DNA of 52,865 nucleotides from a virus (lineage: Duplodnaviria > Caudoviricetes). Within the stretch, counting starts at the first letter, position 1, and each line of letters begins with the position of its first letter. This document shows, piece after piece, positions 1-52,865 of the stretch. Under the pieces are notes generated by a model. That model saw nothing but the letters and a program-made list of their open reading frames with translations. It was not told where the DNA came from and made no database searches. The position numbers were made by a program, and so were the translations under genes. Location of the stretch: the IMG/VR virus record IMGVR_UViG_3300017785_005555, positions 1-52,865 of that record. One strand, written 5' to 3'.

Positions 1-123
1 CGCTCGGCTTCTTCTCGCCGAGCATCCGCATGTAGCCGCGAACGAAGTCGTCCAGCTCGGTGTTGGAAAGAACTACGGCGGTGCCGTCGGGGGTCTCGAT
101 AGGCATGAACTTCCTCGGTGTTA
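1..123. repeat. Terminal overlap, identical to 52743-52865 (circular contig)
   Basis: The first 123 nt match the last 123 nt. The overlap cuts through the 52339-52848 ORF, so it is more likely an assembly overlap than a true terminal repeat. Confidence 0.9.
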
Positions 124-2430
124 GGCTGCTTTCTTCTCGGGCGGTTCCCACGGAACCAGCTTGCCCTCGGCGTCGCGCACGCCCTCGGCGTCCTTGTACC
201 AGCGGCGCATGAGCACCGGCTTGGCGGAGATGGGGATGTCGGGGATGTAAAGCTGCATCCCCAGGCGCATGACCTCCGCCATGCGCTCGGCGGACTCGGC
301 GCCGAACTCTTCCAGGGCCTCGCCGACCAGCTCGTCATGGACGAAGATCGTGATGCGCGCGCCGAAGAGGGGGCTCTTCACGTCGCCGTGGTCCTCCTCC
401 GTCCAGAACGGGGAGTACCCGGTGTAGCACTCCTGGGCGACGTAGAAGAGGGACGCCTTGGCGCCGTCCGCTGCGAGCCCCTGGAAGTGGGTGTTGCAGC
501 CGTCGCAGTAGCCCGTGCCACCGCGCAGGCGGCCGGAGCGGGGCTGGGTGAAGGTACACTCCCCGCCGCCCTGCGCCGTGGCCTTGGAGATGTAGCGGAA
601 GAAGTCCCGCATCTCGCGCCACTTCGCCAACCAGCGCGCCTTCAAGTCCTTGCAGACCATGACGGCTTCTTCGTGCGTGTCGCCGAACTTGACGCGGTAG
701 GTCTTCCACGCCCAGATGATCAGGGTCTCGGCCCCGAGGCCGCCGGGGAAGCCGAAGTTCAACGCCTTCGACATCTGCCGCTTAGACTTCACCATCTTGA
801 AGGTGATGTCCATGTCCTCGTTGTCCACCTTGGACTCGTACACGGCCAGCACGTCTTCGTACGTGGCGGCCCTGGTGCCGCACGCCATGTACACCTGCTC
901 GTCGGTGTAGCTCTCCTCGTCGTACCCGGCCTCGGCCATGAGGGCGCGGAGCTTGGCGACGCGCTCGACGTTGATGAGGTCGGTCGCCATGTCCAGGTGG
1001 AGATCTTTGCCAGCCTGGAGCGCGACCGCCATGTCCGAATACTTGAACTCGTCGAGGCAGAACTGCGCCAGGGCGCACAGCTCGATGGTCGAGTAGTCGG
1101 CGTTGATGAACACCCAGCCGGGCCGGGGCACGACGCACTCGCGGAACCCGCCCTCGCGCGGAAGGTTCTGCCAGTTCGGGCCGAAGCAGGACGTGCGCCC
1201 CGACTCCACCAGCTCGTTCCAGCCGGCGTTGATGGGGAAGATGGCGCCGTGCGAGAAGGCCGGGATGTAGGTGTTGCCGTTGTGCTCGTCCGCCGAGATG
1301 CTGGCGAGGGCGTGCAGGATGGGCGTGCTCACCTGCTTCATCACGCCGTCGATCTTCATCATCAGCAGGACGTGGGGCTGCTTGTCCGGATGGGACTGGA
1401 GAAGAACTTCCTTCTCCGTGGAGACGGCGCCGTCTACCTTCGACTTCTTCGGCGCGGGCGGGGCCCCGTCGTAGGCGTCGGAGATGTACTGCTTCAACCT
1501 CTTCATGTCCTTGGTGCCGTCCTTCAACCGGAAGACCCCGATGTCGGGATCCGCCAGGAGGTCGCGCACCACCTTGACGTTCGTACGCAACTTCTCCGCA
1601 AGCTGGGACACGGCCACCGGGTCGGTGCGAACACCCCAGATGCCGGCGAGCTGGAGCGCCCAGGCGGCGGCGGCGGTCTCGAACTCGTTGGTGACGAAGC
1701 CCGTGTCGGGATCGACCACGGCGGAGTCGAGGTCTTCCACCTGCGCCCAGAACATCTTGTGCGTCTTGTACGCGTCGCCGAGGGCGTAGTCCCGTGCCTT
1801 CTCCGGCCACTGGTCGAGCGGCACGTTCTCCAGCTCGGCGAACCGGAGCCGCCACGCCTTCACGTCGCCGGTGATGGTGAGGGTGCCGTCGTCATTGAAC
1901 ACCGCCTTGGCCTTGTCCTCGGACAGGTCCAGGTTCCAGCGGTGCTCGAAGATCGTGCCCATGTTGAACTTCGACTGGCGCTTCTTCCCGCTGGAGAAGT
2001 CCGTGGTGAGCTGCCCCATCGCGAGGCGGATCAGCTTCTCCCGGATGCGCGTGTCCGAGACCCGGCAGTCCTCATACGCCTTGAAGATGAGCGGCAGGAG
2101 GGTCTTGTCCTTGGCGGCCAGGACGCCCCAATCGAACGCGATGTTGTGCCCTACGAAGTGGATCGTCGGGTCCAGCAGCGCCTCGCGCAGCACCTCCACG
2201 GCGTCCGTCTTGTTGAGCAGGATGGCGTCCCCGACGACGCGCCCATCAGGCAGCTCGGTGGCGAACCCCTCCACGTAGGTGGTGCGGTCGGTCCACGCGG
2301 TCGGGTGCTTCTCCGGGTACGTCTCCATCAGGGCGGTGACGCAGACCAGCGGAGGAGCGAGCAGCCCAGGGCGGATGAGATGGGACTCGGAATCCCACAC
2401 GAACAGCGACCGGCCCTGGAGCAAGCTCAT
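121..2430 (-). CDS. Family A DNA polymerase with N-terminal 3'-5' exonuclease
   Basis: Exo I WDSE, Exo II GHNIAFD, Exo III YALGD, SGRTS, motif A ADYSTIE, motif B RQMSKALNFG, motif C FVHDEL. Confidence 0.95.
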   Translation of the reverse strand: MSLLQGRSLFVWDSESHLIRPGLLAPPLVCVTALMETYPEKHPTAWTDRTTYVEGFATELPDGRVVGDAILLNKTDAVEVLREALLDPTIHFVGHNIAFDWGVLAAKDKTLLPLIFKAYEDCRVSDTRIREKLIRLAMGQLTTDFSSGKKRQSKFNMGTIFEHRWNLDLSEDKAKAVFNDDGTLTITGDVKAWRLRFAELENVPLDQWPEKARDYALGDAYKTHKMFWAQVEDLDSAVVDPDTGFVTNEFETAAAAWALQLAGIWGVRTDPVAVSQLAEKLRTNVKVVRDLLADPDIGVFRLKDGTKDMKRLKQYISDAYDGAPPAPKKSKVDGAVSTEKEVLLQSHPDKQPHVLLMMKIDGVMKQVSTPILHALASISADEHNGNTYIPAFSHGAIFPINAGWNELVESGRTSCFGPNWQNLPREGGFRECVVPRPGWVFINADYSTIELCALAQFCLDEFKYSDMAVALQAGKDLHLDMATDLINVERVAKLRALMAEAGYDEESYTDEQVYMACGTRAATYEDVLAVYESKVDNEDMDITFKMVKSKRQMSKALNFGFPGGLGAETLIIWAWKTYRVKFGDTHEEAVMVCKDLKARWLAKWREMRDFFRYISKATAQGGGECTFTQPRSGRLRGGTGYCDGCNTHFQGLAADGAKASLFYVAQECYTGYSPFWTEEDHGDVKSPLFGARITIFVHDELVGEALEEFGAESAERMAEVMRLGMQLYIPDIPISAKPVLMRRWYKDAEGVRDAEGKLVPWEPPEKKAA

Positions 2431-2574
2431 AGGAAAGTACCTTCTATACGGACTCGGCCCCGCTCGTCAGTCCCGGCGTCATACCGGCTTGCGAGCGGGG
2501 CTTTGTCGTGGACTCCAGCGATCTTTCGACCCGTACCGTGTACTTTGGTCGTCAGTCTCAATCGCGTACGGAGA

Positions 2575-2652
2575 TGGTAGCGGGGGCTGGATTTGAACCA
2601 GCGACTTCCACGGCTATGAACCGTGTCTTCTACCGGGCTGAAATACCCCGCA
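2575..2652 (-). tRNA. tRNA with CAT anticodon (Met/fMet-like; Ile2 not excluded)
   Basis: Minus strand folds to a cloverleaf: acceptor GCGGGG/CCCCGC with U1:U72 mismatch, D-stem UUUC/GAAG, anticodon stem CACGG/CCGUG with loop UUCAUAG, T-arm GCUGG-UUCAAAU-CCAGC, then A-CCA. Confidence 0.92.
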
Positions 2653-2660
2653 ACAAAGAA

Positions 2661-3254
2661 CTACGCCTGACCCTCGAACACCGGGAACCAGTTGTGGACG
2701 GTGAACGGGGTCTTCTTGACCTTCGTGATGATGCCGCGCGTCTGGCAGCGGATCCGCACGCCGCGCGACATGGTGCCGGGGAGCCCACCGGGGAGGGCCA
2801 CTCCGTTGGCGTCGGTCGGCATCCCCATCAGGGCCTCGGCCTCGTCCTCACCGATCGAGTCCGCGGAGACGGGCTCACCCTGGACGGAGCCGTAGATGGC
2901 GACCATGAGGGCCTTGATGTTGCCGAGCCACATCTCCCGGCCTTCCTTGTCGTCGGTGTAGTAGTTCACCGTCGAGCCCGGCTTCGTCTGCGGGGAGTCG
3001 CTGGTCGTGCCGAGCACGATGAAGTCGCCGACGAAGATGTCGAGCTTGCCGTTGCGGTCGTTGAACACCCGGAGGACGGACACCTCCAGATCGTAGGTGT
3101 GGTTCGCCTCCATGTAGTTGCCACCGGCATTGAACTTCGCGTCCTTCATCCCCTTGAAGAGACCGGCGCGGCCCTGGGCGAGCTGACCGGCGGCGGGGGC
3201 GGCGGGAGCAGCGGGCGCTGCGAGGGCGGACTTGGCACGAGCGAGAAGAGACAT
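2661..3254 (-). CDS. Putative single-stranded DNA-binding protein
   Basis: ~197 aa, beta-rich, SD GAGGTG, own promoter, located between helicase and polymerase. Function is inferred from synteny only. Confidence 0.45.
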   Translation of the reverse strand: MSLLARAKSALAAPAAPAAPAAGQLAQGRAGLFKGMKDAKFNAGGNYMEANHTYDLEVSVLRVFNDRNGKLDIFVGDFIVLGTTSDSPQTKPGSTVNYYTDDKEGREMWLGNIKALMVAIYGSVQGEPVSADSIGEDEAEALMGMPTDANGVALPGGLPGTMSRGVRIRCQTRGIITKVKKTPFTVHNWFPVFEGQA

Positions 3255-3263
3255 GAACACCTC

Positions 3264-3305
3264 GGACTTGGACTTGGCCTGGGCCTTGTGATTGGACTTG
3301 GACTT
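3264..3305. repeat. Seven tandem GGACTT-like hexamers in the 5' UTR of the putative SSB
   Basis: ggactt ggactt ggcctg ggcctt gtgatt ggactt ggactt, abutting the SD. Confidence 0.8.
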
Positions 3306-3335
3306 CCGCCGAACGTCTCCGGTCAGCGTGCAGTA

Positions 3336-3365
3336 ACTCTAAGCCGACCGGCCCCCCGGTGTCAA
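3336..3365 (-). promoter_or_regulatory. Sigma70-like promoter
   Basis: TTGACA-N18-TAGAGT upstream of the putative SSB. Confidence 0.7.
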
Positions 3366-3367
3366 CA

Positions 3368-3682
3368 TCATCCGCGCGCTTTGTTCAAGACGACGCACTT
3401 CCGCAGGTTCTCCCTGCTATTGTTGAGCGGGTCGCCGTCCACGTAGTAGACGCGCTCGTTCTTGCGCGCCTTCGCCAGGAGCCGCCCGAGGTAGATCGTC
3501 GTGCGCTTCTTGCCGACGTGCGTGCAGACATAGCCGTTGGGGCCGACGTACCAGCGGTAGTTCTTCACCAGCGGGTAGTCGGCCGGGTCGATGTAGACCC
3601 GCTCGTCCTTGGTGGTGTGCAGCACGGTGGACGCGCCGCCGTGTCCGTGCCCTACGATGTTGGGAGAGAACTTCTTACTCAT
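3368..3682 (-). CDS. Degenerate HNH endonuclease-like protein (104 aa)
   Basis: IDPADYPLV..YRW..NGYV and VYYVDGDPLNNSRENL resemble phage HNH_3 proteins; start overlaps the helicase stop (ATGA). Confidence 0.7.
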   Translation of the reverse strand: MSKKFSPNIVGHGHGGASTVLHTTKDERVYIDPADYPLVKNYRWYVGPNGYVCTHVGKKRTTIYLGRLLAKARKNERVYYVDGDPLNNSRENLRKCVVLNKARG

Positions 3683-5520
3683 GTGGCCTCCTCGTCGGGC
3701 TCTTCGTCGCCCATCCAGGTGGGGTTGACCCAGGTACCCATGAGCATCTTGCGCTGCTCCCCCTGGCTTTCCTTGACGTAAACTTCCTGACCGTGGGAGC
3801 GGCGCAGGGCGTTGCGGGCTTGCCGCGTGTGAGCGAAGTACGCAAACTCCACCTCGTCCGCCGGCTGGAGCGGGCGGTGGGTGCGGCCGATGAGCTGCTG
3901 CGCCGTGTCTCCGCCGGAGGGCCAGGACATCACGAGGTTCTTGCTCCAGGCTTGCAGGTTCTTGCCCGTGCCGTGGACCAGGATGGACGCCGCCAGCATG
4001 GGCGGGGTGCCGGGTGCCTCGGGGTCGGTTCCCCGCCCGTAGACCGGCAGGCCCGCCTCGGCCAGCGCGCGCGCCACGGCGGAGTCTTCGTACCAGATGA
4101 TGCCGGCCTCGCCCTTCTCCAGGCGCTCGATCGCCCACTGTACCGCCGAGTTCACCAAGAACTTGCTAAGCCAGATGGTCTTCGTCGGGGGCTGGGGACG
4201 GTCCTTGACCCCGCACCACGCGTCGTAAGCGTGACACAGCTCGTCATCCTCCAGGATCTCGGGCACCTCGTTGGTTGTGTCCATGTGGACGCGCCCGTTG
4301 CGGATAGCGTTGGCGACCCGCATGGGGGAGTCCCACTCGGGGTGGTCGTCCTTCAAGACGCGGCGCACCGCCTTGTGCCACGCTGCCCGCTTCATCATCC
4401 ACTCGACATCGACCACACCACCCGGCCAGTCCCACACGTAGAAGAAGCCGCACGACATCTGCTTCTCGACGTTGTACTTCTCCAGCGCGGAGGCCAGCTC
4501 CTCGCCGTCCGGCCGGCACCACGTCCGATCGAGGTCGAGCCGGGCCTGTTCGACCTCGGGGGGCACCTTGATGGTGCGCTCGTGGAAGTAGAGCGCCGTC
4601 CCGACGGCGGACTCCGAGGAGCCGACGACGCCGGGGGTGGACCGGAACCTGGACTGGAACCCCCCGCGCGCAGCGGTACGGAGCGCGGCGTCCCGCTTGT
4701 CGGGGTCCCCGTCGTGCCACGCCTCCCAGCCGGGGGGCATGAACATCGAGACCGTCTGCCAGTCGCTTTCGCGGGCCACGCCGTCGGAGTCGATGCAGTT
4801 CGCCCAGGCCAGCAGCTCCGTCACGTTCAACGGGAGCGGGGAGTATTCGCCGAGGGCCAGCTCGCAGAAGTGGGCGTAGTCCCGGAGCCCTCGCTTGGTG
4901 AGCGTGCCCGACATGAACACGGCCATCGTCTCGGGGAACTGTTCAAAGTAGCGAAGAAGTCTCTTGGCACGGGTGGAGGAGGGACGCGCGATGGCGTGCG
5001 CCTCGTCGCAGATGATGAGGTCCGGTCGGAAGGACATGAGGATGTCGGCGCCGGAGGACACGGAGAGCTGGGAGTACGTCACCACCTTCAACTGCTGGGA
5101 CACCCGCCAGTGATCTCGGAACTTCCGATATTCCCGGTGAAATGAATCGACCAGCTTCGCCGGGAGGAGCAGCAGGGGACGCTCGGCCCTGACCGCTCGC
5201 GGGGCCAGCATCGCCAGGAGACCCTTGCCGACGCCGACGCCGAGGGGGGCCACGAGGCCGCGCTTCTTCTGGAGCCAGTGGAGGGAGAGGGTCTGGAGCA
5301 GGCGCAGGTTCTGGCTGCCCCCCTCCTTGCGGTACTGCTCGGTCAGGTCCAGGTGCGCCAGCTCCTCGGGCACCCAGCGGGCCAGCGCGTGGACCCGCTG
5401 CATCTCGGACTGCTTGCGCTCCAGGTCGGCGTCGGCCAGGGCAGCGGGGTTGGCGGCGCCCTTCCGGCCCAGCAGGGCGGAGTGGGTGGCGAGACGGGCG
5501 AGTGCGGCGCGGTTGTCCAA
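3679..5520 (-). CDS. SF2 (SNF2-like) DNA helicase
   Basis: Walker A GVGVGKG, Walker B CDEAH, motif III SGT, motif VI QLIGRTHR; TTG start with SD GAGGAG. Confidence 0.88.
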   Translation of the reverse strand: MDNRAALARLATHSALLGRKGAANPAALADADLERKQSEMQRVHALARWVPEELAHLDLTEQYRKEGGSQNLRLLQTLSLHWLQKKRGLVAPLGVGVGKGLLAMLAPRAVRAERPLLLLPAKLVDSFHREYRKFRDHWRVSQQLKVVTYSQLSVSSGADILMSFRPDLIICDEAHAIARPSSTRAKRLLRYFEQFPETMAVFMSGTLTKRGLRDYAHFCELALGEYSPLPLNVTELLAWANCIDSDGVARESDWQTVSMFMPPGWEAWHDGDPDKRDAALRTAARGGFQSRFRSTPGVVGSSESAVGTALYFHERTIKVPPEVEQARLDLDRTWCRPDGEELASALEKYNVEKQMSCGFFYVWDWPGGVVDVEWMMKRAAWHKAVRRVLKDDHPEWDSPMRVANAIRNGRVHMDTTNEVPEILEDDELCHAYDAWCGVKDRPQPPTKTIWLSKFLVNSAVQWAIERLEKGEAGIIWYEDSAVARALAEAGLPVYGRGTDPEAPGTPPMLAASILVHGTGKNLQAWSKNLVMSWPSGGDTAQQLIGRTHRPLQPADEVEFAYFAHTRQARNALRRSHGQEVYVKESQGEQRKMLMGTWVNPTWMGDEEPDEEAT

Positions 5521-5535
5521 AGCGAGAACTCCTCT

Positions 5536-5573
5536 AAGCGAAAGGCGCCGGGCGGTGTGACCCGACCGGCGCC
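5536..5573 (-). terminator. Probable intrinsic terminator
   Basis: GGCGCCGG...CCGGCGCC hairpin followed by TTTCGCTT on the minus strand. Confidence 0.45.
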
Positions 5574-5598
5574 CGGCGGAACCGAAGTTCCTTCTAAC

Positions 5599-6369
5599 CT
5601 ATCGGGGCGTCGCGACCGCCTGCGAGGGCTTCGGCTCGGGGGTGCCCACGATCGCGTAGCCCGCGGCGCGCAGCTTCTCACACTGAATGTAGTAGAGCCC
5701 CCACACGTCGGTCACGTCGCGGCGCAGGGGCGCCCCGTCGAGCCTCCAGGAGTTCTCCGGGCCGACGTTGCGGCACAAGCGGGCAATCACCGTGCCCTCG
5801 TTGAGGAAGTCCACGCGCTGGGGCGAGCCGTCGAGCGCGCCGAGGAACCCGTCGTACGGGGTGTCGAGCGTGACCACGGTGACGGTCATAGCGCCCGCCA
5901 CCGCCACCGCCTTGTTGGCGGCGAGCCGGGCGTACGCGAGCTGCTCGGGCACCTCGGTGAACGGCACGTAGACGCCGTTCTTCTTGAAGATGTGCTCGCT
6001 CACCACCGACGCGGCGCGGAGGACGTGCTGGATCGCGACCGCCTTCAACGCGTCCGCGGCGGAGACGATGCCCTCGGGCACCTGCTCGTTGATGACCGTG
6101 GCGAACGCCAGGAAGGTCTCGTTCGAGCGGGCAGCGATGCGCGCCAGGACCGCCTGCTCCATGGCCGCCTTGTCCGTCCCGACCACGAGCGCCGGGAGCC
6201 GGTCGAGCTGCACGAGGGCGTCGCGGGACTCCGCGAGCAGCGCCTTGATCTTCCCGTGGGTCCGCTGCTCCGCTTCACCGATGGCCGCGTAACGCGGAGC
6301 GGTGTCGTCGGTCGGGCGGTGGTAGGAGAACATCGTGGCGAGGAGAAGAGCGGTGTGCGCGCGTTGCAT
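5599..6369 (-). CDS. Hypothetical protein
   Basis: 256-aa ORF with GC3-biased codons, SD AGAGG, co-oriented with neighbours. Confidence 0.75.
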   Translation of the reverse strand: MQRAHTALLLATMFSYHRPTDDTAPRYAAIGEAEQRTHGKIKALLAESRDALVQLDRLPALVVGTDKAAMEQAVLARIAARSNETFLAFATVINEQVPEGIVSAADALKAVAIQHVLRAASVVSEHIFKKNGVYVPFTEVPEQLAYARLAANKAVAVAGAMTVTVVTLDTPYDGFLGALDGSPQRVDFLNEGTVIARLCRNVGPENSWRLDGAPLRRDVTDVWGLYYIQCEKLRAAGYAIVGTPEPKPSQAVATPR

Positions 6370-6456
6370 GGTAGCCTCTGGGCTGGGATGTGAGCGGGCG
6401 GAGGAAGGCCGGGCCCGCTCGGGAAGAACTCTGTCAGGCGAGGAAGGCGTCGCTGG

Positions 6457-8427
6457 CTACCAGCGCCCGCCCTGGTGGATCTCGACGGCGAGGGGCTTGA
6501 TGACTTCGAGCACCGCCATCGTGGCCGGGAACCGGGTGTCGGCGACGATCACGCCGTTCCAGGTCTGCTGCGTGGCGAGCGCCGCGACGAGCCTGTTGCC
6601 CTCCCCGTAGTCGAGCATCGAGTAGTGCGGCACCTTCATCTCGTGGGCGACGCGCGCCATGAGGGGGGCGAGCACGTCCTCCAGGTTCTGGGCCGACGCG
6701 AGGTTCGGACCCTTCGCCGGGCGGCTGTCGATGTAGAGCACGAGCCCGGCGCGGTTGTCCGGCGCGGCCGGGGCGGGGGCCGCCACGGTGGCGGGGGCCT
6801 CGGCGACCTTGGCGGCCCCGCGACGGGTCACGGGGACGACGGGGGCGACGACCGGCGCGGCTACCTCCTCGGGGGCGGCCTCCAGGTCGGTGATCTTCCC
6901 CTCGGCGTCCGTCACGATGACGATGGACTCGGAGAACTCGATGCTGTTGGTGAGCACCGCGCCGAACACGTCGTCCGACATGAGGTTCACCTGCTCCTCG
7001 GACCAGCCGAGACGCATGGCTTCCTCGACGGCGGCGTTGGACTGGAGATCCCAGACCACCCCGTCCTCGGTGCTCGTGTCCACCGGGCCGACCTTGGGCA
7101 GGTACACCGAGCCGTCCGCGCGCACGCTGTAGCTCTTGCCGTCCGTGCTGTTCGCCAACACCCAGATGACCGCCTCGACGGACATCTTCTCGGCCTGCTC
7201 CTTCGACCAGTTGAGGGCGGCGAGCTTCTCGACGAAGCCGCGGGGCTTGCGCTGGGCGGCGACCGGCGCGGCCGGGGTCCCCGTGGCGACCGGCGCGGCA
7301 GCGGCAGCGGTGGCGGCCTTGGCGGCGACGACACCGGCGGAGACGCCCGTGTTCTGGGCGGCGTCCGGCGGGTTCACCGTGGTGGCCTTGCCCTGCCCTT
7401 CGCGGAGCTTCGCCAGGATGCCCGCGCCGGCCGGCGTGGCGCCAGATGCAGCGACGACCGCGACCTCCTTCGCCGGGGCGGCGGGGGCGGTAGTGGACGG
7501 GGCAGCGGTGCCGCCCTCGGTGGCGGGCTGACCCTTGGCGCGGAGGGAAGTCAGAAGAGACATGGGGACCTCGGAGTGGACATTGGCGAAGCCGGCGAAC
7601 TTTCCACCGGCGGCTGGGTTGAGACGTTTGAGGGCTTCACACCGTTCCCGGTGCTGGCATCCCCGGTACGCCGAGCAGGCGTTCCAGTTGGGACTAACTC
7701 TAATCGGATCTGTTTCAAGCGCAACCTGTTTCATGCGCTTCACGGTAGCGACGATGCCATTCCATCCAGCTTCAACCTGGGCGGGATTGAAGTTTGCCAC
7801 CGTCTTCCGAACGGTCGGGGAGCCGGTCTTCTGGTAGACGATGTGCCCGCACGAGACCTCCGCCGCCGGCTGGCGGAAGGCGAGCTGGTGTAGCTCGTCC
7901 GCTGCCTTGGCGTAGGCGATCATCTGCGGAGCTTCAAAGAGTTCTTCTTCACTCTTCGCCCACTTCATGTCCTTCAAGAACTTGTGGTCGAGGATGACCG
8001 GCTTACCCTCTTCGAGCAGGAGCATGTCGATGAAGCCGGAGACGGGCACGCCCTCGATCGTCAGACCGGGGAGGGGCAGCGGGAGCGGGACGACGCCGGG
8101 CCGGCGCACCTGGGTGATGACGTGCTGCACCGGGTCCAGGTACCAGGGGGTGGCACCGGGGCGGAAGTCGAACCCGATAGGAAGTTCTACGTTAGCCCGC
8201 CCCGGCGCCGGCAGGTAGCCCTTGGACAGGGCGAGCTGGATGAGCTTGGACTTCGGGGGCTTGCCGTCCACGAGGTAATCCTCGGCCTCGGCGTGTAGTA
8301 GCTTGCCGTCCGCCTGCCCCTGGTTCTCCTGCTCTGCGATGCCGTAGATGTACCGCCACCACCACTGGCGCTCGCAGCTACGAAACTTCTCCACCTGTGA
8401 GGCGGACCAGTGGCGGAAGGTCTTCAT
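6457..8427 (-). CDS. Cas4/RecB-like PD-(D/E)xK exonuclease with long C-terminal extension
   Basis: WSASQ..C, G.LLH...E, GFIDM, ILDHK, QMIAYA and terminal C..YRGC....C (Fe-S staple pattern), then an Ala/Pro linker and a C-terminal domain; start MKTFRHW at 8427. Confidence 0.85.
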   Translation of the reverse strand: MKTFRHWSASQVEKFRSCERQWWWRYIYGIAEQENQGQADGKLLHAEAEDYLVDGKPPKSKLIQLALSKGYLPAPGRANVELPIGFDFRPGATPWYLDPVQHVITQVRRPGVVPLPLPLPGLTIEGVPVSGFIDMLLLEEGKPVILDHKFLKDMKWAKSEEELFEAPQMIAYAKAADELHQLAFRQPAAEVSCGHIVYQKTGSPTVRKTVANFNPAQVEAGWNGIVATVKRMKQVALETDPIRVSPNWNACSAYRGCQHRERCEALKRLNPAAGGKFAGFANVHSEVPMSLLTSLRAKGQPATEGGTAAPSTTAPAAPAKEVAVVAASGATPAGAGILAKLREGQGKATTVNPPDAAQNTGVSAGVVAAKAATAAAAAPVATGTPAAPVAAQRKPRGFVEKLAALNWSKEQAEKMSVEAVIWVLANSTDGKSYSVRADGSVYLPKVGPVDTSTEDGVVWDLQSNAAVEEAMRLGWSEEQVNLMSDDVFGAVLTNSIEFSESIVIVTDAEGKITDLEAAPEEVAAPVVAPVVPVTRRGAAKVAEAPATVAAPAPAAPDNRAGLVLYIDSRPAKGPNLASAQNLEDVLAPLMARVAHEMKVPHYSMLDYGEGNRLVAALATQQTWNGVIVADTRFPATMAVLEVIKPLAVEIHQGGRW

Positions 8428-8564
8428 CGCCCTGCCGGCGGCGCGAGCGGCACCGGGTAGTCCTGCGTCTGCCAGGACCGCTTGCGGATGCAGTCGCGGC
8501 ACGGGCACCAGCCCGTGGTGAACTTCCGCTCACGAAGAACTTCGCGATGGGTAGGCCCGTTCAT
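8424..8564 (-). CDS. Small CxCxxC protein (46 aa), not in the ORF track
   Basis: MNGPTHREVLRERKFTTGWCPCRDCIRKRSWQTQDYPVPLAPPAGR; ATGA overlaps at both ends. Confidence 0.55.
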   Translation of the reverse strand: MNGPTHREVLRERKFTTGWCPCRDCIRKRSWQTQDYPVPLAPPAGR

Positions 8565-8644
8565 CGCTTCTGCCACGAGGGGTATAGGGGCTGGGTGGGC
8601 GGCGGGGACCCGTCGAAACGGGGGACTTCAAGCTGGCTGCTCAT
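8561..8644 (-). CDS. Putative 27-aa peptide
   Basis: MSSQLEVPRFDGSPPPTQPLYPSWQKR; ATGA overlaps with the primase stop and the next start. Confidence 0.35.
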   Translation of the reverse strand: MSSQLEVPRFDGSPPPTQPLYPSWQKR

Positions 8645-11250
8645 GACGTGGACCTGCGACCGAAGAGGGGGATGGCGTCGGTGGCTCCCGACGAGGGAGT
8701 TACTCTACCGTCCGGAGCTGCGCGGCACAAGTCGTCGGGCACCGCGTAGGCGTAAGGCCGCTCACCGTTCGCCAAGGTCGGCCGACACGGCGTACACTTC
8801 AACGAGCGGAGCACGTCGGCGGCGCGGTTGCGGTGGATCTTCGTGACATCGGCCACGTCCATCTGGAGGATCTTGCACAGCACGTCTTCGATCGTGACGT
8901 GCTTCCACTTGGCCTTGATGATGCCGCGTTGAACCGTCTCTTCCCACACGTCATGCTCGCGGTACTCATCGTTGATGGCGTTGAGCTGACGAACATCTTC
9001 GCGTGTGAACTTGTAGTCCTCGCCGGCCGCGTATGCGGCGTACGCCTCGGCCCACAGTTGTTCCCTGTTGGCGTTGATCCAGGCGATGTCCACCTCCTCG
9101 CCGACCGAGATCACGAGGAACCGGCGGTTGCCCGTGGGGTCGGTGAGGAACTGCTCCTGGTTGGTGGTGCCGACGAAGACCGTCTCGCGCCCCACCTTGA
9201 CGACGTGCCGGCCGAAGGGCGGGCGGTAGTTGTCTTCCTGCGAGGCAAGGAACGCCTTGATGGCGCTGGCCTCGTACTTCTTGAAGCTGTCCATCTCGGA
9301 CACTTCCACCCACCAGTTCCCGGCGAGCTGCATGAACGAGTCCTTGCTGCCGATGTCCATCTTCGTGTCCGCGAACCAGCCGAACCGGGGACCGGTCGGT
9401 GGCGACACGAGACGACGCAGGCCCCAGCTCTTGCCCGCGTACTGGACGCCGGTGAGGACCAGCATGTAGTCCATCTTCGTGCCCGGCTCGTAGATGCGGG
9501 CGACGCAGTTGATGAAGAACTTCCTGGCCGCCATGCGGTAGAACGCGGCGTGCTCCGGACGGATGACGGCGCGGAACGCCAGGGAGAACACGTCGTCGAG
9601 CCGGGTGCCGGCGTCCCAGGTCAGGGCGTTGAGGTAGTCCTTGACCGGGTGGAAACCGTTGTCCTTCGCCACGAAGTACGCGACCTCCGCCACCATCTTG
9701 GAGTCCACCGCCATGCGGTAGCGGTACTCCATGTCGGTGGAGATCTCGGTGTCCATGTCGTCGGCCGCCGGCTTGTCCGCGTAGAGCAGCGAGCGGGCGA
9801 ACTCATCGAACTTGAACATCCCGGCGTAGGTCGGGTCGTTCTCCAGGATGAGCCGGATGTTCCCGCGCGTGGGCCGGGGCGTGCCGTCCCGCATGTTGAA
9901 GTGGAGCGAGGCCCAGACGGCGGGGTCCGCGTCCTCGGGCATGTCCTCGGGGTGCTGCTTGCGGGTCGCCCGCTCGGCCGCCTTCACGGCGCGCTCGGCG
10001 TCCACCCGCTGGTCCTTCGACTGCCGAAGAAGAACTTCCTTGGCGACCAGCTCGGCCGCCATGGTCTGGACCTCGGTGTCCGTGGCGTAGGCTTTCGCCC
10101 GGCGGAGCGCGTGCTTGGCGATGTCCCGCTCGGCGCGCGCCGTCTCCTCCACGAGGACCGCCTCGTCGAGCACCGCCCTGGCGGCCTCCAGCCACGCCTC
10201 GGCGCGAGCCTGGGCGTCCTCGGGGGAAGTACCCCCGTCCTCCTCGGGAGTCTCCGACCCGTCCGAAGACGGGGCCACCGGGGCGCTGCGACCGAAGAGG
10301 ACGGGGGAGGTGGTCGGGCCTGCGGGCTGGCCGAAGGGGCAGCCCTGGCAGGCGTCGGAAAGTTCTCGCGTACGGATGCAGGTGGTAGGACCGTGGGACT
10401 TCGCCCGCTCGATCTTCGCCTCCGTGTCCGCGAACGTGTACCGGGGGTCGGGGCTGCTGTTGGCGTGAGCCAGCTCGTCGCCGTTCTTGCAGCGCACCCA
10501 GACGGAGAGGGCGGCGTACCACTCGGGCTCGCCGAGGCCGACCGCGTTCTCCCGCGCGTGCTTCATGAAGGCGCACTTGGCCTCGATGGCGGAGATGTTC
10601 TCGACCTGGGCCAGCGGTCGAGCGATGCCCTTGAATCTGCCGGTAGATTCCCCGGCCCGGCCCGCGCCGCGCATCAAGGTAGGCAGGGCGCTGGATGCAC
10701 CGGGCGAGGGGGCTCCCGGTGCATCCTGGATGGAGAGACGGCGCGTGCCGGGCCAGTGGAAGGCGACGGGCGTGGAGGAGGGGTGCGCCGTGGGGGTGTA
10801 GTACATCCGCGCCGGGTCCTTGCAGGCCGGGTCCATGCGCGAGGGCAGGCACCGCTGCTCGGCCCACCGCCACAGGTGCGCGTGCTGCGCCACCGTGACC
10901 GGCTGGTCGAACGGGAAGATGACGCGGAAGGCGGGGCTGCCGTCCGCGTGGGAGTACGAGGTGTGGATCACGAACTCGTACGCCTGGAACGCCAGCGCGA
11001 TGGCCTCCATGTCGGGCAGCGGGCGCCCGTCCTTGGGGTCCATGTCCAGCACGAGGGCGGACACGCCAGTGACGTTCGTGTTCAGCCGTGTGGCCCCTGC
11101 CCGGTACAGGGCGGGGGACCACAGCGGGCCGGCGTGCTTGTCTTCCCGGAGGTCAAACTCCAGGAACTCCTCGGGCCACGCGGTATCCCCGGAGGTAGGT
11201 CGGTTATCGTCTACCGCGTGGAACACGGAGACAGGCAGATTCAAGGACAT
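8641..11250 (-). CDS. Primase-helicase: AEP/PrimPol domain, Cys-rich PriL-like domain, VapE/VirE-like SF3 helicase
   Basis: LVLDMD, HTSYSH, FRVIFPF, DPARMYY; CAFM..EPEWY..GPTTC..CQGCP; LTGVQYAGKS, FVGTTN, DPTGNRRF. Start assumed at MSLNLP. Confidence 0.88.
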   Translation of the reverse strand: MSLNLPVSVFHAVDDNRPTSGDTAWPEEFLEFDLREDKHAGPLWSPALYRAGATRLNTNVTGVSALVLDMDPKDGRPLPDMEAIALAFQAYEFVIHTSYSHADGSPAFRVIFPFDQPVTVAQHAHLWRWAEQRCLPSRMDPACKDPARMYYTPTAHPSSTPVAFHWPGTRRLSIQDAPGAPSPGASSALPTLMRGAGRAGESTGRFKGIARPLAQVENISAIEAKCAFMKHARENAVGLGEPEWYAALSVWVRCKNGDELAHANSSPDPRYTFADTEAKIERAKSHGPTTCIRTRELSDACQGCPFGQPAGPTTSPVLFGRSAPVAPSSDGSETPEEDGGTSPEDAQARAEAWLEAARAVLDEAVLVEETARAERDIAKHALRRAKAYATDTEVQTMAAELVAKEVLLRQSKDQRVDAERAVKAAERATRKQHPEDMPEDADPAVWASLHFNMRDGTPRPTRGNIRLILENDPTYAGMFKFDEFARSLLYADKPAADDMDTEISTDMEYRYRMAVDSKMVAEVAYFVAKDNGFHPVKDYLNALTWDAGTRLDDVFSLAFRAVIRPEHAAFYRMAARKFFINCVARIYEPGTKMDYMLVLTGVQYAGKSWGLRRLVSPPTGPRFGWFADTKMDIGSKDSFMQLAGNWWVEVSEMDSFKKYEASAIKAFLASQEDNYRPPFGRHVVKVGRETVFVGTTNQEQFLTDPTGNRRFLVISVGEEVDIAWINANREQLWAEAYAAYAAGEDYKFTREDVRQLNAINDEYREHDVWEETVQRGIIKAKWKHVTIEDVLCKILQMDVADVTKIHRNRAADVLRSLKCTPCRPTLANGERPYAYAVPDDLCRAAPDGRVTPSSGATDAIPLFGRRSTS

Positions 11251-11288
11251 CCGGGGTGGCTCCGGTGGGCGGGCGTTCGGCCAATGTG

Positions 11289-11609
11289 TCACGACTCGGG
11301 GTGGACTGCAACCTGACGCCAGTGTTCGGTCGCCTGCCGGCGCATGTGCTCGGCCCAGATGGCGTCCTTCTCCGGCCCATCCAACGCCGACCAATCGCTG
11401 TTGACGAACGCCGCCAGGGCATCGGTGGACAACGACCGGGCCCACTCCTCCGCCGAGAGGTCAGGCGTGTTCTCTTCGCGCGGGGTCTGCATCTCCCGCC
11501 ACCAGCCGTAGCCCGCCCACAGGGCGAGGATGACCATGAGGGTGGCGAGGCACCAGGGCCCGTCGGCGAGGATGCAGGAGACGCGGTGCGTGTGGATGAC
11601 GGCGATCAT
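11289..11609 (-). CDS. Hypothetical membrane protein
   Basis: One hydrophobic segment WCLATLMVILALWAGYGWW; ATGA overlap with the upstream gene. Confidence 0.6.
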   Translation of the reverse strand: MIAVIHTHRVSCILADGPWCLATLMVILALWAGYGWWREMQTPREENTPDLSAEEWARSLSTDALAAFVNSDWSALDGPEKDAIWAEHMRRQATEHWRQVAVHPES

Positions 11610-11851
11610 GAGCGGGACTCCGGCAGGTAGAAGGCGAGCTGGCGGACGGTGCGTTCGAGCTGCTTGCGACGAACTTCCTCGGCGGGGTCCGTCGCGGCGC
11701 AGATCAACTCGGCGTCCGCCTGGAACAGGTCGTCCGCCACGGGGTCCCCGTTGCGGTCCACCACCGTGAACAGGGAGGCGTTCTTGTTCTTGGGGCGGGC
11801 CGACCAGGGGCGGGGAGCAACGCCCCCCTCTTCACGGCGGTAGCGACTCAT
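11606..11851 (-). CDS. Hypothetical protein (PRPW...ADAELI, Gp86-like small phage domain)
   Basis: 81-aa ORF coupled to its neighbour; family resemblance judged by eye. Confidence 0.6.
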   Translation of the reverse strand: MSRYRREEGGVAPRPWSARPKNKNASLFTVVDRNGDPVADDLFQADAELICAATDPAEEVRRKQLERTVRQLAFYLPESRS

Positions 11852-11900
11852 CGGGGGGTCTTCATGTGGATGCGTCCGTGGTGGGGATCAAGCTGGCCCG

Positions 11901-12740
11901 TCATGGTAACACGGGAAGTAACTCAATGCGAACACATTCTCGTTCGCTCTTGCGTGCGTTCGCCAACAACACAGCTTCACCCAACCTTTCCTGCAAGCAC
12001 CATTCAAGCACGGCGGCCTGCACCCCGGCGAAGTGAGAGCGCGCGAGGTGGGCGAGCACCCGCTTGTCGTACTCGGTGAAGCTCGGGTTGAGGGACCGAG
12101 GGTGATGTCCCGGCAGGTACGCCGGCAGGGCGTAGCCGAAGCCCGCCACGGGGCAGGGCGGGGGCGGGCTCGCCAACCCGGCCAGGAGGCAGCAGCGGAG
12201 GATGAGCGCGCGGCTCGCCCCGGTCAGCTCGACCGCAGCCAGCAGGTAGTTCATGCCCTGGCGCGATAGCCGGACCCGATCGTCGGTGGCGTGCCGCGTC
12301 TTGCGGTGCGGTCGAACAGGGGGTGCAACCTGGGCGTCGGCGCGCAGCTCGACCACCCGCTGGCGCAGCATGAGAACAACTTCGTTACGCCCCTCTGGGG
12401 TGGCCCGGCGCAGCAGGCCCACGTCTTCCATGAACATGGACCCGGCCAACCAGTCGTAAGCGGCCGAGACGTTGCCCTTGAAGTAGAGCCGGGCCAAGTG
12501 CTGGAGAAGTTCTTTGTGAACACTCGTGGTGAACAGGGTCGCGCGCTCGAACGGGGGGTCGGGCCTGACGTAGTTCAACGCCGGCCGCGCCGGTCGAAAG
12601 CCCAGGGCCCAAGCCTCGATCGCGTGCTCGATCACGAGCGAGGTCGAGCACCCGTAGTACGTGGACCAGTCGGCCACCGCCGCGACGCAGAAGTCCCGGC
12701 TGGACAGGTAGATGGCGGAGCGGGGGCCGAGGTCGATCAT
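11901..12740 (-). CDS. Putative tandem ribbon-helix-helix DNA-binding protein
   Basis: Internal duplication (LQHLARLYFKGNVSAAYDW / LAHLARSHFAGVQAAVLEW; STSLVIEHAI / SRALILRCCL); start MIDLGP by ATGA overlap. Confidence 0.5.
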   Translation of the reverse strand: MIDLGPRSAIYLSSRDFCVAAVADWSTYYGCSTSLVIEHAIEAWALGFRPARPALNYVRPDPPFERATLFTTSVHKELLQHLARLYFKGNVSAAYDWLAGSMFMEDVGLLRRATPEGRNEVVLMLRQRVVELRADAQVAPPVRPHRKTRHATDDRVRLSRQGMNYLLAAVELTGASRALILRCCLLAGLASPPPPCPVAGFGYALPAYLPGHHPRSLNPSFTEYDKRVLAHLARSHFAGVQAAVLEWCLQERLGEAVLLANARKSERECVRIELLPVLP

Positions 12741-13027
12741 GGACGGGCGTGCTCCTCGCAGGCACTCTGGAAGTCGGCCGTCAACCCCGCCGAGGGTTGC
12801 CCACACACGGCGCAGAGCTGCCTCGTCCAGCTCACGACGCGGAGCCGACCCGAGATCCGAGCACCCTTGGCGATGCGACGCTTCTCCTGGTTCACGGACG
12901 CGAGCGTGATCTCGTCGAAGCTCGGGGCCTCGACGCCGCACCCCGGCCCGCCGAAGGTGAACGTGGTGCCCGTACCTGGGACTGTCGGCGTGGTCCGGTG
13001 GACCTGGATGTCGATGAGGTACCTCAC
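12737..13027 (-). CDS. Hypothetical protein with CxxC
   Basis: GTG start overlaps the upstream stop; stop overlaps the next ATG. Confidence 0.55.
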   Translation of the reverse strand: MRYLIDIQVHRTTPTVPGTGTTFTFGGPGCGVEAPSFDEITLASVNQEKRRIAKGARISGRLRVVSWTRQLCAVCGQPSAGLTADFQSACEEHARP

Positions 13028-13509
13028 GCTGCCGCCTCGATCGCGTGCTCGAAGGACACGTCGAGGAACCGGCTCGCGTCGTAACCGCCCCACGCTTCGG
13101 CGCGGTGGCCGATCAGTTCACCGGCGCACAAGGGCTGGCCGAACTTCTCCGCTGGGGTGTCCCACCGCAACGCGATGGCGCCCTGGTGCAGCTCGTGGGC
13201 GAGCAGGTCGACCGCTGCCCGGATGAAGGCACGCGCGAAGGCGCCCTGGTGCAGCTCGTGGGCGAGCGGGCCGACCGCTGCCCGGATGAAGTCACGCGGT
13301 TGCCCGTCCGGCCGCGTGTCCGCCCGCGCCGCAAGGGACACGGCCAGGGTGGGCTCGGTGTCCGACTCGGCCAGGGACATGGCGATGATGGTGAACCCGC
13401 ACTCCCTGGCGAACCGCTTGACGCGGTAGTTGACGTGCCCCGGATCCAGCAGGTACGGGCGCGGGGTCTGGTCCACTTGCAAGCCGATGTTGAGGGTGAA
13501 GCCGGTCAT
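13024..13509 (-). CDS. Hypothetical early protein with a 21-aa internal duplication
   Basis: SD GGAG; FIRAAV..LAHELHQGA occurs twice. Confidence 0.75.
   Translation of the reverse strand: MTGFTLNIGLQVDQTPRPYLLDPGHVNYRVKRFARECGFTIIAMSLAESDTEPTLAVSLAARADTRPDGQPRDFIRAAVGPLAHELHQGAFARAFIRAAVDLLAHELHQGAIALRWDTPAEKFGQPLCAGELIGHRAEAWGGYDASRFLDVSFEHAIEAAA
13177..13291. repeat. Tandem duplication, 63-bp period
   Basis: ggcgccctggtgcagctcgtgggcgagc...gaccgctgcccggatgaag at 13177 and 13240. Confidence 0.85.
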
Positions 13510-13529
13510 GTGAAGTTCTCCGTTACGGT

Positions 13530-13567
13530 GGGTGCGGTCGAGGGTTGCGGTCGAGGGTTGCGGTCGA
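13530..13567. repeat. Three 13-bp tandem repeats (GGGTTGCGGTCGA)
   Basis: Intergenic; the first copy lacks one T. Confidence 0.85.
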
Positions 13568-13572
13568 GCTGG

Positions 13573-13959
13573 TCAGGTGAGGGAGCGGACGTAGGTGCAG
13601 ATCTCCGCCTGTTCCACGGGCATGGTCGCCGTGAGGTACTGGAGCACCTCACCCCGGCGAGCGAGCAGGGCCCACTCGACGGCGGCGGACGCCGTGCCGA
13701 ACCAGCGCGGGGTCAGGAGCCCGAGCGCGTGGAGCGAGACGGCATCGAGCAGGAGCGGGGTCACGGTCCCGCGCTGGTCCAGGGTGCGGCGCAGTTGGTG
13801 AGCCGGCCGGGAGGGGGGCGCGATGCACCCGAGCACGAGCGCGGCCCGGAGGATGTCCTGCTTGGCGCTCCTCCAGCCGGGCCGGGCGTTGACCACGGCG
13901 GAGTCCAGCTCACGAAGAACTTCGGCGGCAGGGGCGGAGAGGCTGACGGTGGAACGCAT
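13573..13959 (-). CDS. Putative RHH-like protein, paralogous to 11901-12740
   Basis: STVSLS..AEVLREL..SAKQDILRAAL and LGLLTPRWFGTASAAVEW resemble the repeats of 11901-12740; start uncertain. Confidence 0.5.
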   Translation of the reverse strand: MRSTVSLSAPAAEVLRELDSAVVNARPGWRSAKQDILRAALVLGCIAPPSRPAHQLRRTLDQRGTVTPLLLDAVSLHALGLLTPRWFGTASAAVEWALLARRGEVLQYLTATMPVEQAEICTYVRSLT

Positions 13960-14171
13960 GAGCCCTCGTAATACCTGCTGCATAGTAGCGCAAGGGCTAC
14001 GCCTCACGACTACATGTAGACGGGCGAAGCCGGCGTTGTACGCCACGAACACGCGACGCGTCTGCATCTCCGGGACACGTAGACGAAGACGCAGGCGAGA
14101 GAACAGCGCGTAGAACCTGGGCTATCCTCATCCGTCTGCAAGTCTACATCATCAGGGGGTTCTCTTAGGGA

Positions 14172-14215
14172 TGGACATAACATAAATATGATAAGATAAT
14201 ACCTATGTTATGGAC
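14172..14215. promoter_or_regulatory. AT-rich inverted repeat in a divergent intergenic region
   Basis: CATAACATA (14176) and TATGTTATG (14204) flank an AT-rich spacer. Confidence 0.55.
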
Positions 14216-14347
14216 AAGGACAGGACTCTCTGGAAGTGCCTCTGACGGCGCTGATAACAGCAGCGTTACGTCAGGTTGAACCTGCGTTATCCCCGTCTGT
14301 ATCTCCCGACGGGTGCGGCGCCGGCTGGACGGTGATACGTCGTGACC

Positions 14348-14863
14348 ATGAAGACACTTCTGTCCATCGACGTGGGCCTGCACGGGCTCGGATGCGGGCA
14401 CTACACCGGGGAAACCCTGGATGCAGGCTGGTATACGCCTCGACCAGGGACCTCGGGCCGCGACCCGGAGGGCTGGCGACGGGTGGCGCTGGCGCTGGAG
14501 GGGTTGGCGCTACAGCCGGACCTCGTGGTGATCGAGACCATGAAGATCTACGACCAGCGACACTGGAAGGGGGACCCCGACGACATCCTCCAGCTACAGG
14601 GCGTGGTCGGGTGCCTGTCCATGCTCTACAGGGGGGCCCGCATCCGGGGGTACCTCCCCCAGGTGTGGAAGGGGCAGGTGCCCGCGCCCGTGCTCGCCGC
14701 CCGCGTCGAGCAGTACCTGGGCGCGCGCGGGTGGAGCGACCGGCTCGTGCTACCCGCTCGGTCGGAGGGCCGCGACCGAAGCGGGGACGTGCTCCATGGG
14801 GTGGGCGTGGGCCTTCACCACCTGGGCCTGATGCACGGGGGCAAGACCGTCAAGCGGGGGTAA
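14348..14863 (+). CDS. RuvC-like Holliday junction resolvase
   Basis: LLSIDVG...G, LVVIE, P..WKG, DVLHGVGVG (RNase H-fold RuvC pattern; last acidic residue appears as His). Confidence 0.75.
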   Translation: MKTLLSIDVGLHGLGCGHYTGETLDAGWYTPRPGTSGRDPEGWRRVALALEGLALQPDLVVIETMKIYDQRHWKGDPDDILQLQGVVGCLSMLYRGARIRGYLPQVWKGQVPAPVLAARVEQYLGARGWSDRLVLPARSEGRDRSGDVLHGVGVGLHHLGLMHGGKTVKRG

Positions 14864-15308
14864 CGGACTTCTTCGGCAGGCGCAGGCCCTTGTTCCAGGT
14901 CCGAGCGTTGGCGACCGTGAAGAGCCGGCCCCGGATGTCCAGCCAGCCGTTCGGCGTGGCCTTCTCCGCAACGACGGCGGCGTACTTCTCGACAATGGCG
15001 AGGGCCGCAGCCAGCTCGCGGCACGCGTCGGTGTGGCGGCTGCCGTCCTCGGGGGCGCCGGCTACCCACTCGCCATCGACGAAGCGGCCGGGGTTGGTGC
15101 CGCAGTAGTCCTTGGGGCGGCCCGCCTTGCCAGTCTCGGCCGCGACCGCCTGCCCGCAGATGCACGGGCGGTACGTGGGGCGGGGGGCGAGCCGCCGGGT
15201 GACGTAGACCCGCGCAGGGGGCGCGCTGTCGCCGCCGCCGGGCGCCGCGGGGGAGAGGCCAGGGAACTGGATGCGGGCGGGGCCAGCGGTGCTGCGGTAG
15301 AGGGGCAT
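14850..15308 (-). CDS. Hypothetical Zn-finger protein
   Basis: CICG...GRPKDYC...C; SD GGAG before MPLYRS. Confidence 0.6.
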   Translation of the reverse strand: MPLYRSTAGPARIQFPGLSPAAPGGGDSAPPARVYVTRRLAPRPTYRPCICGQAVAAETGKAGRPKDYCGTNPGRFVDGEWVAGAPEDGSRHTDACRELAAALAIVEKYAAVVAEKATPNGWLDIRGRLFTVANARTWNKGLRLPKKSVTPA

Positions 15309-15348
15309 GACGGTCACTCCGGGGTTGGATTCTGCCGGTGATATTACC

Positions 15349-15603
15349 CTACGAGCGGAGCGGGCGCAACACCTGGACCGCAGCGTCCCGCTGATAAGAG
15401 GCAAGGCACCGGTTGCAGCACGCGGTCTCGGCGCCGGTGAGAGGGTGGATGATGAGCCAGTACGCGCCGTGGGGGCACGCCATCTGGGCATCGCAGGGGA
15501 GAACCGCCACCGGCGCCGCCGCCCGCACGGGGAGGGCGACCCGCGTGATGAGGCTCGCGGCGGAAGCGGTACGCGTCGGGGTGGGGGTGCTGGTGGTGCT
15601 CAT
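15349..15603 (-). CDS. Hypothetical Cys-rich small protein
   Basis: C....C...CCNRC; follows the upstream gene by 3 nt. Confidence 0.6.
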   Translation of the reverse strand: MSTTSTPTPTRTASAASLITRVALPVRAAAPVAVLPCDAQMACPHGAYWLIIHPLTGAETACCNRCLASYQRDAAVQVLRPLRS

Positions 15604-15606
15604 GAA

Positions 15607-16014
15607 CTACTCCGCGAAGAGGATGGAGAGGGACCGAAGGGCGGTGAAGTGCAGGGCGCGGCCCTCGGGGGAGAGGGAGGCGGCGTACACCAGCACGGCG
15701 TCGCGCACCAGCTCGTGAGGGTTCGCGATGGCGTCCTTACCCCCGATGAGGGCCTCGAACGTGGGAACTTCGCCGAGCAGGATGCGCGTGTCCAGCGGCA
15801 TCGACGTGGCGGCCAGCTTGTACCAGCCCTCGCTCCCAAACTCGGCGGAGGACATGGACAGGGGGACGACGTGCCACGTCCCGGCGGAGGTGCGCGTGTA
15901 CTGCACGCCCGTCACCCAGCCGCTGCCGTTGCTGCCGTAGAAGTAGTCGGGCGGGATGGGCAGGCCCGCGTCGTTAGCGTGCGGGTGCTGATAGGTGGCT
16001 GCGAAGAACTTCAT
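15607..16014 (-). CDS. Hypothetical protein
   Basis: 135 aa, SD GGAGG. Confidence 0.7.
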   Translation of the reverse strand: MKFFAATYQHPHANDAGLPIPPDYFYGSNGSGWVTGVQYTRTSAGTWHVVPLSMSSAEFGSEGWYKLAATSMPLDTRILLGEVPTFEALIGGKDAIANPHELVRDAVLVYAASLSPEGRALHFTALRSLSILFAE

Positions 16015-16044
16015 AAGAACCTCCGTTCCCTGTGCGTTGGAAGT

Positions 16045-16100
16045 GGCCGGGCTTGGGACCGGCCTGCCGCATTGACCCCCGAGGGGAGGGCCCCTCTGCG
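16045..16100 (-). ncRNA. Twister ribozyme, circularly permuted (P5-type-like), copy 1
   Basis: RNA CGCA-GA-GGG-[GCCCUC/GGGGGU hairpin]-C^AA-UGCG-GC-A-GGCCGG-UCCC-AA-GC-CCGGCC; all twister core elements (P1, P2, P4, T1, T2) can form. Confidence 0.85.
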
Positions 16101-16105
16101 AAGGA

Positions 16106-17707
16106 CTACGCCGCCGCCCGGAAGAGGACGGAGACCAGCTCGCCGGCCGCGCGCTCCACCTGGGCGCGCTGCCACTCGCTGATCTGGTTGCTCATGTGCG
16201 AGCGGGTGATGGCGTTGATGAGGTCCGCCAGGGTGTTGCCCGGCTCCTCCTTCCAGCCGGTGAGGAGGGCCTCGGTGAGGACCGCCGCCTTGATGTCCGT
16301 CGCGAGCTTCTTATGCTCGACCGCCCAGGCCAGGGCCTCGGGGACGGTAGCGAACTTCTCCCCCCAAAGCTGGACCGCCTTGACCTCGGTGTTCCGGAGC
16401 ACGCCCCAGGAGTCGGCGAACTGGTTGAACATCTCGACCACCAGCTCCGTCTTGGCGGTGATCTCCGCCGCGACCGACTGCATGTTCCCCCGGTGACGAC
16501 GGCGGAGGAGGTTGGCGCTCGCCTCGCCGATGATGAGGAGGTTGAGGCAGCGGTTACGCCACGCCGTCCCGTCCACGATGATGGAGCCACCGCGCGCGTC
16601 GTTGCTGGAGTACGTCGCGCCGAGCTGGAACACGTCGCCCGCCGCGAAGTCCACCACCCGGTTGGCGTGCCACGTCGCGTTGACGCGGAGGTTGGTGGTC
16701 TCGGGGTCGTAGACCACCGTACCCCGCGCGTCCTCGGCGGCACCGTGCAGGCCGGCGATGATGTCCGTCGCGATGGCGTCGGCGTCGCGCACCCCGTAGG
16801 TCGTGCTCGTGACGGCGAAGACCGAGCGCACCCCGTTGTAGTCGCGGGTGCGGAGCTTCATCGTCTTCGGCGAGCCGTCGGCCGCGACCAGCTCGTTCGA
16901 GTACCGCTCCATCATCTCGTTGAAGAACGAGGCGCGCAGCTCGACCGGCGCCTTCAACAGGACGGGCAGGGCGCGGGGGAAGATGTCGCCCATGCCCTGG
17001 AGCAGGTGCCGGAAGCCGGACTCCTCCACCGCGAGCCCTTCGCCCGAGCCCTTGGTGATGCGCCCGTTGGGGAGCATCCGGAGGCCGGACATCAGGACGG
17101 TGGTGTCGATGCGGTTCTCCGCCGCGACCGCCGCCTTGACGCCTTCGAGCCCGTCGATAACCGGGGTCTGCTCCTCCCAGGCGAGGCGCGAGGTGCGGAA
17201 GTTGTCCTCGCCGACCGCGAGCACCTTCGAGCCGGCGGCGTAGACCGGGGGCGGGAGGGCGATGCCGATGGTGGAGAGCAGCTCCTCGTGGCGGGCGATG
17301 CGCGCGACCGCGACATCCGAGACCACGATGCTGGACTCGCGGCGCCCGGTGGTGCGGCTCGCGTCCGAGTGAAGTACGCCGGCCCCACCATCGGCCACCG
17401 AGGGGGCCGCCGCCTTGCGGGTGCGGGGAGCCTTGACCACCGGGGTGGGGGCGGCGACCGGCGTGACCACCGGGGCGGCGTCGCGAAGGTGAACCGGCGG
17501 GGTGGCGAGGATGCGCGCGTCGGTGGCAGCGGCCTCGGCGTTGAGCGCCTGCACCCAGGCCGGGGCGGGGACGGTCTCGGGGGCGGGGCGGATGCCCAAC
17601 TCGGCGGGGAAGCCGGCGGACGCGAAGGCCGCGCCGACCGCCTCGTAGGTGCCGGTGAGGGAGACGATGCCGGTGGACTTGTGGAAGAGCTGGAAGGTGC
17701 CGTTCAT
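16106..17707 (-). CDS. DUF932/DUF945-like protein
   Basis: VFAVTSTTY and SSNDARGGS..V..TAWRNRCLN...RRRHRG match the DUF932 pattern (NS.DG.S...R..C.N...RH); C-terminal TL.DL.NAITR. Confidence 0.65.
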   Translation of the reverse strand: MNGTFQLFHKSTGIVSLTGTYEAVGAAFASAGFPAELGIRPAPETVPAPAWVQALNAEAAATDARILATPPVHLRDAAPVVTPVAAPTPVVKAPRTRKAAAPSVADGGAGVLHSDASRTTGRRESSIVVSDVAVARIARHEELLSTIGIALPPPVYAAGSKVLAVGEDNFRTSRLAWEEQTPVIDGLEGVKAAVAAENRIDTTVLMSGLRMLPNGRITKGSGEGLAVEESGFRHLLQGMGDIFPRALPVLLKAPVELRASFFNEMMERYSNELVAADGSPKTMKLRTRDYNGVRSVFAVTSTTYGVRDADAIATDIIAGLHGAAEDARGTVVYDPETTNLRVNATWHANRVVDFAAGDVFQLGATYSSNDARGGSIIVDGTAWRNRCLNLLIIGEASANLLRRRHRGNMQSVAAEITAKTELVVEMFNQFADSWGVLRNTEVKAVQLWGEKFATVPEALAWAVEHKKLATDIKAAVLTEALLTGWKEEPGNTLADLINAITRSHMSNQISEWQRAQVERAAGELVSVLFRAAA

Positions 17708-17753
17708 GATGTGCCTCGTGTGCCGTGCCGGTGTAGTCCGGCGTGGTGGAGTA

Positions 17754-17783
17754 CCTCTATTCCCGGTGCGGGCCGGGCGTCAA
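17754..17783 (-). promoter_or_regulatory. Sigma70-like promoter of the DUF932-like gene
   Basis: TTGACG-N18-TAGAGG, same layout as the promoter at 3336-3365. Confidence 0.6.
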
Positions 17784-17802
17784 GGAAGAACTTTATCAAC
17801 AT

Positions 17803-17858
17803 GCTCGGGCTTGGGACCGAGCCGCCGCATTGAGCAGGTTGAACCTGCCCCCTCTGCG
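17803..17858 (-). ncRNA. Twister ribozyme, circularly permuted (P5-type-like), copy 2
   Basis: RNA CGCA-GA-GGG-[GGCAGG/CCUGCU hairpin]-C^AA-UGCG-GC-G-GCUCGG-UCCC-AA-GC-CCGAGC; core identical to copy 1, stems differ with compensatory changes. Confidence 0.88.
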
Positions 17859-17859
17859 A

Positions 17860-18123
17860 TTAGAGACGCTGCCCCGCGGGCTGGATGCGCCCGGCTTGTA
17901 GCAAGGCCCGAGCGGTACGCCCGAAGAACCCCTGGAGAGTCCAGGCCGCGCCGGTGTCCACCAGGAGCTGCCACGCGGCCAGCACCTCCTCCTCGGTGCC
18001 GTCGGTCGCGCCCTCTGCGAGCATCACGGCGTCGAAGAGATCCAGGGTGGGCGCGGAGGTGGTAGCTTCATTGTCGGTGCTCATGGCGGGCGCGGAGGTG
18101 GTAGCTTCATTGTCGGTGCTCAT
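17860..18123 (-). CDS. Small phage early protein (WQ.LVDTG.AW.LQGFFGR) with a duplicated N-terminus
   Basis: SD AAAGGAG; MSTDNEATTSAP occurs twice. Confidence 0.8.
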   Translation of the reverse strand: MSTDNEATTSAPAMSTDNEATTSAPTLDLFDAVMLAEGATDGTEEEVLAAWQLLVDTGAAWTLQGFFGRTARALLQAGRIQPAGQRL

Positions 18124-18130
18124 GGCGGGC
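18049..18130. repeat. 39-bp exact tandem duplication including the start codon
   Basis: gggcgcggaggtggtagcttcattgtcggtgctcatggc occurs twice. Confidence 0.9.
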
Positions 18131-18134
18131 TCCT

Positions 18135-18356
18135 TTAGGTGAGGCGGGTGGCGATGAAGGTGTAGCCGCGGACGCGGGCAGCGTGGGGTGCTTCGTGCGG
18201 CATGGTGTAGGGGTAGGGGATGTCGAAGCCGACGGGGACGAAGCGACCGAGCCAGAAGGGGCGGGGGGCGCCGCGTCCGACGTAGACCTCGGCGGTAGCG
18301 CGGGCGGGGACTTCAACCTCCAGCCAGTAGCCGGTGGTGGGGCGGGGAAGGGGCAT
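18135..18356 (-). CDS. Hypothetical protein
   Basis: MPLPRPTTGYWLEV..., SD GGAG, 73 aa. Confidence 0.6.
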   Translation of the reverse strand: MPLPRPTTGYWLEVEVPARATAEVYVGRGAPRPFWLGRFVPVGFDIPYPYTMPHEAPHAARVRGYTFIATRLT

Positions 18357-18387
18357 CAGGTCTCCAGGTGGTGATGGTCGGGGAAGG

Positions 18388-18880
18388 AAGCAGTCAGGGG
18401 AGTCGAACCCCTCGTTGCTGCACACTCGGGGATTGGCGGACCAACGCCTATCGCCTCATGTTGGTCGCAGCTCCGGCGCCAAGCTCCTGCATGTGAACGA
18501 CGGCGTGAGCCTTGTAACTCACGCGGGCATTACGAAGTTCTCTCTTAGTCAGGCTAATATGAGAACCCCGTACTCTGCAACCGTCAGGTCCAGAATGTCC
18601 CCATCTTAGGGGTAAGTCGGGGGCCAGGGTTGTCTGCCCGGCCGGCGCGGCGGAAGCCCGCGCTCGTATCACTGACCACTGGCTTGGGGGTGATGTCAAC
18701 CAGGGCCGAGGCCCCGTCCCCTCGGGCGCCGCCGCCCTTGGTGAAGTCAACATCGCCCGCTGGGCCCGGCTTAGCAACAACTTCCTTAGCCTCCTCGTAT
18801 GAACTGTAGGCAAACTCACAGATGCCCTCGCGCTCGGGCCTGTAGCCGGGCACGCTCGCGGTTACGACGGCTCAACTGCT
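18388..18880 (-). ncRNA. Candidate ~490-nt structured ncRNA closed by a tRNA-like domain
   Basis: 5' AGCAGUU pairs with 3' GACUGCU, which directly follows the T-arm AGGGG-UUCGACU-CCCCU; many internal hairpins; CATAAT -10 at 18891-18896; no credible ORF. Confidence 0.65.
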
Positions 18881-18904
18881 GATAAGGGCCATTATGTAAA
18901 GTAA

Positions 18905-18983
18905 GGTGTTGGTTCTGCCTGTAAGTGCAGGTAGAACCTCGGGAAGCGGACTCACGACGGTGTTCCGTTTGGCCTGTAAGTGC
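18905..18983. repeat. Direct repeat GCCTGTAAGTGC (x2), each preceded by GGTGTT
   Basis: Copies at 18917-18928 and 18972-18983, 55 bp apart. Confidence 0.7.
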
Positions 18984-19490
18984 CCGGAATCACTACGATA
19001 ATCTTTCCAGCGGCCCCGTCGTGACCGGGCTCCGGCCCTGGCGGCGCCGCCGTGAACAGCTTCTGCCCACGTTCGGCACCCGGCCCCGCCGCTCGACGAG
19101 CTGCCCGGCGGCACGGAACTTGCAAGGGGCCCAGCACCCCGTCCGTAGCGAAGAACTTCCTTGGCACGGCTCTTGCTACACGCGCGCGCGCCCGGAACAA
19201 TGCTGCGTCCGCCGACCTCGGGGCCGGACCCCGAACGGGAATAACCAAGGAAGTACGCCCACTTGGGTTTTTAGAGCATGGCCGCGTCACGACGCAGCCG
19301 ACCTCGCGCAGGGCCCCTGGGAAGCTCCAGGAGCGCGACGGCGATTCGAGGTACCCCCACGTACGGCTCCAGGCGCCCAGCGCGCTCCTGGTGAATCCAA
19401 GCGTTCCTGCACTTGCGACGAACCCCCCTACTTCCGACCAGCCGGTCAGTCTGCCTGCCCGTCCCCCTGGTCCGGCCCGCCCCTCTCCTC

Positions 19491-19563
19491 GGGGACCGGC
19501 GCCGCCCTCCGCGGGGAGGAGGGGGACCGGCGCCGCCCTCCGCGGGGAGGAGGGGGACCGGCG
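19491..19563. repeat. 31-bp GC-rich tandem repeat (~2.3 copies)
   Basis: ggggaccggcgccgccctccgcggggaggag. Confidence 0.9.
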
Positions 19564-19882
19564 GAGGGGCTGCTCGGCCACCAGGAGAGGGCCACCACCA
19601 GGGGCAGGCCACCAGGGTGGCGGCGGGGGCGGGGACGACGGCGGCGACGGGGGGCTCCCCACCTGGGCGACCTGGAGGGGGGTTCCGTGTGCCCTCGAAA
19701 CTCTTAGTAGTTTATATCAAAGTTAGACTGTTATGACTTCTATTCTACGAGGCGGGGGCCCGATGTCCTTGACCAGGACCCTGATCCGGGCTCTTTGTTT
19801 GTTGAGCGCGCGACCGAAGTTCTCACTCGTATCACTTGATACATAGCAGAGATAGCGGTAGGATCGGGGCGTGAGGTATACG

Positions 19883-20113
19883 ATGATTCTGTCCTTGATC
19901 TTGACCCTGCTCGCGTGCGCGCCCTCGGACCAGCCCACCGAGAACGGAGAGTGCGCGCTGTACGTGGACCCGTCCGTCACCATGGTAGATGGCGTGCTCG
20001 CGCCGGAAGCCTGCTACGAGCACACGGACGACGGCGTGGACTACTCGCTCTGCTGCCCCAAGGGCTGGAAGCCGGTCGGGCTCACGCAGGCCGGGGAGGT
20101 CGTGTGCCTGTAG
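19883..20113 (+). CDS. Small Cys-rich lipoprotein
   Basis: MILSLILTLLA-C lipobox; five further Cys; SD GAGG. Confidence 0.7.
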   Translation: MILSLILTLLACAPSDQPTENGECALYVDPSVTMVDGVLAPEACYEHTDDGVDYSLCCPKGWKPVGLTQAGEVVCL

Positions 20114-20183
20114 AGGGTGCGCCTCCGGTCGAGCCTCCGGCGCAGCTCCCCTTGGCGAAGGGGCCCGACTAACTCTTTAGGGG

Positions 20184-20213
20184 TTGCGCCTCGGGCGGAA
20201 CCGGTGATACGAT
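20184..20213 (+). promoter_or_regulatory. Sigma70-like promoter, probably giving a leaderless mRNA
   Basis: TTGCGC-N18-TACGAT with extended TG; ATG 7 nt after the -10. Confidence 0.55.
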
Positions 20214-20220
20214 GCGAGCC

Positions 20221-20856
20221 ATGGCCTCGCTCGTGTACAAGACGGTCGCCCCCCTGCCCGGTATCGACCGGCAGGTGGTGGTCGTGCCCGGTCACGCCGA
20301 GTCCGTCACCATCGGCGACCGGGGTGAACCCGCCGTCGAGGGGGAGTACATCATCGAGACCCGCGAGTCTCGGCGGCGCAACCGCATCGTCGCCCTGGTC
20401 GGCCAGGGGTGGGCGTACGAGAACATCGTCAAGAAGGTCTGCGCGGAGTTCGGGTGCCAGCGCGGGTCGATCGAGAAGGACATCGAGGCTCTCGGGGAAG
20501 TTGTTCGCAAGCTGAACGACTCCGAAGACCTGATGGACCTGACGATGGCCGACGCCATCCAGAAGCTCCGCCGGCTCATGGCGGTGAACTTCAAGAACGC
20601 CACCATGACGATCGACCCTGACGGGCTCGACGGCAAGACCGTGGAGGCCCTGTTCAAGGCGCAGATCAACGCGTCCAAGGAAGCCCGTGGGGCGGCCGAG
20701 ACGCTTACGAAGATCTTCGGTGTCCGCTCGAAGCGGTGGACGCCGAAGCAGCAGATCGAGGTCACTCCCGTCGTTGGCGGAACGACGGAGCAGCAGGACG
20801 CCGTTCGTCGGCTTCTTGGTGAAGAAGACATTCCGCGTATTGAGGAACAGCCGTGA
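20221..20856 (+). CDS. Putative terminase small subunit (HTH)
   Basis: RRNRIVALVGQGWAYENIVKKVCAEFGCQRGSIEKDI is HTH-like, followed by helices; lies upstream of TerL. Confidence 0.55.
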   Translation: MASLVYKTVAPLPGIDRQVVVVPGHAESVTIGDRGEPAVEGEYIIETRESRRRNRIVALVGQGWAYENIVKKVCAEFGCQRGSIEKDIEALGEVVRKLNDSEDLMDLTMADAIQKLRRLMAVNFKNATMTIDPDGLDGKTVEALFKAQINASKEARGAAETLTKIFGVRSKRWTPKQQIEVTPVVGGTTEQQDAVRRLLGEEDIPRIEEQP

Positions 20857-21527
20857 TGCCCGTATCCATCGAACTCTTGAACAAGACGTACGCCGACCTC
20901 TTTGGTCCCAAGGGCTGCTTCTGCCAGAAGCAGCCCGTCGCGGTTCCGCTCGACGTGTCCGTGGCGTGGGACCCGGCGCTGCCGGGCAAGGACACGTCCG
21001 TGCTGTACATCATCGACACGAGCAAGATCGCGTTCGATCACGGCGGCGCCATCAAGATCCTGTCCTCGTACCCCCGCGCCAAGCTGGTGGAGCGGCTGGC
21101 AGGGCCGCAGCCCCAGATCGTCCACTTCTCCGAGGTGGGCGCGGACGGCATCGACATGCCGCGCGCGCTGCGCGAGTTCGCCAAGCACCTGTACGTCAAG
21201 CCGATCACCATCCCCGCGTCCGAGATGATGGCGGGGCTCGGGGTCACGAGCATGTCCGACAAGGACCAGCTCTTCCAGCTCGGGTGGCGGAACAAGTACG
21301 GCAACCTGGACGACACGTTTGCCACGAAGCACACCCGTGACTTCCGCGAGATGTACCGCCGGCTCCTGGGCCTTGGCGCTACCCCCGGCAAGCCGCTCGG
21401 CATCTACGGGGACAAGTACCCGCGCGCGTTCGGCGGCATGAAGGGGTTCACCCCCTACACCGCGTCCACCCCCGGCCGCGCCCTCGGTGCCTACCCCGGC
21501 CCGCTGCGCAGCGCGGTGCGCTCGTGA
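20856..21527 (+). CDS. Hypothetical protein
   Basis: ~223 aa, GC3-biased, coupled to the upstream stop. Confidence 0.75.
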   Translation: MPVSIELLNKTYADLFGPKGCFCQKQPVAVPLDVSVAWDPALPGKDTSVLYIIDTSKIAFDHGGAIKILSSYPRAKLVERLAGPQPQIVHFSEVGADGIDMPRALREFAKHLYVKPITIPASEMMAGLGVTSMSDKDQLFQLGWRNKYGNLDDTFATKHTRDFREMYRRLLGLGATPGKPLGIYGDKYPRAFGGMKGFTPYTASTPGRALGAYPGPLRSAVRS

Positions 21528-21688
21528 GGCAGCGCATCGGCTTCCTTCTGCACCACACCCTGGCCCACGGGCTGATGGGCCTGGGAGCCCTCGGGCTGCG
21601 CCGGGTCGCTCGCGCGGGCGCCGTCCTCCACACCATGACCGAGAACCACGCCGAGCACGATTACGCCGGTGAAATGGAGACCCCATGA
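21524..21688 (+). CDS. Small His-rich protein (54 aa), not in the ORF track
   Basis: MRQRIGFLLHHTLAHGLMGLGALGLRRVARAGAVLHTMTENHAEHDYAGEMETP; GTGA and ATGA overlaps fill the gap exactly. Confidence 0.6.
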   Translation: MRQRIGFLLHHTLAHGLMGLGALGLRRVARAGAVLHTMTENHAEHDYAGEMETP

Positions 21689-22059
21689 ACGAGAGCCCCG
21701 TCCCGGAGAGCAAGCACCGGCAGGTGCTGGCCGACGATCTGGAGGTGCCCGTGGAGACGCTGGGCACCCTGTCCTGCGCCGTGGAGGACTGCCACACGGC
21801 GGCCACCCTGCGCCCCGTCTTCCTCGTCCCCGTTCGCAACGCGGGGGGCCCCGTCGAGCAGGCCGAGGTGTCCATGCCCCAGCTCGTGGTCTGCGCCGAG
21901 CACGTCTCCCAGGACCCCCTGGAGTACGTCGGCGAGGAGGGGATCATCCACTTCTACCGGGTCCTGGAGGCAGGGGGGCAGAAGCCCATCTCCTCGCGCC
22001 CGGTCCTGCTCCGCCACGACGCCATCGGTGGCGAAGATGCCGTCGGAGGTGAGTCGTGA
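21685..22059 (+). CDS. Hypothetical protein
   Basis: SD GGAG; C....C...C..H possible metal site. Confidence 0.7.
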   Translation: MNESPVPESKHRQVLADDLEVPVETLGTLSCAVEDCHTAATLRPVFLVPVRNAGGPVEQAEVSMPQLVVCAEHVSQDPLEYVGEEGIIHFYRVLEAGGQKPISSRPVLLRHDAIGGEDAVGGES

Positions 22060-22107
22060 TGTACCACGCTTTCCTGGCCGCACGGCGTCGCATGAAGTAG
22101 AGGTTCT

Positions 22108-23742
22108 ATGCCGGTTGCAGCCATCCCCCTCAACGCAGAAGCGGTCGCGAACGCCAAGGCGTACCCCGACCGCTTTGTCCAGGCGTGCCGTATCGTCAAG
22201 GAGTCGGAGGAGAAGAACTCCTCCGGCGCCATGGACCAGATCGGCCTCCTCACCCTCCAGCCCCAGCAGGCCCAGGCCCTGGCGGCTGTGATCCACCACC
22301 GCTGGGTGATGGTGAGCAAGTACCGGCAGGCGAAGATCTCCACCGTGATGGCGCTCTGGTTGCTCGGCCAGATCCAGTACAACCGAGGTCTCCAGGGCGT
22401 GTTCATCGCCGAGCGGTACGAGACGGCGGAGACGGTCTGGAACCGCGCCACGTACGCCTACGAGAACCTGCCGGCCGAGATCCGCATCCCGTTGAAGGGC
22501 GGGACCACCGCTGGTAAGCGAGAACTTCGCTTCACCCACAACGGTGCGGTGCGCGTCGTGACCGGCGGCGGCAAGGCGCCCGCCATCGGGAACTCGCCCG
22601 ACGTGATGGTCGTGACCGAGTACCCCGACGTGCCGGATCCCGAGAACTTCAACCAGCACGTCTTCCCCACCGTGAACAAGCGGCCGAACGCGCGCGTCGT
22701 GTTCGAGCACACGCCCGGCCTGTTCGGCACCATCCCGCATACGATGTGGTTGAAGGCGCTCGACGGCAAGAGCCGCTTCCATCCTGTGTTCTTGAAGTGG
22801 TGGCTGGACCCGTCCGTGGTGCCGATCGACGACGACGGCAACCGGGTGGACTGCTCGACGCTCGTGCCCACTAACGAAGAACTTGCCATCATCGAGCAGC
22901 TCCCCGGCGTGACCAAGGCCGGGCTCATGTTCCGTCGTCTTGCGTTGGACACGGAGTTCGCCGGGGACGTGGACCTGTTCCGGCATAAGTACCCGTTCGA
23001 CGCCTATGACGGCTGGGTGCTCACCACCAACCCCGCGATCCCCCAGGACGCCGTGCGCTGGCTCCTGCCGATGAGCGTGGTGGTGCGGGACGACGAGGAG
23101 AAGTTCTTCGAGGACCCCGAGGAAGACGAGGATGTACCGTACATGATCACCGCCGACCCGGCTGGGTTTGGCGACACGGGGGACCCCTCGGCGTTGACGG
23201 TGTGGAACTGCTGGGACAAGCGGGAGGTCGCCTGCTGGGCGGGCCGCGAGGACCCCGGCCTGTTCGCTGACCGCATCTGGCGCTTCCAGAAGCGGTACGG
23301 GGTGGCGCGTACGCGGGTGGTCGTAGAGTCCAACAAGGGGGAGTGCGCGGCGATCCTGCGCGACCGTGGGTGCCAGAACATGCACCACACGAACGACATG
23401 CACCCCGGCTTCTACACGACGCACCAGACGAAGGTGGACGGGCGCACCGCGCTGGTGGAGCTTCTGCGCCAGGGGGAGCTGAACGTCCGCACCCGCGCGA
23501 CCCTGCACCAGATCCTCCAGTGGGACGGAGAAGGCAGGAAGAAGCGGAGCAAGACGGCGGAGGGGACGCATCATTTCGACCGCGCCATGACGTGCAGTAT
23601 CGCGGCGTACATGTTTCGGAAGCAGAACTTTGGGATGCGACCCGCGCCGCGTCGCCTCCACCGTGGTATGAGTGTGGCGTACCTCGATCACCTCTTTCCG
23701 CCGAAGCGCAAGAAGAAGGTTCTCGGGATCGCTACTGGATGA
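22108..23742 (+). CDS. terL: Terminase large subunit
   Basis: Q-motif LQPQQ, KYRQAKIST, VVTEY, FEHTPG, nuclease ADPAG, VVESN, HHFDRAM; directly upstream of the portal. Confidence 0.88.
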   Translation: MPVAAIPLNAEAVANAKAYPDRFVQACRIVKESEEKNSSGAMDQIGLLTLQPQQAQALAAVIHHRWVMVSKYRQAKISTVMALWLLGQIQYNRGLQGVFIAERYETAETVWNRATYAYENLPAEIRIPLKGGTTAGKRELRFTHNGAVRVVTGGGKAPAIGNSPDVMVVTEYPDVPDPENFNQHVFPTVNKRPNARVVFEHTPGLFGTIPHTMWLKALDGKSRFHPVFLKWWLDPSVVPIDDDGNRVDCSTLVPTNEELAIIEQLPGVTKAGLMFRRLALDTEFAGDVDLFRHKYPFDAYDGWVLTTNPAIPQDAVRWLLPMSVVVRDDEEKFFEDPEEDEDVPYMITADPAGFGDTGDPSALTVWNCWDKREVACWAGREDPGLFADRIWRFQKRYGVARTRVVVESNKGECAAILRDRGCQNMHHTNDMHPGFYTTHQTKVDGRTALVELLRQGELNVRTRATLHQILQWDGEGRKKRSKTAEGTHHFDRAMTCSIAAYMFRKQNFGMRPAPRRLHRGMSVAYLDHLFPPKRKKKVLGIATG

Positions 23743-23748
23743 GGGTGG

Positions 23749-25482
23749 ATGCGCACATCGCAGTACAGCACCACGATCGAGAAGCACCAGAAGGCTTTCG
23801 AGTCAGGGGACAAGGTTCTCTGGGACCAACTATTGCGGTACTACCAGGGGAAGTTCTACACCGAGGAGACCGGCGCGTCCGAGTCCGAGATGTTGACTAC
23901 CTCGGTGAACCTCACCTTCGCCATCACGGAAACGGCGCTTTCCACCTTGATTCCCGCCAACCCAGCCGTGACGGCGCTCGCGCGCTCCAGCGTGGACGAG
24001 GACCGAATCAGGGCGGCCGAGGCGTTCGTCAACCTCGCGCTCGACAACAGCGGCTACCGCGACGAGATGGAGCTGTTCGTCCAGGACGCCGTGATCTACG
24101 GGCGCGGGATCACGAAGACCTCCTGGTCCGTCCGTGATGATCTCCCCGTGGTGCGCGCCTGCGACCCGCGCAGCGTGTGGTTCGACCTCACGACGCGCCG
24201 CACCGGCGACATCCGCTACTGGATCGAGGCCACCGTCCTTGGCGAAGACGAGTTCAAGCAGCGGTGCGCGAACATGGACTACGCCTCGTGGGCGAACGAG
24301 GCCGAGGCCGACACCTACCCGAAGTGGATGATCGCCGACACGGGCGACGTATACAACAGGGACGAGCTGCGGAACTATCAACAGTGGGTGACGGTATACG
24401 AGGTCTACGACCTCGAAGCGAACCGCGTTGTCCACATGCTGGCCGGGCAGAAGGAGCCCGTCATGGAGGACAAGCTCGTCTACTGCCCGTACGACCTCCT
24501 GACGCTCAACCGCAACGGGAAGGACTGCCGGGGCCTCTCCGAGATCGCCCTCATCTCGCCGAATCAGGAGGAGGTGAACAACCTGCTCACCTACTGGCTC
24601 AACATCGTGCGCTCGTGCGTCCCGAAGGGGATGTTCGATCCGGCGTCGGTGGACAGCAACCAGCTCTCCGAGGCGGTCCAGGCCGGGCTCGGTACGTGGT
24701 CTCCCGTCGGCACCAAGGGCACCAAGACGCTCGCGGAGAGCATCGGCACCTTCCCCATGCCCCAGGTGCCGCCCGAGGCCCTGGCGCTGCTGGAGAAGGT
24801 CTGGAACAACATCACGATCGTGTCCGCCCTGGCGGAGGCGCAGCGCGGGCAGGTGACGGGGGCGCGCACCGCCACCGAGCTGGCCCTCATCGAGGGGCAA
24901 CTTCGCAACCGGTTGAAGAGCCGACAGACGAAGATCGACCGGGTAACCGCCTCCGTGGCGGAGAAGATGCTCCTGCTCATGCAGAAGTACAAGACGACGG
25001 ACGAAGTTCTTCGTCTGACCGGGCGCGATGGCTGGACGCCGGTGCGGCCGGGCACGTTGCGCGGGATCCGCGCTGCGTTCGACGTGGTGCCGTACTCCCC
25101 GATGGAGTCGAACCGGGCGGTGGTCCAGGAGCAGTTCAAGGAGCTTCTCCAGTTCCTCGGCTCGAACCCCAACGTGGACCAGAAGCAGCTTCTCCGCGCG
25201 ACGATCGACATCTTCGACAACCCGGCGTTGCGCCGGTACAACATCATCAAGGAAGCGGACGCGACGGTCCCGAACGCAGGCACCCCCGAGGCGCCTACGG
25301 GGGACATGCCGCCGTCCGATCCTGCCGCTATGCAGGCCGCTGCCGGCATGGTGCCCTCGGACGCGCCGCTCCCGCCCACGATGCAGAAGGTGGCCGACCT
25401 CCAGGCCAGCGCCGCTGCCCCGAACGCACCCGTCATCTCCGGCCCCGGCGTCCCTGTCGGGGTTGCACTCCCGCCGTCGTAG
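23749..25482 (+). CDS. Portal protein
   Basis: 577 aa after TerL; DAVIYGRGITK, DPRSVWFD, G...GARTATE typical of P22/podovirus-type portals. Confidence 0.88.
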   Translation: MRTSQYSTTIEKHQKAFESGDKVLWDQLLRYYQGKFYTEETGASESEMLTTSVNLTFAITETALSTLIPANPAVTALARSSVDEDRIRAAEAFVNLALDNSGYRDEMELFVQDAVIYGRGITKTSWSVRDDLPVVRACDPRSVWFDLTTRRTGDIRYWIEATVLGEDEFKQRCANMDYASWANEAEADTYPKWMIADTGDVYNRDELRNYQQWVTVYEVYDLEANRVVHMLAGQKEPVMEDKLVYCPYDLLTLNRNGKDCRGLSEIALISPNQEEVNNLLTYWLNIVRSCVPKGMFDPASVDSNQLSEAVQAGLGTWSPVGTKGTKTLAESIGTFPMPQVPPEALALLEKVWNNITIVSALAEAQRGQVTGARTATELALIEGQLRNRLKSRQTKIDRVTASVAEKMLLLMQKYKTTDEVLRLTGRDGWTPVRPGTLRGIRAAFDVVPYSPMESNRAVVQEQFKELLQFLGSNPNVDQKQLLRATIDIFDNPALRRYNIIKEADATVPNAGTPEAPTGDMPPSDPAAMQAAAGMVPSDAPLPPTMQKVADLQASAAAPNAPVISGPGVPVGVALPPS

Positions 25483-25495
25483 GGGAACAGCACCC

Positions 25496-25987
25496 ATGCC
25501 GAAGCTCGTGGACCTCATCTGCCCCGACAAACACTTCGAGTCCGACGTGTTCCTGCCCCACATCGACGCGGCGCACACCCCCTGCCCCGTCCTCGTGAAG
25601 GCACCGGGGCGGTGGGCGGGGCTGGTGGCGTGTGGCAAGCCCCGCACCGTCTCCTACATCAGTGGAGAGAGCGCGGCGGTCAAGCTCTTCACGCCGTTCT
25701 ACCACGATGGCGTCGGGATGATCAACGACCAGGGCGAGTGGGACCGGCTGCGCAACAAGCTGGCGAAGGTCCACGGCTGTAGCCCGGATGCCTTCGTCAT
25801 GGCGCGGGACTCGAAGACCGAGGCGCGCACCCTGGCGGACGAACATCGTCACCGGGCATACGTTCGGAACAAGAAGAACGGTCTCGACTCCGCACGGGTG
25901 AACGAGATCAAGGATACATCGCGCAGGTACGGCTTCAACCCACACAGCGGCAAGGTCGCCAAGCGCCGCCCCACGAAGGTCCCATGA
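25496..25987 (+). CDS. FmdB-like zinc-ribbon protein
   Basis: MP...DLICPDKH.....CP...CG; common position after the portal. Confidence 0.6.
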   Translation: MPKLVDLICPDKHFESDVFLPHIDAAHTPCPVLVKAPGRWAGLVACGKPRTVSYISGESAAVKLFTPFYHDGVGMINDQGEWDRLRNKLAKVHGCSPDAFVMARDSKTEARTLADEHRHRAYVRNKKNGLDSARVNEIKDTSRRYGFNPHSGKVAKRRPTKVP

Positions 25988-26436
25988 ACGAGAACCCGTT
26001 TGCAAAGAAGTCCGGCACCGAGGGTGCTGCCGAGCCCGGCAAGGTGGACGCCGCCGTCGCCGATCTGTCGGGGCAGGTGGAAGCCACGCTCGACGCCGCC
26101 GAGAAGGCAGGCTCGCTCAAACCGCTCCAGGAACTGATCGACGATCAGGGCCTGGACTGTACCGCGCGCGAGCTGTTCAAGTACGCGCAGGACGACCCGG
26201 CTACCCACGGCAAGAAGCCCGAGGAGCTGGCCGCCATGCTCGCCGAGGACGACGGGCTGGTGTCCGACCTCCTCGCGTTGAAGGACAAGGGCGGCCGGGC
26301 GGCCGAGTCCTCCGGCGGGGAGGAGTCCTACATGGACGCCATGCGCCGGGTGCAGGCCGAGCCCAAGAAGAAGAAGGCTAAGCCCGACGCGGGCAACGGC
26401 TTCGAGATGGACGAAGACGAAGACGAAGACGATTAG
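25984..26436 (+). CDS. Acidic hypothetical protein
   Basis: 150 aa, ATGA-coupled, acidic tail. Confidence 0.75.
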   Translation: MNENPFAKKSGTEGAAEPGKVDAAVADLSGQVEATLDAAEKAGSLKPLQELIDDQGLDCTARELFKYAQDDPATHGKKPEELAAMLAEDDGLVSDLLALKDKGGRAAESSGGEESYMDAMRRVQAEPKKKKAKPDAGNGFEMDEDEDEDD

Positions 26437-26465
26437 GGAAGAACTTCCCTTCGAGGAGCAGCACC

Positions 26466-27410
26466 ATGTTGACACTTCTGGCTTTGACGTGCCCCTTCGG
26501 CACCTACATCGACGAGACCCCCTCCGGCAGCGAAGGCGGCGGTGCAGGTGACGGAGGTGGCGGCGGACCTTCTACCCCCACTTCTGGTGGTGATGCCGGC
26601 GCGGGGTCTGCTGTTCCCTCCGCGCCGCAGGCAGCTCCAGGAGCGGGGGTCTCCGCCGAGTGGAACGGGGAGATGGAGTCCCTGCGCAACGAGTCCTGGT
26701 TCAAGGATCTGCCGGTGGAAAGGCAGACCCAGCTCGAAGCTGGCCTGCGCACGAAGCACTCGAACTGGCAGCGCGGGTTCCAGACCAAGATGGGCACCTT
26801 CGCCAAGGAGAAGGAGGAGCTGACCCGGCAGCTCGCCGAGGCGCGCTCCGCCAAGGACATGTTCTCCGAGATGCTGGGTCAGGAGGAGGCGATCAAGCCG
26901 CTCACCGACAAGCTCTCCGGGCTGGAAACGGCGTTGTCCGCCAAGGACACGGAGATCCAGGAGCTGCGCGGGAAGGTTGAGGGCTTCGAGTCGGAACGGG
27001 CCACCGCCTTCGTGCAGAACACGTTGTCTCGGCATGAGCGGGAGTACGCCGACATCTACGCCGACTTCGTGGAAGATCCCGACTACGGCGAGGGCAAGCC
27101 CAAGGACGTGGCCGAGCCTACCGGCGCCTACGTGGAGTTCACCACCCTGGTGCGTGCCCTGGGCGGTGGCGAGGCGGCGGAGAAGAGGGCTGCCAAGATC
27201 GTGCGCGCGGAGATGGCGGAGCGGGCCGGCGCATCCGCCCGGCCGCCCGATCCGCCGGCCGAGGTCGTGCCGAAGGCGGTGCGGCTGGCGGGCACCGGCG
27301 GGGGGCCCCGTGCGTCGGACACGACGCGGGACCCGAACGAGACCTACGAGCAGGCACGTAGGCGAGTTCTTGGCGAGACCGCCGGGCAGGAAGAGGACGA
27401 CGACGATTAG
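26466..27410 (+). CDS. Putative capsid scaffolding protein
   Basis: Low-complexity N-terminus, coiled coil (GFQTKM...KEKEEL), immediately upstream of the capsid gene. Confidence 0.7.
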   Translation: MLTLLALTCPFGTYIDETPSGSEGGGAGDGGGGGPSTPTSGGDAGAGSAVPSAPQAAPGAGVSAEWNGEMESLRNESWFKDLPVERQTQLEAGLRTKHSNWQRGFQTKMGTFAKEKEELTRQLAEARSAKDMFSEMLGQEEAIKPLTDKLSGLETALSAKDTEIQELRGKVEGFESERATAFVQNTLSRHEREYADIYADFVEDPDYGEGKPKDVAEPTGAYVEFTTLVRALGGGEAAEKRAAKIVRAEMAERAGASARPPDPPAEVVPKAVRLAGTGGGPRASDTTRDPNETYEQARRRVLGETAGQEEDDDD

Positions 27411-27431
27411 TAGGAAAGTTGTCGTGTGTGC

Positions 27432-27461
27432 TTGCGTCGCATGAGCTACCCGGAGTATGCT
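27432..27461 (+). promoter_or_regulatory. Sigma70-like promoter of the capsid gene
   Basis: TTGCGT-N18-TATGCT. Confidence 0.6.
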
Positions 27462-27583
27462 TCCTGCAAGCACCCGCTCAACCCTGCGTAGGCGCAAGCA
27501 CGCAGGAGAGGACGCGGTAGGGCGAGACGACTTCTCCCTACGAACCCTCCCTGCGTGTGGATTCACACGCCCCCGTGTGCAGC

Positions 27584-28645
27584 ATGGCCGTCAGCCGCGA
27601 ACTCCTCAACACCACCTTCGAGAACTTCCGCGGGCCCCTCGTCCGCACCTTCGCCCAGAACACGCCGCTTCGTCGGATGTTGATCTCGAAGGCGAAGATC
27701 ACCACGGATGCCGGCTCGTTCGTCGAGCGTGGCATCATCACCGGCTCCCCCTCGCGCGGGACCGGCATGTTCAACGGCGACGAGGTGCTCGACCGCACCC
27801 GGCGCAAGAAGACCGATCGGTACCGCGTGGATTACCACCGCGTCGTGATCTCGATCAACATCCCCCAGAAGGAGCTGAACCAGAACAAGGGGAAGCAGGG
27901 GGCTGTCAAGCTCATCCAGGACTACCCCAAGTCCGTGACGGACAGCTACGTGATGGACCGGGAGAAGTACCTTCTCGTCGGGAAGAGCGCCGGCATGGCG
28001 ATCGACTCCGAGGAGCTGTACGGGTACTCCACCCTCAACGGGCAGTTCACCAGCGGCATCGGCTCCGGCGTGGAGAACGGGCTCCTCGACTTCCGCACCC
28101 CGGCCGACCAGACCGCCGACGGCGAGCTGGTGCAGAACGTCGCGAAGTCCAGCGCGATCTGGCACTACAACCAGTACGGGGACATCGGCACCTGGGCGAC
28201 GGACGGCATGAAGGTGCTGCGCCGGACCTACCGTGCTGCCGCGCAGTTCGCGTCCGGCGAGAACGGCGGCGTGGACCTGATCTTCATGGACGACGAGACC
28301 TACGGCAACTACCAGGAGTCGAAGGCCGACATCGTGCGGACGAAGAAGCTCGACGAGAACATCGACAAGGGCAACACGTTGAAGGACGTGTTCGCGCTGG
28401 CCGGCGTCTTCCCGTCCCAGCTCATCGACCTCGCCGCCGACATGACCGGGGACGCCGTGGATGGCGTGATCTACGGCATCAACACGGAATGGGTCGAGAT
28501 CGTCCAGTTGGAGAAGTCCCACATGTCCGGCTTCGTGGACGCGGGCCCGGATCAGGACGGCGTGACGGCGAAGCTGTCCGAGCACGAGGCGATGATCTGG
28601 CAGAAGTTCCCCGCACACTTCTGCATCTCCGGGGGCAGCCGGTAG
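27584..28645 (+). CDS. Major capsid protein (HK97 fold expected)
   Basis: 353 aa, very strong codon bias, position after scaffold; ELNQNKG..AVKLI and IYGINT resemble podoviral capsid proteins. Confidence 0.8.
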   Translation: MAVSRELLNTTFENFRGPLVRTFAQNTPLRRMLISKAKITTDAGSFVERGIITGSPSRGTGMFNGDEVLDRTRRKKTDRYRVDYHRVVISINIPQKELNQNKGKQGAVKLIQDYPKSVTDSYVMDREKYLLVGKSAGMAIDSEELYGYSTLNGQFTSGIGSGVENGLLDFRTPADQTADGELVQNVAKSSAIWHYNQYGDIGTWATDGMKVLRRTYRAAAQFASGENGGVDLIFMDDETYGNYQESKADIVRTKKLDENIDKGNTLKDVFALAGVFPSQLIDLAADMTGDAVDGVIYGINTEWVEIVQLEKSHMSGFVDAGPDQDGVTAKLSEHEAMIWQKFPAHFCISGGSR

Positions 28646-28698
28646 CAATACCGACCGCCCTCGGGTCTCCTACGCCCCTTCACATCTACGAGGTTCCC

Positions 28699-29196
28699 AT
28701 GTACTCTCAACTGCTCGGCGACGACGTGTTCGCTGTTTCCACCGACCGGCGGGCCAAGCCCGGCGAGCTGGTGATCACCAACGACCGCACCTACGGGACG
28801 CGGGTGTGGCGCTTCGTGAAGAACGACGACCCCGCCGCCGCGTTCCCGATGGGCACGATCATCCAGCGGAAGGCCGCGACCGTGGACGACATGACGGGCA
28901 TCGTCTGTGTCACCGATGCGGTCAGCCGCTTCCGGGTGCTCGGCGTGAGCCAGTGTCCGACCACGAGCGCGTGGCCGAAGGGCAGCTTCGCCTACGCGTT
29001 GAAGGAGGGCATCGGCTTCATCCTCGGTGACGGCGCCGTCTCCGCCGGGGACGCTGTGTGCTCGTCCAACACCGCAGGGCGCGGGCGCACCGCCGTGGCG
29101 GCCACGCTCGTTGACCAGTCCGGTGTCTTCGCGTTCGCCCTGGAAGCCGACGGCGCGGCGGGCACCACCTTCCGCGGGCACATCTGCTGTCCGTAG
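28699..29196 (+). CDS. Putative capsid decoration/cement protein
   Basis: 165 aa directly after the capsid gene; G..WRFVK, VSAGD; SD GAGG. Confidence 0.6.
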   Translation: MYSQLLGDDVFAVSTDRRAKPGELVITNDRTYGTRVWRFVKNDDPAAAFPMGTIIQRKAATVDDMTGIVCVTDAVSRFRVLGVSQCPTTSAWPKGSFAYALKEGIGFILGDGAVSAGDAVCSSNTAGRGRTAVAATLVDQSGVFAFALEADGAAGTTFRGHICCP

Positions 29197-29270
29197 TCTG
29201 GTAGGTCTACCGGTGGGCCTGTCGAGGTGATACACTTCGGCAGGCCCATCGTCGTTTCTGGGAGGTGCAA

Positions 29271-30773
29271 GTGAATCGCAAGCTACTGCGCACCAAGGTG
29301 GGCCGCCGGCTGTCCTGGCGAGCGGACATCGACGCGGACAGCATCGCGGCCTTCAACGAGGCCATCAACGATGCCCAGAAGAAGCTCGCCGGGGATTGCC
29401 CGTCGGCCTTCATGCCCGACGAAGAGAGCATCGTGCTCTACCCCGACTACACCAACGGGACCATGGGGCGCACGCTGGCCGCGACGACGGATCCCTACGT
29501 GCTCACGTTCGGCGCCAGCCCTGGCGCGGCGGGCACGTCGGAGCCCGTGGTGGACGGGACCTGGGACGGCATTTACCACCTGGAGATCACGGACCCGACC
29601 GGGCAGGCTCACCGTCGGCAGACCCGTGAGTTCTGGAAGGCGACGGTGGCTGGAGGCCCTGCGGGCGATCAGATCTTCGTGTCGCTCGACCGCCCTTGGC
29701 GGAACAGCACGGACTCGGGCATGGCCTTCCGCCTGCACCAGCCGGAGTTCTTCTTTAGGGACGACGTGATGGAGGTGCTCGACGGCGGCATCTGGGACCA
29801 GACCGGAGCCCATCTCGTCGCGTTGCCCGAACACTTCATGCGGTTCTACAACGACCAGGACTACCGGGGGAACCGCACCGCGCGCCCCGAGTACCTCGTG
29901 CGGGGCCGGCACTTCCAGCTCGACGCGCCTCTGACCCCGCCGCTGGCGGTGCGGGCGGAACAGCTCGGACCCTGGGTGGGGCGCGAGCCCATCGGCCGGT
30001 TCCGGTTCATGTACACCTACGCGTCGGGGAAGAAGGACGCCGAGCGGCAGTCGCCCGTTGGCGGCTACGACCCCATGTGGGAGTCCTCGCCCTCGCCGGC
30101 CTCCGAGGCCATCACCCTCACGGACGCCTCCCAGCTCATCCAGATCAAGGGGCTGCCGAACATCGACTACATGCAGGACTTCGACCCCATCGCGGGTGGA
30201 ACGCTGCGCGCGGGCCGCTCCGGCGTGTACAAGAGGCTCTACGTGATCCGTGAGACGACCGACACCACCGGCGCCTTCGTCGATGAGGTCGAGCCGCTGG
30301 GCGTCCCCATGTTCCTGGGGAACGTGGAGGGCAACGTCGTGCAGACCACCTGGGACGGGTCGGTCATTCCGGTCTACACGCGGCGCCTCCCCGAGGTACA
30401 GGGGTACTTCGCGCACCGGATGGTGCCCCACCAGAACCAGCGGTACGAGGTGGACTTCCGGGTGCGCCGCCGGCCGCGGGATCTCGGGCACGATGGCGAC
30501 GCCCCGCGGGTACACCCTGACGCCGAGGAGGCCCTGGTGCTCCTCTGCTGCTACTTCTGCGCGAAGCTGGACAAGCAGTACGACGAGGCGGACAAGGCCC
30601 TCGAACAGTACACCGGCAGCCCGGCGAAGAACATCGAGGGAGAACTTCCCAAGTTCATGCGCCAGCACGGCAACCCCGTGCGCGTGATTCCCGGAGGGAT
30701 CTGGACTCCCCCCGGTCGTGGTGGGGGCAGCAGACGCCAAGACCCCAACCGCTACAACTACTTCAAGGCGTGA
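29271..30773 (+). CDS. Putative head-tail adaptor with large insertion
   Basis: N-terminal LRTKV.RRL...NEAINDAQ and C-terminal P..L..D.D.P.VH..AEEALV, adaptor-like; SD GGAGGT. Confidence 0.55.
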   Translation: MNRKLLRTKVGRRLSWRADIDADSIAAFNEAINDAQKKLAGDCPSAFMPDEESIVLYPDYTNGTMGRTLAATTDPYVLTFGASPGAAGTSEPVVDGTWDGIYHLEITDPTGQAHRRQTREFWKATVAGGPAGDQIFVSLDRPWRNSTDSGMAFRLHQPEFFFRDDVMEVLDGGIWDQTGAHLVALPEHFMRFYNDQDYRGNRTARPEYLVRGRHFQLDAPLTPPLAVRAEQLGPWVGREPIGRFRFMYTYASGKKDAERQSPVGGYDPMWESSPSPASEAITLTDASQLIQIKGLPNIDYMQDFDPIAGGTLRAGRSGVYKRLYVIRETTDTTGAFVDEVEPLGVPMFLGNVEGNVVQTTWDGSVIPVYTRRLPEVQGYFAHRMVPHQNQRYEVDFRVRRRPRDLGHDGDAPRVHPDAEEALVLLCCYFCAKLDKQYDEADKALEQYTGSPAKNIEGELPKFMRQHGNPVRVIPGGIWTPPGRGGGSRRQDPNRYNYFKA

Positions 30774-30786
30774 ACGGAGCAGCAGC

Positions 30787-31380
30787 ATGGTCAAGCACGT
30801 AGTCGGCACCGCGGCTTTCGCGGCGGTGGATCCCAAGAAGGACAAGGTTCACGAGCGTCCCTATGACGGGCAGCGGTGGATGCAGATCCACGACGGCGGC
30901 CAGCGCATCACCTGGGGCCGCGTGATCGGCCTCCAGGAGTGGCAGGACAAGGACGGCAACGTCGTGAACTGGAAGGCGTACGTGTGGGACGGGTTCCGCA
31001 CCCCCTACTCCGTCACGAAGAACGACCGCTGGCGCTCCGCGTCGGACTGGCACGCCGCGTCGGCTGACGTGCAGGACGATCCGGCGGTGGGTCTCGCCCA
31101 GGCGCTCGCCCAGGTGGCCGCGCTGGAGAAGCAGGTGGCCGCCCTCGGCACCCGGCTCGCCATGCTCGACACCATCCCGCGCGCCGAGGTCGAGGGCGCC
31201 CTCACCGAGCTGGACGGGCGCCTCACCGCCATCGAGCAGGCGCCCCAGGGGGAGGCCCCGGTCGTCGATCCGGTGTCGGAGGTGGCGCGCACGGGGGCGC
31301 CGGCCGCCAGGGGACAATCCGCCGGCGGAAAGCCCCCGGCGGGGAAGGCACCCAAGAAGTTGGCCGAGATGCAGGAGTAA
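30787..31380 (+). CDS. Hypothetical protein with coiled coil
   Basis: SD GGAG; GC3-biased. Confidence 0.7.
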   Translation: MVKHVVGTAAFAAVDPKKDKVHERPYDGQRWMQIHDGGQRITWGRVIGLQEWQDKDGNVVNWKAYVWDGFRTPYSVTKNDRWRSASDWHAASADVQDDPAVGLAQALAQVAALEKQVAALGTRLAMLDTIPRAEVEGALTELDGRLTAIEQAPQGEAPVVDPVSEVARTGAPAARGQSAGGKPPAGKAPKKLAEMQE

Positions 31381-31383
31381 CCC

Positions 31384-33474
31384 ATGCGCAAGACCGTACG
31401 CGTAGGTCTCCCCACCATCGAGTCCGGCAAGCACTACGCGCCGGACGCTTTGGCCGAGGAGATCATCAACTTCGAGGACCATCCCCAGGGTGGTATTCGC
31501 GCCGTGCGTGGGCCTTGCGTTCTGGTCCCTGACTACAACAACGACGGGGTGTTCGCGTCTCAATACGGCACGATGCACGGTGTATTCCACGCCATGCTCG
31601 ATTCTGGGATGCGCGACACCATGCTCGTGCGCACGGGCGACAAGCTCATCGTGCAGCGCGGGTACGAGCAGGACTACGAGACGTTGCAGACGGGCTTGTC
31701 GAACGAAGGAAACGTCCGATTCCCTGATCAGTTCTGCGAGGTAGCGGGCAAGGTCATCTGGACGAACGGTGTGAACGCCGCCCTGGCGTACGACGGGTAC
31801 CTGCTCATGCCGCTGGGCTACAGCGACGGGCCCGGCGCCCCGATGGCGAAGGGTCCCGACATGGTGACATCCAGCACCAGCAACCCGGAGGAGAACCCGA
31901 CCGTCAACCGTAACTCCAGCGGGTACTCGCACCCCGGCCGCATCGGCACGCCAGGGGACGTGCTCGCGGGCCAGCAGGGCTGCCTCCGGCAGGGGGCGTG
32001 GTATTATTGGGGCCAGTGGGAGGACACCTTCGGCAACCTGTCGCCCCTGTCGGCGGTGTCAGGCCCCGTGACAGTACGCACCGAGGACGCCGCCTGGAGC
32101 TACAACAAGGACTTCATCGCCTGGAACTCCGAGGGCTCCCTGGCGCAGTATGCCGTCGGGATCGACGACCTCACCAAGCAGTTCTTCGCCGGGAACCTGA
32201 CCGCTGGCCCCGATGGCACGGTGGCGTACCACCTGTTTCGGTCCCAGGACACGATGGTGAACCCCTCGGAGCCGCGCCTCGTGGTGCGGATCCCGGACAA
32301 CAACCCCACCAAGGTGTACCCCGACAACCATTCGGACGCCGAGCTGGGCGGCAAGGCGCTCGACGTGGTGCCCGTCCCCCACTTCAAGGTGATGTGCCCC
32401 TTCGGCGGCGGGCTTGCCATCGCGAACACGTCGGCCAACCCCGGCATCGTCATGATCTCCGAGGCCGGCGCGGCGGGCACCTTCCTGCGCGGGCGCTGGG
32501 TCTACCCCGACCCCAACGGGGCCGAGGTCACGGGGCTTGCGAACTTCGACCGGCGCCTGCTCGCGTTCACCATCAACACCGTGTTCGAGATCACCGAGCG
32601 GGACGGGCAGTTGGAGGCCATCCCGCTCACGTCAGGTATCGGCTGCGTCGCGCCGTCGAGCATCAAGGCCACGGGCTTCGGCGCCCTCGTCTGGCTGGGC
32701 CGCGACGGCTTCTACGGCATGGCGGCGGGCGGCGCCGTAGAGAACATCTCCGTCAAGGACATCGACGAGCTGTTCAAGACGCTCAACCTGACCCGCTTGT
32801 CCCAGGCGGTGGCCGAATGGTGCCCGCGCTCCCAGGAGTACCTGTGCGCCGTGACGCCGAGCGGCCAGCTCGGGAACACGCTCGTGCTGGCGTTCAACGG
32901 TGCGGGCTGGAAGCGGCGCAAGTACAAGCTCCAGTTCGCGGGGTTGACCCTCACGAAGGACGAGAGGCAGTACGTGGTCGGATGCGGCGCCCTGGACAAC
33001 GGTACCATCCCGAACGTCTACGTGCTCGACCGGGAGACGAGGAACTTCGCCAACCCCCAGAAGACGTACCTCTACCGGACGAACTGGCTGCGCCTGGACC
33101 CCCATGGGCGCGACCGGTTCGACGCGTCCTGCGTGTACGTGGGCTTCGTCGAGTCGAGCAACGCCAAGCTGACGTGGCGCACCTACCAGAACGGGCGTCG
33201 GGATGTAGCGGTGCAGACCAGCGTAGCGGACAACTCCCTTACCCTCGTGGCGCCAGACCTCGCGGACAACCTTTCCACCATCGTGCTGGGTACGGGGAAG
33301 GTCAGGCGACCCCGGCTGTTCTGGCGAAAGTTCACCTTCAAGCTCACGGGTGTGGACTCTTTCGCGTTCGACCTGGAAGGGCAGGAGGCCAACGACGTGT
33401 ACCCGCACATCGTTGCGTTCATGTTCGATGTTACGATGGTGGAAGACAAGGGTGCAACGGTACCCCGAGGATAG
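31384..33474 (+). CDS. Putative tail nozzle / DNA stabilisation protein (beta-propeller)
   Basis: GIGCVAPSSI, LVWLGRDGFY, VTGLANF, ISVKDIDELF are typical of P22 gp10/T7 gp12-like proteins. Confidence 0.7.
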   Translation: MRKTVRVGLPTIESGKHYAPDALAEEIINFEDHPQGGIRAVRGPCVLVPDYNNDGVFASQYGTMHGVFHAMLDSGMRDTMLVRTGDKLIVQRGYEQDYETLQTGLSNEGNVRFPDQFCEVAGKVIWTNGVNAALAYDGYLLMPLGYSDGPGAPMAKGPDMVTSSTSNPEENPTVNRNSSGYSHPGRIGTPGDVLAGQQGCLRQGAWYYWGQWEDTFGNLSPLSAVSGPVTVRTEDAAWSYNKDFIAWNSEGSLAQYAVGIDDLTKQFFAGNLTAGPDGTVAYHLFRSQDTMVNPSEPRLVVRIPDNNPTKVYPDNHSDAELGGKALDVVPVPHFKVMCPFGGGLAIANTSANPGIVMISEAGAAGTFLRGRWVYPDPNGAEVTGLANFDRRLLAFTINTVFEITERDGQLEAIPLTSGIGCVAPSSIKATGFGALVWLGRDGFYGMAAGGAVENISVKDIDELFKTLNLTRLSQAVAEWCPRSQEYLCAVTPSGQLGNTLVLAFNGAGWKRRKYKLQFAGLTLTKDERQYVVGCGALDNGTIPNVYVLDRETRNFANPQKTYLYRTNWLRLDPHGRDRFDASCVYVGFVESSNAKLTWRTYQNGRRDVAVQTSVADNSLTLVAPDLADNLSTIVLGTGKVRRPRLFWRKFTFKLTGVDSFAFDLEGQEANDVYPHIVAFMFDVTMVEDKGATVPRG

Positions 33475-33480
33475 GTCCAG

Positions 33481-35058
33481 GTGGCGCACATCTTCCCCGA
33501 AAGCGAGCTTCGTCCGAACGAAGTGGCCGACCCTATCAAGCTCGACCGGGCGTTGCAGCCATTGGTGGAGAAGCTGGGCGGCGGGCTCAACGAGCACGAC
33601 TTCTCGGCCACCGAAGCGGGTGGGGCCAAGCTGGTGCCCCTGGCGCGCGTGGCGGACGACGCGTACTACGCCGCGTACCAGACCAAGGCACACGTCTCTA
33701 TGCAGGTGAACAGCGGCGCCCACGCGTACGCCAAGCCGTCTGCCGTGGGTCCCCTGGGGCGCACCGCCACGTTGCTGGACACCCCGGCCTGGACTGTCTT
33801 GACGGAGGATACCACCGGCACAATGATGCGCAAGTCGGTGCCCACGGGCGAGGACATCCTGTTCGTCTTCGCGCAGGTGCAGATCGCGGGCTGGCTCGGC
33901 ACGCTGGGCACGAACCCGTCCACGCCGTCGGTGGAGGCGTACCGAGTCCAGTTCGCGCTCCAAGTGGACGGCGTGGTGATCGAAGACACCATCACGGGGC
34001 CCGCGCACGTACCCGACTGGCCCTCCCAGCAGACGTACGCAGGCGTCCACGCGTTCTCCGCCGTCAACGACTTCGACTACCGCCACAAGTTCGTCCAGAA
34101 GAACGGCGTTGGGCTTCCCAACCACATCCAGCCGGCCCGGCTGACGCGTTCCTTCGCGGTGGTGGAGGGGTCCCACGACATCGACCTCGTGTACCGCCGG
34201 CTGCCGCGCAACAACTACGAGATCGACAACGACGGCGACGGGTCCTCCATGGCCGCGTTCAACCGGCGCCTCGTGGTGGTCCGGTTCCACGGCTGGGCGG
34301 CGTGGGCGGGCGGCGGAGCTACCCTCGCGGTGGAGGCGTGGCAGGATGGCGACCTCGTATCCAGCGCGGCGCTGGTGACGGGGCGCCTGGACAAGGTGCG
34401 CGTACACATGAACGCCCTGCCCGAGGGCGCGGCACGGCGCGGGGCCTTCCGTAACGAACATCTTCCTTCTCTGGTGGTCTGGAGTGACTGTGAGGTGCTG
34501 GCGCCGGCCGCAGATCAGGCCATCGCGGCTACGTCCACCTACGCGGGGTACGGCTCCACCACCGGCTGGCAGCAGATCGGCGACGGCGCCGGCACGTTCC
34601 TGCGGGTGCAGACCGTAGCGAACCTGACCGACAATGCCGGGGTCCTGCTCGTGCTCGCCAACGTCCACGTCGCCCGCATCAACGTCACCGGGGACAGCAC
34701 CGACCGGTGCATGGGGTTCTTCTGTCTGCGGTACAAGGACGCGACGAACACCTGGAACTATCTCGGTGAGACCGAAGCCGCCCTCACGCCGCGCAACCGC
34801 GCCGACCCCATCGGGGCCCAGGGCGTCCCCCTGGCGGGCCTGTCTGCCGGGCAGAACCCGTGCCACGAGGACGTGCCTCTGTTCTGGGCGGTGGACACGC
34901 GCGCGCTCCTGGTGGCGAACCCCAACGCGAGCAGCATCCGTGAAATCGAGGTGGTCCAGGCCACCTGGGACGGGACGGGGGCCGCCTTGGCGGTGAACCA
35001 GCGCACCCAGAACGGGGTGCTCACGGCTTTCCTGCTGCGGGGGGTGACTCTTGCCTGA
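33481..35058 (+). CDS. Putative virion structural protein
   Basis: 525 aa, beta-rich, in the tail module. Confidence 0.6.
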   Translation: MAHIFPESELRPNEVADPIKLDRALQPLVEKLGGGLNEHDFSATEAGGAKLVPLARVADDAYYAAYQTKAHVSMQVNSGAHAYAKPSAVGPLGRTATLLDTPAWTVLTEDTTGTMMRKSVPTGEDILFVFAQVQIAGWLGTLGTNPSTPSVEAYRVQFALQVDGVVIEDTITGPAHVPDWPSQQTYAGVHAFSAVNDFDYRHKFVQKNGVGLPNHIQPARLTRSFAVVEGSHDIDLVYRRLPRNNYEIDNDGDGSSMAAFNRRLVVVRFHGWAAWAGGGATLAVEAWQDGDLVSSAALVTGRLDKVRVHMNALPEGAARRGAFRNEHLPSLVVWSDCEVLAPAADQAIAATSTYAGYGSTTGWQQIGDGAGTFLRVQTVANLTDNAGVLLVLANVHVARINVTGDSTDRCMGFFCLRYKDATNTWNYLGETEAALTPRNRADPIGAQGVPLAGLSAGQNPCHEDVPLFWAVDTRALLVANPNASSIREIEVVQATWDGTGAALAVNQRTQNGVLTAFLLRGVTLA

Positions 35059-35854
35059 TGTAGTTCTTCCGTACGCGCCCGCTGACGGCGCTACCCTGGA
35101 CCCCGCGGAGGTCAACAAGGATCTCTATGAGGTGCCGGCGAACCTGCCGGCGGGGCGCCTGTCTCTGCTCGAAACGTCGAACGGGGCGATCACGTTCGAC
35201 AACCTGGACCCCACGTTCAAGGTGCGGTCCCACATGATCCGCCCCTGGCAGGTGGGGAAGCCTGCCTCCTCGGGGCTCATCCAGCCGATGGACTTCTTCC
35301 AGAACGCGTGGGGCCAGGACAAGGTGTTCTACGGGGTGGCCGGGGCCAACCTGACCTTCTACCAGCCCTACGACCTCAACCTTGCGTTGTTCTTCGCCAG
35401 CTTCTTCGTGAGCATCTGGCGGCAGCGCGGGAAGAAGGGCAACCAGAACACCTGGGCCGATGCGCCGGAGATCCTGGTGCGCTGCCGGCTTGATGGCGTC
35501 GATCTGCCGCATACGAACCGGCCTATGCCCGAGACGATCTACTACGAGGCGGGAGCGCCCACGTACGGACCTGCCGGGGCGGAGGGGTATGACTACACCT
35601 TCGCGCGGGAGGAGCGGCTCACCCGGTTCTACAACATCCACCACCCCAAGCGGTTGGGAGGCAGCGCCGTGAAGGGCACCGACCAGCTCACGAAGGGGCA
35701 CCACACGTTCGGCCTGCACGTCTACGTGGCGCAGAACGTCGGCACCGAGAAGGTGGACCGCGACGGTGTGGACTTGTACCCCTTGTCGGTGTGGAAGAAC
35801 ATGCACCGCCTTCGCGTGTTCGTGCGTCACGCTGACGTGTTACCCTTCCTGTAG
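35051..35854 (+). CDS. Putative virion structural protein
   Basis: N-terminal DGATLDPAEVN resembles tail-attachment segments. Confidence 0.6.
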   Translation: MPDVVLPYAPADGATLDPAEVNKDLYEVPANLPAGRLSLLETSNGAITFDNLDPTFKVRSHMIRPWQVGKPASSGLIQPMDFFQNAWGQDKVFYGVAGANLTFYQPYDLNLALFFASFFVSIWRQRGKKGNQNTWADAPEILVRCRLDGVDLPHTNRPMPETIYYEAGAPTYGPAGAEGYDYTFAREERLTRFYNIHHPKRLGGSAVKGTDQLTKGHHTFGLHVYVAQNVGTEKVDRDGVDLYPLSVWKNMHRLRVFVRHADVLPFL

Positions 35855-35869
35855 ACGGTGGAGTCCGAG

Positions 35870-36400
35870 ATGATCAACCCGTATGTAGCTATCGCGGGCG
35901 CTGTTGCGAACTCCGCGTACACCGCTATGGGTGCGAGCACGAAGGCTGCGACGCAGCAGCGCAAGCTCCTGTTCGCCGACGTGGATCGGTTGAAGAACAA
36001 CAAGCTCGGCGCGAGTGAAGCGGACACGGCTTCCAAGCTGGGGCGCGACCAACGCGCGATCCAGGCCCAGCAGTCCCAGATGAACGCGGACGCGACGCGG
36101 CAAGCTGCGGCGTCCGGCGGCATGGGTCGGTCGGGAGCGTACTTCGCCAACCAGCAGAACATCGCCAAGCAGGCGTCCGACACGCTCGCGGCGCAGGCCG
36201 CGACCTACGAGCAGCAGTCCTCCGCCCTGGCGGCGAACCAGCGCGCCGAGATCATCGGACGGCTCGACGCCCAGGGCGACCGAGGAAGGCAGGTGTGGAA
36301 CCGGAAGGGCGACATCGCCGAGCGCGGGGCCGAGAAGTTCGCAGGGATGGACTCCTCCGTCAATGATTGGGCGGGTACCGAGCAGACTTTCGACGCGTAG
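35870..36400 (+). CDS. Putative internal virion / DNA pilot protein
   Basis: Hydrophobic Ala/Gly N-terminus followed by Gln/Ala-rich helices. Confidence 0.6.
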   Translation: MINPYVAIAGAVANSAYTAMGASTKAATQQRKLLFADVDRLKNNKLGASEADTASKLGRDQRAIQAQQSQMNADATRQAAASGGMGRSGAYFANQQNIAKQASDTLAAQAATYEQQSSALAANQRAEIIGRLDAQGDRGRQVWNRKGDIAERGAEKFAGMDSSVNDWAGTEQTFDA

Positions 36401-36409
36401 GAGGGTTAC

Positions 36410-38719
36410 ATGGCTACGCCTAACGGGGAGAACGACGAACTGCGCATGGCCGGCTTCAAGGCCGCCGTGCCCGCCGTCGTGGAAGCGATCAAGTCCAACC
36501 GCGAGATCGTGGGGACCGCGCGCGAACAGCAGTCCGCGAACTGGCGTGCCGCCGTGGGCGCGGTCGGCAAGTGGGAGGCCGCGCGCCGCACCGGCGAGGG
36601 GAAGGCGATGATCGACGCGCTGGTCGATCTGACGGCCATGGAGCTGGCGGACAGCCCGGTGGATCGCGAGATGCTGCGACGCGTCGAGGAACAGGTGCGC
36701 CTCGCGCAACCCGGCGTGTCTCCGTCCGCCGAGTCGTTCAAGCGGGCGATGTGGCAGGTGTACTCCGAGCAGAACCCGGCACCCGAAGCGGACCCGCGCA
36801 CGCTCGGCACGTTCCGTGCGATGCAGGACAAGTACCCCTGGTCGGACTCGTACATCACCGACAAGGACAAGGTGGCCTGGGCCAACTACCAGCGCATCGT
36901 CAAGCAGGCCGACATCCAGGCCGGCGAGGTCGAGCGGATGGAGAAGGTGCGCGAGCAGGCCCGGTCCATGGCCGACTACCTCGCCAGGAACCCCGACGCC
37001 CAGCCGACGGAGGTGCAGCAGTACATGAAGAACCTGCCCCTGCTCGGGGACTCCGCCGCCATGCAGGGCATCGCCGCGTACGCGAAGAAGCAGGCGAACG
37101 CTGACCCCGTGCTGTCGAAGGAGGAGCGCGAGCAGTACGAACAGAACGACGCCTTGCGCAAGACCTTGGAGCGCAAGGTGATCGACGACGCGAACACCGA
37201 GTCCGAGCGGGACCGGATGGCGCGGATCATCGCCAAGCCCAAGTTCCAGTGGTGGGCGAAGATGAACGGCTTCGACGTGGGCACGGTCAGCCCCAAGGAG
37301 GAGGGGAAGAACTACGGGCCCGACGTGCTTACGCCCGTTGGCGAGTACACTTCCGGACCCGACGACATGGAGGCGATCAAGTACGCGATGGGCCAGCGGA
37401 AGCGCCGTGGCGACCAGGACATGTTCTGGCAGCACCGCCGGCTGCCGGGCACGCCCACGTTCGGGCAGGTGACGGTCAAGTACGGCACCGTGCCGGACGC
37501 CGCGTACAAGGGCGAGGGGGGCACGTACAAGTTCATCGAAGAGAACGGGCAGCGGACCTACCTCAAACCTGACGAAGTTGAAGCCCGGCAGGCGGCGCTG
37601 GAGCAGCAGGCGAAGAAGTGGGTGGAGGAGATGAAGGCGGAGCCCACCCCGGAGAACGTGGCGCGGATGCTCGACGGTTTCGCCGGCAAGATCCAGGAGA
37701 CCACGGACGCACCCCCCAAGGACACCACCCAGGTGATCCGAGGGCAGTTCATGGCGCCGCGTGCAGGCGATCCCGAGGGGTCGGTGCGCTTGAAGGGGTA
37801 CCCCGACCCGTTCATGCCGGACCAGATCGTGGGGGAGCCCGAGGTTACGTCCGGCGGCACCGAGCGGCAGACCCTGGCGCGCTTCGCGTCCGAGCTGGCG
37901 AAGCGGTCGGCGGCGAACCGCGAGGAGCGGCAGCGCGAGACGGCGCCGCGCCCGAGGGCGGATGAGCTGGCGGCCACGCTGGTGCCCGAGCTGGACGGCA
38001 AGGGCGACAAGAACCGTCGCGAAGATGTTTCCTACAAGCGGGAGATGAACGATCGGCGGGACGCGGAGTACGCTGCCGACATCGCGGACGAGCAGAAGCG
38101 GGATCCTCGCGCCGTGCTGTTCGACCTGGACGCGTTGAAGCGGCCGGACCTCCGGCAGCAGGAGAACGCGGACGCCGTGGCGGAGTCCACGGGAGCAGCC
38201 GTGCGCTCGGGAGGACGTACGGAGCGAGGCAAGGCCGCGGACGTAGCGCGGGAAGCGTTCAACGCACGGATGGTGGCCGGGATCACCCAGGCGCCCCCGC
38301 GCGTGGAGGCGTACGACACCAGCAAGGACGCCGCGTACGACACCTCGCAGATGAAGCGCCCGGTGCCCCCGGTGAACCCCCTGGCGCAGCGGGGCGCACC
38401 CCCGGCAGGGACGAACACGCCGGCCCCCGCGCCTACGGTGCCGGGCGCGCGCAGCGCGGGACAGGTGCCGCCCGCTCCGGACCTGGGCCCCAAGCCCACG
38501 CCGCCGCGCAAGACGCTCACGGGGCAGCAGCGAGAAGCAGTCAAGCCCCAGCGTCTCGGGCCGCCTGCGATGGAGGAGCCCGATTTCGAGTTCGGCGATT
38601 CCTCCCAGGACATTGAGGTGGAGGGTGCCACGCGCGACACGCTCGTCACGCCGAGTGCCTCGACCACCATGCCGAAGAAGCGCGGGAGTCAACGCGCCGG
38701 GTTGCTGGGAACGGGGTAG
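36410..38719 (+). CDS. Putative ejection (internal virion) protein
   Basis: 769 aa, helical, between the pilot protein and the giant protein; SD GGAGG. Confidence 0.6.
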   Translation: MATPNGENDELRMAGFKAAVPAVVEAIKSNREIVGTAREQQSANWRAAVGAVGKWEAARRTGEGKAMIDALVDLTAMELADSPVDREMLRRVEEQVRLAQPGVSPSAESFKRAMWQVYSEQNPAPEADPRTLGTFRAMQDKYPWSDSYITDKDKVAWANYQRIVKQADIQAGEVERMEKVREQARSMADYLARNPDAQPTEVQQYMKNLPLLGDSAAMQGIAAYAKKQANADPVLSKEEREQYEQNDALRKTLERKVIDDANTESERDRMARIIAKPKFQWWAKMNGFDVGTVSPKEEGKNYGPDVLTPVGEYTSGPDDMEAIKYAMGQRKRRGDQDMFWQHRRLPGTPTFGQVTVKYGTVPDAAYKGEGGTYKFIEENGQRTYLKPDEVEARQAALEQQAKKWVEEMKAEPTPENVARMLDGFAGKIQETTDAPPKDTTQVIRGQFMAPRAGDPEGSVRLKGYPDPFMPDQIVGEPEVTSGGTERQTLARFASELAKRSAANREERQRETAPRPRADELAATLVPELDGKGDKNRREDVSYKREMNDRRDAEYAADIADEQKRDPRAVLFDLDALKRPDLRQQENADAVAESTGAAVRSGGRTERGKAADVAREAFNARMVAGITQAPPRVEAYDTSKDAAYDTSQMKRPVPPVNPLAQRGAPPAGTNTPAPAPTVPGARSAGQVPPAPDLGPKPTPPRKTLTGQQREAVKPQRLGPPAMEEPDFEFGDSSQDIEVEGATRDTLVTPSASTTMPKKRGSQRAGLLGTG

Positions 38720-38744
38720 ACTCCTACCACCGACGAGTGCGACC

Positions 38745-41700
38745 ATGGCTGATCTGCGACCGGAAGACATCGAGCGCGCGAAGAAGTTGTTTGCTACGGG
38801 AGCCGGCGTGGCCCCTGCGGAGCCGGTCCCCGCGGCACCCGCCCCGCCGAAGGCGTCTGCCGCGGTGCCGCCCAAGGCCACCCCGCGCCCCGTCACCTAC
38901 GAGATGGACGCGAAGGAGCGCAAGGCGGCCAAGGCCGGCGCCTCGGCACCGTCGTGGGACCGCTTGGCGGTAGAAGCGGGGTTGGCCCCTCCTGCGCTCA
39001 TGTCCAAGCTCGCGCCCGCCCTCGACGCCATGGAGCGGGACCCGCTGGACATGAAGGCCCTGGGGGCGAAGCCCGAGGTGGACCCGGAGCTGTTCCTGCG
39101 CGTCGAGGAGACGGACGTGAAGCGGGCGATCCGCAACGCGGAACGCAGCCCCGGCACGATGGACGCCATCAAGGGGCTCGTAGAGCTGGCGACGCCGTTC
39201 AAGGCCGCCGTTCAGCCGGAGCAGGTGGAGGCCGAGGCTAAAGTCAAGCGCCTGGAGATGGCGAACGCCTCCGAGGAAGAACTTGCCCAGGCCCGCGCCG
39301 AGGTAGCCGCCCAGAAGGAGCGCACGAAGCGCGGTGGTGTCAACGTCTACGAGCCGCGGGGCGTGGTGGACACGCTGGGCGACATCGACCGCGGGGGGCC
39401 GGCGGCCTTCATGCGAGACCCCAACAGCGTCATCACCGAAGAGCAGGTTGCGCGCCTGGAAGCCGCCGCTGGTGACGCCGAGGGTAGCGTCTCGGATACG
39501 GACAACACGGACCCCGACTACGACGTGGCGGACGGGCCCCGTACGGCGGCCGGCTCGAAGGAGCTGGCTGTCACCCTGCGTAAGCAGGCCACGGCAGCGA
39601 GGGCGCGTCTGGACAACCAGCGCGGTGCCATGACCACCAACCTCGTGGTGGAGCTGGGCGCCCCTGGTGCCGAGCAGGCGCGCACGCTCATGGCGCAGGT
39701 GACGGAAGGTACGGCGCCGAGTCGGGCCAACCAGGAGTTCCTGGCGCGGTTCTCTGCGTGGTGGTTCAAGCAGGAGGGCGGGGAGCGCGCCGCGTTGACC
39801 GGCCCGGAGCGCGCGGCGTTGCAGGCAGCCGCCGACGCGCAGGCCAAGCGTGCCCTCTTCTCGCTGCGGCAGGGTGGGTGGTGGCCCACCGAGATCTCCG
39901 AAGGAGACGTGAAGGGGCGCGGCAAGCTGGACCTGTTGGACTACGTGAAGGCGGTCGTTCTGCCCCGTGCGGAAGCTACCCCCAGCGGGCAGTCCGTACG
40001 CACGGAGGGGCCCGCAGGCTACGTGTTCAACCGTATGAACCTGCCTATTTCGGCGGCGGCCGAAGTGTATCGGGGGGTCCTCGGCGGGGACATGGACGCG
40101 TACCGGATGCTTCGCGAGAAGGGCGGTTTCCTCGAAGCTCTCGCGGACTTCGAGGAGCTGCCCCGCTTGAAGAAGTGGGCCATGGCGGATGAAGGCACGC
40201 TGGAGTGGACTGCTGCGTGGTCCTTCGTGTGGCTCGGTCTCATCGGAGAGGTGGTCACGCCGGACGGGTTCACCGCCTTGTCCAAGATCGCGGAGATCCC
40301 CGCTTATCTGGCGACCGCCGACCGAGGCTTGGCCGCTGCTCGTGCCGCCAAGGGCGCCGGCTGGGTGGAGCAGGTGCGCGCCGTGAAGGGTGCTGTCGCG
40401 TCCGACGCGTTGCAGTACGCGGACGCGCTGGAGGGGAGCAACCCCGCCTTGGCGCGGATCATCCGCGACCGCGTGAAGGGTCTCGTCGGTCTGACCGAGG
40501 AAGGCCGGGCTGTCCAGACGAAGCTCGGCGACACGCCGCGCACGGGCAAGAGCGGCGCGAAACAACTTCTCCGGGATGGCGTGCGCAGCGACAACGCGGA
40601 CGACGCACGCGCGCTGGACTCGTTGCGGTCGGGTCGGTACGACGAGATCTACGGCAAGGCCAGCAGGGAGGCCATCGCGTCCCTCGACCAGCCGGCCGAG
40701 GGCGCCCGCGCCGCGCGTTCTGCGGACGAGCTTCTGCCCGATGCTCCGCCGGACGCGACGGACGACGCGATGCGCGTGTTCGGTGAGCCCGTGTCGGCCG
40801 GCGTGGCGCGCGCCATGGTGACGGCGGACGACGTGGCGGCGGCACTTCGGGCAGCCTCGAAGGGTAAGGCGCCGTCGGCCATGCGTAAGCTCGCCGCGAA
40901 CATCATCACGCTCTTGGAGCGCAACCCCGAGCTGGCCCCCGTCGTCAAGCAGGTGCGGCAGCGTGTATCGGCGTCCGTCACGGCGGGCACGGTGGACATG
41001 GCGGACCTCCGCGTCGAGATGCTCCGCCGCTTGTTGCAGATCAAGCCGGACGCGGCCCAGCGGGTGCTCGCCAGGGCGGAAGCAGCAGTCGCCAAGCGGG
41101 CGGCGCAGGTGACTGCCCTGGAGCTGGAGATCGCCCGCCGGGACCCTGCCCGCAAGGCCGCCGCCCAGGCGGTGGATGCCAAGCAGGCGGCGGTGAACGC
41201 GGCGCGCGCCGAAGTGGAGAGCATGAAGGCCGGACCCCGGCAGGAACCTGCGATCAACCTGGACGGCGGCCCCACCGTGCGCGCGGGCACCCCTTCGGAC
41301 GCGGCCTCGTTGGAGAAGACGGAGCCCCGCATCGAGCGCGACATCACCCAGCCGGGTGTGCGACCGACGCCGGCCGCGAACGAAGCCACGCCGGTGGTGA
41401 GGCGGGCGGGGACCCCGGCCGTGAACGAAGCCACGCCGGTGATGCGGCGGGCAGGGGCCCAGGCCGCTGTCGTCAAGCTCGATCCGGCGGCCACCGTGGT
41501 GGAGCGTACGGACGCGCACCGGGCCATCGGCCTGGAAGCCGCGCTGGAGCCGCTCGACGAGGTGAAGGCGGCACAGCGCGCCGGGCGGTACGGACCCGCC
41601 GAGCGGCTGCACTTCGCCCACGCGGGGGAGCCCTACCTCCGTCCCGACTTCATCCAACGCCCCCCGATGGAGTACGCGGCCAGCAAGCGGGCCCACCTGC

Positions 41701-44700
41701 TGTTCCTGTCCCTCCTGCGCGAGCACTCCAACGACTTGGCGACGGGCAAGTACCTTGCCGGTGCCGACGCGCTGGACTTCGCGACCAAGTTCAACCTGCC
41801 CTACTACGAGGCGTGGTTCACGCCGCGTGACTTCTTCCGGCTCGAAGTGCGCGAGGTCGGTGGCAGCGGGAAAGTTCGTTCTTACGGGAGCCTGTCCCGC
41901 CAGGAGCAGGTGGGCAAGACCTGGGAGATCGTCAACGTGAAGTGGACGCCCCAGGCGGAAGACTTCTGGAAGCAGCTCGACGACATCGCCGCCGCCAACC
42001 CGGAACGCCCTCGCGCGCGCGCCATGAACGAGTACCTGCGCAGCCTCCTGCCGTGGTCGGACCCGCTCGCCACCGCGGAGGATGTCGGCTTGGTGCGCCT
42101 GTCCGACACCGTGTTCGTGCGCAACCCCGAGGTGGCGAAACAGGTGGGCCCGTTGAAGCAGCCCGTTGAGGTGCTGGAAGACGGCGTGCGCAAGATCCGG
42201 TTTGAGGATGCCGTGTCCGACGGGCTCTCCGCCGAGGTGGTGGGGTTCAAGGACGGCAAGGTCATGGTCCAGCCCATGGAGTTCGTGGACGGGTCGCCCC
42301 GGCGCTCCACCCGGCACGGTCCCGTTGCCGTGTCTGTCGAAGATCTTGCCTACATGGAGCGCGGCCGGGTGCCCCGCACGCGCGAGGGCCGGAAGTTCTC
42401 GTACGTGGGGCCTCGGACGGATGCCGAGTGGCGTGAACTGCGGGCGGCCGAGGACCGGATGCCCGGTGCGCGGTCCATGCGGTACAAGGACCAGGAGCGA
42501 TTCCTGGAGCTGAACCCGCCCAAGCGCCCGACCGCCGAGGAGTTCGACTTCCCGGTGTCCCAGCTCGACCCGGAGGCGCGCGAAGCCGCCATCCGGGCCA
42601 TGGATGCCGCCGGTCGCGCGCGAGGCGTCCCCACGCCGCGGTTCGAGGACGGTGTGAAGGCCGCACCGGCACGTCCCGCCACCCCCGCGCCTGTCGCAGC
42701 CCCGCCCCAGGCGAGTCCTGTTGCCGGGGGCACGGGTCTGGCCGAGCTGGGTGGGGCGGGCGCCGCCATCAGCGACAACCTGTACGTCATGCTGCTCGAC
42801 AAGGCGCGCAAGGGCGACGTGCTGGAGGGCGGCCAGCGGTTGCTCGTGCTCCAGATGGCGGTAGCGTTGCAGCGGCAGGGCGTGGACCTGTCCCTGGACG
42901 TGATGAAGCGTCTGGCGCAGGAGGTGATGGCGATCCGAGGGCAGAACGTGACGGGGGGCGCCTTCCAGCAGGCGGTGAAGGACGCGCTCTCCCGCGTGCA
43001 GGCAGATGTCGCCAAGGCGCAGCCCTCCGAGGGGAACCGCGTGGCCCCCGCGGTTGTTTCCGCCGGCAATAAGGACCGGGAGGTCACGGAGGCGACCAGC
43101 AAGGTGGATCGGATCGAGGCCGGGGCCGGCGAGCGTGCGGGCGCCAAGCTGCGCTACGCCGAGGCCGACCTGGAGCGCGCCCAGAACACCCTGCGCGGGC
43201 TGGGCGAGGGACTCCCCGCGGACATCCCGGAGGTCATGCGCGCTCGGCTGGCGGGCCGGCGGTCTGCTCTCGCCAACGCGCGCCGGGCACAGGCCGAGGC
43301 GGACGCCATGGCGCGCGCCAGCGCCCAGGTGCGGGCCGAAATGCGTGGGGCGTTGAAGCTGGAGCAGTACGTGCGCAAGGGCACGGCTGACGACTTGGCG
43401 AACAGCGCGCGGCACGCCGCTCTCGTCAAGGGCTCTGGCTCGGTGCCGGCGTCCACGGCGGCGACCCCGGCGCGGCGCATCTTCGAGTCCGGCCTGTACA
43501 AGACGCTCGACCGGTACGGCGTGAGCGGGGCGGGTCCCGCTGTCGCGGAGCTGCACAGCTCTCTGGCGCGCACCCTGTCCAAGCTCAACCCCGAGCGGTT
43601 CCCGACTCCCGACGCGTACTACGCCTCGATGATCGTGCGGCAGGGTGACGTGGCTCCGATGGAGGACGCTCACCGACTTCTTCGCCAGAGCGACCTGACG
43701 GACCTCAACGGCAAGCCCCTCTACCGCGCCGTCTCCACGGAGGAGGAGCTGGCCCAGGTGGTAGGCGACCTGCCGGAGCCGGAGATCTGGGAGCTGGACC
43801 ACTACAGCGTGAACAAGGACCTGGACGTGCTGCGGTCGGACGCCCACGGCAAGTACGGCACGCAGCGGTCGTCGGAGTTCAACCCCGGAAACCGGGCGAA
43901 CGACTGGAACTATCTCGGACGCGTGATGTTCTACCCCGGCGGCGCCAAGCCGGAGAGCATGATCGCCTACGGGGCGCAGCAGAAGTACACGACCCAGATC
44001 CGGGCGCGCATCTACGACTTCAAGACGGACCCGCGAAAGATCTTCCCCATCGCGCTGGCGGCGTACCGAAAGATGGAGGCCATGCCGTACAGGGAGCGGA
44101 TGAAGGTCCGTGGCTACGGGGGGCCGGACCCGTTCAACGAGTTCGAGCGCCTGCTCGTGGACCTGGGCTACGACGGGTACAAGTGGCCCATGGGGGCGCC
44201 GGCTGGCGCCGAGCCCACCATCGTCGTGACCATCCTCAACCGCGACGTTCCCATCTCGACCGGCGTGTTCCCGGTACTCGTCCCGAACGGGCCGCTGGGT
44301 GCCGTGCGCAAGGGCTCCAAGCTCGACGTGTCGCCCGACGTGGTGGGGGTGCTGAACCGACGCATGACGCTGGCCCAGGCAGAAGTCGCGTTGCGAGCGC
44401 CGGTGGAAGAACACGCCGTTCTGTTCGTCAACGGCACCCAGGCGGGGCGCTGGGGGCCGGAGCAAACGCGCGCCGCGGGGCACAACCCCCGGAACTCGTG
44501 CGCCATCGACACCGCCGTGCTGGAGCAGGTGCGCGGCCAGGGTGCGGTGTTCACGCACAACCACCCCAACGGCGGCATCCTTAGCCCGGAAGATCTGGCT
44601 GTCGCCTCGTTTGGCGACCTCGGCGAGATGCGAGCGGTACCTTCTGGGGAGAAGGGCTGGGACGACGCGTGGTTCGTGCAGCGGCCCGTCGAGGGTTGGG

Positions 44701-47700
44701 CCTCCCCGGCAGCCATCCATCAAGCATGGTCCGAGGCAGGCAAGAAGGCGTTCGCTGTCGCCCGACGGCAGATGACCGAGTTCATCGTTGCCGCCGGAGG
44801 CGATCCCTACAACGGGTCAATGGTGGGTTATACGAAGGAGAAGTGGCAGCAGCTTCTCAACGATGCCCTTGAACAGGAGTGGCGAAGTGGCCGATACCCC
44901 GAACTCCCCGAACTCTTCCGTGGTTTTACTCGATCGGAACTGGCCTCCGACGTATCCCGAGTGGACGCCGGCTCCGTTCCCGAGCGCGCTGGCGGAGTCC
45001 AGCTCCCCCTCCCTGGCATCCGGACCCTTGCCTCCGCCGAAGGCGCGGATCTCGGGCGGGTCGGACCTGGATTGGGACAAGTTCGGCTCCCCGGAGGGGG
45101 CACCCTCGCCGACATCCACGCCCAGCACCCCGACGCCGCCCGCGGCATCTTCCGGCAGCTCGGCCTCCGAGTAGAGCCGGGCCGGGCCACCGGCGCAGAA
45201 CTTCGTATCTACCCGCTCTTCGACGCGTTCGGCACCGAGCGCGCCGTGGTGGAGGAGCGGGTGCGCGCGTGGCTCAACACGGTCGGCTGGGACTTCAAGG
45301 TCTTCGGCCCCGATGAGGCGGGCGCCGGCTTCTCGCCCCCGAACTTCCGCGACTTCAACTACCAGAACAAGAACGTCTGGATCTTCCAGCCGATGGACCC
45401 CAACGGGTCCTTCCGCGACTACAACTACACGCTGCCCTGGCGCGTGACGCACGAGGTCGCGCACGGGCTGGTGAACGACGCCATCTCCGACCTGTACGGC
45501 GGCCTCGGCAAGCGGCAGGGCGCGCTCGGCGTCGCCACGAAGTTCAACGGCAGGGACGTGCCGGCCCTCACGCTGGCCGACGCGCTGCGTGCCGTGGAGT
45601 GGGAGGCCGAGACGTTCAAGGAGCAGCGCGCCATCCTGGAGCGGGACCTCGGCATCTCCATTACGGAAGAGGCGTTCCGCCAGGAGAACGGGCTGAACAT
45701 GAGCGACGCCGTGTGGCGCGCGATGACGGGGGGCTTCTCGGACCCGTCCGACCTGGGCGTGCTTCCGACGGCGGTTCACCCTGCGGATGTTCTTCGCAAC
45801 GCCCGCAACACCATGCGCGCGGCGGCCCTGGAGATGGGGCTCGACATGGGCGAGACGTTCGGCATCGAGATGAAGGCCGAGCGCGCCGCGCAGGCATCGG
45901 CGGACGGTGTGGCCTGGATCGTGGGCGAAGCTCTGGCACGCAGGGAGGCAGGCGCCACCAAGGAGCAGTTCGCCCGGTGGCTGACCGACACGATGTACAA
46001 GGCGCGCAAGGCGCCCGGCTCCTCCCCCTGGGTGCAGGGCGTGGAGGAAGGCGCTCGCATGGTGGTGCAGGCGGCGGGCATGGACGCGGACAAGGGCACG
46101 CGCTTCCTGGCGGTCGCGTGGGGCAACAGCTTGGCGACGGCGGACGAGATTGCAGGGTTGAATCGCCGGCAGTATTGGCAGGGCATGGCGGTGGACCGCT
46201 ACCCGCCGGACACCGACCGGCTGGCGGCGTCCGTGCGCACGGCTGGCGAGAACGTGGACCCCGAGGACATCCAGGGGCTGATCGACTTCCAGATGGGCCA
46301 GGGCATCATGACGTTCTACCGCACGGGGAACTTCTCCACGGTGCTGCACGAGCCCGCCCACATGTTGCGCCGCATCCTGCCGCCGGACATGCTCGCGGAG
46401 CTGGAGCAGGCCCTGGGCGTCGTGGACGGGAACTGGACGCGGTACCAGGAAGAACAGTTCGTGGCGATGTGGGAGAAGGCGGCGGCCGGCGGGTTCCTTT
46501 CGACCGGCAACCCCGCGCTCGACCGGTCGTTCCGGCAGGTGACGAACACCTTGCGCGCCGTGGCCGAGGACAGCGGCATCGCCGTCTCCCCCACCGTGCA
46601 GCGGCTGTTCGACACGCTGCACCGGGACACGGCGGGGCCGAAGGGACCGATGATCCCCGGCCGGGGGTCGCTGGCGGATGCCGAGCAGGAGCAGCGCGCG
46701 CTGGACGAGGCGTTCCGCCTGTCGAGCCGGTCCCTCCTTCGCGCCACCTGGGAAGACCGGATGGGCCGGCTGCGCCAGTGGCTGCGTCCCGCGCGCGACG
46801 TGCTCGACGGGTCGTTGAAGGAGGTGGTGAAGAACCTCATCCGTAAGGAAGAAGCCGAGCTGTCGGCGTTCAACAAGCGGCTGGCGGACGCCATCACGCG
46901 CACGAAGACGGACCCGCTGCGCGCCCTCGTGACGGACGGCGATGACCTGTCTGTAGACTTCTTCGCTGCCCTTGATGAGGGGGCGGACGGGCGGCTGTTG
47001 GACGCGGCAGCCGTGGCCTTCCTGGACCGCACGAAGATCCCCCTCTCCTCGGACGACATGCGCCTGCTCCGGGAGGCGTTGCGCACGCGTGGCTCGATGG
47101 AGGAGGTGGTGGCGGCGTTGCAGGAGGCATCACTGGCTGTCGTCAGTCGCCAGTTGGAGTACCAGGGGCGCGCGATGCGGGACACCTACACGGGCAAGGC
47201 CCTGCTCACCCAGGCGGCGGGCACCATGGCGTTGCACCACCGGTTCGAGAAGGCGGGGTTCGGTGTCGGCGCCGTGCTCCACAGCGAGGACGCCAAGGCG
47301 GCCTCGGAGTGGCTGGCGGGCACGTCCCGTTCCGACCGGGGGCGTCAGATCGTGCTGGGTGCGATGGAGGACCCGTTCAACTACATCCCGCCGACCAGCG
47401 GGGTGGCTGGGCTGCGGCGCGAGCAGATCTCCCCGTTCGGAACGACGGGCACAAAGTCCCGCGTCGGTAGCACCGTAGCAAAGATCTCCGGCACGCTGGA
47501 GGGGTCTGATGTCTACGTGCCGCGCGTCGTGCGGGACCGGCTCGTGGCCCAGATCGACGCCGTGGAGCAGGCGGCCCAGCCCCCGCTCGGTACGAAGCTG
47601 CTGCTCCGGTACTGGAAGCAGGGGCTCACGTCCGGTGTGCTCCTGGCCCGGCCCACCTACTACCTCAACAACGTGTTCGGCGACTTCGACCAGATCGCAA

Positions 47701-49643
47701 CGGTCGCAGGCTTCGACGTGGCGTTCCGGCAGTCGGCGCGTAACCTTGCGCAGAACTTCCTCGCGGTCCCTGGTGTAGCGAATGTCCTCCGGCTGGCGGG
47801 GGATGCAGGCACGATGCGTCGTGTCTCGGACATGCTCGCCTGGGGCTCCATCAGCAAGGGCGTAACGAAGGTCATGGACGGCGCCGACGAGATGATCGAG
47901 CTGGGCGGGAAGCAGTACAACGCGCGCGACCTCTTCCGCATCGGGTCCAGCGAGGGCGTGGGTGGCGTGTACTCGTCGGCCGAACTCCAGAAGGATCTGG
48001 CCGAAGTTCTCCGTAAGCGCGGTCCCGTGGGGCGTGCGTTCTCGGCGAACTCCCAGGCGGTGCGCGACGTAGCGGAGCTGATCTCCCTGCGGCAGCATTG
48101 GGGCCTGTTCCTCACGCTGGTGGACACGGGCAAGGAGCCGCGCGAGGCCGCGAAGATGACCATCGACGCCCTGTATGACTACGTGCATGGGCTTCATGAG
48201 GTCGATAAGAATGTTGTTCTCCAGCTCTTCCAGCCGTTCTGGAACTTCCAGAAGAACAATGCTCGGCGTACCGCCAGGGCCTTCTTGACGCCGGGCGTCT
48301 GGGGCGCCGGGTACTTCTCGTCCCCGACGCTCCGCATGAAGAACCTCTGGCTGGCGAAGGAGCGGGGTACCGAACTTCTTTCGGACTACCTGGACAATCG
48401 CGACATGTACGGCTTCGACACCGAGGCCATGCAGACGGACGACCCCGCCAAGTACGCGGCGTACCAGAAGGCGATTGCCGAGCTGGAAGCGCGTGGCCTG
48501 TCGCCCAAAGCCGTGCGCGAGCTGCTGTCCCGCGGCGACGAAGTGCCGGAGCTGGACGGCTTCGTGGTCGAATACTGGAACGGGGACCCCACGCGGGCCA
48601 TGCTGCCGGACTGGCTCTATAGCCGCTTCGTGGCGTACTCCCCCTACAACCGAGGCGGGGCCATGGGCGATTGGCTGCTGCGCGGGGAGGGGCGGAGCGA
48701 GGCCCCCGGCGACGACTGGCGCGCGGTGCCCATGCCCGACGACTCCAACATGGCCGCCATCGGGCAGACCCTCGGCGCCGCCGCCGTGCTCGTGAACGCC
48801 ATGCGCGCCCTGGTGCAGTCTGACCCCGGCGCCTTGGCGAGGATGTCGGCCGAGGCACGGATGGCGTTGGGCGATCCTGCGAAGAACCCCGCCGTGGTGT
48901 TCACGTTGGGCACCTTGCTGGGCTACGATGTAGACGCCTACGCGCGCACCCTGCCGCCCGCCACGGGAGATCTTCTGCACGGGGTCTTCGGCCCGCGCGT
49001 CTCGTTCGCTAACCGCGTCACCCAAACGGCGGAAAGCTCGGCGGATAGCGCCGAGTTCGCCAACCAGTACAAGATGCCGGCTGGCACCGCCGCCCTCGCT
49101 GACATGCTCGGCGTCCTGGGTCCGTCCCTGGCGGCGGCGGGTCTGATGGAGAAGGCGCTGGGGAGCGGGACCCCTGGGAAGGGACCCGGCGGCGCACCCG
49201 GCTACGCCCTGGCCGAGGGCCTGCTGGGGCAGCGCACCTACCCGGTGTCGCAGCGGGCGCAGGACGAACGCGCCGACCGTGAGGCGACTGACCGGGTGTA
49301 CGACGCCACGGCTGCGATCCCGCGGGCGGCGGCAGCCCTCATCCCGGACAAGCCCGAGACCATCCGCAAGGACGCGCGTGAGATCGAGACGGCGCGGCTG
49401 GCGCAGCTCCAGACGGGCAACCCCGAGCAGTACAAGCGGGAGATGATGGACACCTTCGCGCGGTACTTCGGCAAGTACCCGCGCGCGGCGGACGACGTGC
49501 TCCGGTTCCGGTCGATGGCTGTCTTTGCGGGGTACTCTGCTACCGATGTGGACGGCTGGGACGACGACACCGTGCTCACCAAGGTCCCCGAGCTGGCGAA
49601 GTATTTCGTACCGACGATGGCTGCCCGTTCGGACGTACGCTAA
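38745..49643 (+). CDS. Giant (~3,632 aa) polyvalent ejection protein with ART-like, JAB/MPN and two HExxH domains
   Basis: Start MADLRPED; EEH...HNHP....SPED (JAB), THEVAH, LHEPAH, HYS...RVMFY...GYDGY, TM-like WSFVWLGLIG, C-terminal FQPFWNFQK. Confidence 0.8.
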   Translation: MADLRPEDIERAKKLFATGAGVAPAEPVPAAPAPPKASAAVPPKATPRPVTYEMDAKERKAAKAGASAPSWDRLAVEAGLAPPALMSKLAPALDAMERDPLDMKALGAKPEVDPELFLRVEETDVKRAIRNAERSPGTMDAIKGLVELATPFKAAVQPEQVEAEAKVKRLEMANASEEELAQARAEVAAQKERTKRGGVNVYEPRGVVDTLGDIDRGGPAAFMRDPNSVITEEQVARLEAAAGDAEGSVSDTDNTDPDYDVADGPRTAAGSKELAVTLRKQATAARARLDNQRGAMTTNLVVELGAPGAEQARTLMAQVTEGTAPSRANQEFLARFSAWWFKQEGGERAALTGPERAALQAAADAQAKRALFSLRQGGWWPTEISEGDVKGRGKLDLLDYVKAVVLPRAEATPSGQSVRTEGPAGYVFNRMNLPISAAAEVYRGVLGGDMDAYRMLREKGGFLEALADFEELPRLKKWAMADEGTLEWTAAWSFVWLGLIGEVVTPDGFTALSKIAEIPAYLATADRGLAAARAAKGAGWVEQVRAVKGAVASDALQYADALEGSNPALARIIRDRVKGLVGLTEEGRAVQTKLGDTPRTGKSGAKQLLRDGVRSDNADDARALDSLRSGRYDEIYGKASREAIASLDQPAEGARAARSADELLPDAPPDATDDAMRVFGEPVSAGVARAMVTADDVAAALRAASKGKAPSAMRKLAANIITLLERNPELAPVVKQVRQRVSASVTAGTVDMADLRVEMLRRLLQIKPDAAQRVLARAEAAVAKRAAQVTALELEIARRDPARKAAAQAVDAKQAAVNAARAEVESMKAGPRQEPAINLDGGPTVRAGTPSDAASLEKTEPRIERDITQPGVRPTPAANEATPVVRRAGTPAVNEATPVMRRAGAQAAVVKLDPAATVVERTDAHRAIGLEAALEPLDEVKAAQRAGRYGPAERLHFAHAGEPYLRPDFIQRPPMEYAASKRAHLLFLSLLREHSNDLATGKYLAGADALDFATKFNLPYYEAWFTPRDFFRLEVREVGGSGKVRSYGSLSRQEQVGKTWEIVNVKWTPQAEDFWKQLDDIAAANPERPRARAMNEYLRSLLPWSDPLATAEDVGLVRLSDTVFVRNPEVAKQVGPLKQPVEVLEDGVRKIRFEDAVSDGLSAEVVGFKDGKVMVQPMEFVDGSPRRSTRHGPVAVSVEDLAYMERGRVPRTREGRKFSYVGPRTDAEWRELRAAEDRMPGARSMRYKDQERFLELNPPKRPTAEEFDFPVSQLDPEAREAAIRAMDAAGRARGVPTPRFEDGVKAAPARPATPAPVAAPPQASPVAGGTGLAELGGAGAAISDNLYVMLLDKARKGDVLEGGQRLLVLQMAVALQRQGVDLSLDVMKRLAQEVMAIRGQNVTGGAFQQAVKDALSRVQADVAKAQPSEGNRVAPAVVSAGNKDREVTEATSKVDRIEAGAGERAGAKLRYAEADLERAQNTLRGLGEGLPADIPEVMRARLAGRRSALANARRAQAEADAMARASAQVRAEMRGALKLEQYVRKGTADDLANSARHAALVKGSGSVPASTAATPARRIFESGLYKTLDRYGVSGAGPAVAELHSSLARTLSKLNPERFPTPDAYYASMIVRQGDVAPMEDAHRLLRQSDLTDLNGKPLYRAVSTEEELAQVVGDLPEPEIWELDHYSVNKDLDVLRSDAHGKYGTQRSSEFNPGNRANDWNYLGRVMFYPGGAKPESMIAYGAQQKYTTQIRARIYDFKTDPRKIFPIALAAYRKMEAMPYRERMKVRGYGGPDPFNEFERLLVDLGYDGYKWPMGAPAGAEPTIVVTILNRDVPISTGVFPVLVPNGPLGAVRKGSKLDVSPDVVGVLNRRMTLAQAEVALRAPVEEHAVLFVNGTQAGRWGPEQTRAAGHNPRNSCAIDTAVLEQVRGQGAVFTHNHPNGGILSPEDLAVASFGDLGEMRAVPSGEKGWDDAWFVQRPVEGWASPAAIHQAWSEAGKKAFAVARRQMTEFIVAAGGDPYNGSMVGYTKEKWQQLLNDALEQEWRSGRYPELPELFRGFTRSELASDVSRVDAGSVPERAGGVQLPLPGIRTLASAEGADLGRVGPGLGQVRLPGGGTLADIHAQHPDAARGIFRQLGLRVEPGRATGAELRIYPLFDAFGTERAVVEERVRAWLNTVGWDFKVFGPDEAGAGFSPPNFRDFNYQNKNVWIFQPMDPNGSFRDYNYTLPWRVTHEVAHGLVNDAISDLYGGLGKRQGALGVATKFNGRDVPALTLADALRAVEWEAETFKEQRAILERDLGISITEEAFRQENGLNMSDAVWRAMTGGFSDPSDLGVLPTAVHPADVLRNARNTMRAAALEMGLDMGETFGIEMKAERAAQASADGVAWIVGEALARREAGATKEQFARWLTDTMYKARKAPGSSPWVQGVEEGARMVVQAAGMDADKGTRFLAVAWGNSLATADEIAGLNRRQYWQGMAVDRYPPDTDRLAASVRTAGENVDPEDIQGLIDFQMGQGIMTFYRTGNFSTVLHEPAHMLRRILPPDMLAELEQALGVVDGNWTRYQEEQFVAMWEKAAAGGFLSTGNPALDRSFRQVTNTLRAVAEDSGIAVSPTVQRLFDTLHRDTAGPKGPMIPGRGSLADAEQEQRALDEAFRLSSRSLLRATWEDRMGRLRQWLRPARDVLDGSLKEVVKNLIRKEEAELSAFNKRLADAITRTKTDPLRALVTDGDDLSVDFFAALDEGADGRLLDAAAVAFLDRTKIPLSSDDMRLLREALRTRGSMEEVVAALQEASLAVVSRQLEYQGRAMRDTYTGKALLTQAAGTMALHHRFEKAGFGVGAVLHSEDAKAASEWLAGTSRSDRGRQIVLGAMEDPFNYIPPTSGVAGLRREQISPFGTTGTKSRVGSTVAKISGTLEGSDVYVPRVVRDRLVAQIDAVEQAAQPPLGTKLLLRYWKQGLTSGVLLARPTYYLNNVFGDFDQIATVAGFDVAFRQSARNLAQNFLAVPGVANVLRLAGDAGTMRRVSDMLAWGSISKGVTKVMDGADEMIELGGKQYNARDLFRIGSSEGVGGVYSSAELQKDLAEVLRKRGPVGRAFSANSQAVRDVAELISLRQHWGLFLTLVDTGKEPREAAKMTIDALYDYVHGLHEVDKNVVLQLFQPFWNFQKNNARRTARAFLTPGVWGAGYFSSPTLRMKNLWLAKERGTELLSDYLDNRDMYGFDTEAMQTDDPAKYAAYQKAIAELEARGLSPKAVRELLSRGDEVPELDGFVVEYWNGDPTRAMLPDWLYSRFVAYSPYNRGGAMGDWLLRGEGRSEAPGDDWRAVPMPDDSNMAAIGQTLGAAAVLVNAMRALVQSDPGALARMSAEARMALGDPAKNPAVVFTLGTLLGYDVDAYARTLPPATGDLLHGVFGPRVSFANRVTQTAESSADSAEFANQYKMPAGTAALADMLGVLGPSLAAAGLMEKALGSGTPGKGPGGAPGYALAEGLLGQRTYPVSQRAQDERADREATDRVYDATAAIPRAAAALIPDKPETIRKDAREIETARLAQLQTGNPEQYKREMMDTFARYFGKYPRAADDVLRFRSMAVFAGYSATDVDGWDDDTVLTKVPELAKYFVPTMAARSDVR

Positions 49644-49691
49644 GCTGACGCGAACGAGGTCATCCGCACCCCCGTGCGGAAGGAGGATGTG

Positions 49692-50753
49692 ATGGGACCT
49701 TGGATTACCGACAAGCTGATCAAGTCGTATCAACTGTTCGCGCGCACGATGGGGGTACCGATCGTCAACGACACGGGCTCCGACATTCCGGTGGGCAAGC
49801 TGGTCTTCATCACGGGGTTCAACGTCCCGAAGTTGAAGTTCAGCATCTCCCTGGCGGACGCCAACGTCGCGAACGCCCAGGCGGCCTGGATCACGACCGA
49901 GGCCATCAAGGCGGGGAACTCGTCCGTCTTGGCGAAGTTCTTCCGCGTGGAGCGGCTCAACACGGCGGCCGGCGCCGCCGGGGCCCTGGTGTACGAAGAC
50001 ACCACGGCGGGCGGCTGGACCCTCACCAACCCCCAGACGGCGGACAAGAGCGCGCGGGCGCACATCGTCGGCTACGTCGAGGTCTCGTCTGCTACGGTGG
50101 GCGTGATCGTGTTCGACCTGTTCTCGATCAGCTCGATCGTCGCAGGCACTCGCGACTTCGCCGCCGGCTTCCTGTCGGCGGACGCTCTCGGGCGCGCGCT
50201 CATGGCGTCGAACTTCTTCGACGCCGCTACCGTGCTGGCGAAGTTCGCGGCCAGCTCGTTCGACTTCACGGCGGTGTCGTCCGTCTTCGCGGCGGCCTCG
50301 ATCCCGGCCACGAAGCTCCAGCGCAACGTGTTGCAGTCCGCCACCATCGCGCTCACGTCGGCGCAGGTGAAGGCCCTGCGCGCGGCGCCCCAGGTGCTCG
50401 TGGCGGCGCCCGGTGCGGGGCAGGTGATCGAGTTCGTCTCGGCCAACGTCCGCCTGGACTACGGCACCAACGTCTTCACGGTCGGCGCCGGTGACGACCT
50501 CGCCGTGAAGTTCAAGGACGGCACAGGCCCGAGCGTCTCCGAGAACATCGAGACCACCGGGTTCCTCGACCAGACCACCGACATCGCGACGAGCGCCATC
50601 CCGAAGAAGGACGCCATCGTGACGAAGGCGAACTGCGAGAACCAGCCGCTCGTGCTGCACGGCATCGGCGGGGCGGAGATCGCAGGCAACGCGGCCAACG
50701 ACTCGGTGGTGCGGCTCGATGTGTCCTTCCGCGTCCACTCCACGGTCTGGTAA
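49692..50753 (+). CDS. Putative fibre/spike or capsid-associated structural protein
   Basis: SD AGGAGG; helical repeats (FDAATV.AKFAASS) and a C-terminal domain LTSAQVKAL.AAP..LVAAPGAG. Confidence 0.55.
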   Translation: MGPWITDKLIKSYQLFARTMGVPIVNDTGSDIPVGKLVFITGFNVPKLKFSISLADANVANAQAAWITTEAIKAGNSSVLAKFFRVERLNTAAGAAGALVYEDTTAGGWTLTNPQTADKSARAHIVGYVEVSSATVGVIVFDLFSISSIVAGTRDFAAGFLSADALGRALMASNFFDAATVLAKFAASSFDFTAVSSVFAAASIPATKLQRNVLQSATIALTSAQVKALRAAPQVLVAAPGAGQVIEFVSANVRLDYGTNVFTVGAGDDLAVKFKDGTGPSVSENIETTGFLDQTTDIATSAIPKKDAIVTKANCENQPLVLHGIGGAEIAGNAANDSVVRLDVSFRVHSTVW

Positions 50754-50764
50754 GGGAGGGCGCG

Positions 50765-51163
50765 ATGGAACCTGTCTACCGTCCTTTCGACCGGCGGACT
50801 GATCCTGCCCCTGTTGCCGGCAACGCGCAGCAGGAGGTCGTGATCTCCGCCACCGAGCAGGTGAAGATCCTCGTCCACGCCGTCCTGGTGAAGCGCACCA
50901 GCGGCGCGGCGGTGGGTACCAACCAGCCCCGCATCTACCTCGTAGCCGGTGACGCGGCGGACGCGGCCTCCGAGCGGTGGCGCGCTGCCGCCGCCACGGC
51001 GGCCGGTTCCCTCATCAACACCACCGGGATCAACCGGCCGCTCACGACGGTGAAGTTCCCCGCTGGCTCGGCGGACGCAGGAAAGTACGGCTTCTACTTC
51101 ATCATCGACGGGGACGTGCTCAATGCGTTCACGTACGAGATCTTCTACGAAGTTCTTCACTAA
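50765..51163 (+). CDS. Hypothetical protein
   Basis: SD GGAGG; 132 aa. Confidence 0.75.
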   Translation: MEPVYRPFDRRTDPAPVAGNAQQEVVISATEQVKILVHAVLVKRTSGAAVGTNQPRIYLVAGDAADAASERWRAAAATAAGSLINTTGINRPLTTVKFPAGSADAGKYGFYFIIDGDVLNAFTYEIFYEVLH

Positions 51164-51175
51164 GCGGGGTGCCCG

Positions 51176-51469
51176 ATGCCTCCGAACGATAAGACCGAAG
51201 AACGTCTGTTCGCCCTCATCGACAAGCTCGTGTCCAGCATGGACAAGATGAGGCGGGACATGTACATCATCGCCGCCGCGTCCGTCCTGCTGTTCGCGGC
51301 GGTGACGATGGCGCGCGACGGGGTGTTCACCAAGGTGGGCGTCCCCGGCATGACCTTCGAGACGCACGGCACGGAAACAATGCCGCCGTCGCCGGATGTC
51401 CCGAGCGCGCCTGACCCCGCGGTGCTGCCCCCGGCCCGCCTGTCCCGCGATGAGGGGGACGGCTCGTGA
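51176..51469 (+). CDS. Single-TM protein, possible holin or lysis accessory
   Basis: TM YIIAAASVLLFAAVTMA; overlaps the endolysin start. Confidence 0.45.
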   Translation: MPPNDKTEERLFALIDKLVSSMDKMRRDMYIIAAASVLLFAAVTMARDGVFTKVGVPGMTFETHGTETMPPSPDVPSAPDPAVLPPARLSRDEGDGS

Positions 51470-51957
51470 GCCCGCGCACCTTCCACAGTGAGCCGGCGCC
51501 AGGGTGCATCCGCACTCGGCGCCGTGGCGTGGCGGTGGACCGCATCATCATCCACACCATGGAGGGGAGCTTCGACGGCACCATCCGGTGGTTCCAGACG
51601 CCCAAGCGCAAGGTGCTCACCTGCGCGCACTACCTCATCTCGCGTCGCGGCGACATCTGCCAGATGGTGGGCGACGCGTTCAAGGCCATCCACGCGGGCT
51701 CGCCCACGGAGCTGGGCTGGAACGACCGGTCGATCGGCATCGAGCACGAGGATTGGGCGCACGACGCCGAGCCTCCGCCGGACGCCATGCTGCGCGCCTC
51801 CGCCAAGGTCGTGCGGATCCTCTGCTTGAAGTTCGACATCCCCATGGACCGGACCCACATCATCGGGCACGTCGAAGTGCCTGGAGCTACCCACACGGAC
51901 CCCGGCCCCCTCTGGCCCTGGGACGCGTACATGCGCTACGTGCGCGAGGAGGCATAG
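51466..51957 (+). CDS. N-acetylmuramoyl-L-alanine amidase (Amidase_2) endolysin
   Basis: IIIHTMEG, AHYLI, AIHAG, NDRSIGIE, IIGH.E, HTDPG. Confidence 0.92.
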   Translation: MSPRTFHSEPAPGCIRTRRRGVAVDRIIIHTMEGSFDGTIRWFQTPKRKVLTCAHYLISRRGDICQMVGDAFKAIHAGSPTELGWNDRSIGIEHEDWAHDAEPPPDAMLRASAKVVRILCLKFDIPMDRTHIIGHVEVPGATHTDPGPLWPWDAYMRYVREEA

Positions 51958-52305
51958 ATGCCCAGGAATACCGCCCGCCCGCTCGCCCCCGTCGTGTTGC
52001 CGAAGGTCGAGCCCGTCGTGGTGGCGCCCGCGCCCCCGGCGCCCGCTCCTGCGTCGATGGAGCGGCACCGCCCCGTGCCCCCGGTGGCGTTCGTGGCCCG
52101 CACGGTCGTGGACCTCGTGGACCACCTGGAGCTGCGCCAGCTCGTGAGCCCCGGCAAGGAGCTGGCCGACGTGATCGACCGCATCCGCGACGCCAAGAAG
52201 CCGGAGTCGGCGGGCGGGAAGCGGATCACCCCCAAGGAGTGGCAGGGCATCGGCCTGGAGCTGGCGGAGCTGGGCCTCGCCGTGGTGCTCGCCTTCCTCG
52301 GCTGA
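51958..52305 (+). CDS. Hypothetical protein with C-terminal hydrophobic helix
   Basis: Starts directly after the endolysin stop; ends LGLAVVLAFLG. Confidence 0.6.
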   Translation: MPRNTARPLAPVVLPKVEPVVVAPAPPAPAPASMERHRPVPPVAFVARTVVDLVDHLELRQLVSPGKELADVIDRIRDAKKPESAGGKRITPKEWQGIGLELAELGLAVVLAFLG

Positions 52306-52338
52306 TGCCCCGCTGTCCTATTATGCCGGTGGAATACT

Positions 52339-52848
52339 CTACGGCTGCTTGAACAGGGCGGGGCTGGGCGCATGAGCCGCTTCACCCCGCGCCAGCTCTT
52401 CCTCGGCCACCTGTCGGTCCTGCACGAGGGCCTGCTCCCGCCACTCCGCCTCGGTACCGACCGGGGGCGGAGGCAGCGGTGCGCGCGGCAGGAACCCCAG
52501 GTCGATCGTCGGCCGGTCCACCAGCCGGGTGATGTCCGGCGTGCCGCCGCGCAGATCGTCCACCATGTCGATGACCACCCGGATGCGCTCGATGCTGAAC
52601 AGGGCGGCGTAGCTGCCCGGCGGCCACCGCTCCTTGACCAGCGCGATGCCGCCCTCGATCACGTCCTCCAGGAGCTTGAAGCTCATGTAGAAGCGGAAGA
52701 GGTAGAGGAGCACGTCGGCACGGATGACGACGCCTGCACTCCCGCTCGGCTTCTTCTCGCCGAGCATCCGCATGTAGCCGCGAACGAAGTCGTCCAGCTC
52801 GGTGTTGGAAAGAACTACGGCGGTGCCGTCGGGGGTCTCGATAGGCAT
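52339..52848 (-). CDS. Hypothetical protein, last gene of the replication arm
   Basis: SD GAGG; starts 14 nt after the polymerase stop across the circular junction. Confidence 0.75.
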   Translation of the reverse strand: MPIETPDGTAVVLSNTELDDFVRGYMRMLGEKKPSGSAGVVIRADVLLYLFRFYMSFKLLEDVIEGGIALVKERWPPGSYAALFSIERIRVVIDMVDDLRGGTPDITRLVDRPTIDLGFLPRAPLPPPPVGTEAEWREQALVQDRQVAEEELARGEAAHAPSPALFKQP

Positions 52849-52865
52849 GAACTTCCTCGGTGTTA

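Follow-up and report, generated by a model that had tools for sequence, protein, structure and literature searches.

The window, i.e., the whole 52,865-nucleotide stretch of DNA that was analysed, holds the full 52.7-kb genome of an uncultivated freshwater phage that represents a new lineage. Its 45 genes were called with a purpose-built caller based on GC3 and codon usage rather than with a standard gene finder. At the sites in the polymerase, primase, terminase and portal genes the reading frame is backed by homologues. Two gene arms diverge around a 1.5-kb non-coding region with tandem repeats (18.4-19.9 kb), and the portal is of the P22/SU10 type, which points to a podovirus-like genome. 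The phage encodes a small HNH endonuclease (3368-3682; weak PHROG match, E=0.002, with the HNH motif spotted by eye) and a 656-aa protein with a PDDEXK_1 nuclease domain and a helicase. Most of the phage proteins are ORFans.

The ten-base word GAAGTTCTTC, a quasi-palindrome of the form GAAG-WW-CTTC, is present in 12 identical copies at the 12 positions named in the original prediction, each verified as GAAG(AA/TT)CTTC; a palindromic variant, GAAGATCTTC at 20709, was absent from that list. A search for GAAGWWCTTC returned 13 matches versus 0.06 expected (100 dinucleotide shuffles, the largest count being 1). The flanks of the 12 copies are random and not conserved. The five near-matches put forward earlier (13512, 17785, 22876, 39276 and 48003) each differ by one mismatch, and the extended palindrome reported around one copy lies at 26436-26449. 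The copies, the partial matches and the two twister ribozymes are given below.

1401-1410, minus strand (sense): exact GAAGTTCTTC; DNA polymerase A gene, codons GAA GTT CTT C (E-V-L-L)
8534-8543, minus strand (sense): exact; uncalled 45-aa ORF (frame by eye, from ATG 8564 to a TGA that overlaps ATG 8427), GAA GTT CTT CGT (E-V-L-R)
9514-9523, minus strand (sense): exact; VapE-like primase/helicase gene, AGG AAG TTC TTC (R-K-F-F)
10029-10038, minus strand (sense): exact; VapE-like gene, GAA GTT CTT CTT (E-V-L-L), in a linker without conservation among homologues
12506-12515, plus strand (antisense): 9/10 copy; sense strand AAA GAA CTT C, three rare codons
13914-13923, minus strand (sense): exact; codons 13-16 of ORFan gene 13573-13959, GAA GTT CTT CGT (E-V-L-R)
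16003-16012, minus strand (sense): exact; overlaps the start of gene 15607-16014, ATG AAG TTC TTC, 34 nt downstream of the first twister ribozyme
16047-16100: twister ribozyme, on the same strand as the copy at 16003
17785-17794, minus strand: 9/10 copy AAAGTTCTTC; intergenic, 10 nt downstream of the second twister ribozyme and followed by CTTGACG
17805-17858: twister ribozyme, on the same strand as the near-copy at 17785
19150-19159, minus strand: exact; within the 1.5-kb inter-arm non-coding region, oriented like the left-arm copies
20709-20718: palindromic variant GAAGATCTTC; presumed small-terminase gene, AAG ATC TTC (K-I-F) in common codons, probably a chance occurrence
22876-22885, minus strand (antisense): 9/10 copy; terminase gene, sense strand GAA GAA CTT G (E-E-L-A)
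23100-23109, plus strand (sense): exact; large terminase gene, GAG AAG TTC TTC (E-K-F-F)
25003-25012, plus strand (sense): exact; portal gene, GAA GTT CTT CGT
26436-26449, minus strand: exact, extended palindrome GGGAAGAACTTCCC; in a 29-nt spacer between a stop at 26436 and the probable ATG (26466) of a scaffold-like gene, ahead of the scaffold/capsid operon; the sole exact copy reversed relative to its arm
39276-39285, minus strand (antisense): 9/10 copy; giant gene, sense strand GAA GAA CTT G
48003-48012, plus strand: 9/10 copy; giant gene, GAA GTT CTC CGT (E-V-L-R)
49934-49943, plus strand (sense): exact; gene 49674-50753, GCG AAG TTC TTC (A-K-F-F)
51149-51158, plus strand (sense): exact; final codons of gene 50840-51163, GAA GTT CTT CAC TAA (E-V-L-H-stop), the next start codon being 17 nt further on

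Ten of the 12 exact copies lie in genes (nine in called genes, one in the uncalled 45-aa ORF), all on the sense strand; only those at 19150 and 26438 are non-coding. Synonymous-codon shuffles of the 45 called genes gave a mean of 2.08 genic copies (sd 0.97, maximum 5), compared with 9 observed. The original prediction of a selected signal at the DNA level was to be abandoned if the count fell within such a codon-preserving range; since none of 2000 shuffles reached 9, the genic count lies far outside it. We conclude that the word is a selected DNA signal, most likely a set of protein-binding sites.

The codons used point the same way. GAA supplies 19% of Glu codons, and GTT and CTT supply 6.4% each of Val and Leu codons, yet six of the 10 genic copies encode Glu-Val-Leu as GAA-GTT-CTT (expected about 0.01), bearing out the earlier remark that the motif is often written in rare codons; the other four encode Lys-Phe-Phe. 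In called genes 5 of 13 Glu-Val-Leu tripeptides have this spelling, and the sixth case is in the 45-aa ORF (by eye). Common codons are used in the other 8 of the 14, so the common spelling is not forbidden. An exact sense word could be reached synonymously at 12 places, of which nine carry it and one has 9/10 (null 1.8); 48003 is the sole such context in the structural module. The codon after Glu-Val-Leu starts with C in 9/14 cases versus a baseline of 0.258 (P=0.003), and in 2/12 after Glu-Glu-Leu. Some copies had been described as ordinary Lys-Phe-Phe codons, which is half right: it holds for the primase, whose 55%-identical homologue has kept the peptide, but not for the terminase, where K-F-F replaces the YYY, HLY or KVF of relatives. 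Genes have taken up the word through synonymous positions and, at some sites, through changes of amino acid.

We also examined partial matches. Genic one-mismatch sites number 11 in the sense orientation (6.4 in shuffles) and 17 in the antisense orientation (6.05; 0 of 300 shuffles reached 17). Where one mismatch is the best that can be achieved, it is achieved in 10 of 61 sense contexts (null 4.4) and in 16 of 78 antisense contexts (null 5.35). Among rare-rare codon pairs, GAA-CTT shows the highest enrichment (9 versus 1.02), and 8 of these 9 pairs are preceded by an A-ending rare codon, forming AGAACTT. Rare codons cluster generally in this genome (317 adjacent rare-rare pairs versus 155.7 expected with the motif masked), so the motif does not account for the whole excess of near-matches. 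Partial matches are favoured in both orientations, strand-blind; in either one they are built from rare codons, as would suit a DNA site that is double-stranded and graded. None of the antisense contexts able to become exact is so (0/3), a weak result because there are only three.

Eleven of the 12 exact copies are co-oriented with their gene arm (binomial P=0.006); as read on the plus strand, 8 are GAAGAACTTC and 4 are GAAGTTCTTC, and the change of orientation falls where the two arms diverge. The largest copy-free gap, 23.5 kb (P=0.018), is the structural (late) module, which has no exact copy. Orientation is confounded, because the effects of transcription, of coding constraints and of any replication that starts where the arms diverge run together.

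The nearest relatives are without the motif: 20 + 5 + 25 related or fetched loci hold 0-1 copies each, and no relative carrying it was found that would lend it comparative support. In five bacterial genomes, none a known host, the density is 1.4-10 per Mb versus 227 per Mb in the phage (8-49 copies per 3.2-5.8 Mb, similar to a reversed-word control). Judged by sequence, the word is specific to this phage among the loci and genomes compared. The portal copy reads GAA GTT CTT CGT here and GAA GTC CTC CAG in the closest relative (L085), the changes being restricted to synonymous positions and the following codon. The palindrome at 26438 is itself an extra insert in its short spacer and is missing from the homologous spacers of L085, L086 and L106. 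By these comparisons the portal, terminase and 26438 copies are recent creations. At the terminase near-match (22876), L085 likewise uses GAA GAA.

Our preferred reading, which we hold tentatively as possible and somewhat short of probable, is that the copies are binding sites of a putative sequence-specific DNA-binding protein, with perfect sites acting directionally on transcription in the manner of stoperators. Occupancy would be graded with match quality. A perfect site would act directionally on a passing polymerase, compare stoperators and Tus-Ter, and inside operons only one orientation would then be tolerated. Blocking would then fall to the reversed perfect site at 26436-26449, directly ahead of the scaffold/capsid operon, which may serve to switch from the terminase-portal block to the late structural genes. 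The putative binding protein is probably encoded by the phage. Pfam and PHROGs searches of all called genes detected no HTH, RHH, repressor, integrase, ParA/ParB or partition protein, and a very divergent one is possible. The sole candidate is gene 13573-13959, with an RHH-like N-terminus seen by eye, no homologues, no Pfam match and a low-confidence predicted model (pLDDT 45). Dimeric operators, e.g., the 8-bp met box, are normally clustered at promoters. The word resembles those of RHH and other dimeric proteins in size (8-10 bp), near two-fold symmetry, the fit to one dimer and a putatively graded affinity; it differs in that copies are spread through coding DNA, and the RHH-like match is by eye only.

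Stoperators had been suggested from the outset, as in mycobacteriophage L5. According to PMC9283540 they are asymmetric 13-mers, bound by a monomeric repressor with an HTH and a stoperator domain, and are placed at promoters and in short intergenic spaces of temperate phages with an orientation that correlates with transcription. As in the cluster A mycobacteriophages (L5, TipsytheTRex) and Streptomyces phage R4 (PMC9283540, PMC10276819), one short word occurs in many copies in a two-arm genome of ~50 kb, orientation follows transcription, and the word is phage-specific rather than common to relatives. Membership in the family was rejected: the word here is a 10-bp quasi-palindrome, 10 of 12 copies are genic, and neither Pfam nor PHROGs turned up a repressor, an integrase or a partition protein. 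The suggestion survives for orientation and fails for symmetry, intergenic location and repressor/integrase. Since the exact copies run with transcription, stoperators remain the closest analogy in function. The copy at 17785 had been described as abutting a -35 box; the CTTGACG that follows it does resemble one, but the promoter scan calls no promoter there.

Twelve copies identical at 10/10 positions exceed the information that a regulator needs, and recognition by a nuclease or by base-pairing fits this better. The copies might be recognition sites of a putative phage nickase, leaving localized single-strand interruptions in packaged DNA as in T5, phiKMV-like phages and Pseudomonas phage tf, with the HNH protein as candidate enzyme; we regard this as unlikely. 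Phage tf is a podovirus whose 46-kb genome carries two convergent sets of genes and 14 nicks in a 9-bp word (11 identical, unevenly spread, mostly genic, with 3 near-matches in the genome; PMC3517423). The sites here match these in number, length, exactness, uneven spread and genic position, and in their occurrence in a podovirus-like genome of similar size with two gene sets and an HNH endonuclease; random flanks and strict identity at all ten positions also suit a nuclease. According to the same paper, however, the nick sites of tf, T5 and phiKMV all share one physical strand, whereas the word here switches strand with the arms (8 versus 4), and near-matches, scarce in tf, are here enriched, built of rare codons and present in both orientations.

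A quite unlikely reading is that GAAGUUCUUC acts in mRNA, as a putative site at which a sequence-specific ribonuclease cuts or an RNA-binding protein attaches, the processing of transcripts being shared with the two twister ribozymes and concerning early/middle rather than late structural messages. That all 10 genic exact copies are sense and none lies in the 23.5-kb structural module is consistent with this. Each twister ribozyme is followed on the same strand by a copy within 60 nt (10 and 34 nt; post hoc P about 7e-4), which hints at a role at the RNA level, and the motif has a tendency to lie unpaired in local folds. There is, however, no shared RNA fold, no Rfam family overlaps any copy, and the transcript of the perfect 26438 copy would carry the complement. 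Selection on antisense partial matches, among them AGAACTT from rare codons, is no weaker than on sense ones, and an RNA reading leaves this unexplained.

We consider it very doubtful that one strand of the word serves as a polar signal in recombination or replication, either as a Chi-like site restraining a helicase-nuclease (host RecBCD/AddAB/AdnAB, or the PD-(D/E)XK nuclease and helicase of the phage itself) or as a sequence that orients a translocase. In both cases the copies would point away from an origin in 18.4-19.9 kb. Known Chi and KOPS words are of 5-8 nt, G-rich and not palindromic; they are a property of the host genome, are read by host machines and are over-represented on one strand relative to replication. 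The word here shares with them a short length and a strand bias relative to replication and transcription; the flip at the divergence point (11/12 copies consistent), the encoded PDDEXK_1 nuclease and helicase, and a non-coding region with tandem repeats that could hold an origin would also suit such a signal. Unlike them, it is a longer quasi-palindrome; at 19.5 kb the cumulative GC skew does not change course, and selected antisense partial matches fit poorly with a strictly polar signal on a single strand. The background density in the five arbitrary bacterial genomes says little here, as none is a known host.

Finally, it is highly improbable that the copies are putative modification targets (of a methyltransferase, or of GAAC/GTTC phosphorothioation) or a by-product of restriction-site recoding together with rare-codon clustering. 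The word does contain GAAC/GTTC, the proposed Dnd motif, but this tetramer occurs exactly at expectation (624 versus 623.5), with no excess of the 4-bp core, so selection is on the 10-mer and not the 4-mer; scans of Pfam and PHROGs families gave no methyltransferase or dnd-like gene, and a host-restriction target should be depleted rather than enriched. The alternative reading as GAAN4TTC proved too loose, as 12 of 27 such sites are the GAAGTTCTTC word. The eight commonly spelled Glu-Val-Leu tripeptides and the exact copies in non-coding DNA (19150, 26438) also speak against this rival. In its favour are the twofold general clustering of rare codons and the visible mark that avoidance of restriction sites has left on synonymous positions: CCCGGG, GAGCTC, CAGCTG, CTCGAG, CACGTG, GACGTC, CTGCAG, AGGCCT, TGGCCA and AGCGCT each occur 0 times versus 12-34 expected, and Leu is written TTG before AAG or CAG, thereby avoiding CTGAAG, CTCAAG and CTGCAG.

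The word GAAGWWCTTC was found 13 times in the window, against 0.06 expected from dinucleotide shuffles. The twelve coordinates of the original prediction all held exact GAAG(AA/TT)CTTC copies; the thirteenth match, overlooked there, was GAAGATCTTC at 20709. The word was the top 10-mer of the genome (12 copies versus 0.21 expected under an order-2 Markov model). The flanks of the copies were not conserved, and therefore the copies are not parts of a longer repeat. The claim that the word is a selected signal survived the codon-shuffle test proposed for its refutation: when synonymous codons were shuffled within the called genes (45 genes from our own codon-usage caller), the mean number of genic copies was 2.08 (maximum 5), versus 9 observed, and 0 of 2000 shuffles reached 9. 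Without exception, the genic copies read GAAGTTCTTC on the sense strand. The word is a real feature: its occurrence is strongly non-random, and it is peculiar to this phage.

The window is the full virus record, estimated as complete by CheckV and with ends classed as direct terminal repeats; the 123-bp terminal overlap leaves a unique genome of ~52.7 kb, and GC content is 65-70%. A minus-strand gene block, the left arm, extends from 52.8 kb, across the record origin, to 18.4 kb, and a plus-strand block, the right arm, from 19.9 to 52.3 kb; both diverge from a 1.5-kb stretch without coding periodicity. Left-arm genes include a family A DNA polymerase, a helicase, a PD-(D/E)XK nuclease and a VapE-type primase/helicase; the right arm carries a presumed small terminase, large terminase, P22/SU10-type portal, major head protein and Amidase_2 endolysin. 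Family scans of the window genes found no integrase, repressor, partition protein or methyltransferase.

Features of the phage genome (coordinates, strand, description)
2575-2652, minus strand, tRNA-Met (anticodon CAT), between the polymerase gene and gene 2661-3260
8426-8644, minus strand, two short ORFs (~27 and 45 aa), missed by the gene caller and read by eye
14342-14863, plus strand, the sole well-supported plus-strand gene within the left arm
16047-16100, minus strand, Twister-P5 self-cleaving ribozyme (Rfam, 49.4 bits, above the gathering threshold)
17805-17858, minus strand, Twister-P5 self-cleaving ribozyme (Rfam, 51.1 bits, above the gathering threshold)
18357-19882, between the arms, non-coding inter-arm region of 1.5 kb
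19491-19563, 31-bp tandem repeat within the inter-arm region
19769-19742 (minus strand, by consensus match only) and 19836-19864 (plus strand), divergent promoter-like sites in the inter-arm region
38745-49643, plus strand, giant ORF of 3632 aa, one-fifth of the genome

The inter-arm region, which may be an origin and control region, holds many GC-rich inverted repeats, an AT-rich patch (19690-19750) and, at ~18385-18420 on the minus strand, a tRNA T-arm-like stretch called by neither ARAGORN nor Rfam. The short ORFs of 8426-8644 are chained between the primase and nuclease genes by ATGA stop-start overlaps, and the 45-aa ORF contains a Cys-rich CPCRDC stretch along with the 8534 motif copy. 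Gene 14342-14863 is preceded by a divergent promoter-like pair (14172-14217) and is kept beside the primase in three related loci (L106, L120 and L121); judged by eye, its product resembles a RuvC-like resolvase (no Pfam match). For the 3632-aa giant protein, sequence searches of Pfam, PHROGs and PDB found nothing. That it is an internal virion protein, a tail protein or a polymerase is a guess, and these searches gave no support for a virion RNA polymerase. By eye, gene 19883-20113 begins with a lipobox-like LLAC.

Five copies in called genes encode Glu-Val-Leu, spelled GAA-GTT-CTT-C, and four encode Lys-Phe-Phe, spelled xxG-AAG-TTC-TTC. The 8534 copy, within a spacer (8427-8641) that holds the two translationally coupled ORFs, encodes Glu-Val-Leu-Arg in the same frame as the GAA-GTT-CTT copies (ORF and frame by eye). 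That rare codons are used was borne out: GAA, GTT and CTT supply 19%, 6.4% and 6.4% of the codons for their amino acids, and the all-rare GAA-GTT-CTT spelling was observed 5 times, versus ~0.01 expected, among the 13 Glu-Val-Leu of called genes. Synonymous change alone permits an exact sense word at 12 places; 9 were exact, one matched at 9 of 10 bases and 2 did neither (null, 1.8). In 9/14 cases the codon after Glu-Val-Leu began with C (baseline, 0.258; P=0.003); for Glu-Glu-Leu, the mirror peptide, this was so in 2/12, which is no excess. Lys-Phe-Phe was used 4 times versus 0.7 expected, and Lys-Asn-Phe not at all. Selection on the word was found at synonymous and at amino-acid level, and the amino-acid sequence seems bent toward the word too; in essential phage genes (those for polymerase, primase, terminase and portal), selection for a 10-base DNA word can prevail over the choice of codon and even of amino acid. 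A translational reading (ribosome pausing or frameshifting) was rejected, because the copies occupy two different frames and some lie outside coding sequence.

The exact copies were polar: 11/12 followed the orientation of their gene arm (two-sided binomial P=0.006), the exception being the copy at 26438. The late module (26.45-49.93 kb), with its scaffold, capsid, tail and giant genes, had none, the probability of so large a copy-free gap being 0.018 for 12 random points on a circle. The 19150 copy, in the non-coding region, is in the sense orientation only if the leftward promoter-like site at 19769-19742, a consensus match, is real. A promoter-element reading was rejected on the irregular distances from copies to start codons and on a promoter scan that placed no promoters at the copies. 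The 26438 copy extends to GGGAAGAACTTCCC, as originally described, and sits in a spacer of 29 nt that separates a stop codon from the start of the scaffold-like gene. This start is probably ATG 26466, not 26673; in L085 (the closest relative for portal) and L106 the homologues begin at the corresponding position. An element of the 26438 type is missing from the homologous spacers of L085, L106 and a further relative, L086; the L085 and L106 spacers are only ~15-17 nt long. As a side observation, the N-terminus of the scaffold-like gene product, MLTLLALTC, looks by eye like a lipoprotein signal.

A plain listing of one-mismatch variants gave no orientation bias. Measured against the codon-shuffle null, sense one-mismatch sites numbered 11 versus 6.4, and antisense sites 17 versus 6.05, a level reached in 0/300 shuffles. 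Among contexts limited by their amino acids to one mismatch at best, 10/61 sense (null, 4.4) and 16/78 antisense (null, 5.35) were fully matched. As a control, rare codons were seen to cluster genome-wide, with 317 adjacent rare-rare pairs versus 155.7 expected when exact copies were masked. GAA-CTT was the most enriched of these pairs (9 versus 1.02), and 8/9 were preceded by an A-ending rare codon, giving AGAACTT(C); this excess over the rare-pair background indicates that partial words were built specifically in the opposite orientation too. Such graded selection, acting on partial matches in either orientation, speaks for double-stranded DNA being recognized with graded strength; it speaks against a signal that is wholly RNA-level or wholly single-strand. 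Polarity persisted in the exact copies despite the partial matches in both orientations.

The lineage bearing the word is without a cultured relative. Megablast and blastn against GenBank phages gave no DNA-level relative; tblastn with the terminase gave every match below 60% identity, with 22-28% among the matches listed; and single-protein IMG/VR scans with the primase and with the polymerase found nothing. The terminase search reached loci of 42-77% identity, 20 from IMG/VR and 15 from metagenomes; the primase alignment reached only distant elements that bear VapE and lack the motif. Related and fetched loci had one copy at most; in the four sets, 18/20, 5/5, 23/25 and 78/84 loci had zero copies, and 4 of the 6 loci with matches in the 84-locus set were pieces of the window itself. 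No analogous dispersed word was found in the terminase-related loci, the repeats of L106 being one tandem array. At the portal copy the window has GAA GTT CTT CGT where the closest relative (70% identity) has GAA GTC CTC CAG. The Glu-Val-Leu copy of the primase falls within a non-conserved linker. It had been suggested that some copies are ordinary Lys-Phe-Phe codons; this may hold for the primase, whose K-F-F is kept in a 55%-identical homologue, but not for the terminase, where K-F-F stands in place of the YYY, HLY or KVF of relatives. Set against the relatives, these alignments show that sites were created in the window. The phage is contained in 13 freshwater DNA runs, with no RNA run listed, and contigs from four freshwater runs are the same strain, identical at the sites.

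A dispersed, oriented phage genome word is of a kind already known; its form here is new: a quasi-palindromic 10-mer that lies mainly in the coding DNA of a phage that is apparently lytic, and that is accompanied by graded partial sites. We tentatively favor, at somewhat less than even confidence, the reading that the copies are binding sites of a putative sequence-specific DNA-binding protein; this confidence is lowered mainly because no binder was found. Gene 13573-13959, with an RHH-like N-terminus by eye, is a candidate binder; for its product no homologue was found, Pfam gave nothing at E values up to 10, and the single-sequence model had a pLDDT of 44.9. A full-text literature search for both word spellings returned unrelated titles among the matches listed, presumably primer or construct sequences. 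The nearest known system is the repressor-stoperator of cluster A mycobacteriophages and R4 (PMC9283540 and PMC10276819). The original suggestion of stoperator-type sites held for the dispersed copies and the orientation rule; membership in that class fails, since the window word differs from stoperators in site form and location, and neither repressor nor integrase was found.

Perfect sites might affect a passing polymerase in a direction-dependent way and would then be tolerated within operons in one orientation only; the reversed perfect copy at 26438, inserted directly upstream of the scaffold/capsid operon, could be a blocking site that gates the late genes. In its fullest form, which we regard as doubtful, a lytic phage would mark its chromosome with ~40 graded sites (12 of them perfect) for a new type of DNA-binding protein, the perfect ones being directional barriers set only in the pass-through orientation within operons, and the single reversed site controlling late structural expression: a stoperator-like logic, independently evolved, mainly in coding DNA and serving lytic timing instead of lysogeny. 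In this scheme the barriers may be linked to the processing of those transcripts by ribozymes. Should the word be a directional site for a protein, operator control across a whole genome would no longer be confined to temperate actinophages but would take in an apparently lytic phage, and coding sequence as well. The twelve positions offer a precise handle, on this phage or on synthetic DNA.

Among the alternatives, all unlikely, the copies could be nickase sites as in phage tf (PMC3517423), whose nick words match ours in number, length, exactness and uneven spread, and the phage of the window does encode a small HNH endonuclease; however, nick words lie on one physical strand and have few near-matches. 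Slightly less probable is an RNA-level element, which the sense bias and the absence from late genes would suit, as would a same-strand copy or near-copy 10 and 34 nt after the two twister ribozymes (post hoc P ~7e-4); it leaves the antisense partial sites unexplained. No shared RNA fold was found around the copies, and no Rfam family overlapped them. The ribozymes bracket gene 16106-17707 (533 aa, weak DUF932 match), so self-cleavage would cut that gene out of the left-arm transcript. Less probable again is a Chi-like or orienting signal: orientation flips where the arms diverge, and the phage encodes a nuclease and a helicase, but the word is unusual for such a signal and had no support from a host. 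Should the word be a nick site or Chi-like, a further specificity would join phenomena for which the biological role is still unexplained.

For a host, an endolysin scan of genomes found nothing and an Atlas lookup gave no usable taxa. The primase alignment reached 25 loci, the best being L120, a contig of 92.7 kb from a MAG that bears the label 'proteobacterium' (G001). Its 6281-19741 region carries a replication module syntenic with that of the window (identities of 37% for polymerase, 41% for helicase, 32% for nuclease and 39% for primase) with a 46%-identical homologue of the small gene 14483-14863; no portal homologue was found in this genome, and the motif was absent. L120 may be a prophage or other element sharing the replication module, a weak hint at the host. 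Five bacterial genomes reached through the loci, none a known host, held 8-49 copies of the word per 3.2-5.8 Mb, a density about that of a reversed-word control, versus 12 per 52.9 kb here.

Least probable of all is a modification target or a by-product of recoding; the proposed Dnd motif, GAAC/GTTC, was exactly at expectation (624 versus 623.5). An alphaproteobacterial LexA box was likewise set aside, GTTC-N7-GTTC being present once in the window, at chance level. Synonymous sites in the window are clearly under DNA-level selection: CCCGGG, GAGCTC, CAGCTG, CTCGAG, CACGTG, GACGTC, CTGCAG, AGGCCT, TGGCCA, AGCGCT, CTCAAG, ACTGGG, CTCAG and CTAG were absent and GTCGAC was found once (12-52 expected for each, and 12-34 for those other than ACTGGG, CTAG and GTCGAC), and Leu is spelled TTG ahead of AAG or CAG, avoiding CTGAAG, CTCAAG and CTGCAG. 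This restriction-avoidance pressure is no explanation for the enriched word, and Glu-Val-Leu has common spellings elsewhere in the genome. With the dispersed word, extreme restriction-site avoidance and two twisters bracketing one gene, the genome is a compact example of several sequence-level adaptations. Much of the avoidance pattern was shared by L085, L106 and L120.

Follow-up and report, generated by a model that had tools for sequence, protein, structure and literature searches.

Type-P5 twister ribozymes abutting stop codons in a freshwater phage genome as candidate punctuation of a non-structural operon

The closest described counterparts of the arrangement reported here are found in prophages, in which several self-cleaving hammerhead ribozymes lie on the same strand between phage genes and flank single genes or short blocks, including the anti-restriction gene ardA (Perreault et al. 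2011, PMC3088659). These hammerheads cleave in E. coli as well as in vitro, and two ideas were raised to account for them, namely processing into single-gene mRNAs and the formation of circular or spliced products, the same two that arise at the present locus. The processing suggestion is also made for twister ribozymes in section 13 of a review (PMC6765202), which, like a further account (PMC10085705), still treats the role of self-cleaving ribozymes in bacteria and phages as an open question.

Two ribozymes in the same orientation are also deployed in the engineered Tornado system and in the plant retrozymes, both of which release an RNA with 5′-hydroxyl and 2′,3′-cyclic phosphate ends, as is predicted here. 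Tornado disposes of its ribozymes and relies on a designed stem to keep the ends together. In the retrozymes, the repeat itself carries the ribozyme and the circle is an intermediate of retrotransposition (PMC6765202, PMC5680766). RiboJ is an engineered ribozyme insulator, and ribozymes have also been engineered into 3′-UTRs in bacteria (Felletti et al. 2017, as related in PMC6765202 and PMC5502269).

The DNA analyzed here (hereinafter the window, meaning the whole stretch of 52,865 nt) is the complete 52.9-kb genome of a freshwater phage; the listed holders of its positions 15900-18000 are 13 freshwater DNA runs, one more run from the same sample holds next to no words of this segment, and none of the listed runs is recorded as RNA. 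It carries two elements of the twister class, which was reportedly described by Roth et al. in 2014. Ribozyme 1 (minus strand, 17858..17805) matches the Rfam covariance model Twister-P5 (RF02684) with 51.1 bits (E 9e-8) and ribozyme 2 (minus strand, 16100..16047) with 49.4 bits (E 2e-7), in both cases over the full model (1-58 of 58) and against a gathering score of 37.6 bits; our own model, R1, gives them 64.8 and 61.5 bits, respectively. These matches bear out an earlier note on this DNA, which had recognized both elements as twisters of a permuted type, except that the 56-nt spans it assigned to them extend 2 nt beyond the Rfam matches at the 3′ side. The Rfam models detect no further ribozyme in the window, either at the gathering level or at E ≤ 5. 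Since the Rfam twister model yields 0 matches in 14 control genomes and our own model reaches at best 13.5 bits in approximately 579 kb of 122 unrelated loci, chance can be excluded as the source of the two matches; judged by their sequence, both elements are genuine twister motifs.

The two ribozymes share the permuted helix order P2a-P1-P2b-P4, with P1 as a closed hairpin. Ribozyme 1 comprises P2 (CGCA/UGCG), the P1 hairpin, the C^AA cleavage site, T2 and the P4 hairpin with the T1 partner CCC; ribozyme 2 displays the same core, with P2 and T1 (GGG/CCC) identical and P1 and P4 different. Minimum-free-energy folds recover P2, P1 and P4 in both copies and, along with the alignment, confirm the earlier observation that P1 and P4 have diverged with their pairing kept. 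The T1 pseudoknot, formed by GGG and the CCC of the P4 loop, has 3/3 pairs in each copy, the T2 letters (GC after P2 with GC of the loop) are present in both, and the columns invariant across 42 twisters (A28, A29, G42, T43, A47, A48, C51) are all kept. The predicted scissile bonds, C17832/A17831 in ribozyme 1 (17831..17832, minus strand, from the UAA position of the model in the Rfam alignment) and C16074/A16073 in ribozyme 2 (16073..16074, minus strand, counted on the sequence from the Rfam alignment), agree with the cuts originally proposed; both are followed by the AA and preceded by a C at N-1, where U is commoner and C is found in 14 of the 42 aligned ribozymes. Set against Twister-P5 (RF02684), the window copies share P2, P1, P4, T1, T2, the core letters and the N^AA cut and show no structural difference; their particular traits are the C at N-1 and flanks in which no P5 stem is visible when the sequence is read by eye.

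The pairing is maintained by compensatory change: across the 42-ribozyme alignment, 90.7% of the cells pair, against 70.3% in shuffles (none of 500 shuffles reaches 90.7%), 18 of the 20 pairs change on both sides, and sliding the partners out of register reduces the pairing to below 50%. The T1 pseudoknot is paired 3/3 in 42/42 ribozymes, six compensated variants among them, and both T1 and T2 covary across the 42 sequences.

Twisters of this type are also borne, singly or in series, by other phages. We recovered 40 Twister-P5 matches from 14 loci of 13 other phage records, always on one strand only within a record: whole records carry 1 to 9 twisters at E ≤ 0.001, with up to 8 of these exceeding the gathering score; within a record they cluster in a few kb, and most of the segments between successive ribozymes hold one ORF. 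Their position is strikingly tied to stop codons. For 34 of 43 twisters, an open frame spanning 50 codons or more terminates at most 12 nt upstream or overlaps by at most 2 nt, the frame end lying within -2..+2 nt in 29 of those 34, and the same rule is satisfied by 716 of 8,600 random positions (8.3%). The distance from the twister to the next long ORF is usually between a few nucleotides and about 35 nt. The genes adjoining them belong to varied families, including ArdC, RadC and DUF932: two phages, one 100% and the other 93% complete, each carry just one twister, which follows a DUF932 gene at 1-3 nt and has its P1 wholly changed between the two and still paired, and at another locus a twister is found 4 nt after a major capsid gene. 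An ArdC-like gene is among those flanked in the locus L003. No other ribozyme classes were found around these twisters. When 33 window proteins were compared by tblastn with 13 loci from the other phage records that bear twisters, one weak match emerged, and a blastn search of phage records with the 54-nt ribozyme returned only chance-level matches inside genes (all E ≥ 1), identifying no cultured host-phage system that carries it.

It is conceivable that such twisters are small, selfish or neutral mobile intergenic elements that spread within and between phage genomes and play no part in expression: the phages that carry them have no detectable proteins in common with the window phage in the regions compared, their copy number varies from 1 to 9 and their neighboring genes are not constant. 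However, many compensatory changes, including those between orthologous sites, maintain the structure; the orientation is always that of the genes; the stop-codon position is very strict; and the population variants at the window twisters spare or improve pairing, those in ribozyme 2 affecting only the loop and the wobble pair of P1. A neutral insert would not be expected to retain all of these, and we deem a selfish or neutral passenger quite improbable.

In the window, both ribozymes start within a few nucleotides of a stop codon, as the earlier note had seen: ribozyme 1 is found 1 nt after the TAA of an 87-aa ORF (17860..18123, minus strand; DUF7417, phrog_3908) and ribozyme 2 5 nt after the TAG of a 533-aa ORF (16106..17707, minus strand; GC3 0.96). 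The latter ORF is preceded by a 97-nt leader (17708..17804, minus strand) that runs from ribozyme 1 to the ATG, with GAGG 7 nt before it, and is unusually long for such a site and AT-richer than its surroundings; downstream, a 135-aa ORF without an assigned family (15607..16014, minus strand) has its ATG, with GGAGG before it, 32 nt after ribozyme 2. The leader also contains an ORF of 32 codons, whose coding value is doubtful. The internal promoter proposed at 17754-17783, which by eye combines TTGACG with a -10 hexamer matching at most 3/6, was not recovered by a sigma-70 scan, which detected no promoter-like site in the leader and placed the nearest one on the minus strand at 19769..19742, about 1.9 kb upstream. 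No intrinsic terminator was found in 14000-21000, where shuffles give an expectation of 2.7; the ribozymes may thus supply the only defined 3′ ends of this region. As the earlier note had calculated, the two predicted cuts delimit a monocistronic RNA of 1,758 nt (16074..17831, minus strand; 17831-16074+1). This RNA is predicted to begin with a 5′ hydroxyl and the P4 hairpin, and to end with the P1 hairpin and one nucleotide bearing a 2′,3′-cyclic phosphate, such ends being the established outcome of cleavage by small self-cleaving ribozymes (PMC6765202).

The description of the 533-aa protein as DUF932-like holds as a remote relationship only: it scores 20.2 bits against Pfam DUF932 (PF06067), below the 23-bit cut-off, but 6 of its 21 homologues match DUF932 at E ≤ 0.01, and the top BFVD Foldseek matches of its AlphaFold model (pLDDT 78) belong to DUF932 (E 1e-10 to 2e-9, probability 1.00), albeit with a TM of only 0.35-0.47. 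Going by this modeled fold, the protein is a remote DUF932 relative. The best PDB fold match of the model has an E of 0.16, a sequence profile search of PDB gave no match and PHROGs has no family for the protein; the closest protein relatives recovered by BLASTP are 57-72% identical. No relative was found in viral contigs scanned with the single protein, and a blastn search of 50,697 phage records with positions 15500-18500 found no match. A survey of related loci for flanking ribozymes had been suggested; among 122 loci that encode a relative of the 533-aa protein, our own model found none with a twister, and no other ribozyme class was found in 40 of these loci (the remaining 82 being scanned with the twister model only).

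We propose, with a probability of roughly 0.65, that the twisters punctuate a non-structural operon and mediate the co-transcriptional splitting of its message into single-gene mRNAs. In this scheme, a long minus-strand transcript of the non-structural arm would carry the two type-P5 twisters as punctuation, and behind the passing RNA polymerase each 54-nt motif would fold and cut itself at C^AA. The upstream message would keep the sequence through the GC-rich P1 hairpin and hence a very short 3′ tail with a 2′,3′-cyclic phosphate end, and the downstream message would open with a 5′-hydroxyl, followed by the P4 hairpin, a brief spacer, the ribosome-binding site and then the start codon of the next gene. 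Separate RNAs would thus arise for the gene encoding DUF7417, for the DUF932-like gene and for those farther downstream, the translation start regions and decay of each being independent of its neighbors, such that the twisters would function as a natural insulator or as a device that splits the operon. The motifs, their covariation and the placement rule are observed, and we infer cleavage in vivo, transcription of the three genes as one unit and an effect on stability or expression. A pair of twisters is unnecessary for it, because a single one stands behind the DUF932 gene in two phages. The earlier note had offered mRNA segmentation and stabilization as its simpler reading; the comparative evidence favors the segmentation, whereas stabilization is not safe to claim, because a 5′-hydroxyl end promotes decay in hosts with RNase J, for which glmS is the precedent. 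Whether this end stabilizes or destabilizes would depend on the RNases of the host.

In another reading, the ribozymes would serve to destabilize the transcript rather than to preserve it: cleavage would expose the 5′-hydroxyl to a host 5′ exonuclease, and early, possibly anti-defense, genes would in this way be expressed only briefly. The glmS ribozyme works in this manner in Gram-positive bacteria (PMC6765202, section 13), and the early-type ArdC, RadC and DUF932 genes are among the neighbors of twisters elsewhere. Nevertheless, a ribozyme that is fast and constitutive provides no timing of its own, each predicted product retains a terminal hairpin, and one twister follows a major capsid gene, which would be expected to be expressed strongly and for long. 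We accordingly regard a timed shut-off of this kind as unlikely.

The principal proposal of the earlier note was a self-excising, possibly circular cassette. Spelled out, the ends of the 1,758-nt RNA released by both cuts would come together in a hybrid twister, and sealing, either by the ribozyme itself or by an RtcB-type ligase of the host, would yield an exonuclease-proof circular DUF932-like message. One premise of this proposal is correct: the ends do match each other in P2 and T1, pairing 4/4 and 3/3, respectively, when the 3′ half of ribozyme 1 is combined with the 5′ half of ribozyme 2. The predicted end chemistry is also that which RtcB joins (PMC8782182), and RtcB is widespread among bacteria, being present in 10 of 14 control genomes. 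However, the comparison with other phages removes the main support for a circle. Fully hybrid-compatible adjacent pairs number 13 of 27 there, against 41% of random between-phage pairs, and several neighboring twisters are clearly incompatible (P2 1/4), which argues against selection for hybrid formation; further, 4 of 7 adjacent pairs involving a T1 variant mismatch, unlike T1 within each ribozyme. The window pair appears as a small case of the same-strand series, and single-copy phages exist, excision being impossible in the two near-complete DUF932 phages because they have a single twister only. Unlike in Tornado and the retrozymes, neighboring ribozymes are not co-adapted and ligation would restore an intact ribozyme. 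We found no dedicated conserved end-pairing: P2 (4 bp) and T1 (3 bp) are all that would hold the ends of the 1.7-kb RNA, there being no P5 stem or other long pairing. Sealing the junction would restore the whole consensus twister, which should then cleave anew, as is likewise reported for ligated adapters (PMC8782182), and, going by the joined ends, the circle would retain an active self-cleaving site. RtcB is encoded neither by the window phage nor by four series-bearing phages, none of the 122 loci encoding a relative of the 533-aa protein has a twister, and circles were looked for but not seen for the hammerhead series, a result given there as "data not shown" (PMC3088659). The DNA contigs of four runs contain no such joints, which bears on DNA and is silent on RNA. 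We conclude that a circle is very improbable, being unsupported rather than refuted. Equally little credence can be given to a cleave-and-reseal equilibrium of the excised message, in which host RtcB or the hybrid twister would transiently close a translatable circular mRNA; if true, it would shield the early DUF932-like, possibly anti-defense message from exonucleases, and every gene between compatible twisters in the phage series could do likewise.

The locus resembles the described prophage systems in several respects. At least two same-strand ribozymes are found between the genes of one phage transcription unit, flanking single genes or short blocks, and the flanked genes are not constant, as indicated by the 0/122 relative loci with a twister and the varied neighbor families. 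In the prophages too these genes vary and include anti-restriction functions (ardA there, an ArdC-like gene in L003 here). The two cases differ in the class of ribozyme and in that activity was demonstrated for the hammerheads, whereas the twisters are known from sequence; conversely, the abutment on stop codons is quantified here and the series reach 8 copies above the gathering score. The arrangement can tentatively be viewed as the twister counterpart of that described for hammerheads in 2011 (PMC3088659). By analogy with engineered insulators and 3′-UTR ribozymes, self-cleavage between or after cistrons would uncouple expression from its context, those being synthetic constructs and this a natural conserved arrangement. 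Our literature searches retrieved only a 2019 review on twisters, phages and polycistronic self-cleavage, nothing linking twisters to DUF932, and nothing on phages with multiple twisters, with Roth 2014, Weinberg 2015 and their supplements, which may already describe the series or the stop-codon rule, lying outside the search.

The window represents a minimal case, a complete genome in which just two twisters are set among three genes. To this the wider set adds several regularities: the twisters start at or a few nucleotides from the upstream stop codon, always on the coding strand, number 1 to 9 per phage record and repeatedly adjoin ArdC-, RadC- and DUF932-type genes. If confirmed, they would constitute a natural operon-splitting part of phage genomes, along with a rule for finding more of them.

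A search of the minus strand against Rfam recovered exactly two ribozymes, both full-length matches to Twister-P5 above its gathering score of 37.6: ribozyme 1 at 17858..17805 (51.1 bits) and ribozyme 2 at 16100..16047 (49.4 bits). Even at E<=5, Rfam gave no other ribozyme-like element in the window. The observation in the earlier note, which had called the twister pair from the sequence alone and suggested this model search, was right in every checkable detail, including the shared core, the predicted cuts (C^AA at 17832/17831 and 16074/16073, read from the Rfam alignment onto the sequence) and the 1,758-nt piece predicted between them. The P2 helix (CGCA/UGCG) and both pseudoknots are common to the two copies, and their P1 and P4 stems are of unrelated sequence, fully paired in each. 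In freshwater DNA runs holding the phage, within-ribozyme differences are confined to the P1 stem-loop of ribozyme 2: a G.U changed to a G-C pair, a deletion of that U and one extra loop base. One such run, X4, also contains a contig of another organism from the same sample that agrees with ribozyme 2 in its 3′ half alone (16046-16078), beyond which its P1 and core are different; hence, other twister-bearing phages share this habitat.

The record is a complete viral genome (52,865 bp, direct terminal repeats, 68% G+C). Non-structural genes, among them those for a family A DNA polymerase, a PD-(D/E)XK nuclease and a VapE-like primase/helicase, occupy a minus-strand arm that extends from about 20.3 kb to base 121. 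A tRNA-Met (CAT) gene lies at 2575-2652 (-), directly upstream of the polymerase gene. The plus-strand arm holds long structural-type ORFs, including a single open frame of 3,676 codons (38613-49643), very long for a 53-kb phage. Ribozyme 1 starts 1 nt past the TAA that closes an 87-aa DUF7417 gene, and is separated by a 97-nt leader from a 533-aa ORF, whose TAG is followed 5 nt later by ribozyme 2; a 135-aa ORF preceded by GGAGG then begins 32 nt past ribozyme 2. The leader, unusually long for a twister-to-start spacer, holds a 32-codon ORF (17704-17802, -) that starts 3 nt past ribozyme 1 and whose TGA overlaps the ATG of the 533-aa ORF (ATGA); given a third-position G+C of just about 0.59, it is probably not coding. 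The 533-aa product is predicted, from sequence and fold, to be a remote relative of DUF932. The label "DUF932-like" thus holds only in this distant sense: the protein misses the Pfam cut-off (20.2 versus 23 bits), but 6 of its 21 relatives match DUF932 at E<=0.01, and its AlphaFold model (pLDDT 78.2) retrieves DUF932 proteins as the top BFVD matches (E 1e-10), with nothing found in the PDB. The internal promoter earlier placed at 17754-17783 was not recovered, a sigma-70 scan giving no promoter-like site there. The closest on the minus strand is at 19769..19742, divergent from another at 19836..19864 (+). These adjoin a stretch of about 1.3 kb (18430-19740) that lacks clear codon periodicity, has only junk-like ORFs and no Rfam match, and contains 31 nt repeated perfectly in tandem (19491-19552); the stretch may serve in regulation, act as an origin or encode an unknown RNA.

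Scanning IMG/VR with the core motifs uncovered 14 further loci in 13 phage records, in which Rfam finds 40 Twister-P5 matches and no other ribozyme class. When these are aligned with the two from the window (n=42), 90.7% of paired cells are complementary, against 70.3% in shuffles (0/500 reach the observed value); 18 of 20 pairs display both-sided changes, and a one-column shift of the partners cuts the pairing by half. The T1 pseudoknot is paired 3/3 in all 42, with six different compensated variants among them. At E<=0.001, whole-record scans counted 9, 6 and 8 matches in three complete phage genomes (48-57 kb), of which 7, 6 and 8, in the same order, pass the gathering score; two fragments have 8 and 5, one record has 3, and seven records have 1 each. 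Within a record, all matches are clustered on a single strand. For 34 of 43 twisters, as against 8.3% of random positions, an open frame of 50 codons or more closes no farther than 12 nt upstream; in 29 of those 34 the spacing is -2 to +2 nt, which places the stop codon against or over the first letters of the ribozyme. In 7 of the 43 (e.g., L139:13901-13956 and L014:21-77) the stop overlaps the first one or two, as in TAG running into AGCA. The following ORF usually starts a few to about 35 nt past the ribozyme, and most inter-ribozyme segments hold a single ORF. The pair in the window is a small case of this general arrangement.

The neighboring genes are of varied kinds. In L003 (3373-4438, -) an ArdC-like anti-restriction gene (ArdcN + MPTase-PolyVal, 307 aa) has a Twister-P5 on both sides, which recalls the Agrobacterium ardA that a 2011 study found between hammerheads; a RadC gene is another neighbor. 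In L004 (2088-3517, +) the twister begins 4 nt past the stop of the major capsid protein gene; thus, the element is not limited to early genes. DUF932 genes adjoin twisters in three further records, two of which, from near-complete phages (L008:1270-2418, -; L013:320-1466, +), carry orthologs with 75% identity, each with the record's only twister 1-3 nt past the gene; the two P1 stems are entirely different, yet fully paired in each. In the regions fetched, the window and the other twister phages have no detectable shared proteins. Conversely, no twister was found in 122 loci that encode the 533-aa protein's relatives (<=45% identical), nor any ribozyme in the 40 of these scanned with all of Rfam.

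The earlier note further proposed that the 1,758-nt RNA may be a circle, its two ends docking as a hybrid twister. The topology is right, with P2b, T2, P4 and the partner of T1 at the 5′ end and P2a, T1a and P1 at the 3′ end, and the halves match in the window, but such a match follows when two copies share the consensus core. Among adjacent pairs in other phages, 13 of 27 form a fully matched hybrid, against 41% of random between-phage pairs, with 33 of 42 ribozymes fully matched internally; P2 pairs at 1/4 in three neighbor pairs, and where a T1 variant is involved, 4 of 7 adjacent pairs are mismatched. Compensatory evolution thus operates inside each ribozyme rather than between neighbors. 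Moreover, excision is impossible in single-copy phages, the ends of a 1.7-kb RNA would be held by only 4+3 base pairs with no P5 pairing visible in the flanks, and RtcB, an enzyme common in hosts, is encoded neither by this phage nor by four series-bearing phages. The most telling objection is that sealed ends would recreate a contiguous, complete consensus twister that should cut again; an analogous effect is reported for ligated adapters, which are lost when the ribozyme stays folded (PMC8782182). For the hammerhead series of prophages, circular or spliced products had likewise been considered by Perreault et al., whose text states, with data not shown, that none were detected (PMC3088659). 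The circle is unsupported and very unlikely, though not disproved.

Twister is an established ribozyme class. Several hammerheads flanking single prophage genes were already known (PMC3088659), and twisters have been described as enriched near other ribozymes and phage genes (PMC10085705; PMC6765202). A literature search, outside which lay the original twister papers and all supplements, returned no account of complete phage genomes in which Twister-P5 forms series of as many as 8 copies over the gathering threshold, no quantified stop-codon rule and no recurrent ArdC, RadC or DUF932 neighborhood for twisters. We favor, at a probability of roughly 65%, segmentation and insulation, wherein co-transcriptional self-cleavage would yield single-gene RNAs from a long non-structural transcript. 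Since a scan of 14000-21000 found no intrinsic terminator, the twister cuts may be the only defined 3′ ends of the region. A ribosome terminating at the stop codon, where the ribozyme begins, would sit over P2a and T1a, and, speculatively, cleavage of the fresh transcript may wait for its release. Whether the new ends stabilize or destabilize the RNA depends on the host's RNases; timed destabilization of the transcript by the twisters is, in our estimation, unlikely, and that they are passenger elements quite improbable. Under segmentation, the upstream piece would retain a minimal 3′ tail, the P1 hairpin with a cyclic phosphate, and the downstream piece would begin with a 5′-OH and the P4 hairpin close in front of the ribosome-binding site; the translation start region and decay of each gene would thereby be uncoupled from those of neighboring cistrons.

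What the first reader, a model, noticed from the sequence alone, without database searches (positions are those of the whole stretch)
18388..18880. ~490-nt ornate ncRNA closed by a tRNA-like acceptor stem and T-arm
Seen (minus strand): 5' AGCAGUU (18880-18874) pairs with GACUGCU (18395-18389), which follows a canonical T-arm AGGGG-UUCGACU-CCCCU. The interior is tiled with helices, including GUGCCC/GGGCAU, GAUGUUGAC/GUUGACAUC, CCGAGG/CCUCGG, GGCCGGG/CCUGGCC, UACGGGGUUCUC/GAGAACUUCGUA, GCGUGAG/CUCACGC and GACCAAC/GUUGGUC. A CATAAT -10 lies just upstream. It lacks tmRNA identity (no GGGG start, G3:U70 or CCA), a normal D-arm, and recognisable group I/II intron or RNase P motifs. Inference: an unclassified large phage RNA heading the early operon, perhaps cut out by host tRNA-processing enzymes; possible roles are tRNA-nuclease decoy, divergent tmRNA mimic or scaffold.
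Basis: partly seen in the sequence, partly recalled or inferred. Interest (0 to 1): 0.88.

Follow-up and report, generated by a model that had tools for sequence, protein, structure and literature searches.

The report
Long structured leader with tRNA-like hairpin
This is most likely the long untranslated leader of a freshwater phage's early operon, ending in a hairpin that looks like a tRNA T-arm; no related sequence was found, so a separate large RNA is neither shown nor excluded.

Summary
They lie in a 1.5-kb gap without coding signal, between the divergent operons of a complete 52.9-kb, 68% GC freshwater phage genome. No Rfam family or ARAGORN gene matches the region.

The "ornate, tRNA-closed 490-nt RNA" is only partly supported:
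- **Structure:** the excess is modest (z -3.25; 16 coding controls averaged -0.47, lowest -2.78). It sits in the 3' ~200 nt (z -2.4). The 5' 300 nt fold no better than shuffles (z -0.55).
- **Helices:** three of the nine named helices have probability ~0.
- **Closing stem:** a 7-bp partner for the 3' strand occurs by chance once per 714-2,400 nt. The stem is predicted only if the RNA starts within a few bases of 18884.
- **T-arm-like hairpin:** this is the strongest feature. Such hairpins outside tRNAs occur about once per 272 kb of strand.

The only relative that shares the leader (L022) has the same promoter-like block and the same block upstream of the first gene, 44 nt apart instead of 493. 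The finding is therefore a lineage-specific insert in a 5' UTR.

No homologue of the insert was found, so covariation could not be tested. No RNA data exist. My best reading is a cis-acting structured leader with a tRNA-like processing or stability module (0.40).

The parts
18889..18902 (-). Conserved promoter-like block ACTTTACATAATGG, containing the CATAAT -10-like hexamer (18896-18891). The RNA probably starts near 18883-18885 (inferred from usual -10 spacing).
   Evidence: Unique in the window (1 match at up to 2 mismatches, 0.16 expected). Shared with L022 (1 of 35 loci). The extended form ACTTTACATAATGG-N-C-N-TT-R-T is shared by 24 of 108 distinct contexts from otherwise unrelated phages.
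18874..18880 (-). 5' strand AGCAGUU of the proposed acceptor-like closing stem.
   Evidence: Sequence. Pairing probability is 0.93 (ends 18880/18388), 0.61-0.78 (ends 18884/18345) and <=0.02 with longer 5' flanks. It aligns with the RGNAGT part of the conserved promoter motif.
18584..18853 (-). 89-codon ORF (GTG start) covering the poorly structured 5' half. Doubtful as a gene.
   Evidence: Codon log-odds +0.32 per codon, against 0.33-1.19 for 6 neighbouring genes and -0.61 to -0.22 for 9 other ORFs in the gap. Of 165 spurious in-gene ORFs, 21% reach this value. No Shine-Dalgarno sequence. Only a self hit in 5.8 billion proteins and among 1.84 billion representatives. No Pfam or PHROG family. 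AlphaFold2 pLDDT 57, pTM 0.11, no secondary structure.
18692..18754 (-). Domain closed by the 9-bp helix GAUGUUGAC/GUUGACAUC.
   Evidence: Probability 0.95-0.98 in 3 of 4 contexts. Present in the MFE structure.
18531..18572 (-). 12-bp hairpin UACGGGGUUCUC/GAGAACUUCGUA.
   Evidence: Probability 0.95 in 4 of 4 contexts. The 160-nt windows that cover it have z -3.42 and -3.52 on the minus strand.
18503..18524 (-). 9-bp hairpin GCGUGAGUU/GGCUCACGC.
   Evidence: Probability 0.54-0.99. Present in the MFE structure.
18396..18412 (-). T-arm-like hairpin AGGGG-UUCGACU-CCCCU (5-bp stem, 7-nt T-loop-like loop).
   Evidence: Probability 0.91-0.97 in 3 of 4 contexts. The strict T-arm pattern occurs outside tRNAs once per 272 kb of strand. 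The hairpin is not part of any tRNA or tmRNA call.
18389..18395 (-). 3' strand GACUGCU of the proposed acceptor-like stem, directly after the T-stem and followed by UCCU.
   Evidence: Sequence. Chance frequency of a partner site.
18373..18388 (-). Conserved block 2, TCCTTCC(CC)GACCATC, just upstream of the first gene. Its CAUCA can pair with the UGAUG that spans the start codon.
   Evidence: Shared only with L022 (1 of 35 loci), where it lies 44 nt after block 1 and 3 nt before an ATG. Unique in the window at 0 mismatches. CAUCA/UGAUG pairing probability 0.52-0.54.
18135..18356 (-). First gene of the leftward operon (73 aa; GGAG Shine-Dalgarno sequence 7 nt before the ATG at 18356).
   Evidence: Codon log-odds +0.72, GC3 0.86. 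Shine-Dalgarno sequence.

Best explanation
The 493 nt are the body of an unusually long (~530 nt) untranslated 5' leader of the phage's leftward early operon.

Proposed mechanism:
1. Transcription starts a few bases downstream of a conserved promoter-like block (CATAAT at 18896-18891).
2. It runs through a weakly structured 5' half and a ~200-nt multi-hairpin 3' domain.
3. The leader ends in a T-arm-like hairpin placed 9 nt before a conserved pre-gene block and 40 nt before the first start codon.

Compared with the nearest relative that shares the leader, the segment is a lineage-specific insert of about 450 nt between two conserved blocks.

I propose that it acts in cis. The T-arm-like hairpin, stacked on a stem formed with the 5' end of the transcript, makes a tRNA-like minihelix. 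A host tRNA-end nuclease (RNase Z or RNase P) or another ribonuclease cuts or is blocked there. That would set the 5' end, stability and translation of the first early mRNA, much as the two twister ribozymes and the tRNA-Met gene punctuate the same operon further downstream.

- **Shown:** position, lack of coding signal, local hairpins, conserved flanking blocks, absence from known families.
- **Inferred:** transcription start, the closing stem in vivo, any cleavage, any effect on expression.
For: - **Non-coding gap.** There is no GC3 periodicity from 18400 to 19700, while the flanking genes show 0.8-1.0 in one phase. GC falls to 0.61-0.63 against 0.67-0.78 in the flanks.
- **Operon head.** Genes run leftward from 18356 and rightward from 19871.
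- **Conserved flanks, variable middle.** Block 1 and block 2 are each found in 1 of 35 loci, the same one (L022). They are collinear and on the same strand, 44 nt apart there and 493 nt apart here. Block 2 precedes the first start codon in both phages.
- **Block 1 behaves as a functional site.** Its extended form recurs in 24 of 108 distinct contexts from phages that share no proteins with the window.
- **Structure in the 3' domain.** z -2.42 and local z -3.4 to -3.5. Three hairpins and the T-arm hairpin have probability >=0.9 in most contexts.
- **The T-arm-like hairpin is rare outside tRNAs**.
- **The closing stem fits the predicted start.** With a 5' end at 18884 it has probability 0.61-0.78.
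- **Other RNA-processing marks in the same operon.** Two Twister-P5 ribozymes (51.1 and 49.4 bits against a gathering score of 37.6) and tRNA-Met. A review states that bacterial self-cleaving ribozymes lie near phage genes and may process polycistronic transcripts (PMC6765202, passages read).
Against: - No homologue of the insert exists in anything searched, so there is no covariation and no conservation.
- The 5' 300 nt are not more structured than shuffles.
- The whole-region z of -3.25 is only about 2 sd below the mean of this genome's coding segments.
- The plus strand also scores z -2.48.
- A partner for the 3' strand is expected by chance 0.2-0.7 times in 500 nt.
- The closing stem vanishes if the transcript starts 25 nt or more upstream. 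A sigma-70-like promoter at 19769-19742 on the same strand could give such a transcript.
- The trailer lacks CCA, and there is no D-arm or anticodon arm.
- The transcription start and any cleavage are unmeasured.
Confidence: 0.4

Rival explanations
1. A discrete, stable ~490-nt non-coding RNA is closed by an acceptor-like stem and T-arm. Host RNase P or RNase Z cuts it out of the early transcript, and it acts in trans as a decoy for tRNA-directed nucleases, a scaffold or a divergent tmRNA-like molecule.
For: - The 7-bp stem, 5-bp T-stem and 7-nt T-loop-like loop are contiguous, which is the geometry of a tRNA minihelix.
- The 5' strand lies 11-17 nt after the conserved CATAAT, at the predicted 5' end. 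For a fixed 3' strand, a partner within the first ~15 nt of the transcript is expected only about 0.6-2% of the time (my arithmetic).
- The ends of the stem coincide with the limits of the segment that L022 lacks.
- The closing stem has probability 0.93 for the excised form.
- Whole-region z is -3.25.
Against: - No covariation can be shown.
- The 5' 300 nt are unstructured by z-score.
- Three named helices have probability ~0.
- There is no D-arm, no G3:U70 and no CCA.
- There is no tmRNA, tRNA, YrlA, GOLLD or ROOL match and no Ro60 gene.
- The 5' strand overlaps the conserved promoter motif, so its sequence may be fixed for another reason.
Confidence: 0.12
2. The 5' half encodes a small orphan early protein (ORF 18853-18584, 89 aa). 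Only the ~200 nt between it and the next gene form a structured intergenic spacer, with hairpins that act as mRNA stabilisers or processing sites.
For: - The ORF is the only one of 10 in the gap with a positive codon score (+0.32 per codon; the others are -0.61 to -0.22).
- Its translation is not low-complexity throughout.
- The region it covers is the part without excess RNA structure, and the structured part begins right after its stop codon.
- The large protein collection holds this 89-aa protein (99% identical; 2 member sequences), so a gene caller predicted it on another contig.
Against: - GC3 is 0.73, against 0.83-0.94 for the neighbouring genes.
- 21% of 165 spurious ORFs reach the same score.
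- It has a GTG start with no Shine-Dalgarno sequence.
- No homologue beyond itself appears in two very large searches.
- It has no Pfam or PHROG family.
- AlphaFold2 gives pLDDT 57, pTM 0.11 and no secondary structure from the single sequence.
Confidence: 0.15
3. The segment has no dedicated function. It is fast-evolving spacer DNA beside the promoter and origin region, possibly holding the decayed remnant of a tRNA gene. The hairpins and closing stem are what 62% GC sequence gives by chance.
For: - Nothing in the interior is conserved in any relative.
- The z-score is modest.
- The closing stem is at chance frequency.
- Across the whole genome, about 0.4 non-tRNA T-arm-like hits are expected, and one also occurs inside the portal gene.
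- ARAGORN at an 80% threshold draws a poor 86-nt tRNA-like fold at 18389-18474 around the same hairpin. That fits a decayed tRNA.
Against: - Phage genomes are compact, and 1.5 kb without genes is unusual here.
- The T-arm-like hairpin is expected only about 0.01 times in the 3 kb of strand in the gap.
- The minus strand is consistently more structured than the plus strand in the 3' domain.
- The insert sits exactly between two conserved functional blocks.
Confidence: 0.28

Closest known systems
tmRNA (tRNA-like domain closing a large pseudoknotted RNA)
   Same: Same topology: the 5' strand of an acceptor stem, a long interior, then a T-arm directly followed by the 3' acceptor strand. Comparable length.
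   Different: Pair 3:70 is C:G, not G:U. There is no CCA, no recognisable tag reading frame and no D-loop analogue. ARAGORN and the Rfam tmRNA models give no match, even at E<=10. The tmRNA features listed are from my own knowledge.
YrlA / bacterial Y RNAs with a tRNA-like domain
   Same: A non-coding RNA with a T-arm and an acceptor-like stem. Some are phage-encoded. The M. smegmatis form has a 7-bp stem, is cut by RNase P and receives CCA (PMC4201824, passages read).
   Different: YrlA is about 100 nt and is encoded next to Ro60. This genome has no TROVE/Ro60 gene and no YrlA match. There is no D-arm mimic.
GOLLD and ROOL large ornate phage RNAs
   Same: Large (500-800+ nt) RNAs of unknown function encoded in phages and prophages (PMC12286853, passages read).
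   Different: They are defined by conserved, covarying structures and often lie near tRNA islands. Here there is no covariance-model match. The nearest tRNA is about 15.7 kb away. Half of the region lacks excess structure.
tRNA and tRNA-like 'punctuation' of polycistronic transcripts, where RNase P or RNase Z cuts at embedded tRNA-like elements
   Same: A minihelix-like element sits directly upstream of a gene inside an operon that also holds a real tRNA and two self-cleaving ribozymes.
   Different: Only a T-arm and a long-range stem are present, not a full cloverleaf. Cleavage is untested. The concept is recalled from general knowledge, not from a paper read here.

Membership tests
tRNA (Rfam RF00005; ARAGORN) | Cloverleaf with D-arm, anticodon arm, T-arm and acceptor stem within about 70-95 nt | tested here: not met
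   ARAGORN at default settings finds none in the region. Rfam has no tRNA match at E<=10 on 18340-18920. At relaxed thresholds ARAGORN gives only poor folds: 1 hit at 80% and 20 hits at 60% in 2 kb.
tRNA with an intron in the anticodon loop | Two tRNA halves separated by an intron; a group I intron core if self-splicing | tested here: not met
   ARAGORN with introns of 0-700 nt finds 0 genes at default settings. At 85% it gives 3 mutually overlapping poor calls. No Rfam intron match.
tmRNA | G3:U70 in the acceptor stem, a 3' CCA, a tag reading frame, and a match to the covariance model or ARAGORN | tested here: not met
   Pair 3 is C:G and the trailer is UCCU. ARAGORN finds none at default settings. 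At a 70% threshold it calls only three permuted candidates on the opposite strand, which I judge spurious. No Rfam match.
YrlA / Y RNA | Match to the YrlA model and a neighbouring Ro60 (TROVE) gene | tested here: not met
   RF02553: 0 matches at E<=0.001. PF05731: 0 matches, with the control ringing in 2 of 14 genomes.
GOLLD, ROOL and other large ornate RNAs in Rfam | Match to the family covariance model | tested here: not met
   No match at gathering scores over the whole genome. None at E<=10 on the region.
Group I / group II introns, RNase P RNA | Match to the family covariance model | tested here: not met
   No match at E<=10.
Self-cleaving ribozymes (twister, twister-sister, hammerhead, pistol, hatchet, HDV-like) | Match to a family covariance model inside 18388-18880 | tested here: not met
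   None inside the finding. Two Twister-P5 copies lie downstream at 17858-17805 and 16100-16047.
tRNA-like minihelix substrate (works like one; not a sequence family) | A 7-bp acceptor-like stem stacked on a 5-bp T-stem with a 7-nt T-loop and no spacer on the 3' side | tested here: inconclusive
   The strings fit. The stem is predicted only for 5' ends near 18880-18884, and a partner site is frequent by chance.
tRNA-like minihelix substrate (works like one; not a sequence family) | Cleavage by RNase P or RNase Z at the ends of the stem | not testable with these tools
   No RNA run holds the phage. This needs an enzyme assay.
Phage attP carrying the 3' end of a host tRNA or tmRNA gene | Identity of the T-arm plus acceptor strand to a host gene, and an integrase nearby | tested here: not met
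   The 22-nt T-arm plus acceptor string has 0 exact matches in the genomes of 185,579 species. No PF00589 integrase, with the control ringing in 14 of 14 genomes. Serine recombinases were not searched.

The most novel reading that the evidence does not exclude
A new class of phage RNA: a ~490-nt insert in an early 5' UTR that folds so its two ends form a tRNA-like acceptor/T-arm minihelix. Host RNase P and RNase Z would then excise it like a tRNA. This would release a stable structured RNA and an mRNA whose 5' end is the conserved block 2. It would be a tRNA-mimicking, excisable leader in an operon already punctuated by twister ribozymes.
Probability: 0.1. Interest if true: 0.7.

Novelty: new variant of a known kind. 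Interest (0 to 1): 0.3.

Why it matters
If the minihelix is real and is processed, it would be a phage example of tRNA mimicry used to shape an early mRNA. It would sit beside two self-cleaving ribozymes and a tRNA in one operon, making this phage a compact model for RNA punctuation of polycistronic transcripts.

As it stands, the finding is a single sequence without relatives or expression data. Its main value is as a flagged locus for when homologues or a host become available. The twister pair next door is, on present evidence, the firmer and more testable oddity.

Tried and rejected
**Searches for homologues of the region (all blank for the interior)**
- blastn 'distant' of 18200-19100 against 50,697 phage records: no match.
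- Exact 25-nt T-arm plus acceptor string in viral contigs: 0. The 22-nt version in genome contigs: 0.
- The 533-aa neighbour in viral contigs and by tblastn against phages: no relatives. The primase in viral contigs: no matches.
- TerL gave 20 viral loci, 15 metagenome loci and 1 genome locus. blastn and nhmmer of 17700-20000 or 18357-18905 against them found only the promoter block.
- Promoter-block scans and a twister-core scan gave 142 more loci. None shares proteins, apart from one distant TerL in L130. None shares the leader interior. Local alignments were at shuffle level; the best was L174, score 29 against a shuffle maximum of 28.

**Natural variants.** Contigs of 4 runs (of 14 listed) laid on 17700-20000 showed no substitutions in the region. 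The only change was a 1-nt deletion at 19521 in one contig. The partial holders are low-coverage copies of the same phage.

**RNA evidence.** No RNA holder was listed among the 14 runs.

**Coding**
- Pfam and PHROGs scans of the ORFs at 18448-18819, 18584-18853 and 18952-19662: 0 families.
- AlphaFold2 on the 89-aa ORF gave no fold. A single-sequence model is weak evidence either way.

**attP remnant.** Rejected: no host match and no tyrosine integrase.

**Other genes in the genome**
- No RtcB, reverse transcriptase or TROVE domain.
- The T7-type RNA polymerase search is uninformative, because its control rang in 0 of 14 genomes.

**Mobile element.** There is no second copy of any part of the segment in the genome or in the loci.

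**Literature**
- Searches of the held library found no paper on this motif or on twister pairs flanking phage genes. Terms used: 'twister ribozyme'+'bacteriophage'+'flanking'; 'DUF932'+'ribozyme', 0 papers; twister/self-cleaving/phage/circular RNA/RtcB; the 12-nt promoter string, 2 unrelated papers. For these I saw listings only.
- I read passages, not whole texts, of PMC4201824, PMC12286853 and PMC6765202.
- Supplements were not opened. Those of PMC4201824, which list phage YrlA RNAs, might bear on the Y RNA comparison.

**Not done**
- I did not build a covariance model from the single sequence. nhmmer and blastn had already found nothing, and a one-sequence model adds little reach.
Full report
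**Context.** The window is the whole record: one 52,865-bp contig. IMG/VR classes it as a virus genome with direct terminal repeats and 100% estimated completeness. It comes from freshwater metagenomes and is 67.8% GC. Genes with GC3 of 0.86-0.97 run leftward from about 18356 down to 121 and rightward from about 19871.

Between them, 18357-19870 shows no codon-position GC periodicity and a dip in GC to 0.61-0.63. The left arm carries a family A DNA polymerase, a PD-(D/E)XK nuclease and a VapE-like primase. There is no tyrosine integrase. The finding (18388-18880, minus strand) is the part of the gap next to the first leftward gene. That gene starts with ATG at 18356 and has a GGAG Shine-Dalgarno sequence.

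**The observation.** The T-arm-like hairpin AGGGG-UUCGACU-CCCCU (18412-18396) is directly followed by GACUGCU (18395-18389). That strand is complementary to AGCAGUU (18880-18874). CATAAT lies at 18896-18891.

No known family matches:
- ARAGORN finds only tRNA-Met at 2575-2652.
- Rfam at gathering scores finds that tRNA and two Twister-P5 ribozymes.
- At E<=10 Rfam adds nothing relevant, on 4 kb or on 581 nt.
- Relaxed ARAGORN runs give only poor, mutually inconsistent folds.

**Is it more than chance?**
- *Whole-region stability.* The 493 nt fold to -223.8 kcal/mol with z -3.25. The complementary strand gives z -2.48. Sixteen coding segments of equal length from the same genome give mean -0.47, sd 1.34 and minimum -2.78. 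The region is more stable than all 16, but by about 2 sd.
- *Where the excess lies.* It is not spread evenly. 18380-18590 has z -2.42 (1 of 200 shuffles). The 160-nt windows at 18420-18639 have z -3.4 and -3.5 on the minus strand. 18584-18885 has z -0.55 (22 of 100 shuffles).
- *Named helices.* Four are robust in the Boltzmann ensemble across four sequence contexts, one is variable, and three have probability ~0.
It is <=0.02 once 25 or more upstream bases are present. Sites that can pair 7 of 7 with GACUGCU occur once per 714 nt of this strand, or once per 2,403 nt with at most one G-U. A partner somewhere in the 500 nt upstream is therefore unremarkable.
- *T-arm-like hairpin.* A strict pattern (5-bp stem ending in G, loop TTCRANY) hit 18 places inside the 19 ARAGORN tRNAs in 150 unrelated loci. 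It hit 10 places outside tRNAs in 2.72 Mb of strand. That gives about 0.01 expected in the gap and about 0.4 in the whole genome. One such chance hit does sit in the portal gene.

**The one informative relative.** TerL searches gave 36 loci. The best are L001 (77% identical, but the contig starts at TerL), L002 (62%), and L003 and L022 (58%). None aligns with the region by blastn or nhmmer.

L022 does share two short blocks with the window, on the same strand and in the same order:
- **Block 1:** ACTTTACATAATGG..TTATC, at window 18902 and L022 6669.
- **Block 2:** TCCTTCC(CC)GACCATC, at window 18388-18373 and L022 6603-6590.

Each block is found in 1 of 35 loci. In L022 the blocks are 44 nt apart, and block 2 lies 3 nt before an ATG that opens a 119-codon ORF. 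In the window they are 493 nt apart, and block 2 lies 16 nt before the start codon. The finding's coordinates are thus exactly the segment that L022 lacks. I read it as an insert in, or an expansion of, the 5' UTR of the first early gene.

Block 1 is more than shared ancestry. Its extended form, ACTTTACATAATGG-N-C-N-TT-R-T-NN-R-AAGT, occurs in 24 of 108 distinct contexts recovered by a 14-mer scan. Those phages have 38-68% GC and share no proteins with the window. It therefore behaves like a promoter or operator.

This supports a transcription start a few bases after CATAAT, near 18883-18885 (inference). That is the condition under which the closing stem is predicted. For a fixed 3' strand, a partner within the first ~15 nt of the transcript is expected only about 0.6-2% of the time (arithmetic). 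Against it, four of the seven bases of AGCAGUU (G, A, G and U) coincide with conserved positions of the promoter motif. They may be fixed for that reason.

**Coding?** Of ten ORFs in the gap, only 18853-18584 (89 codons, GTG start) has a positive codon score: +0.32 per codon. The other nine score -0.61 to -0.22, and six neighbouring genes score 0.33-1.19. It covers the unstructured half.

Several results count against a real gene:
- GC3 is 0.73.
- It has no Shine-Dalgarno sequence.
- 21% of 165 spurious ORFs score as high.
- It has no Pfam or PHROG family.
- Only itself was found among 5.8 billion proteins (1 of 4 candidates).
- Among 1.84 billion representatives, the only additions were two weak matches, which I judge to be low-complexity.
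- AlphaFold2 gives no fold (pLDDT 57, pTM 0.11).

I give a real small gene 0.15.

**What it most likely is.** It is the long leader of the leftward early operon. The 3' ~200 nt form a multi-hairpin domain that ends in a T-arm-like hairpin next to the conserved pre-gene block. Block 2's CAUCA can pair with the UGAUG spanning the start codon (probability 0.52-0.54). This suggests a link to translation of the first gene.

The same operon carries two Twister-P5 ribozymes and a tRNA gene. All of these are RNA-cleavage signals. A review notes that bacterial self-cleaving ribozymes cluster near phage genes and may process polycistronic transcripts (PMC6765202, passages).

I therefore favour a cis-acting processing, stability or translation module (0.40) over three rivals: a trans-acting excised RNA (0.12), a small gene plus spacer (0.15), and no function or a decayed tRNA (0.28). 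All steps beyond anatomy are inferred.

**Comparison with known systems.** By topology it resembles tmRNA, and in its tRNA mimicry it resembles YrlA (PMC4201824, passages). By size and phage origin it resembles GOLLD and ROOL (PMC12286853, passages). It fails every membership test that could be run (see Membership tests). It is also not an attP copy of a host tRNA end.

**Limits.** There is no homologue of the interior, no natural variants and no RNA data. The host is unknown.

**Verdict.** Interest is 0.3. The most novel reading still open is a tRNA-mimicking excisable leader RNA, at probability about 0.1.

Noticed in passing
window 17805-17858 (-) and 16047-16100 (-): Two Twister-P5 ribozymes (51.1 and 49.4 bits; gathering score 37.6) lie in the two intergenic gaps that flank the 533-aa ORF 17707-16106 (weak DUF932 match). 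They have the same orientation and are 1,758 nt apart. Only the ribozyme cores align; the variable hairpin differs in sequence but pairs in both copies. Cleavage at both would free a ~1.76-kb one-gene RNA whose ends are complementary twister halves, so a circular form is conceivable (inference; no RtcB gene in the phage). My literature searches found no description of this arrangement..
   Followed up: partly
L156-L170 (viral contigs): A scan with the twister-core pattern found 15 viral stretches. blastn with the window's twister shows several copies in some of them: L166 has 4, L169 has 4, L164 has 3 and L168 has 2. None shares proteins with the window's early region. Twister arrays therefore seem to recur in mid- to high-GC environmental phages..
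   Followed up: partly
window 18875-18902 (-); L022 6642-6669 (-); 22 other loci: A ~30-nt motif, ACTTTACATAATGG-N-C-N-TT-R-T-NN-R-AAGT, is partly palindromic (CATAATGG/CCATTATG in some copies). It is shared by 24 of 108 distinct contexts from phages of 38-68% GC that share no proteins with the window. Many copies have CTGTGGATAAC (resembling a DnaA box) about 10 nt upstream. It is probably a promoter or operator of unknown specificity. A literature search for the string found nothing relevant..
   Followed up: partly
window 19440-19870: The part of the gap next to the rightward operon looks like a replication origin. It has an exact 31-nt tandem repeat (19491-19552), three GGCCACCAGG-like repeats (~19575-19615) at up to 83% GC, and then an AT-rich stretch (19690-19860) with sigma-70-like promoters on both strands (19769-19742 minus; 19836-19864 plus)..
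   Followed up: no
window 18917-18928 and 18972-18983 (-): GCACTTACAGGC occurs twice, 55 nt apart, just upstream of the promoter-like block, and each copy is followed by a similar AAC..AACACC stretch. This may be a regulator binding site. The 12-mer count alone is not above chance (2 found, 3.2 expected at up to 2 mismatches)..
   Followed up: no
window 18960-19179 and 19260-19419 (-): Two further patches of the gap fold better than shuffles on the minus strand (z -3.88 and -3.30 in 160-nt windows). They lie upstream of the finding and were not explained..
   Followed up: no
window 38613-49643 (+): A 3,676-aa ORF with strong coding signal has no Pfam match. It is probably a giant virion protein..
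   Followed up: no
L171 (contig of a Phycisphaeraceae MAG): TerL, portal and capsid-region proteins are 50-53% identical to the window's, on an 11.9-kb contig binned to a Planctomycetota MAG. This is a weak host hint only. The contig has no leader homologue..
   Followed up: partly
L173 8162-8500 (+) and L175 3725-3390 (-): Two 71% GC viral contigs carry the same promoter-like motif, followed by about 340 nt without an obvious ORF before an ATG. This is another long leader behind the motif, unrelated in sequence to the window's..
   Followed up: no
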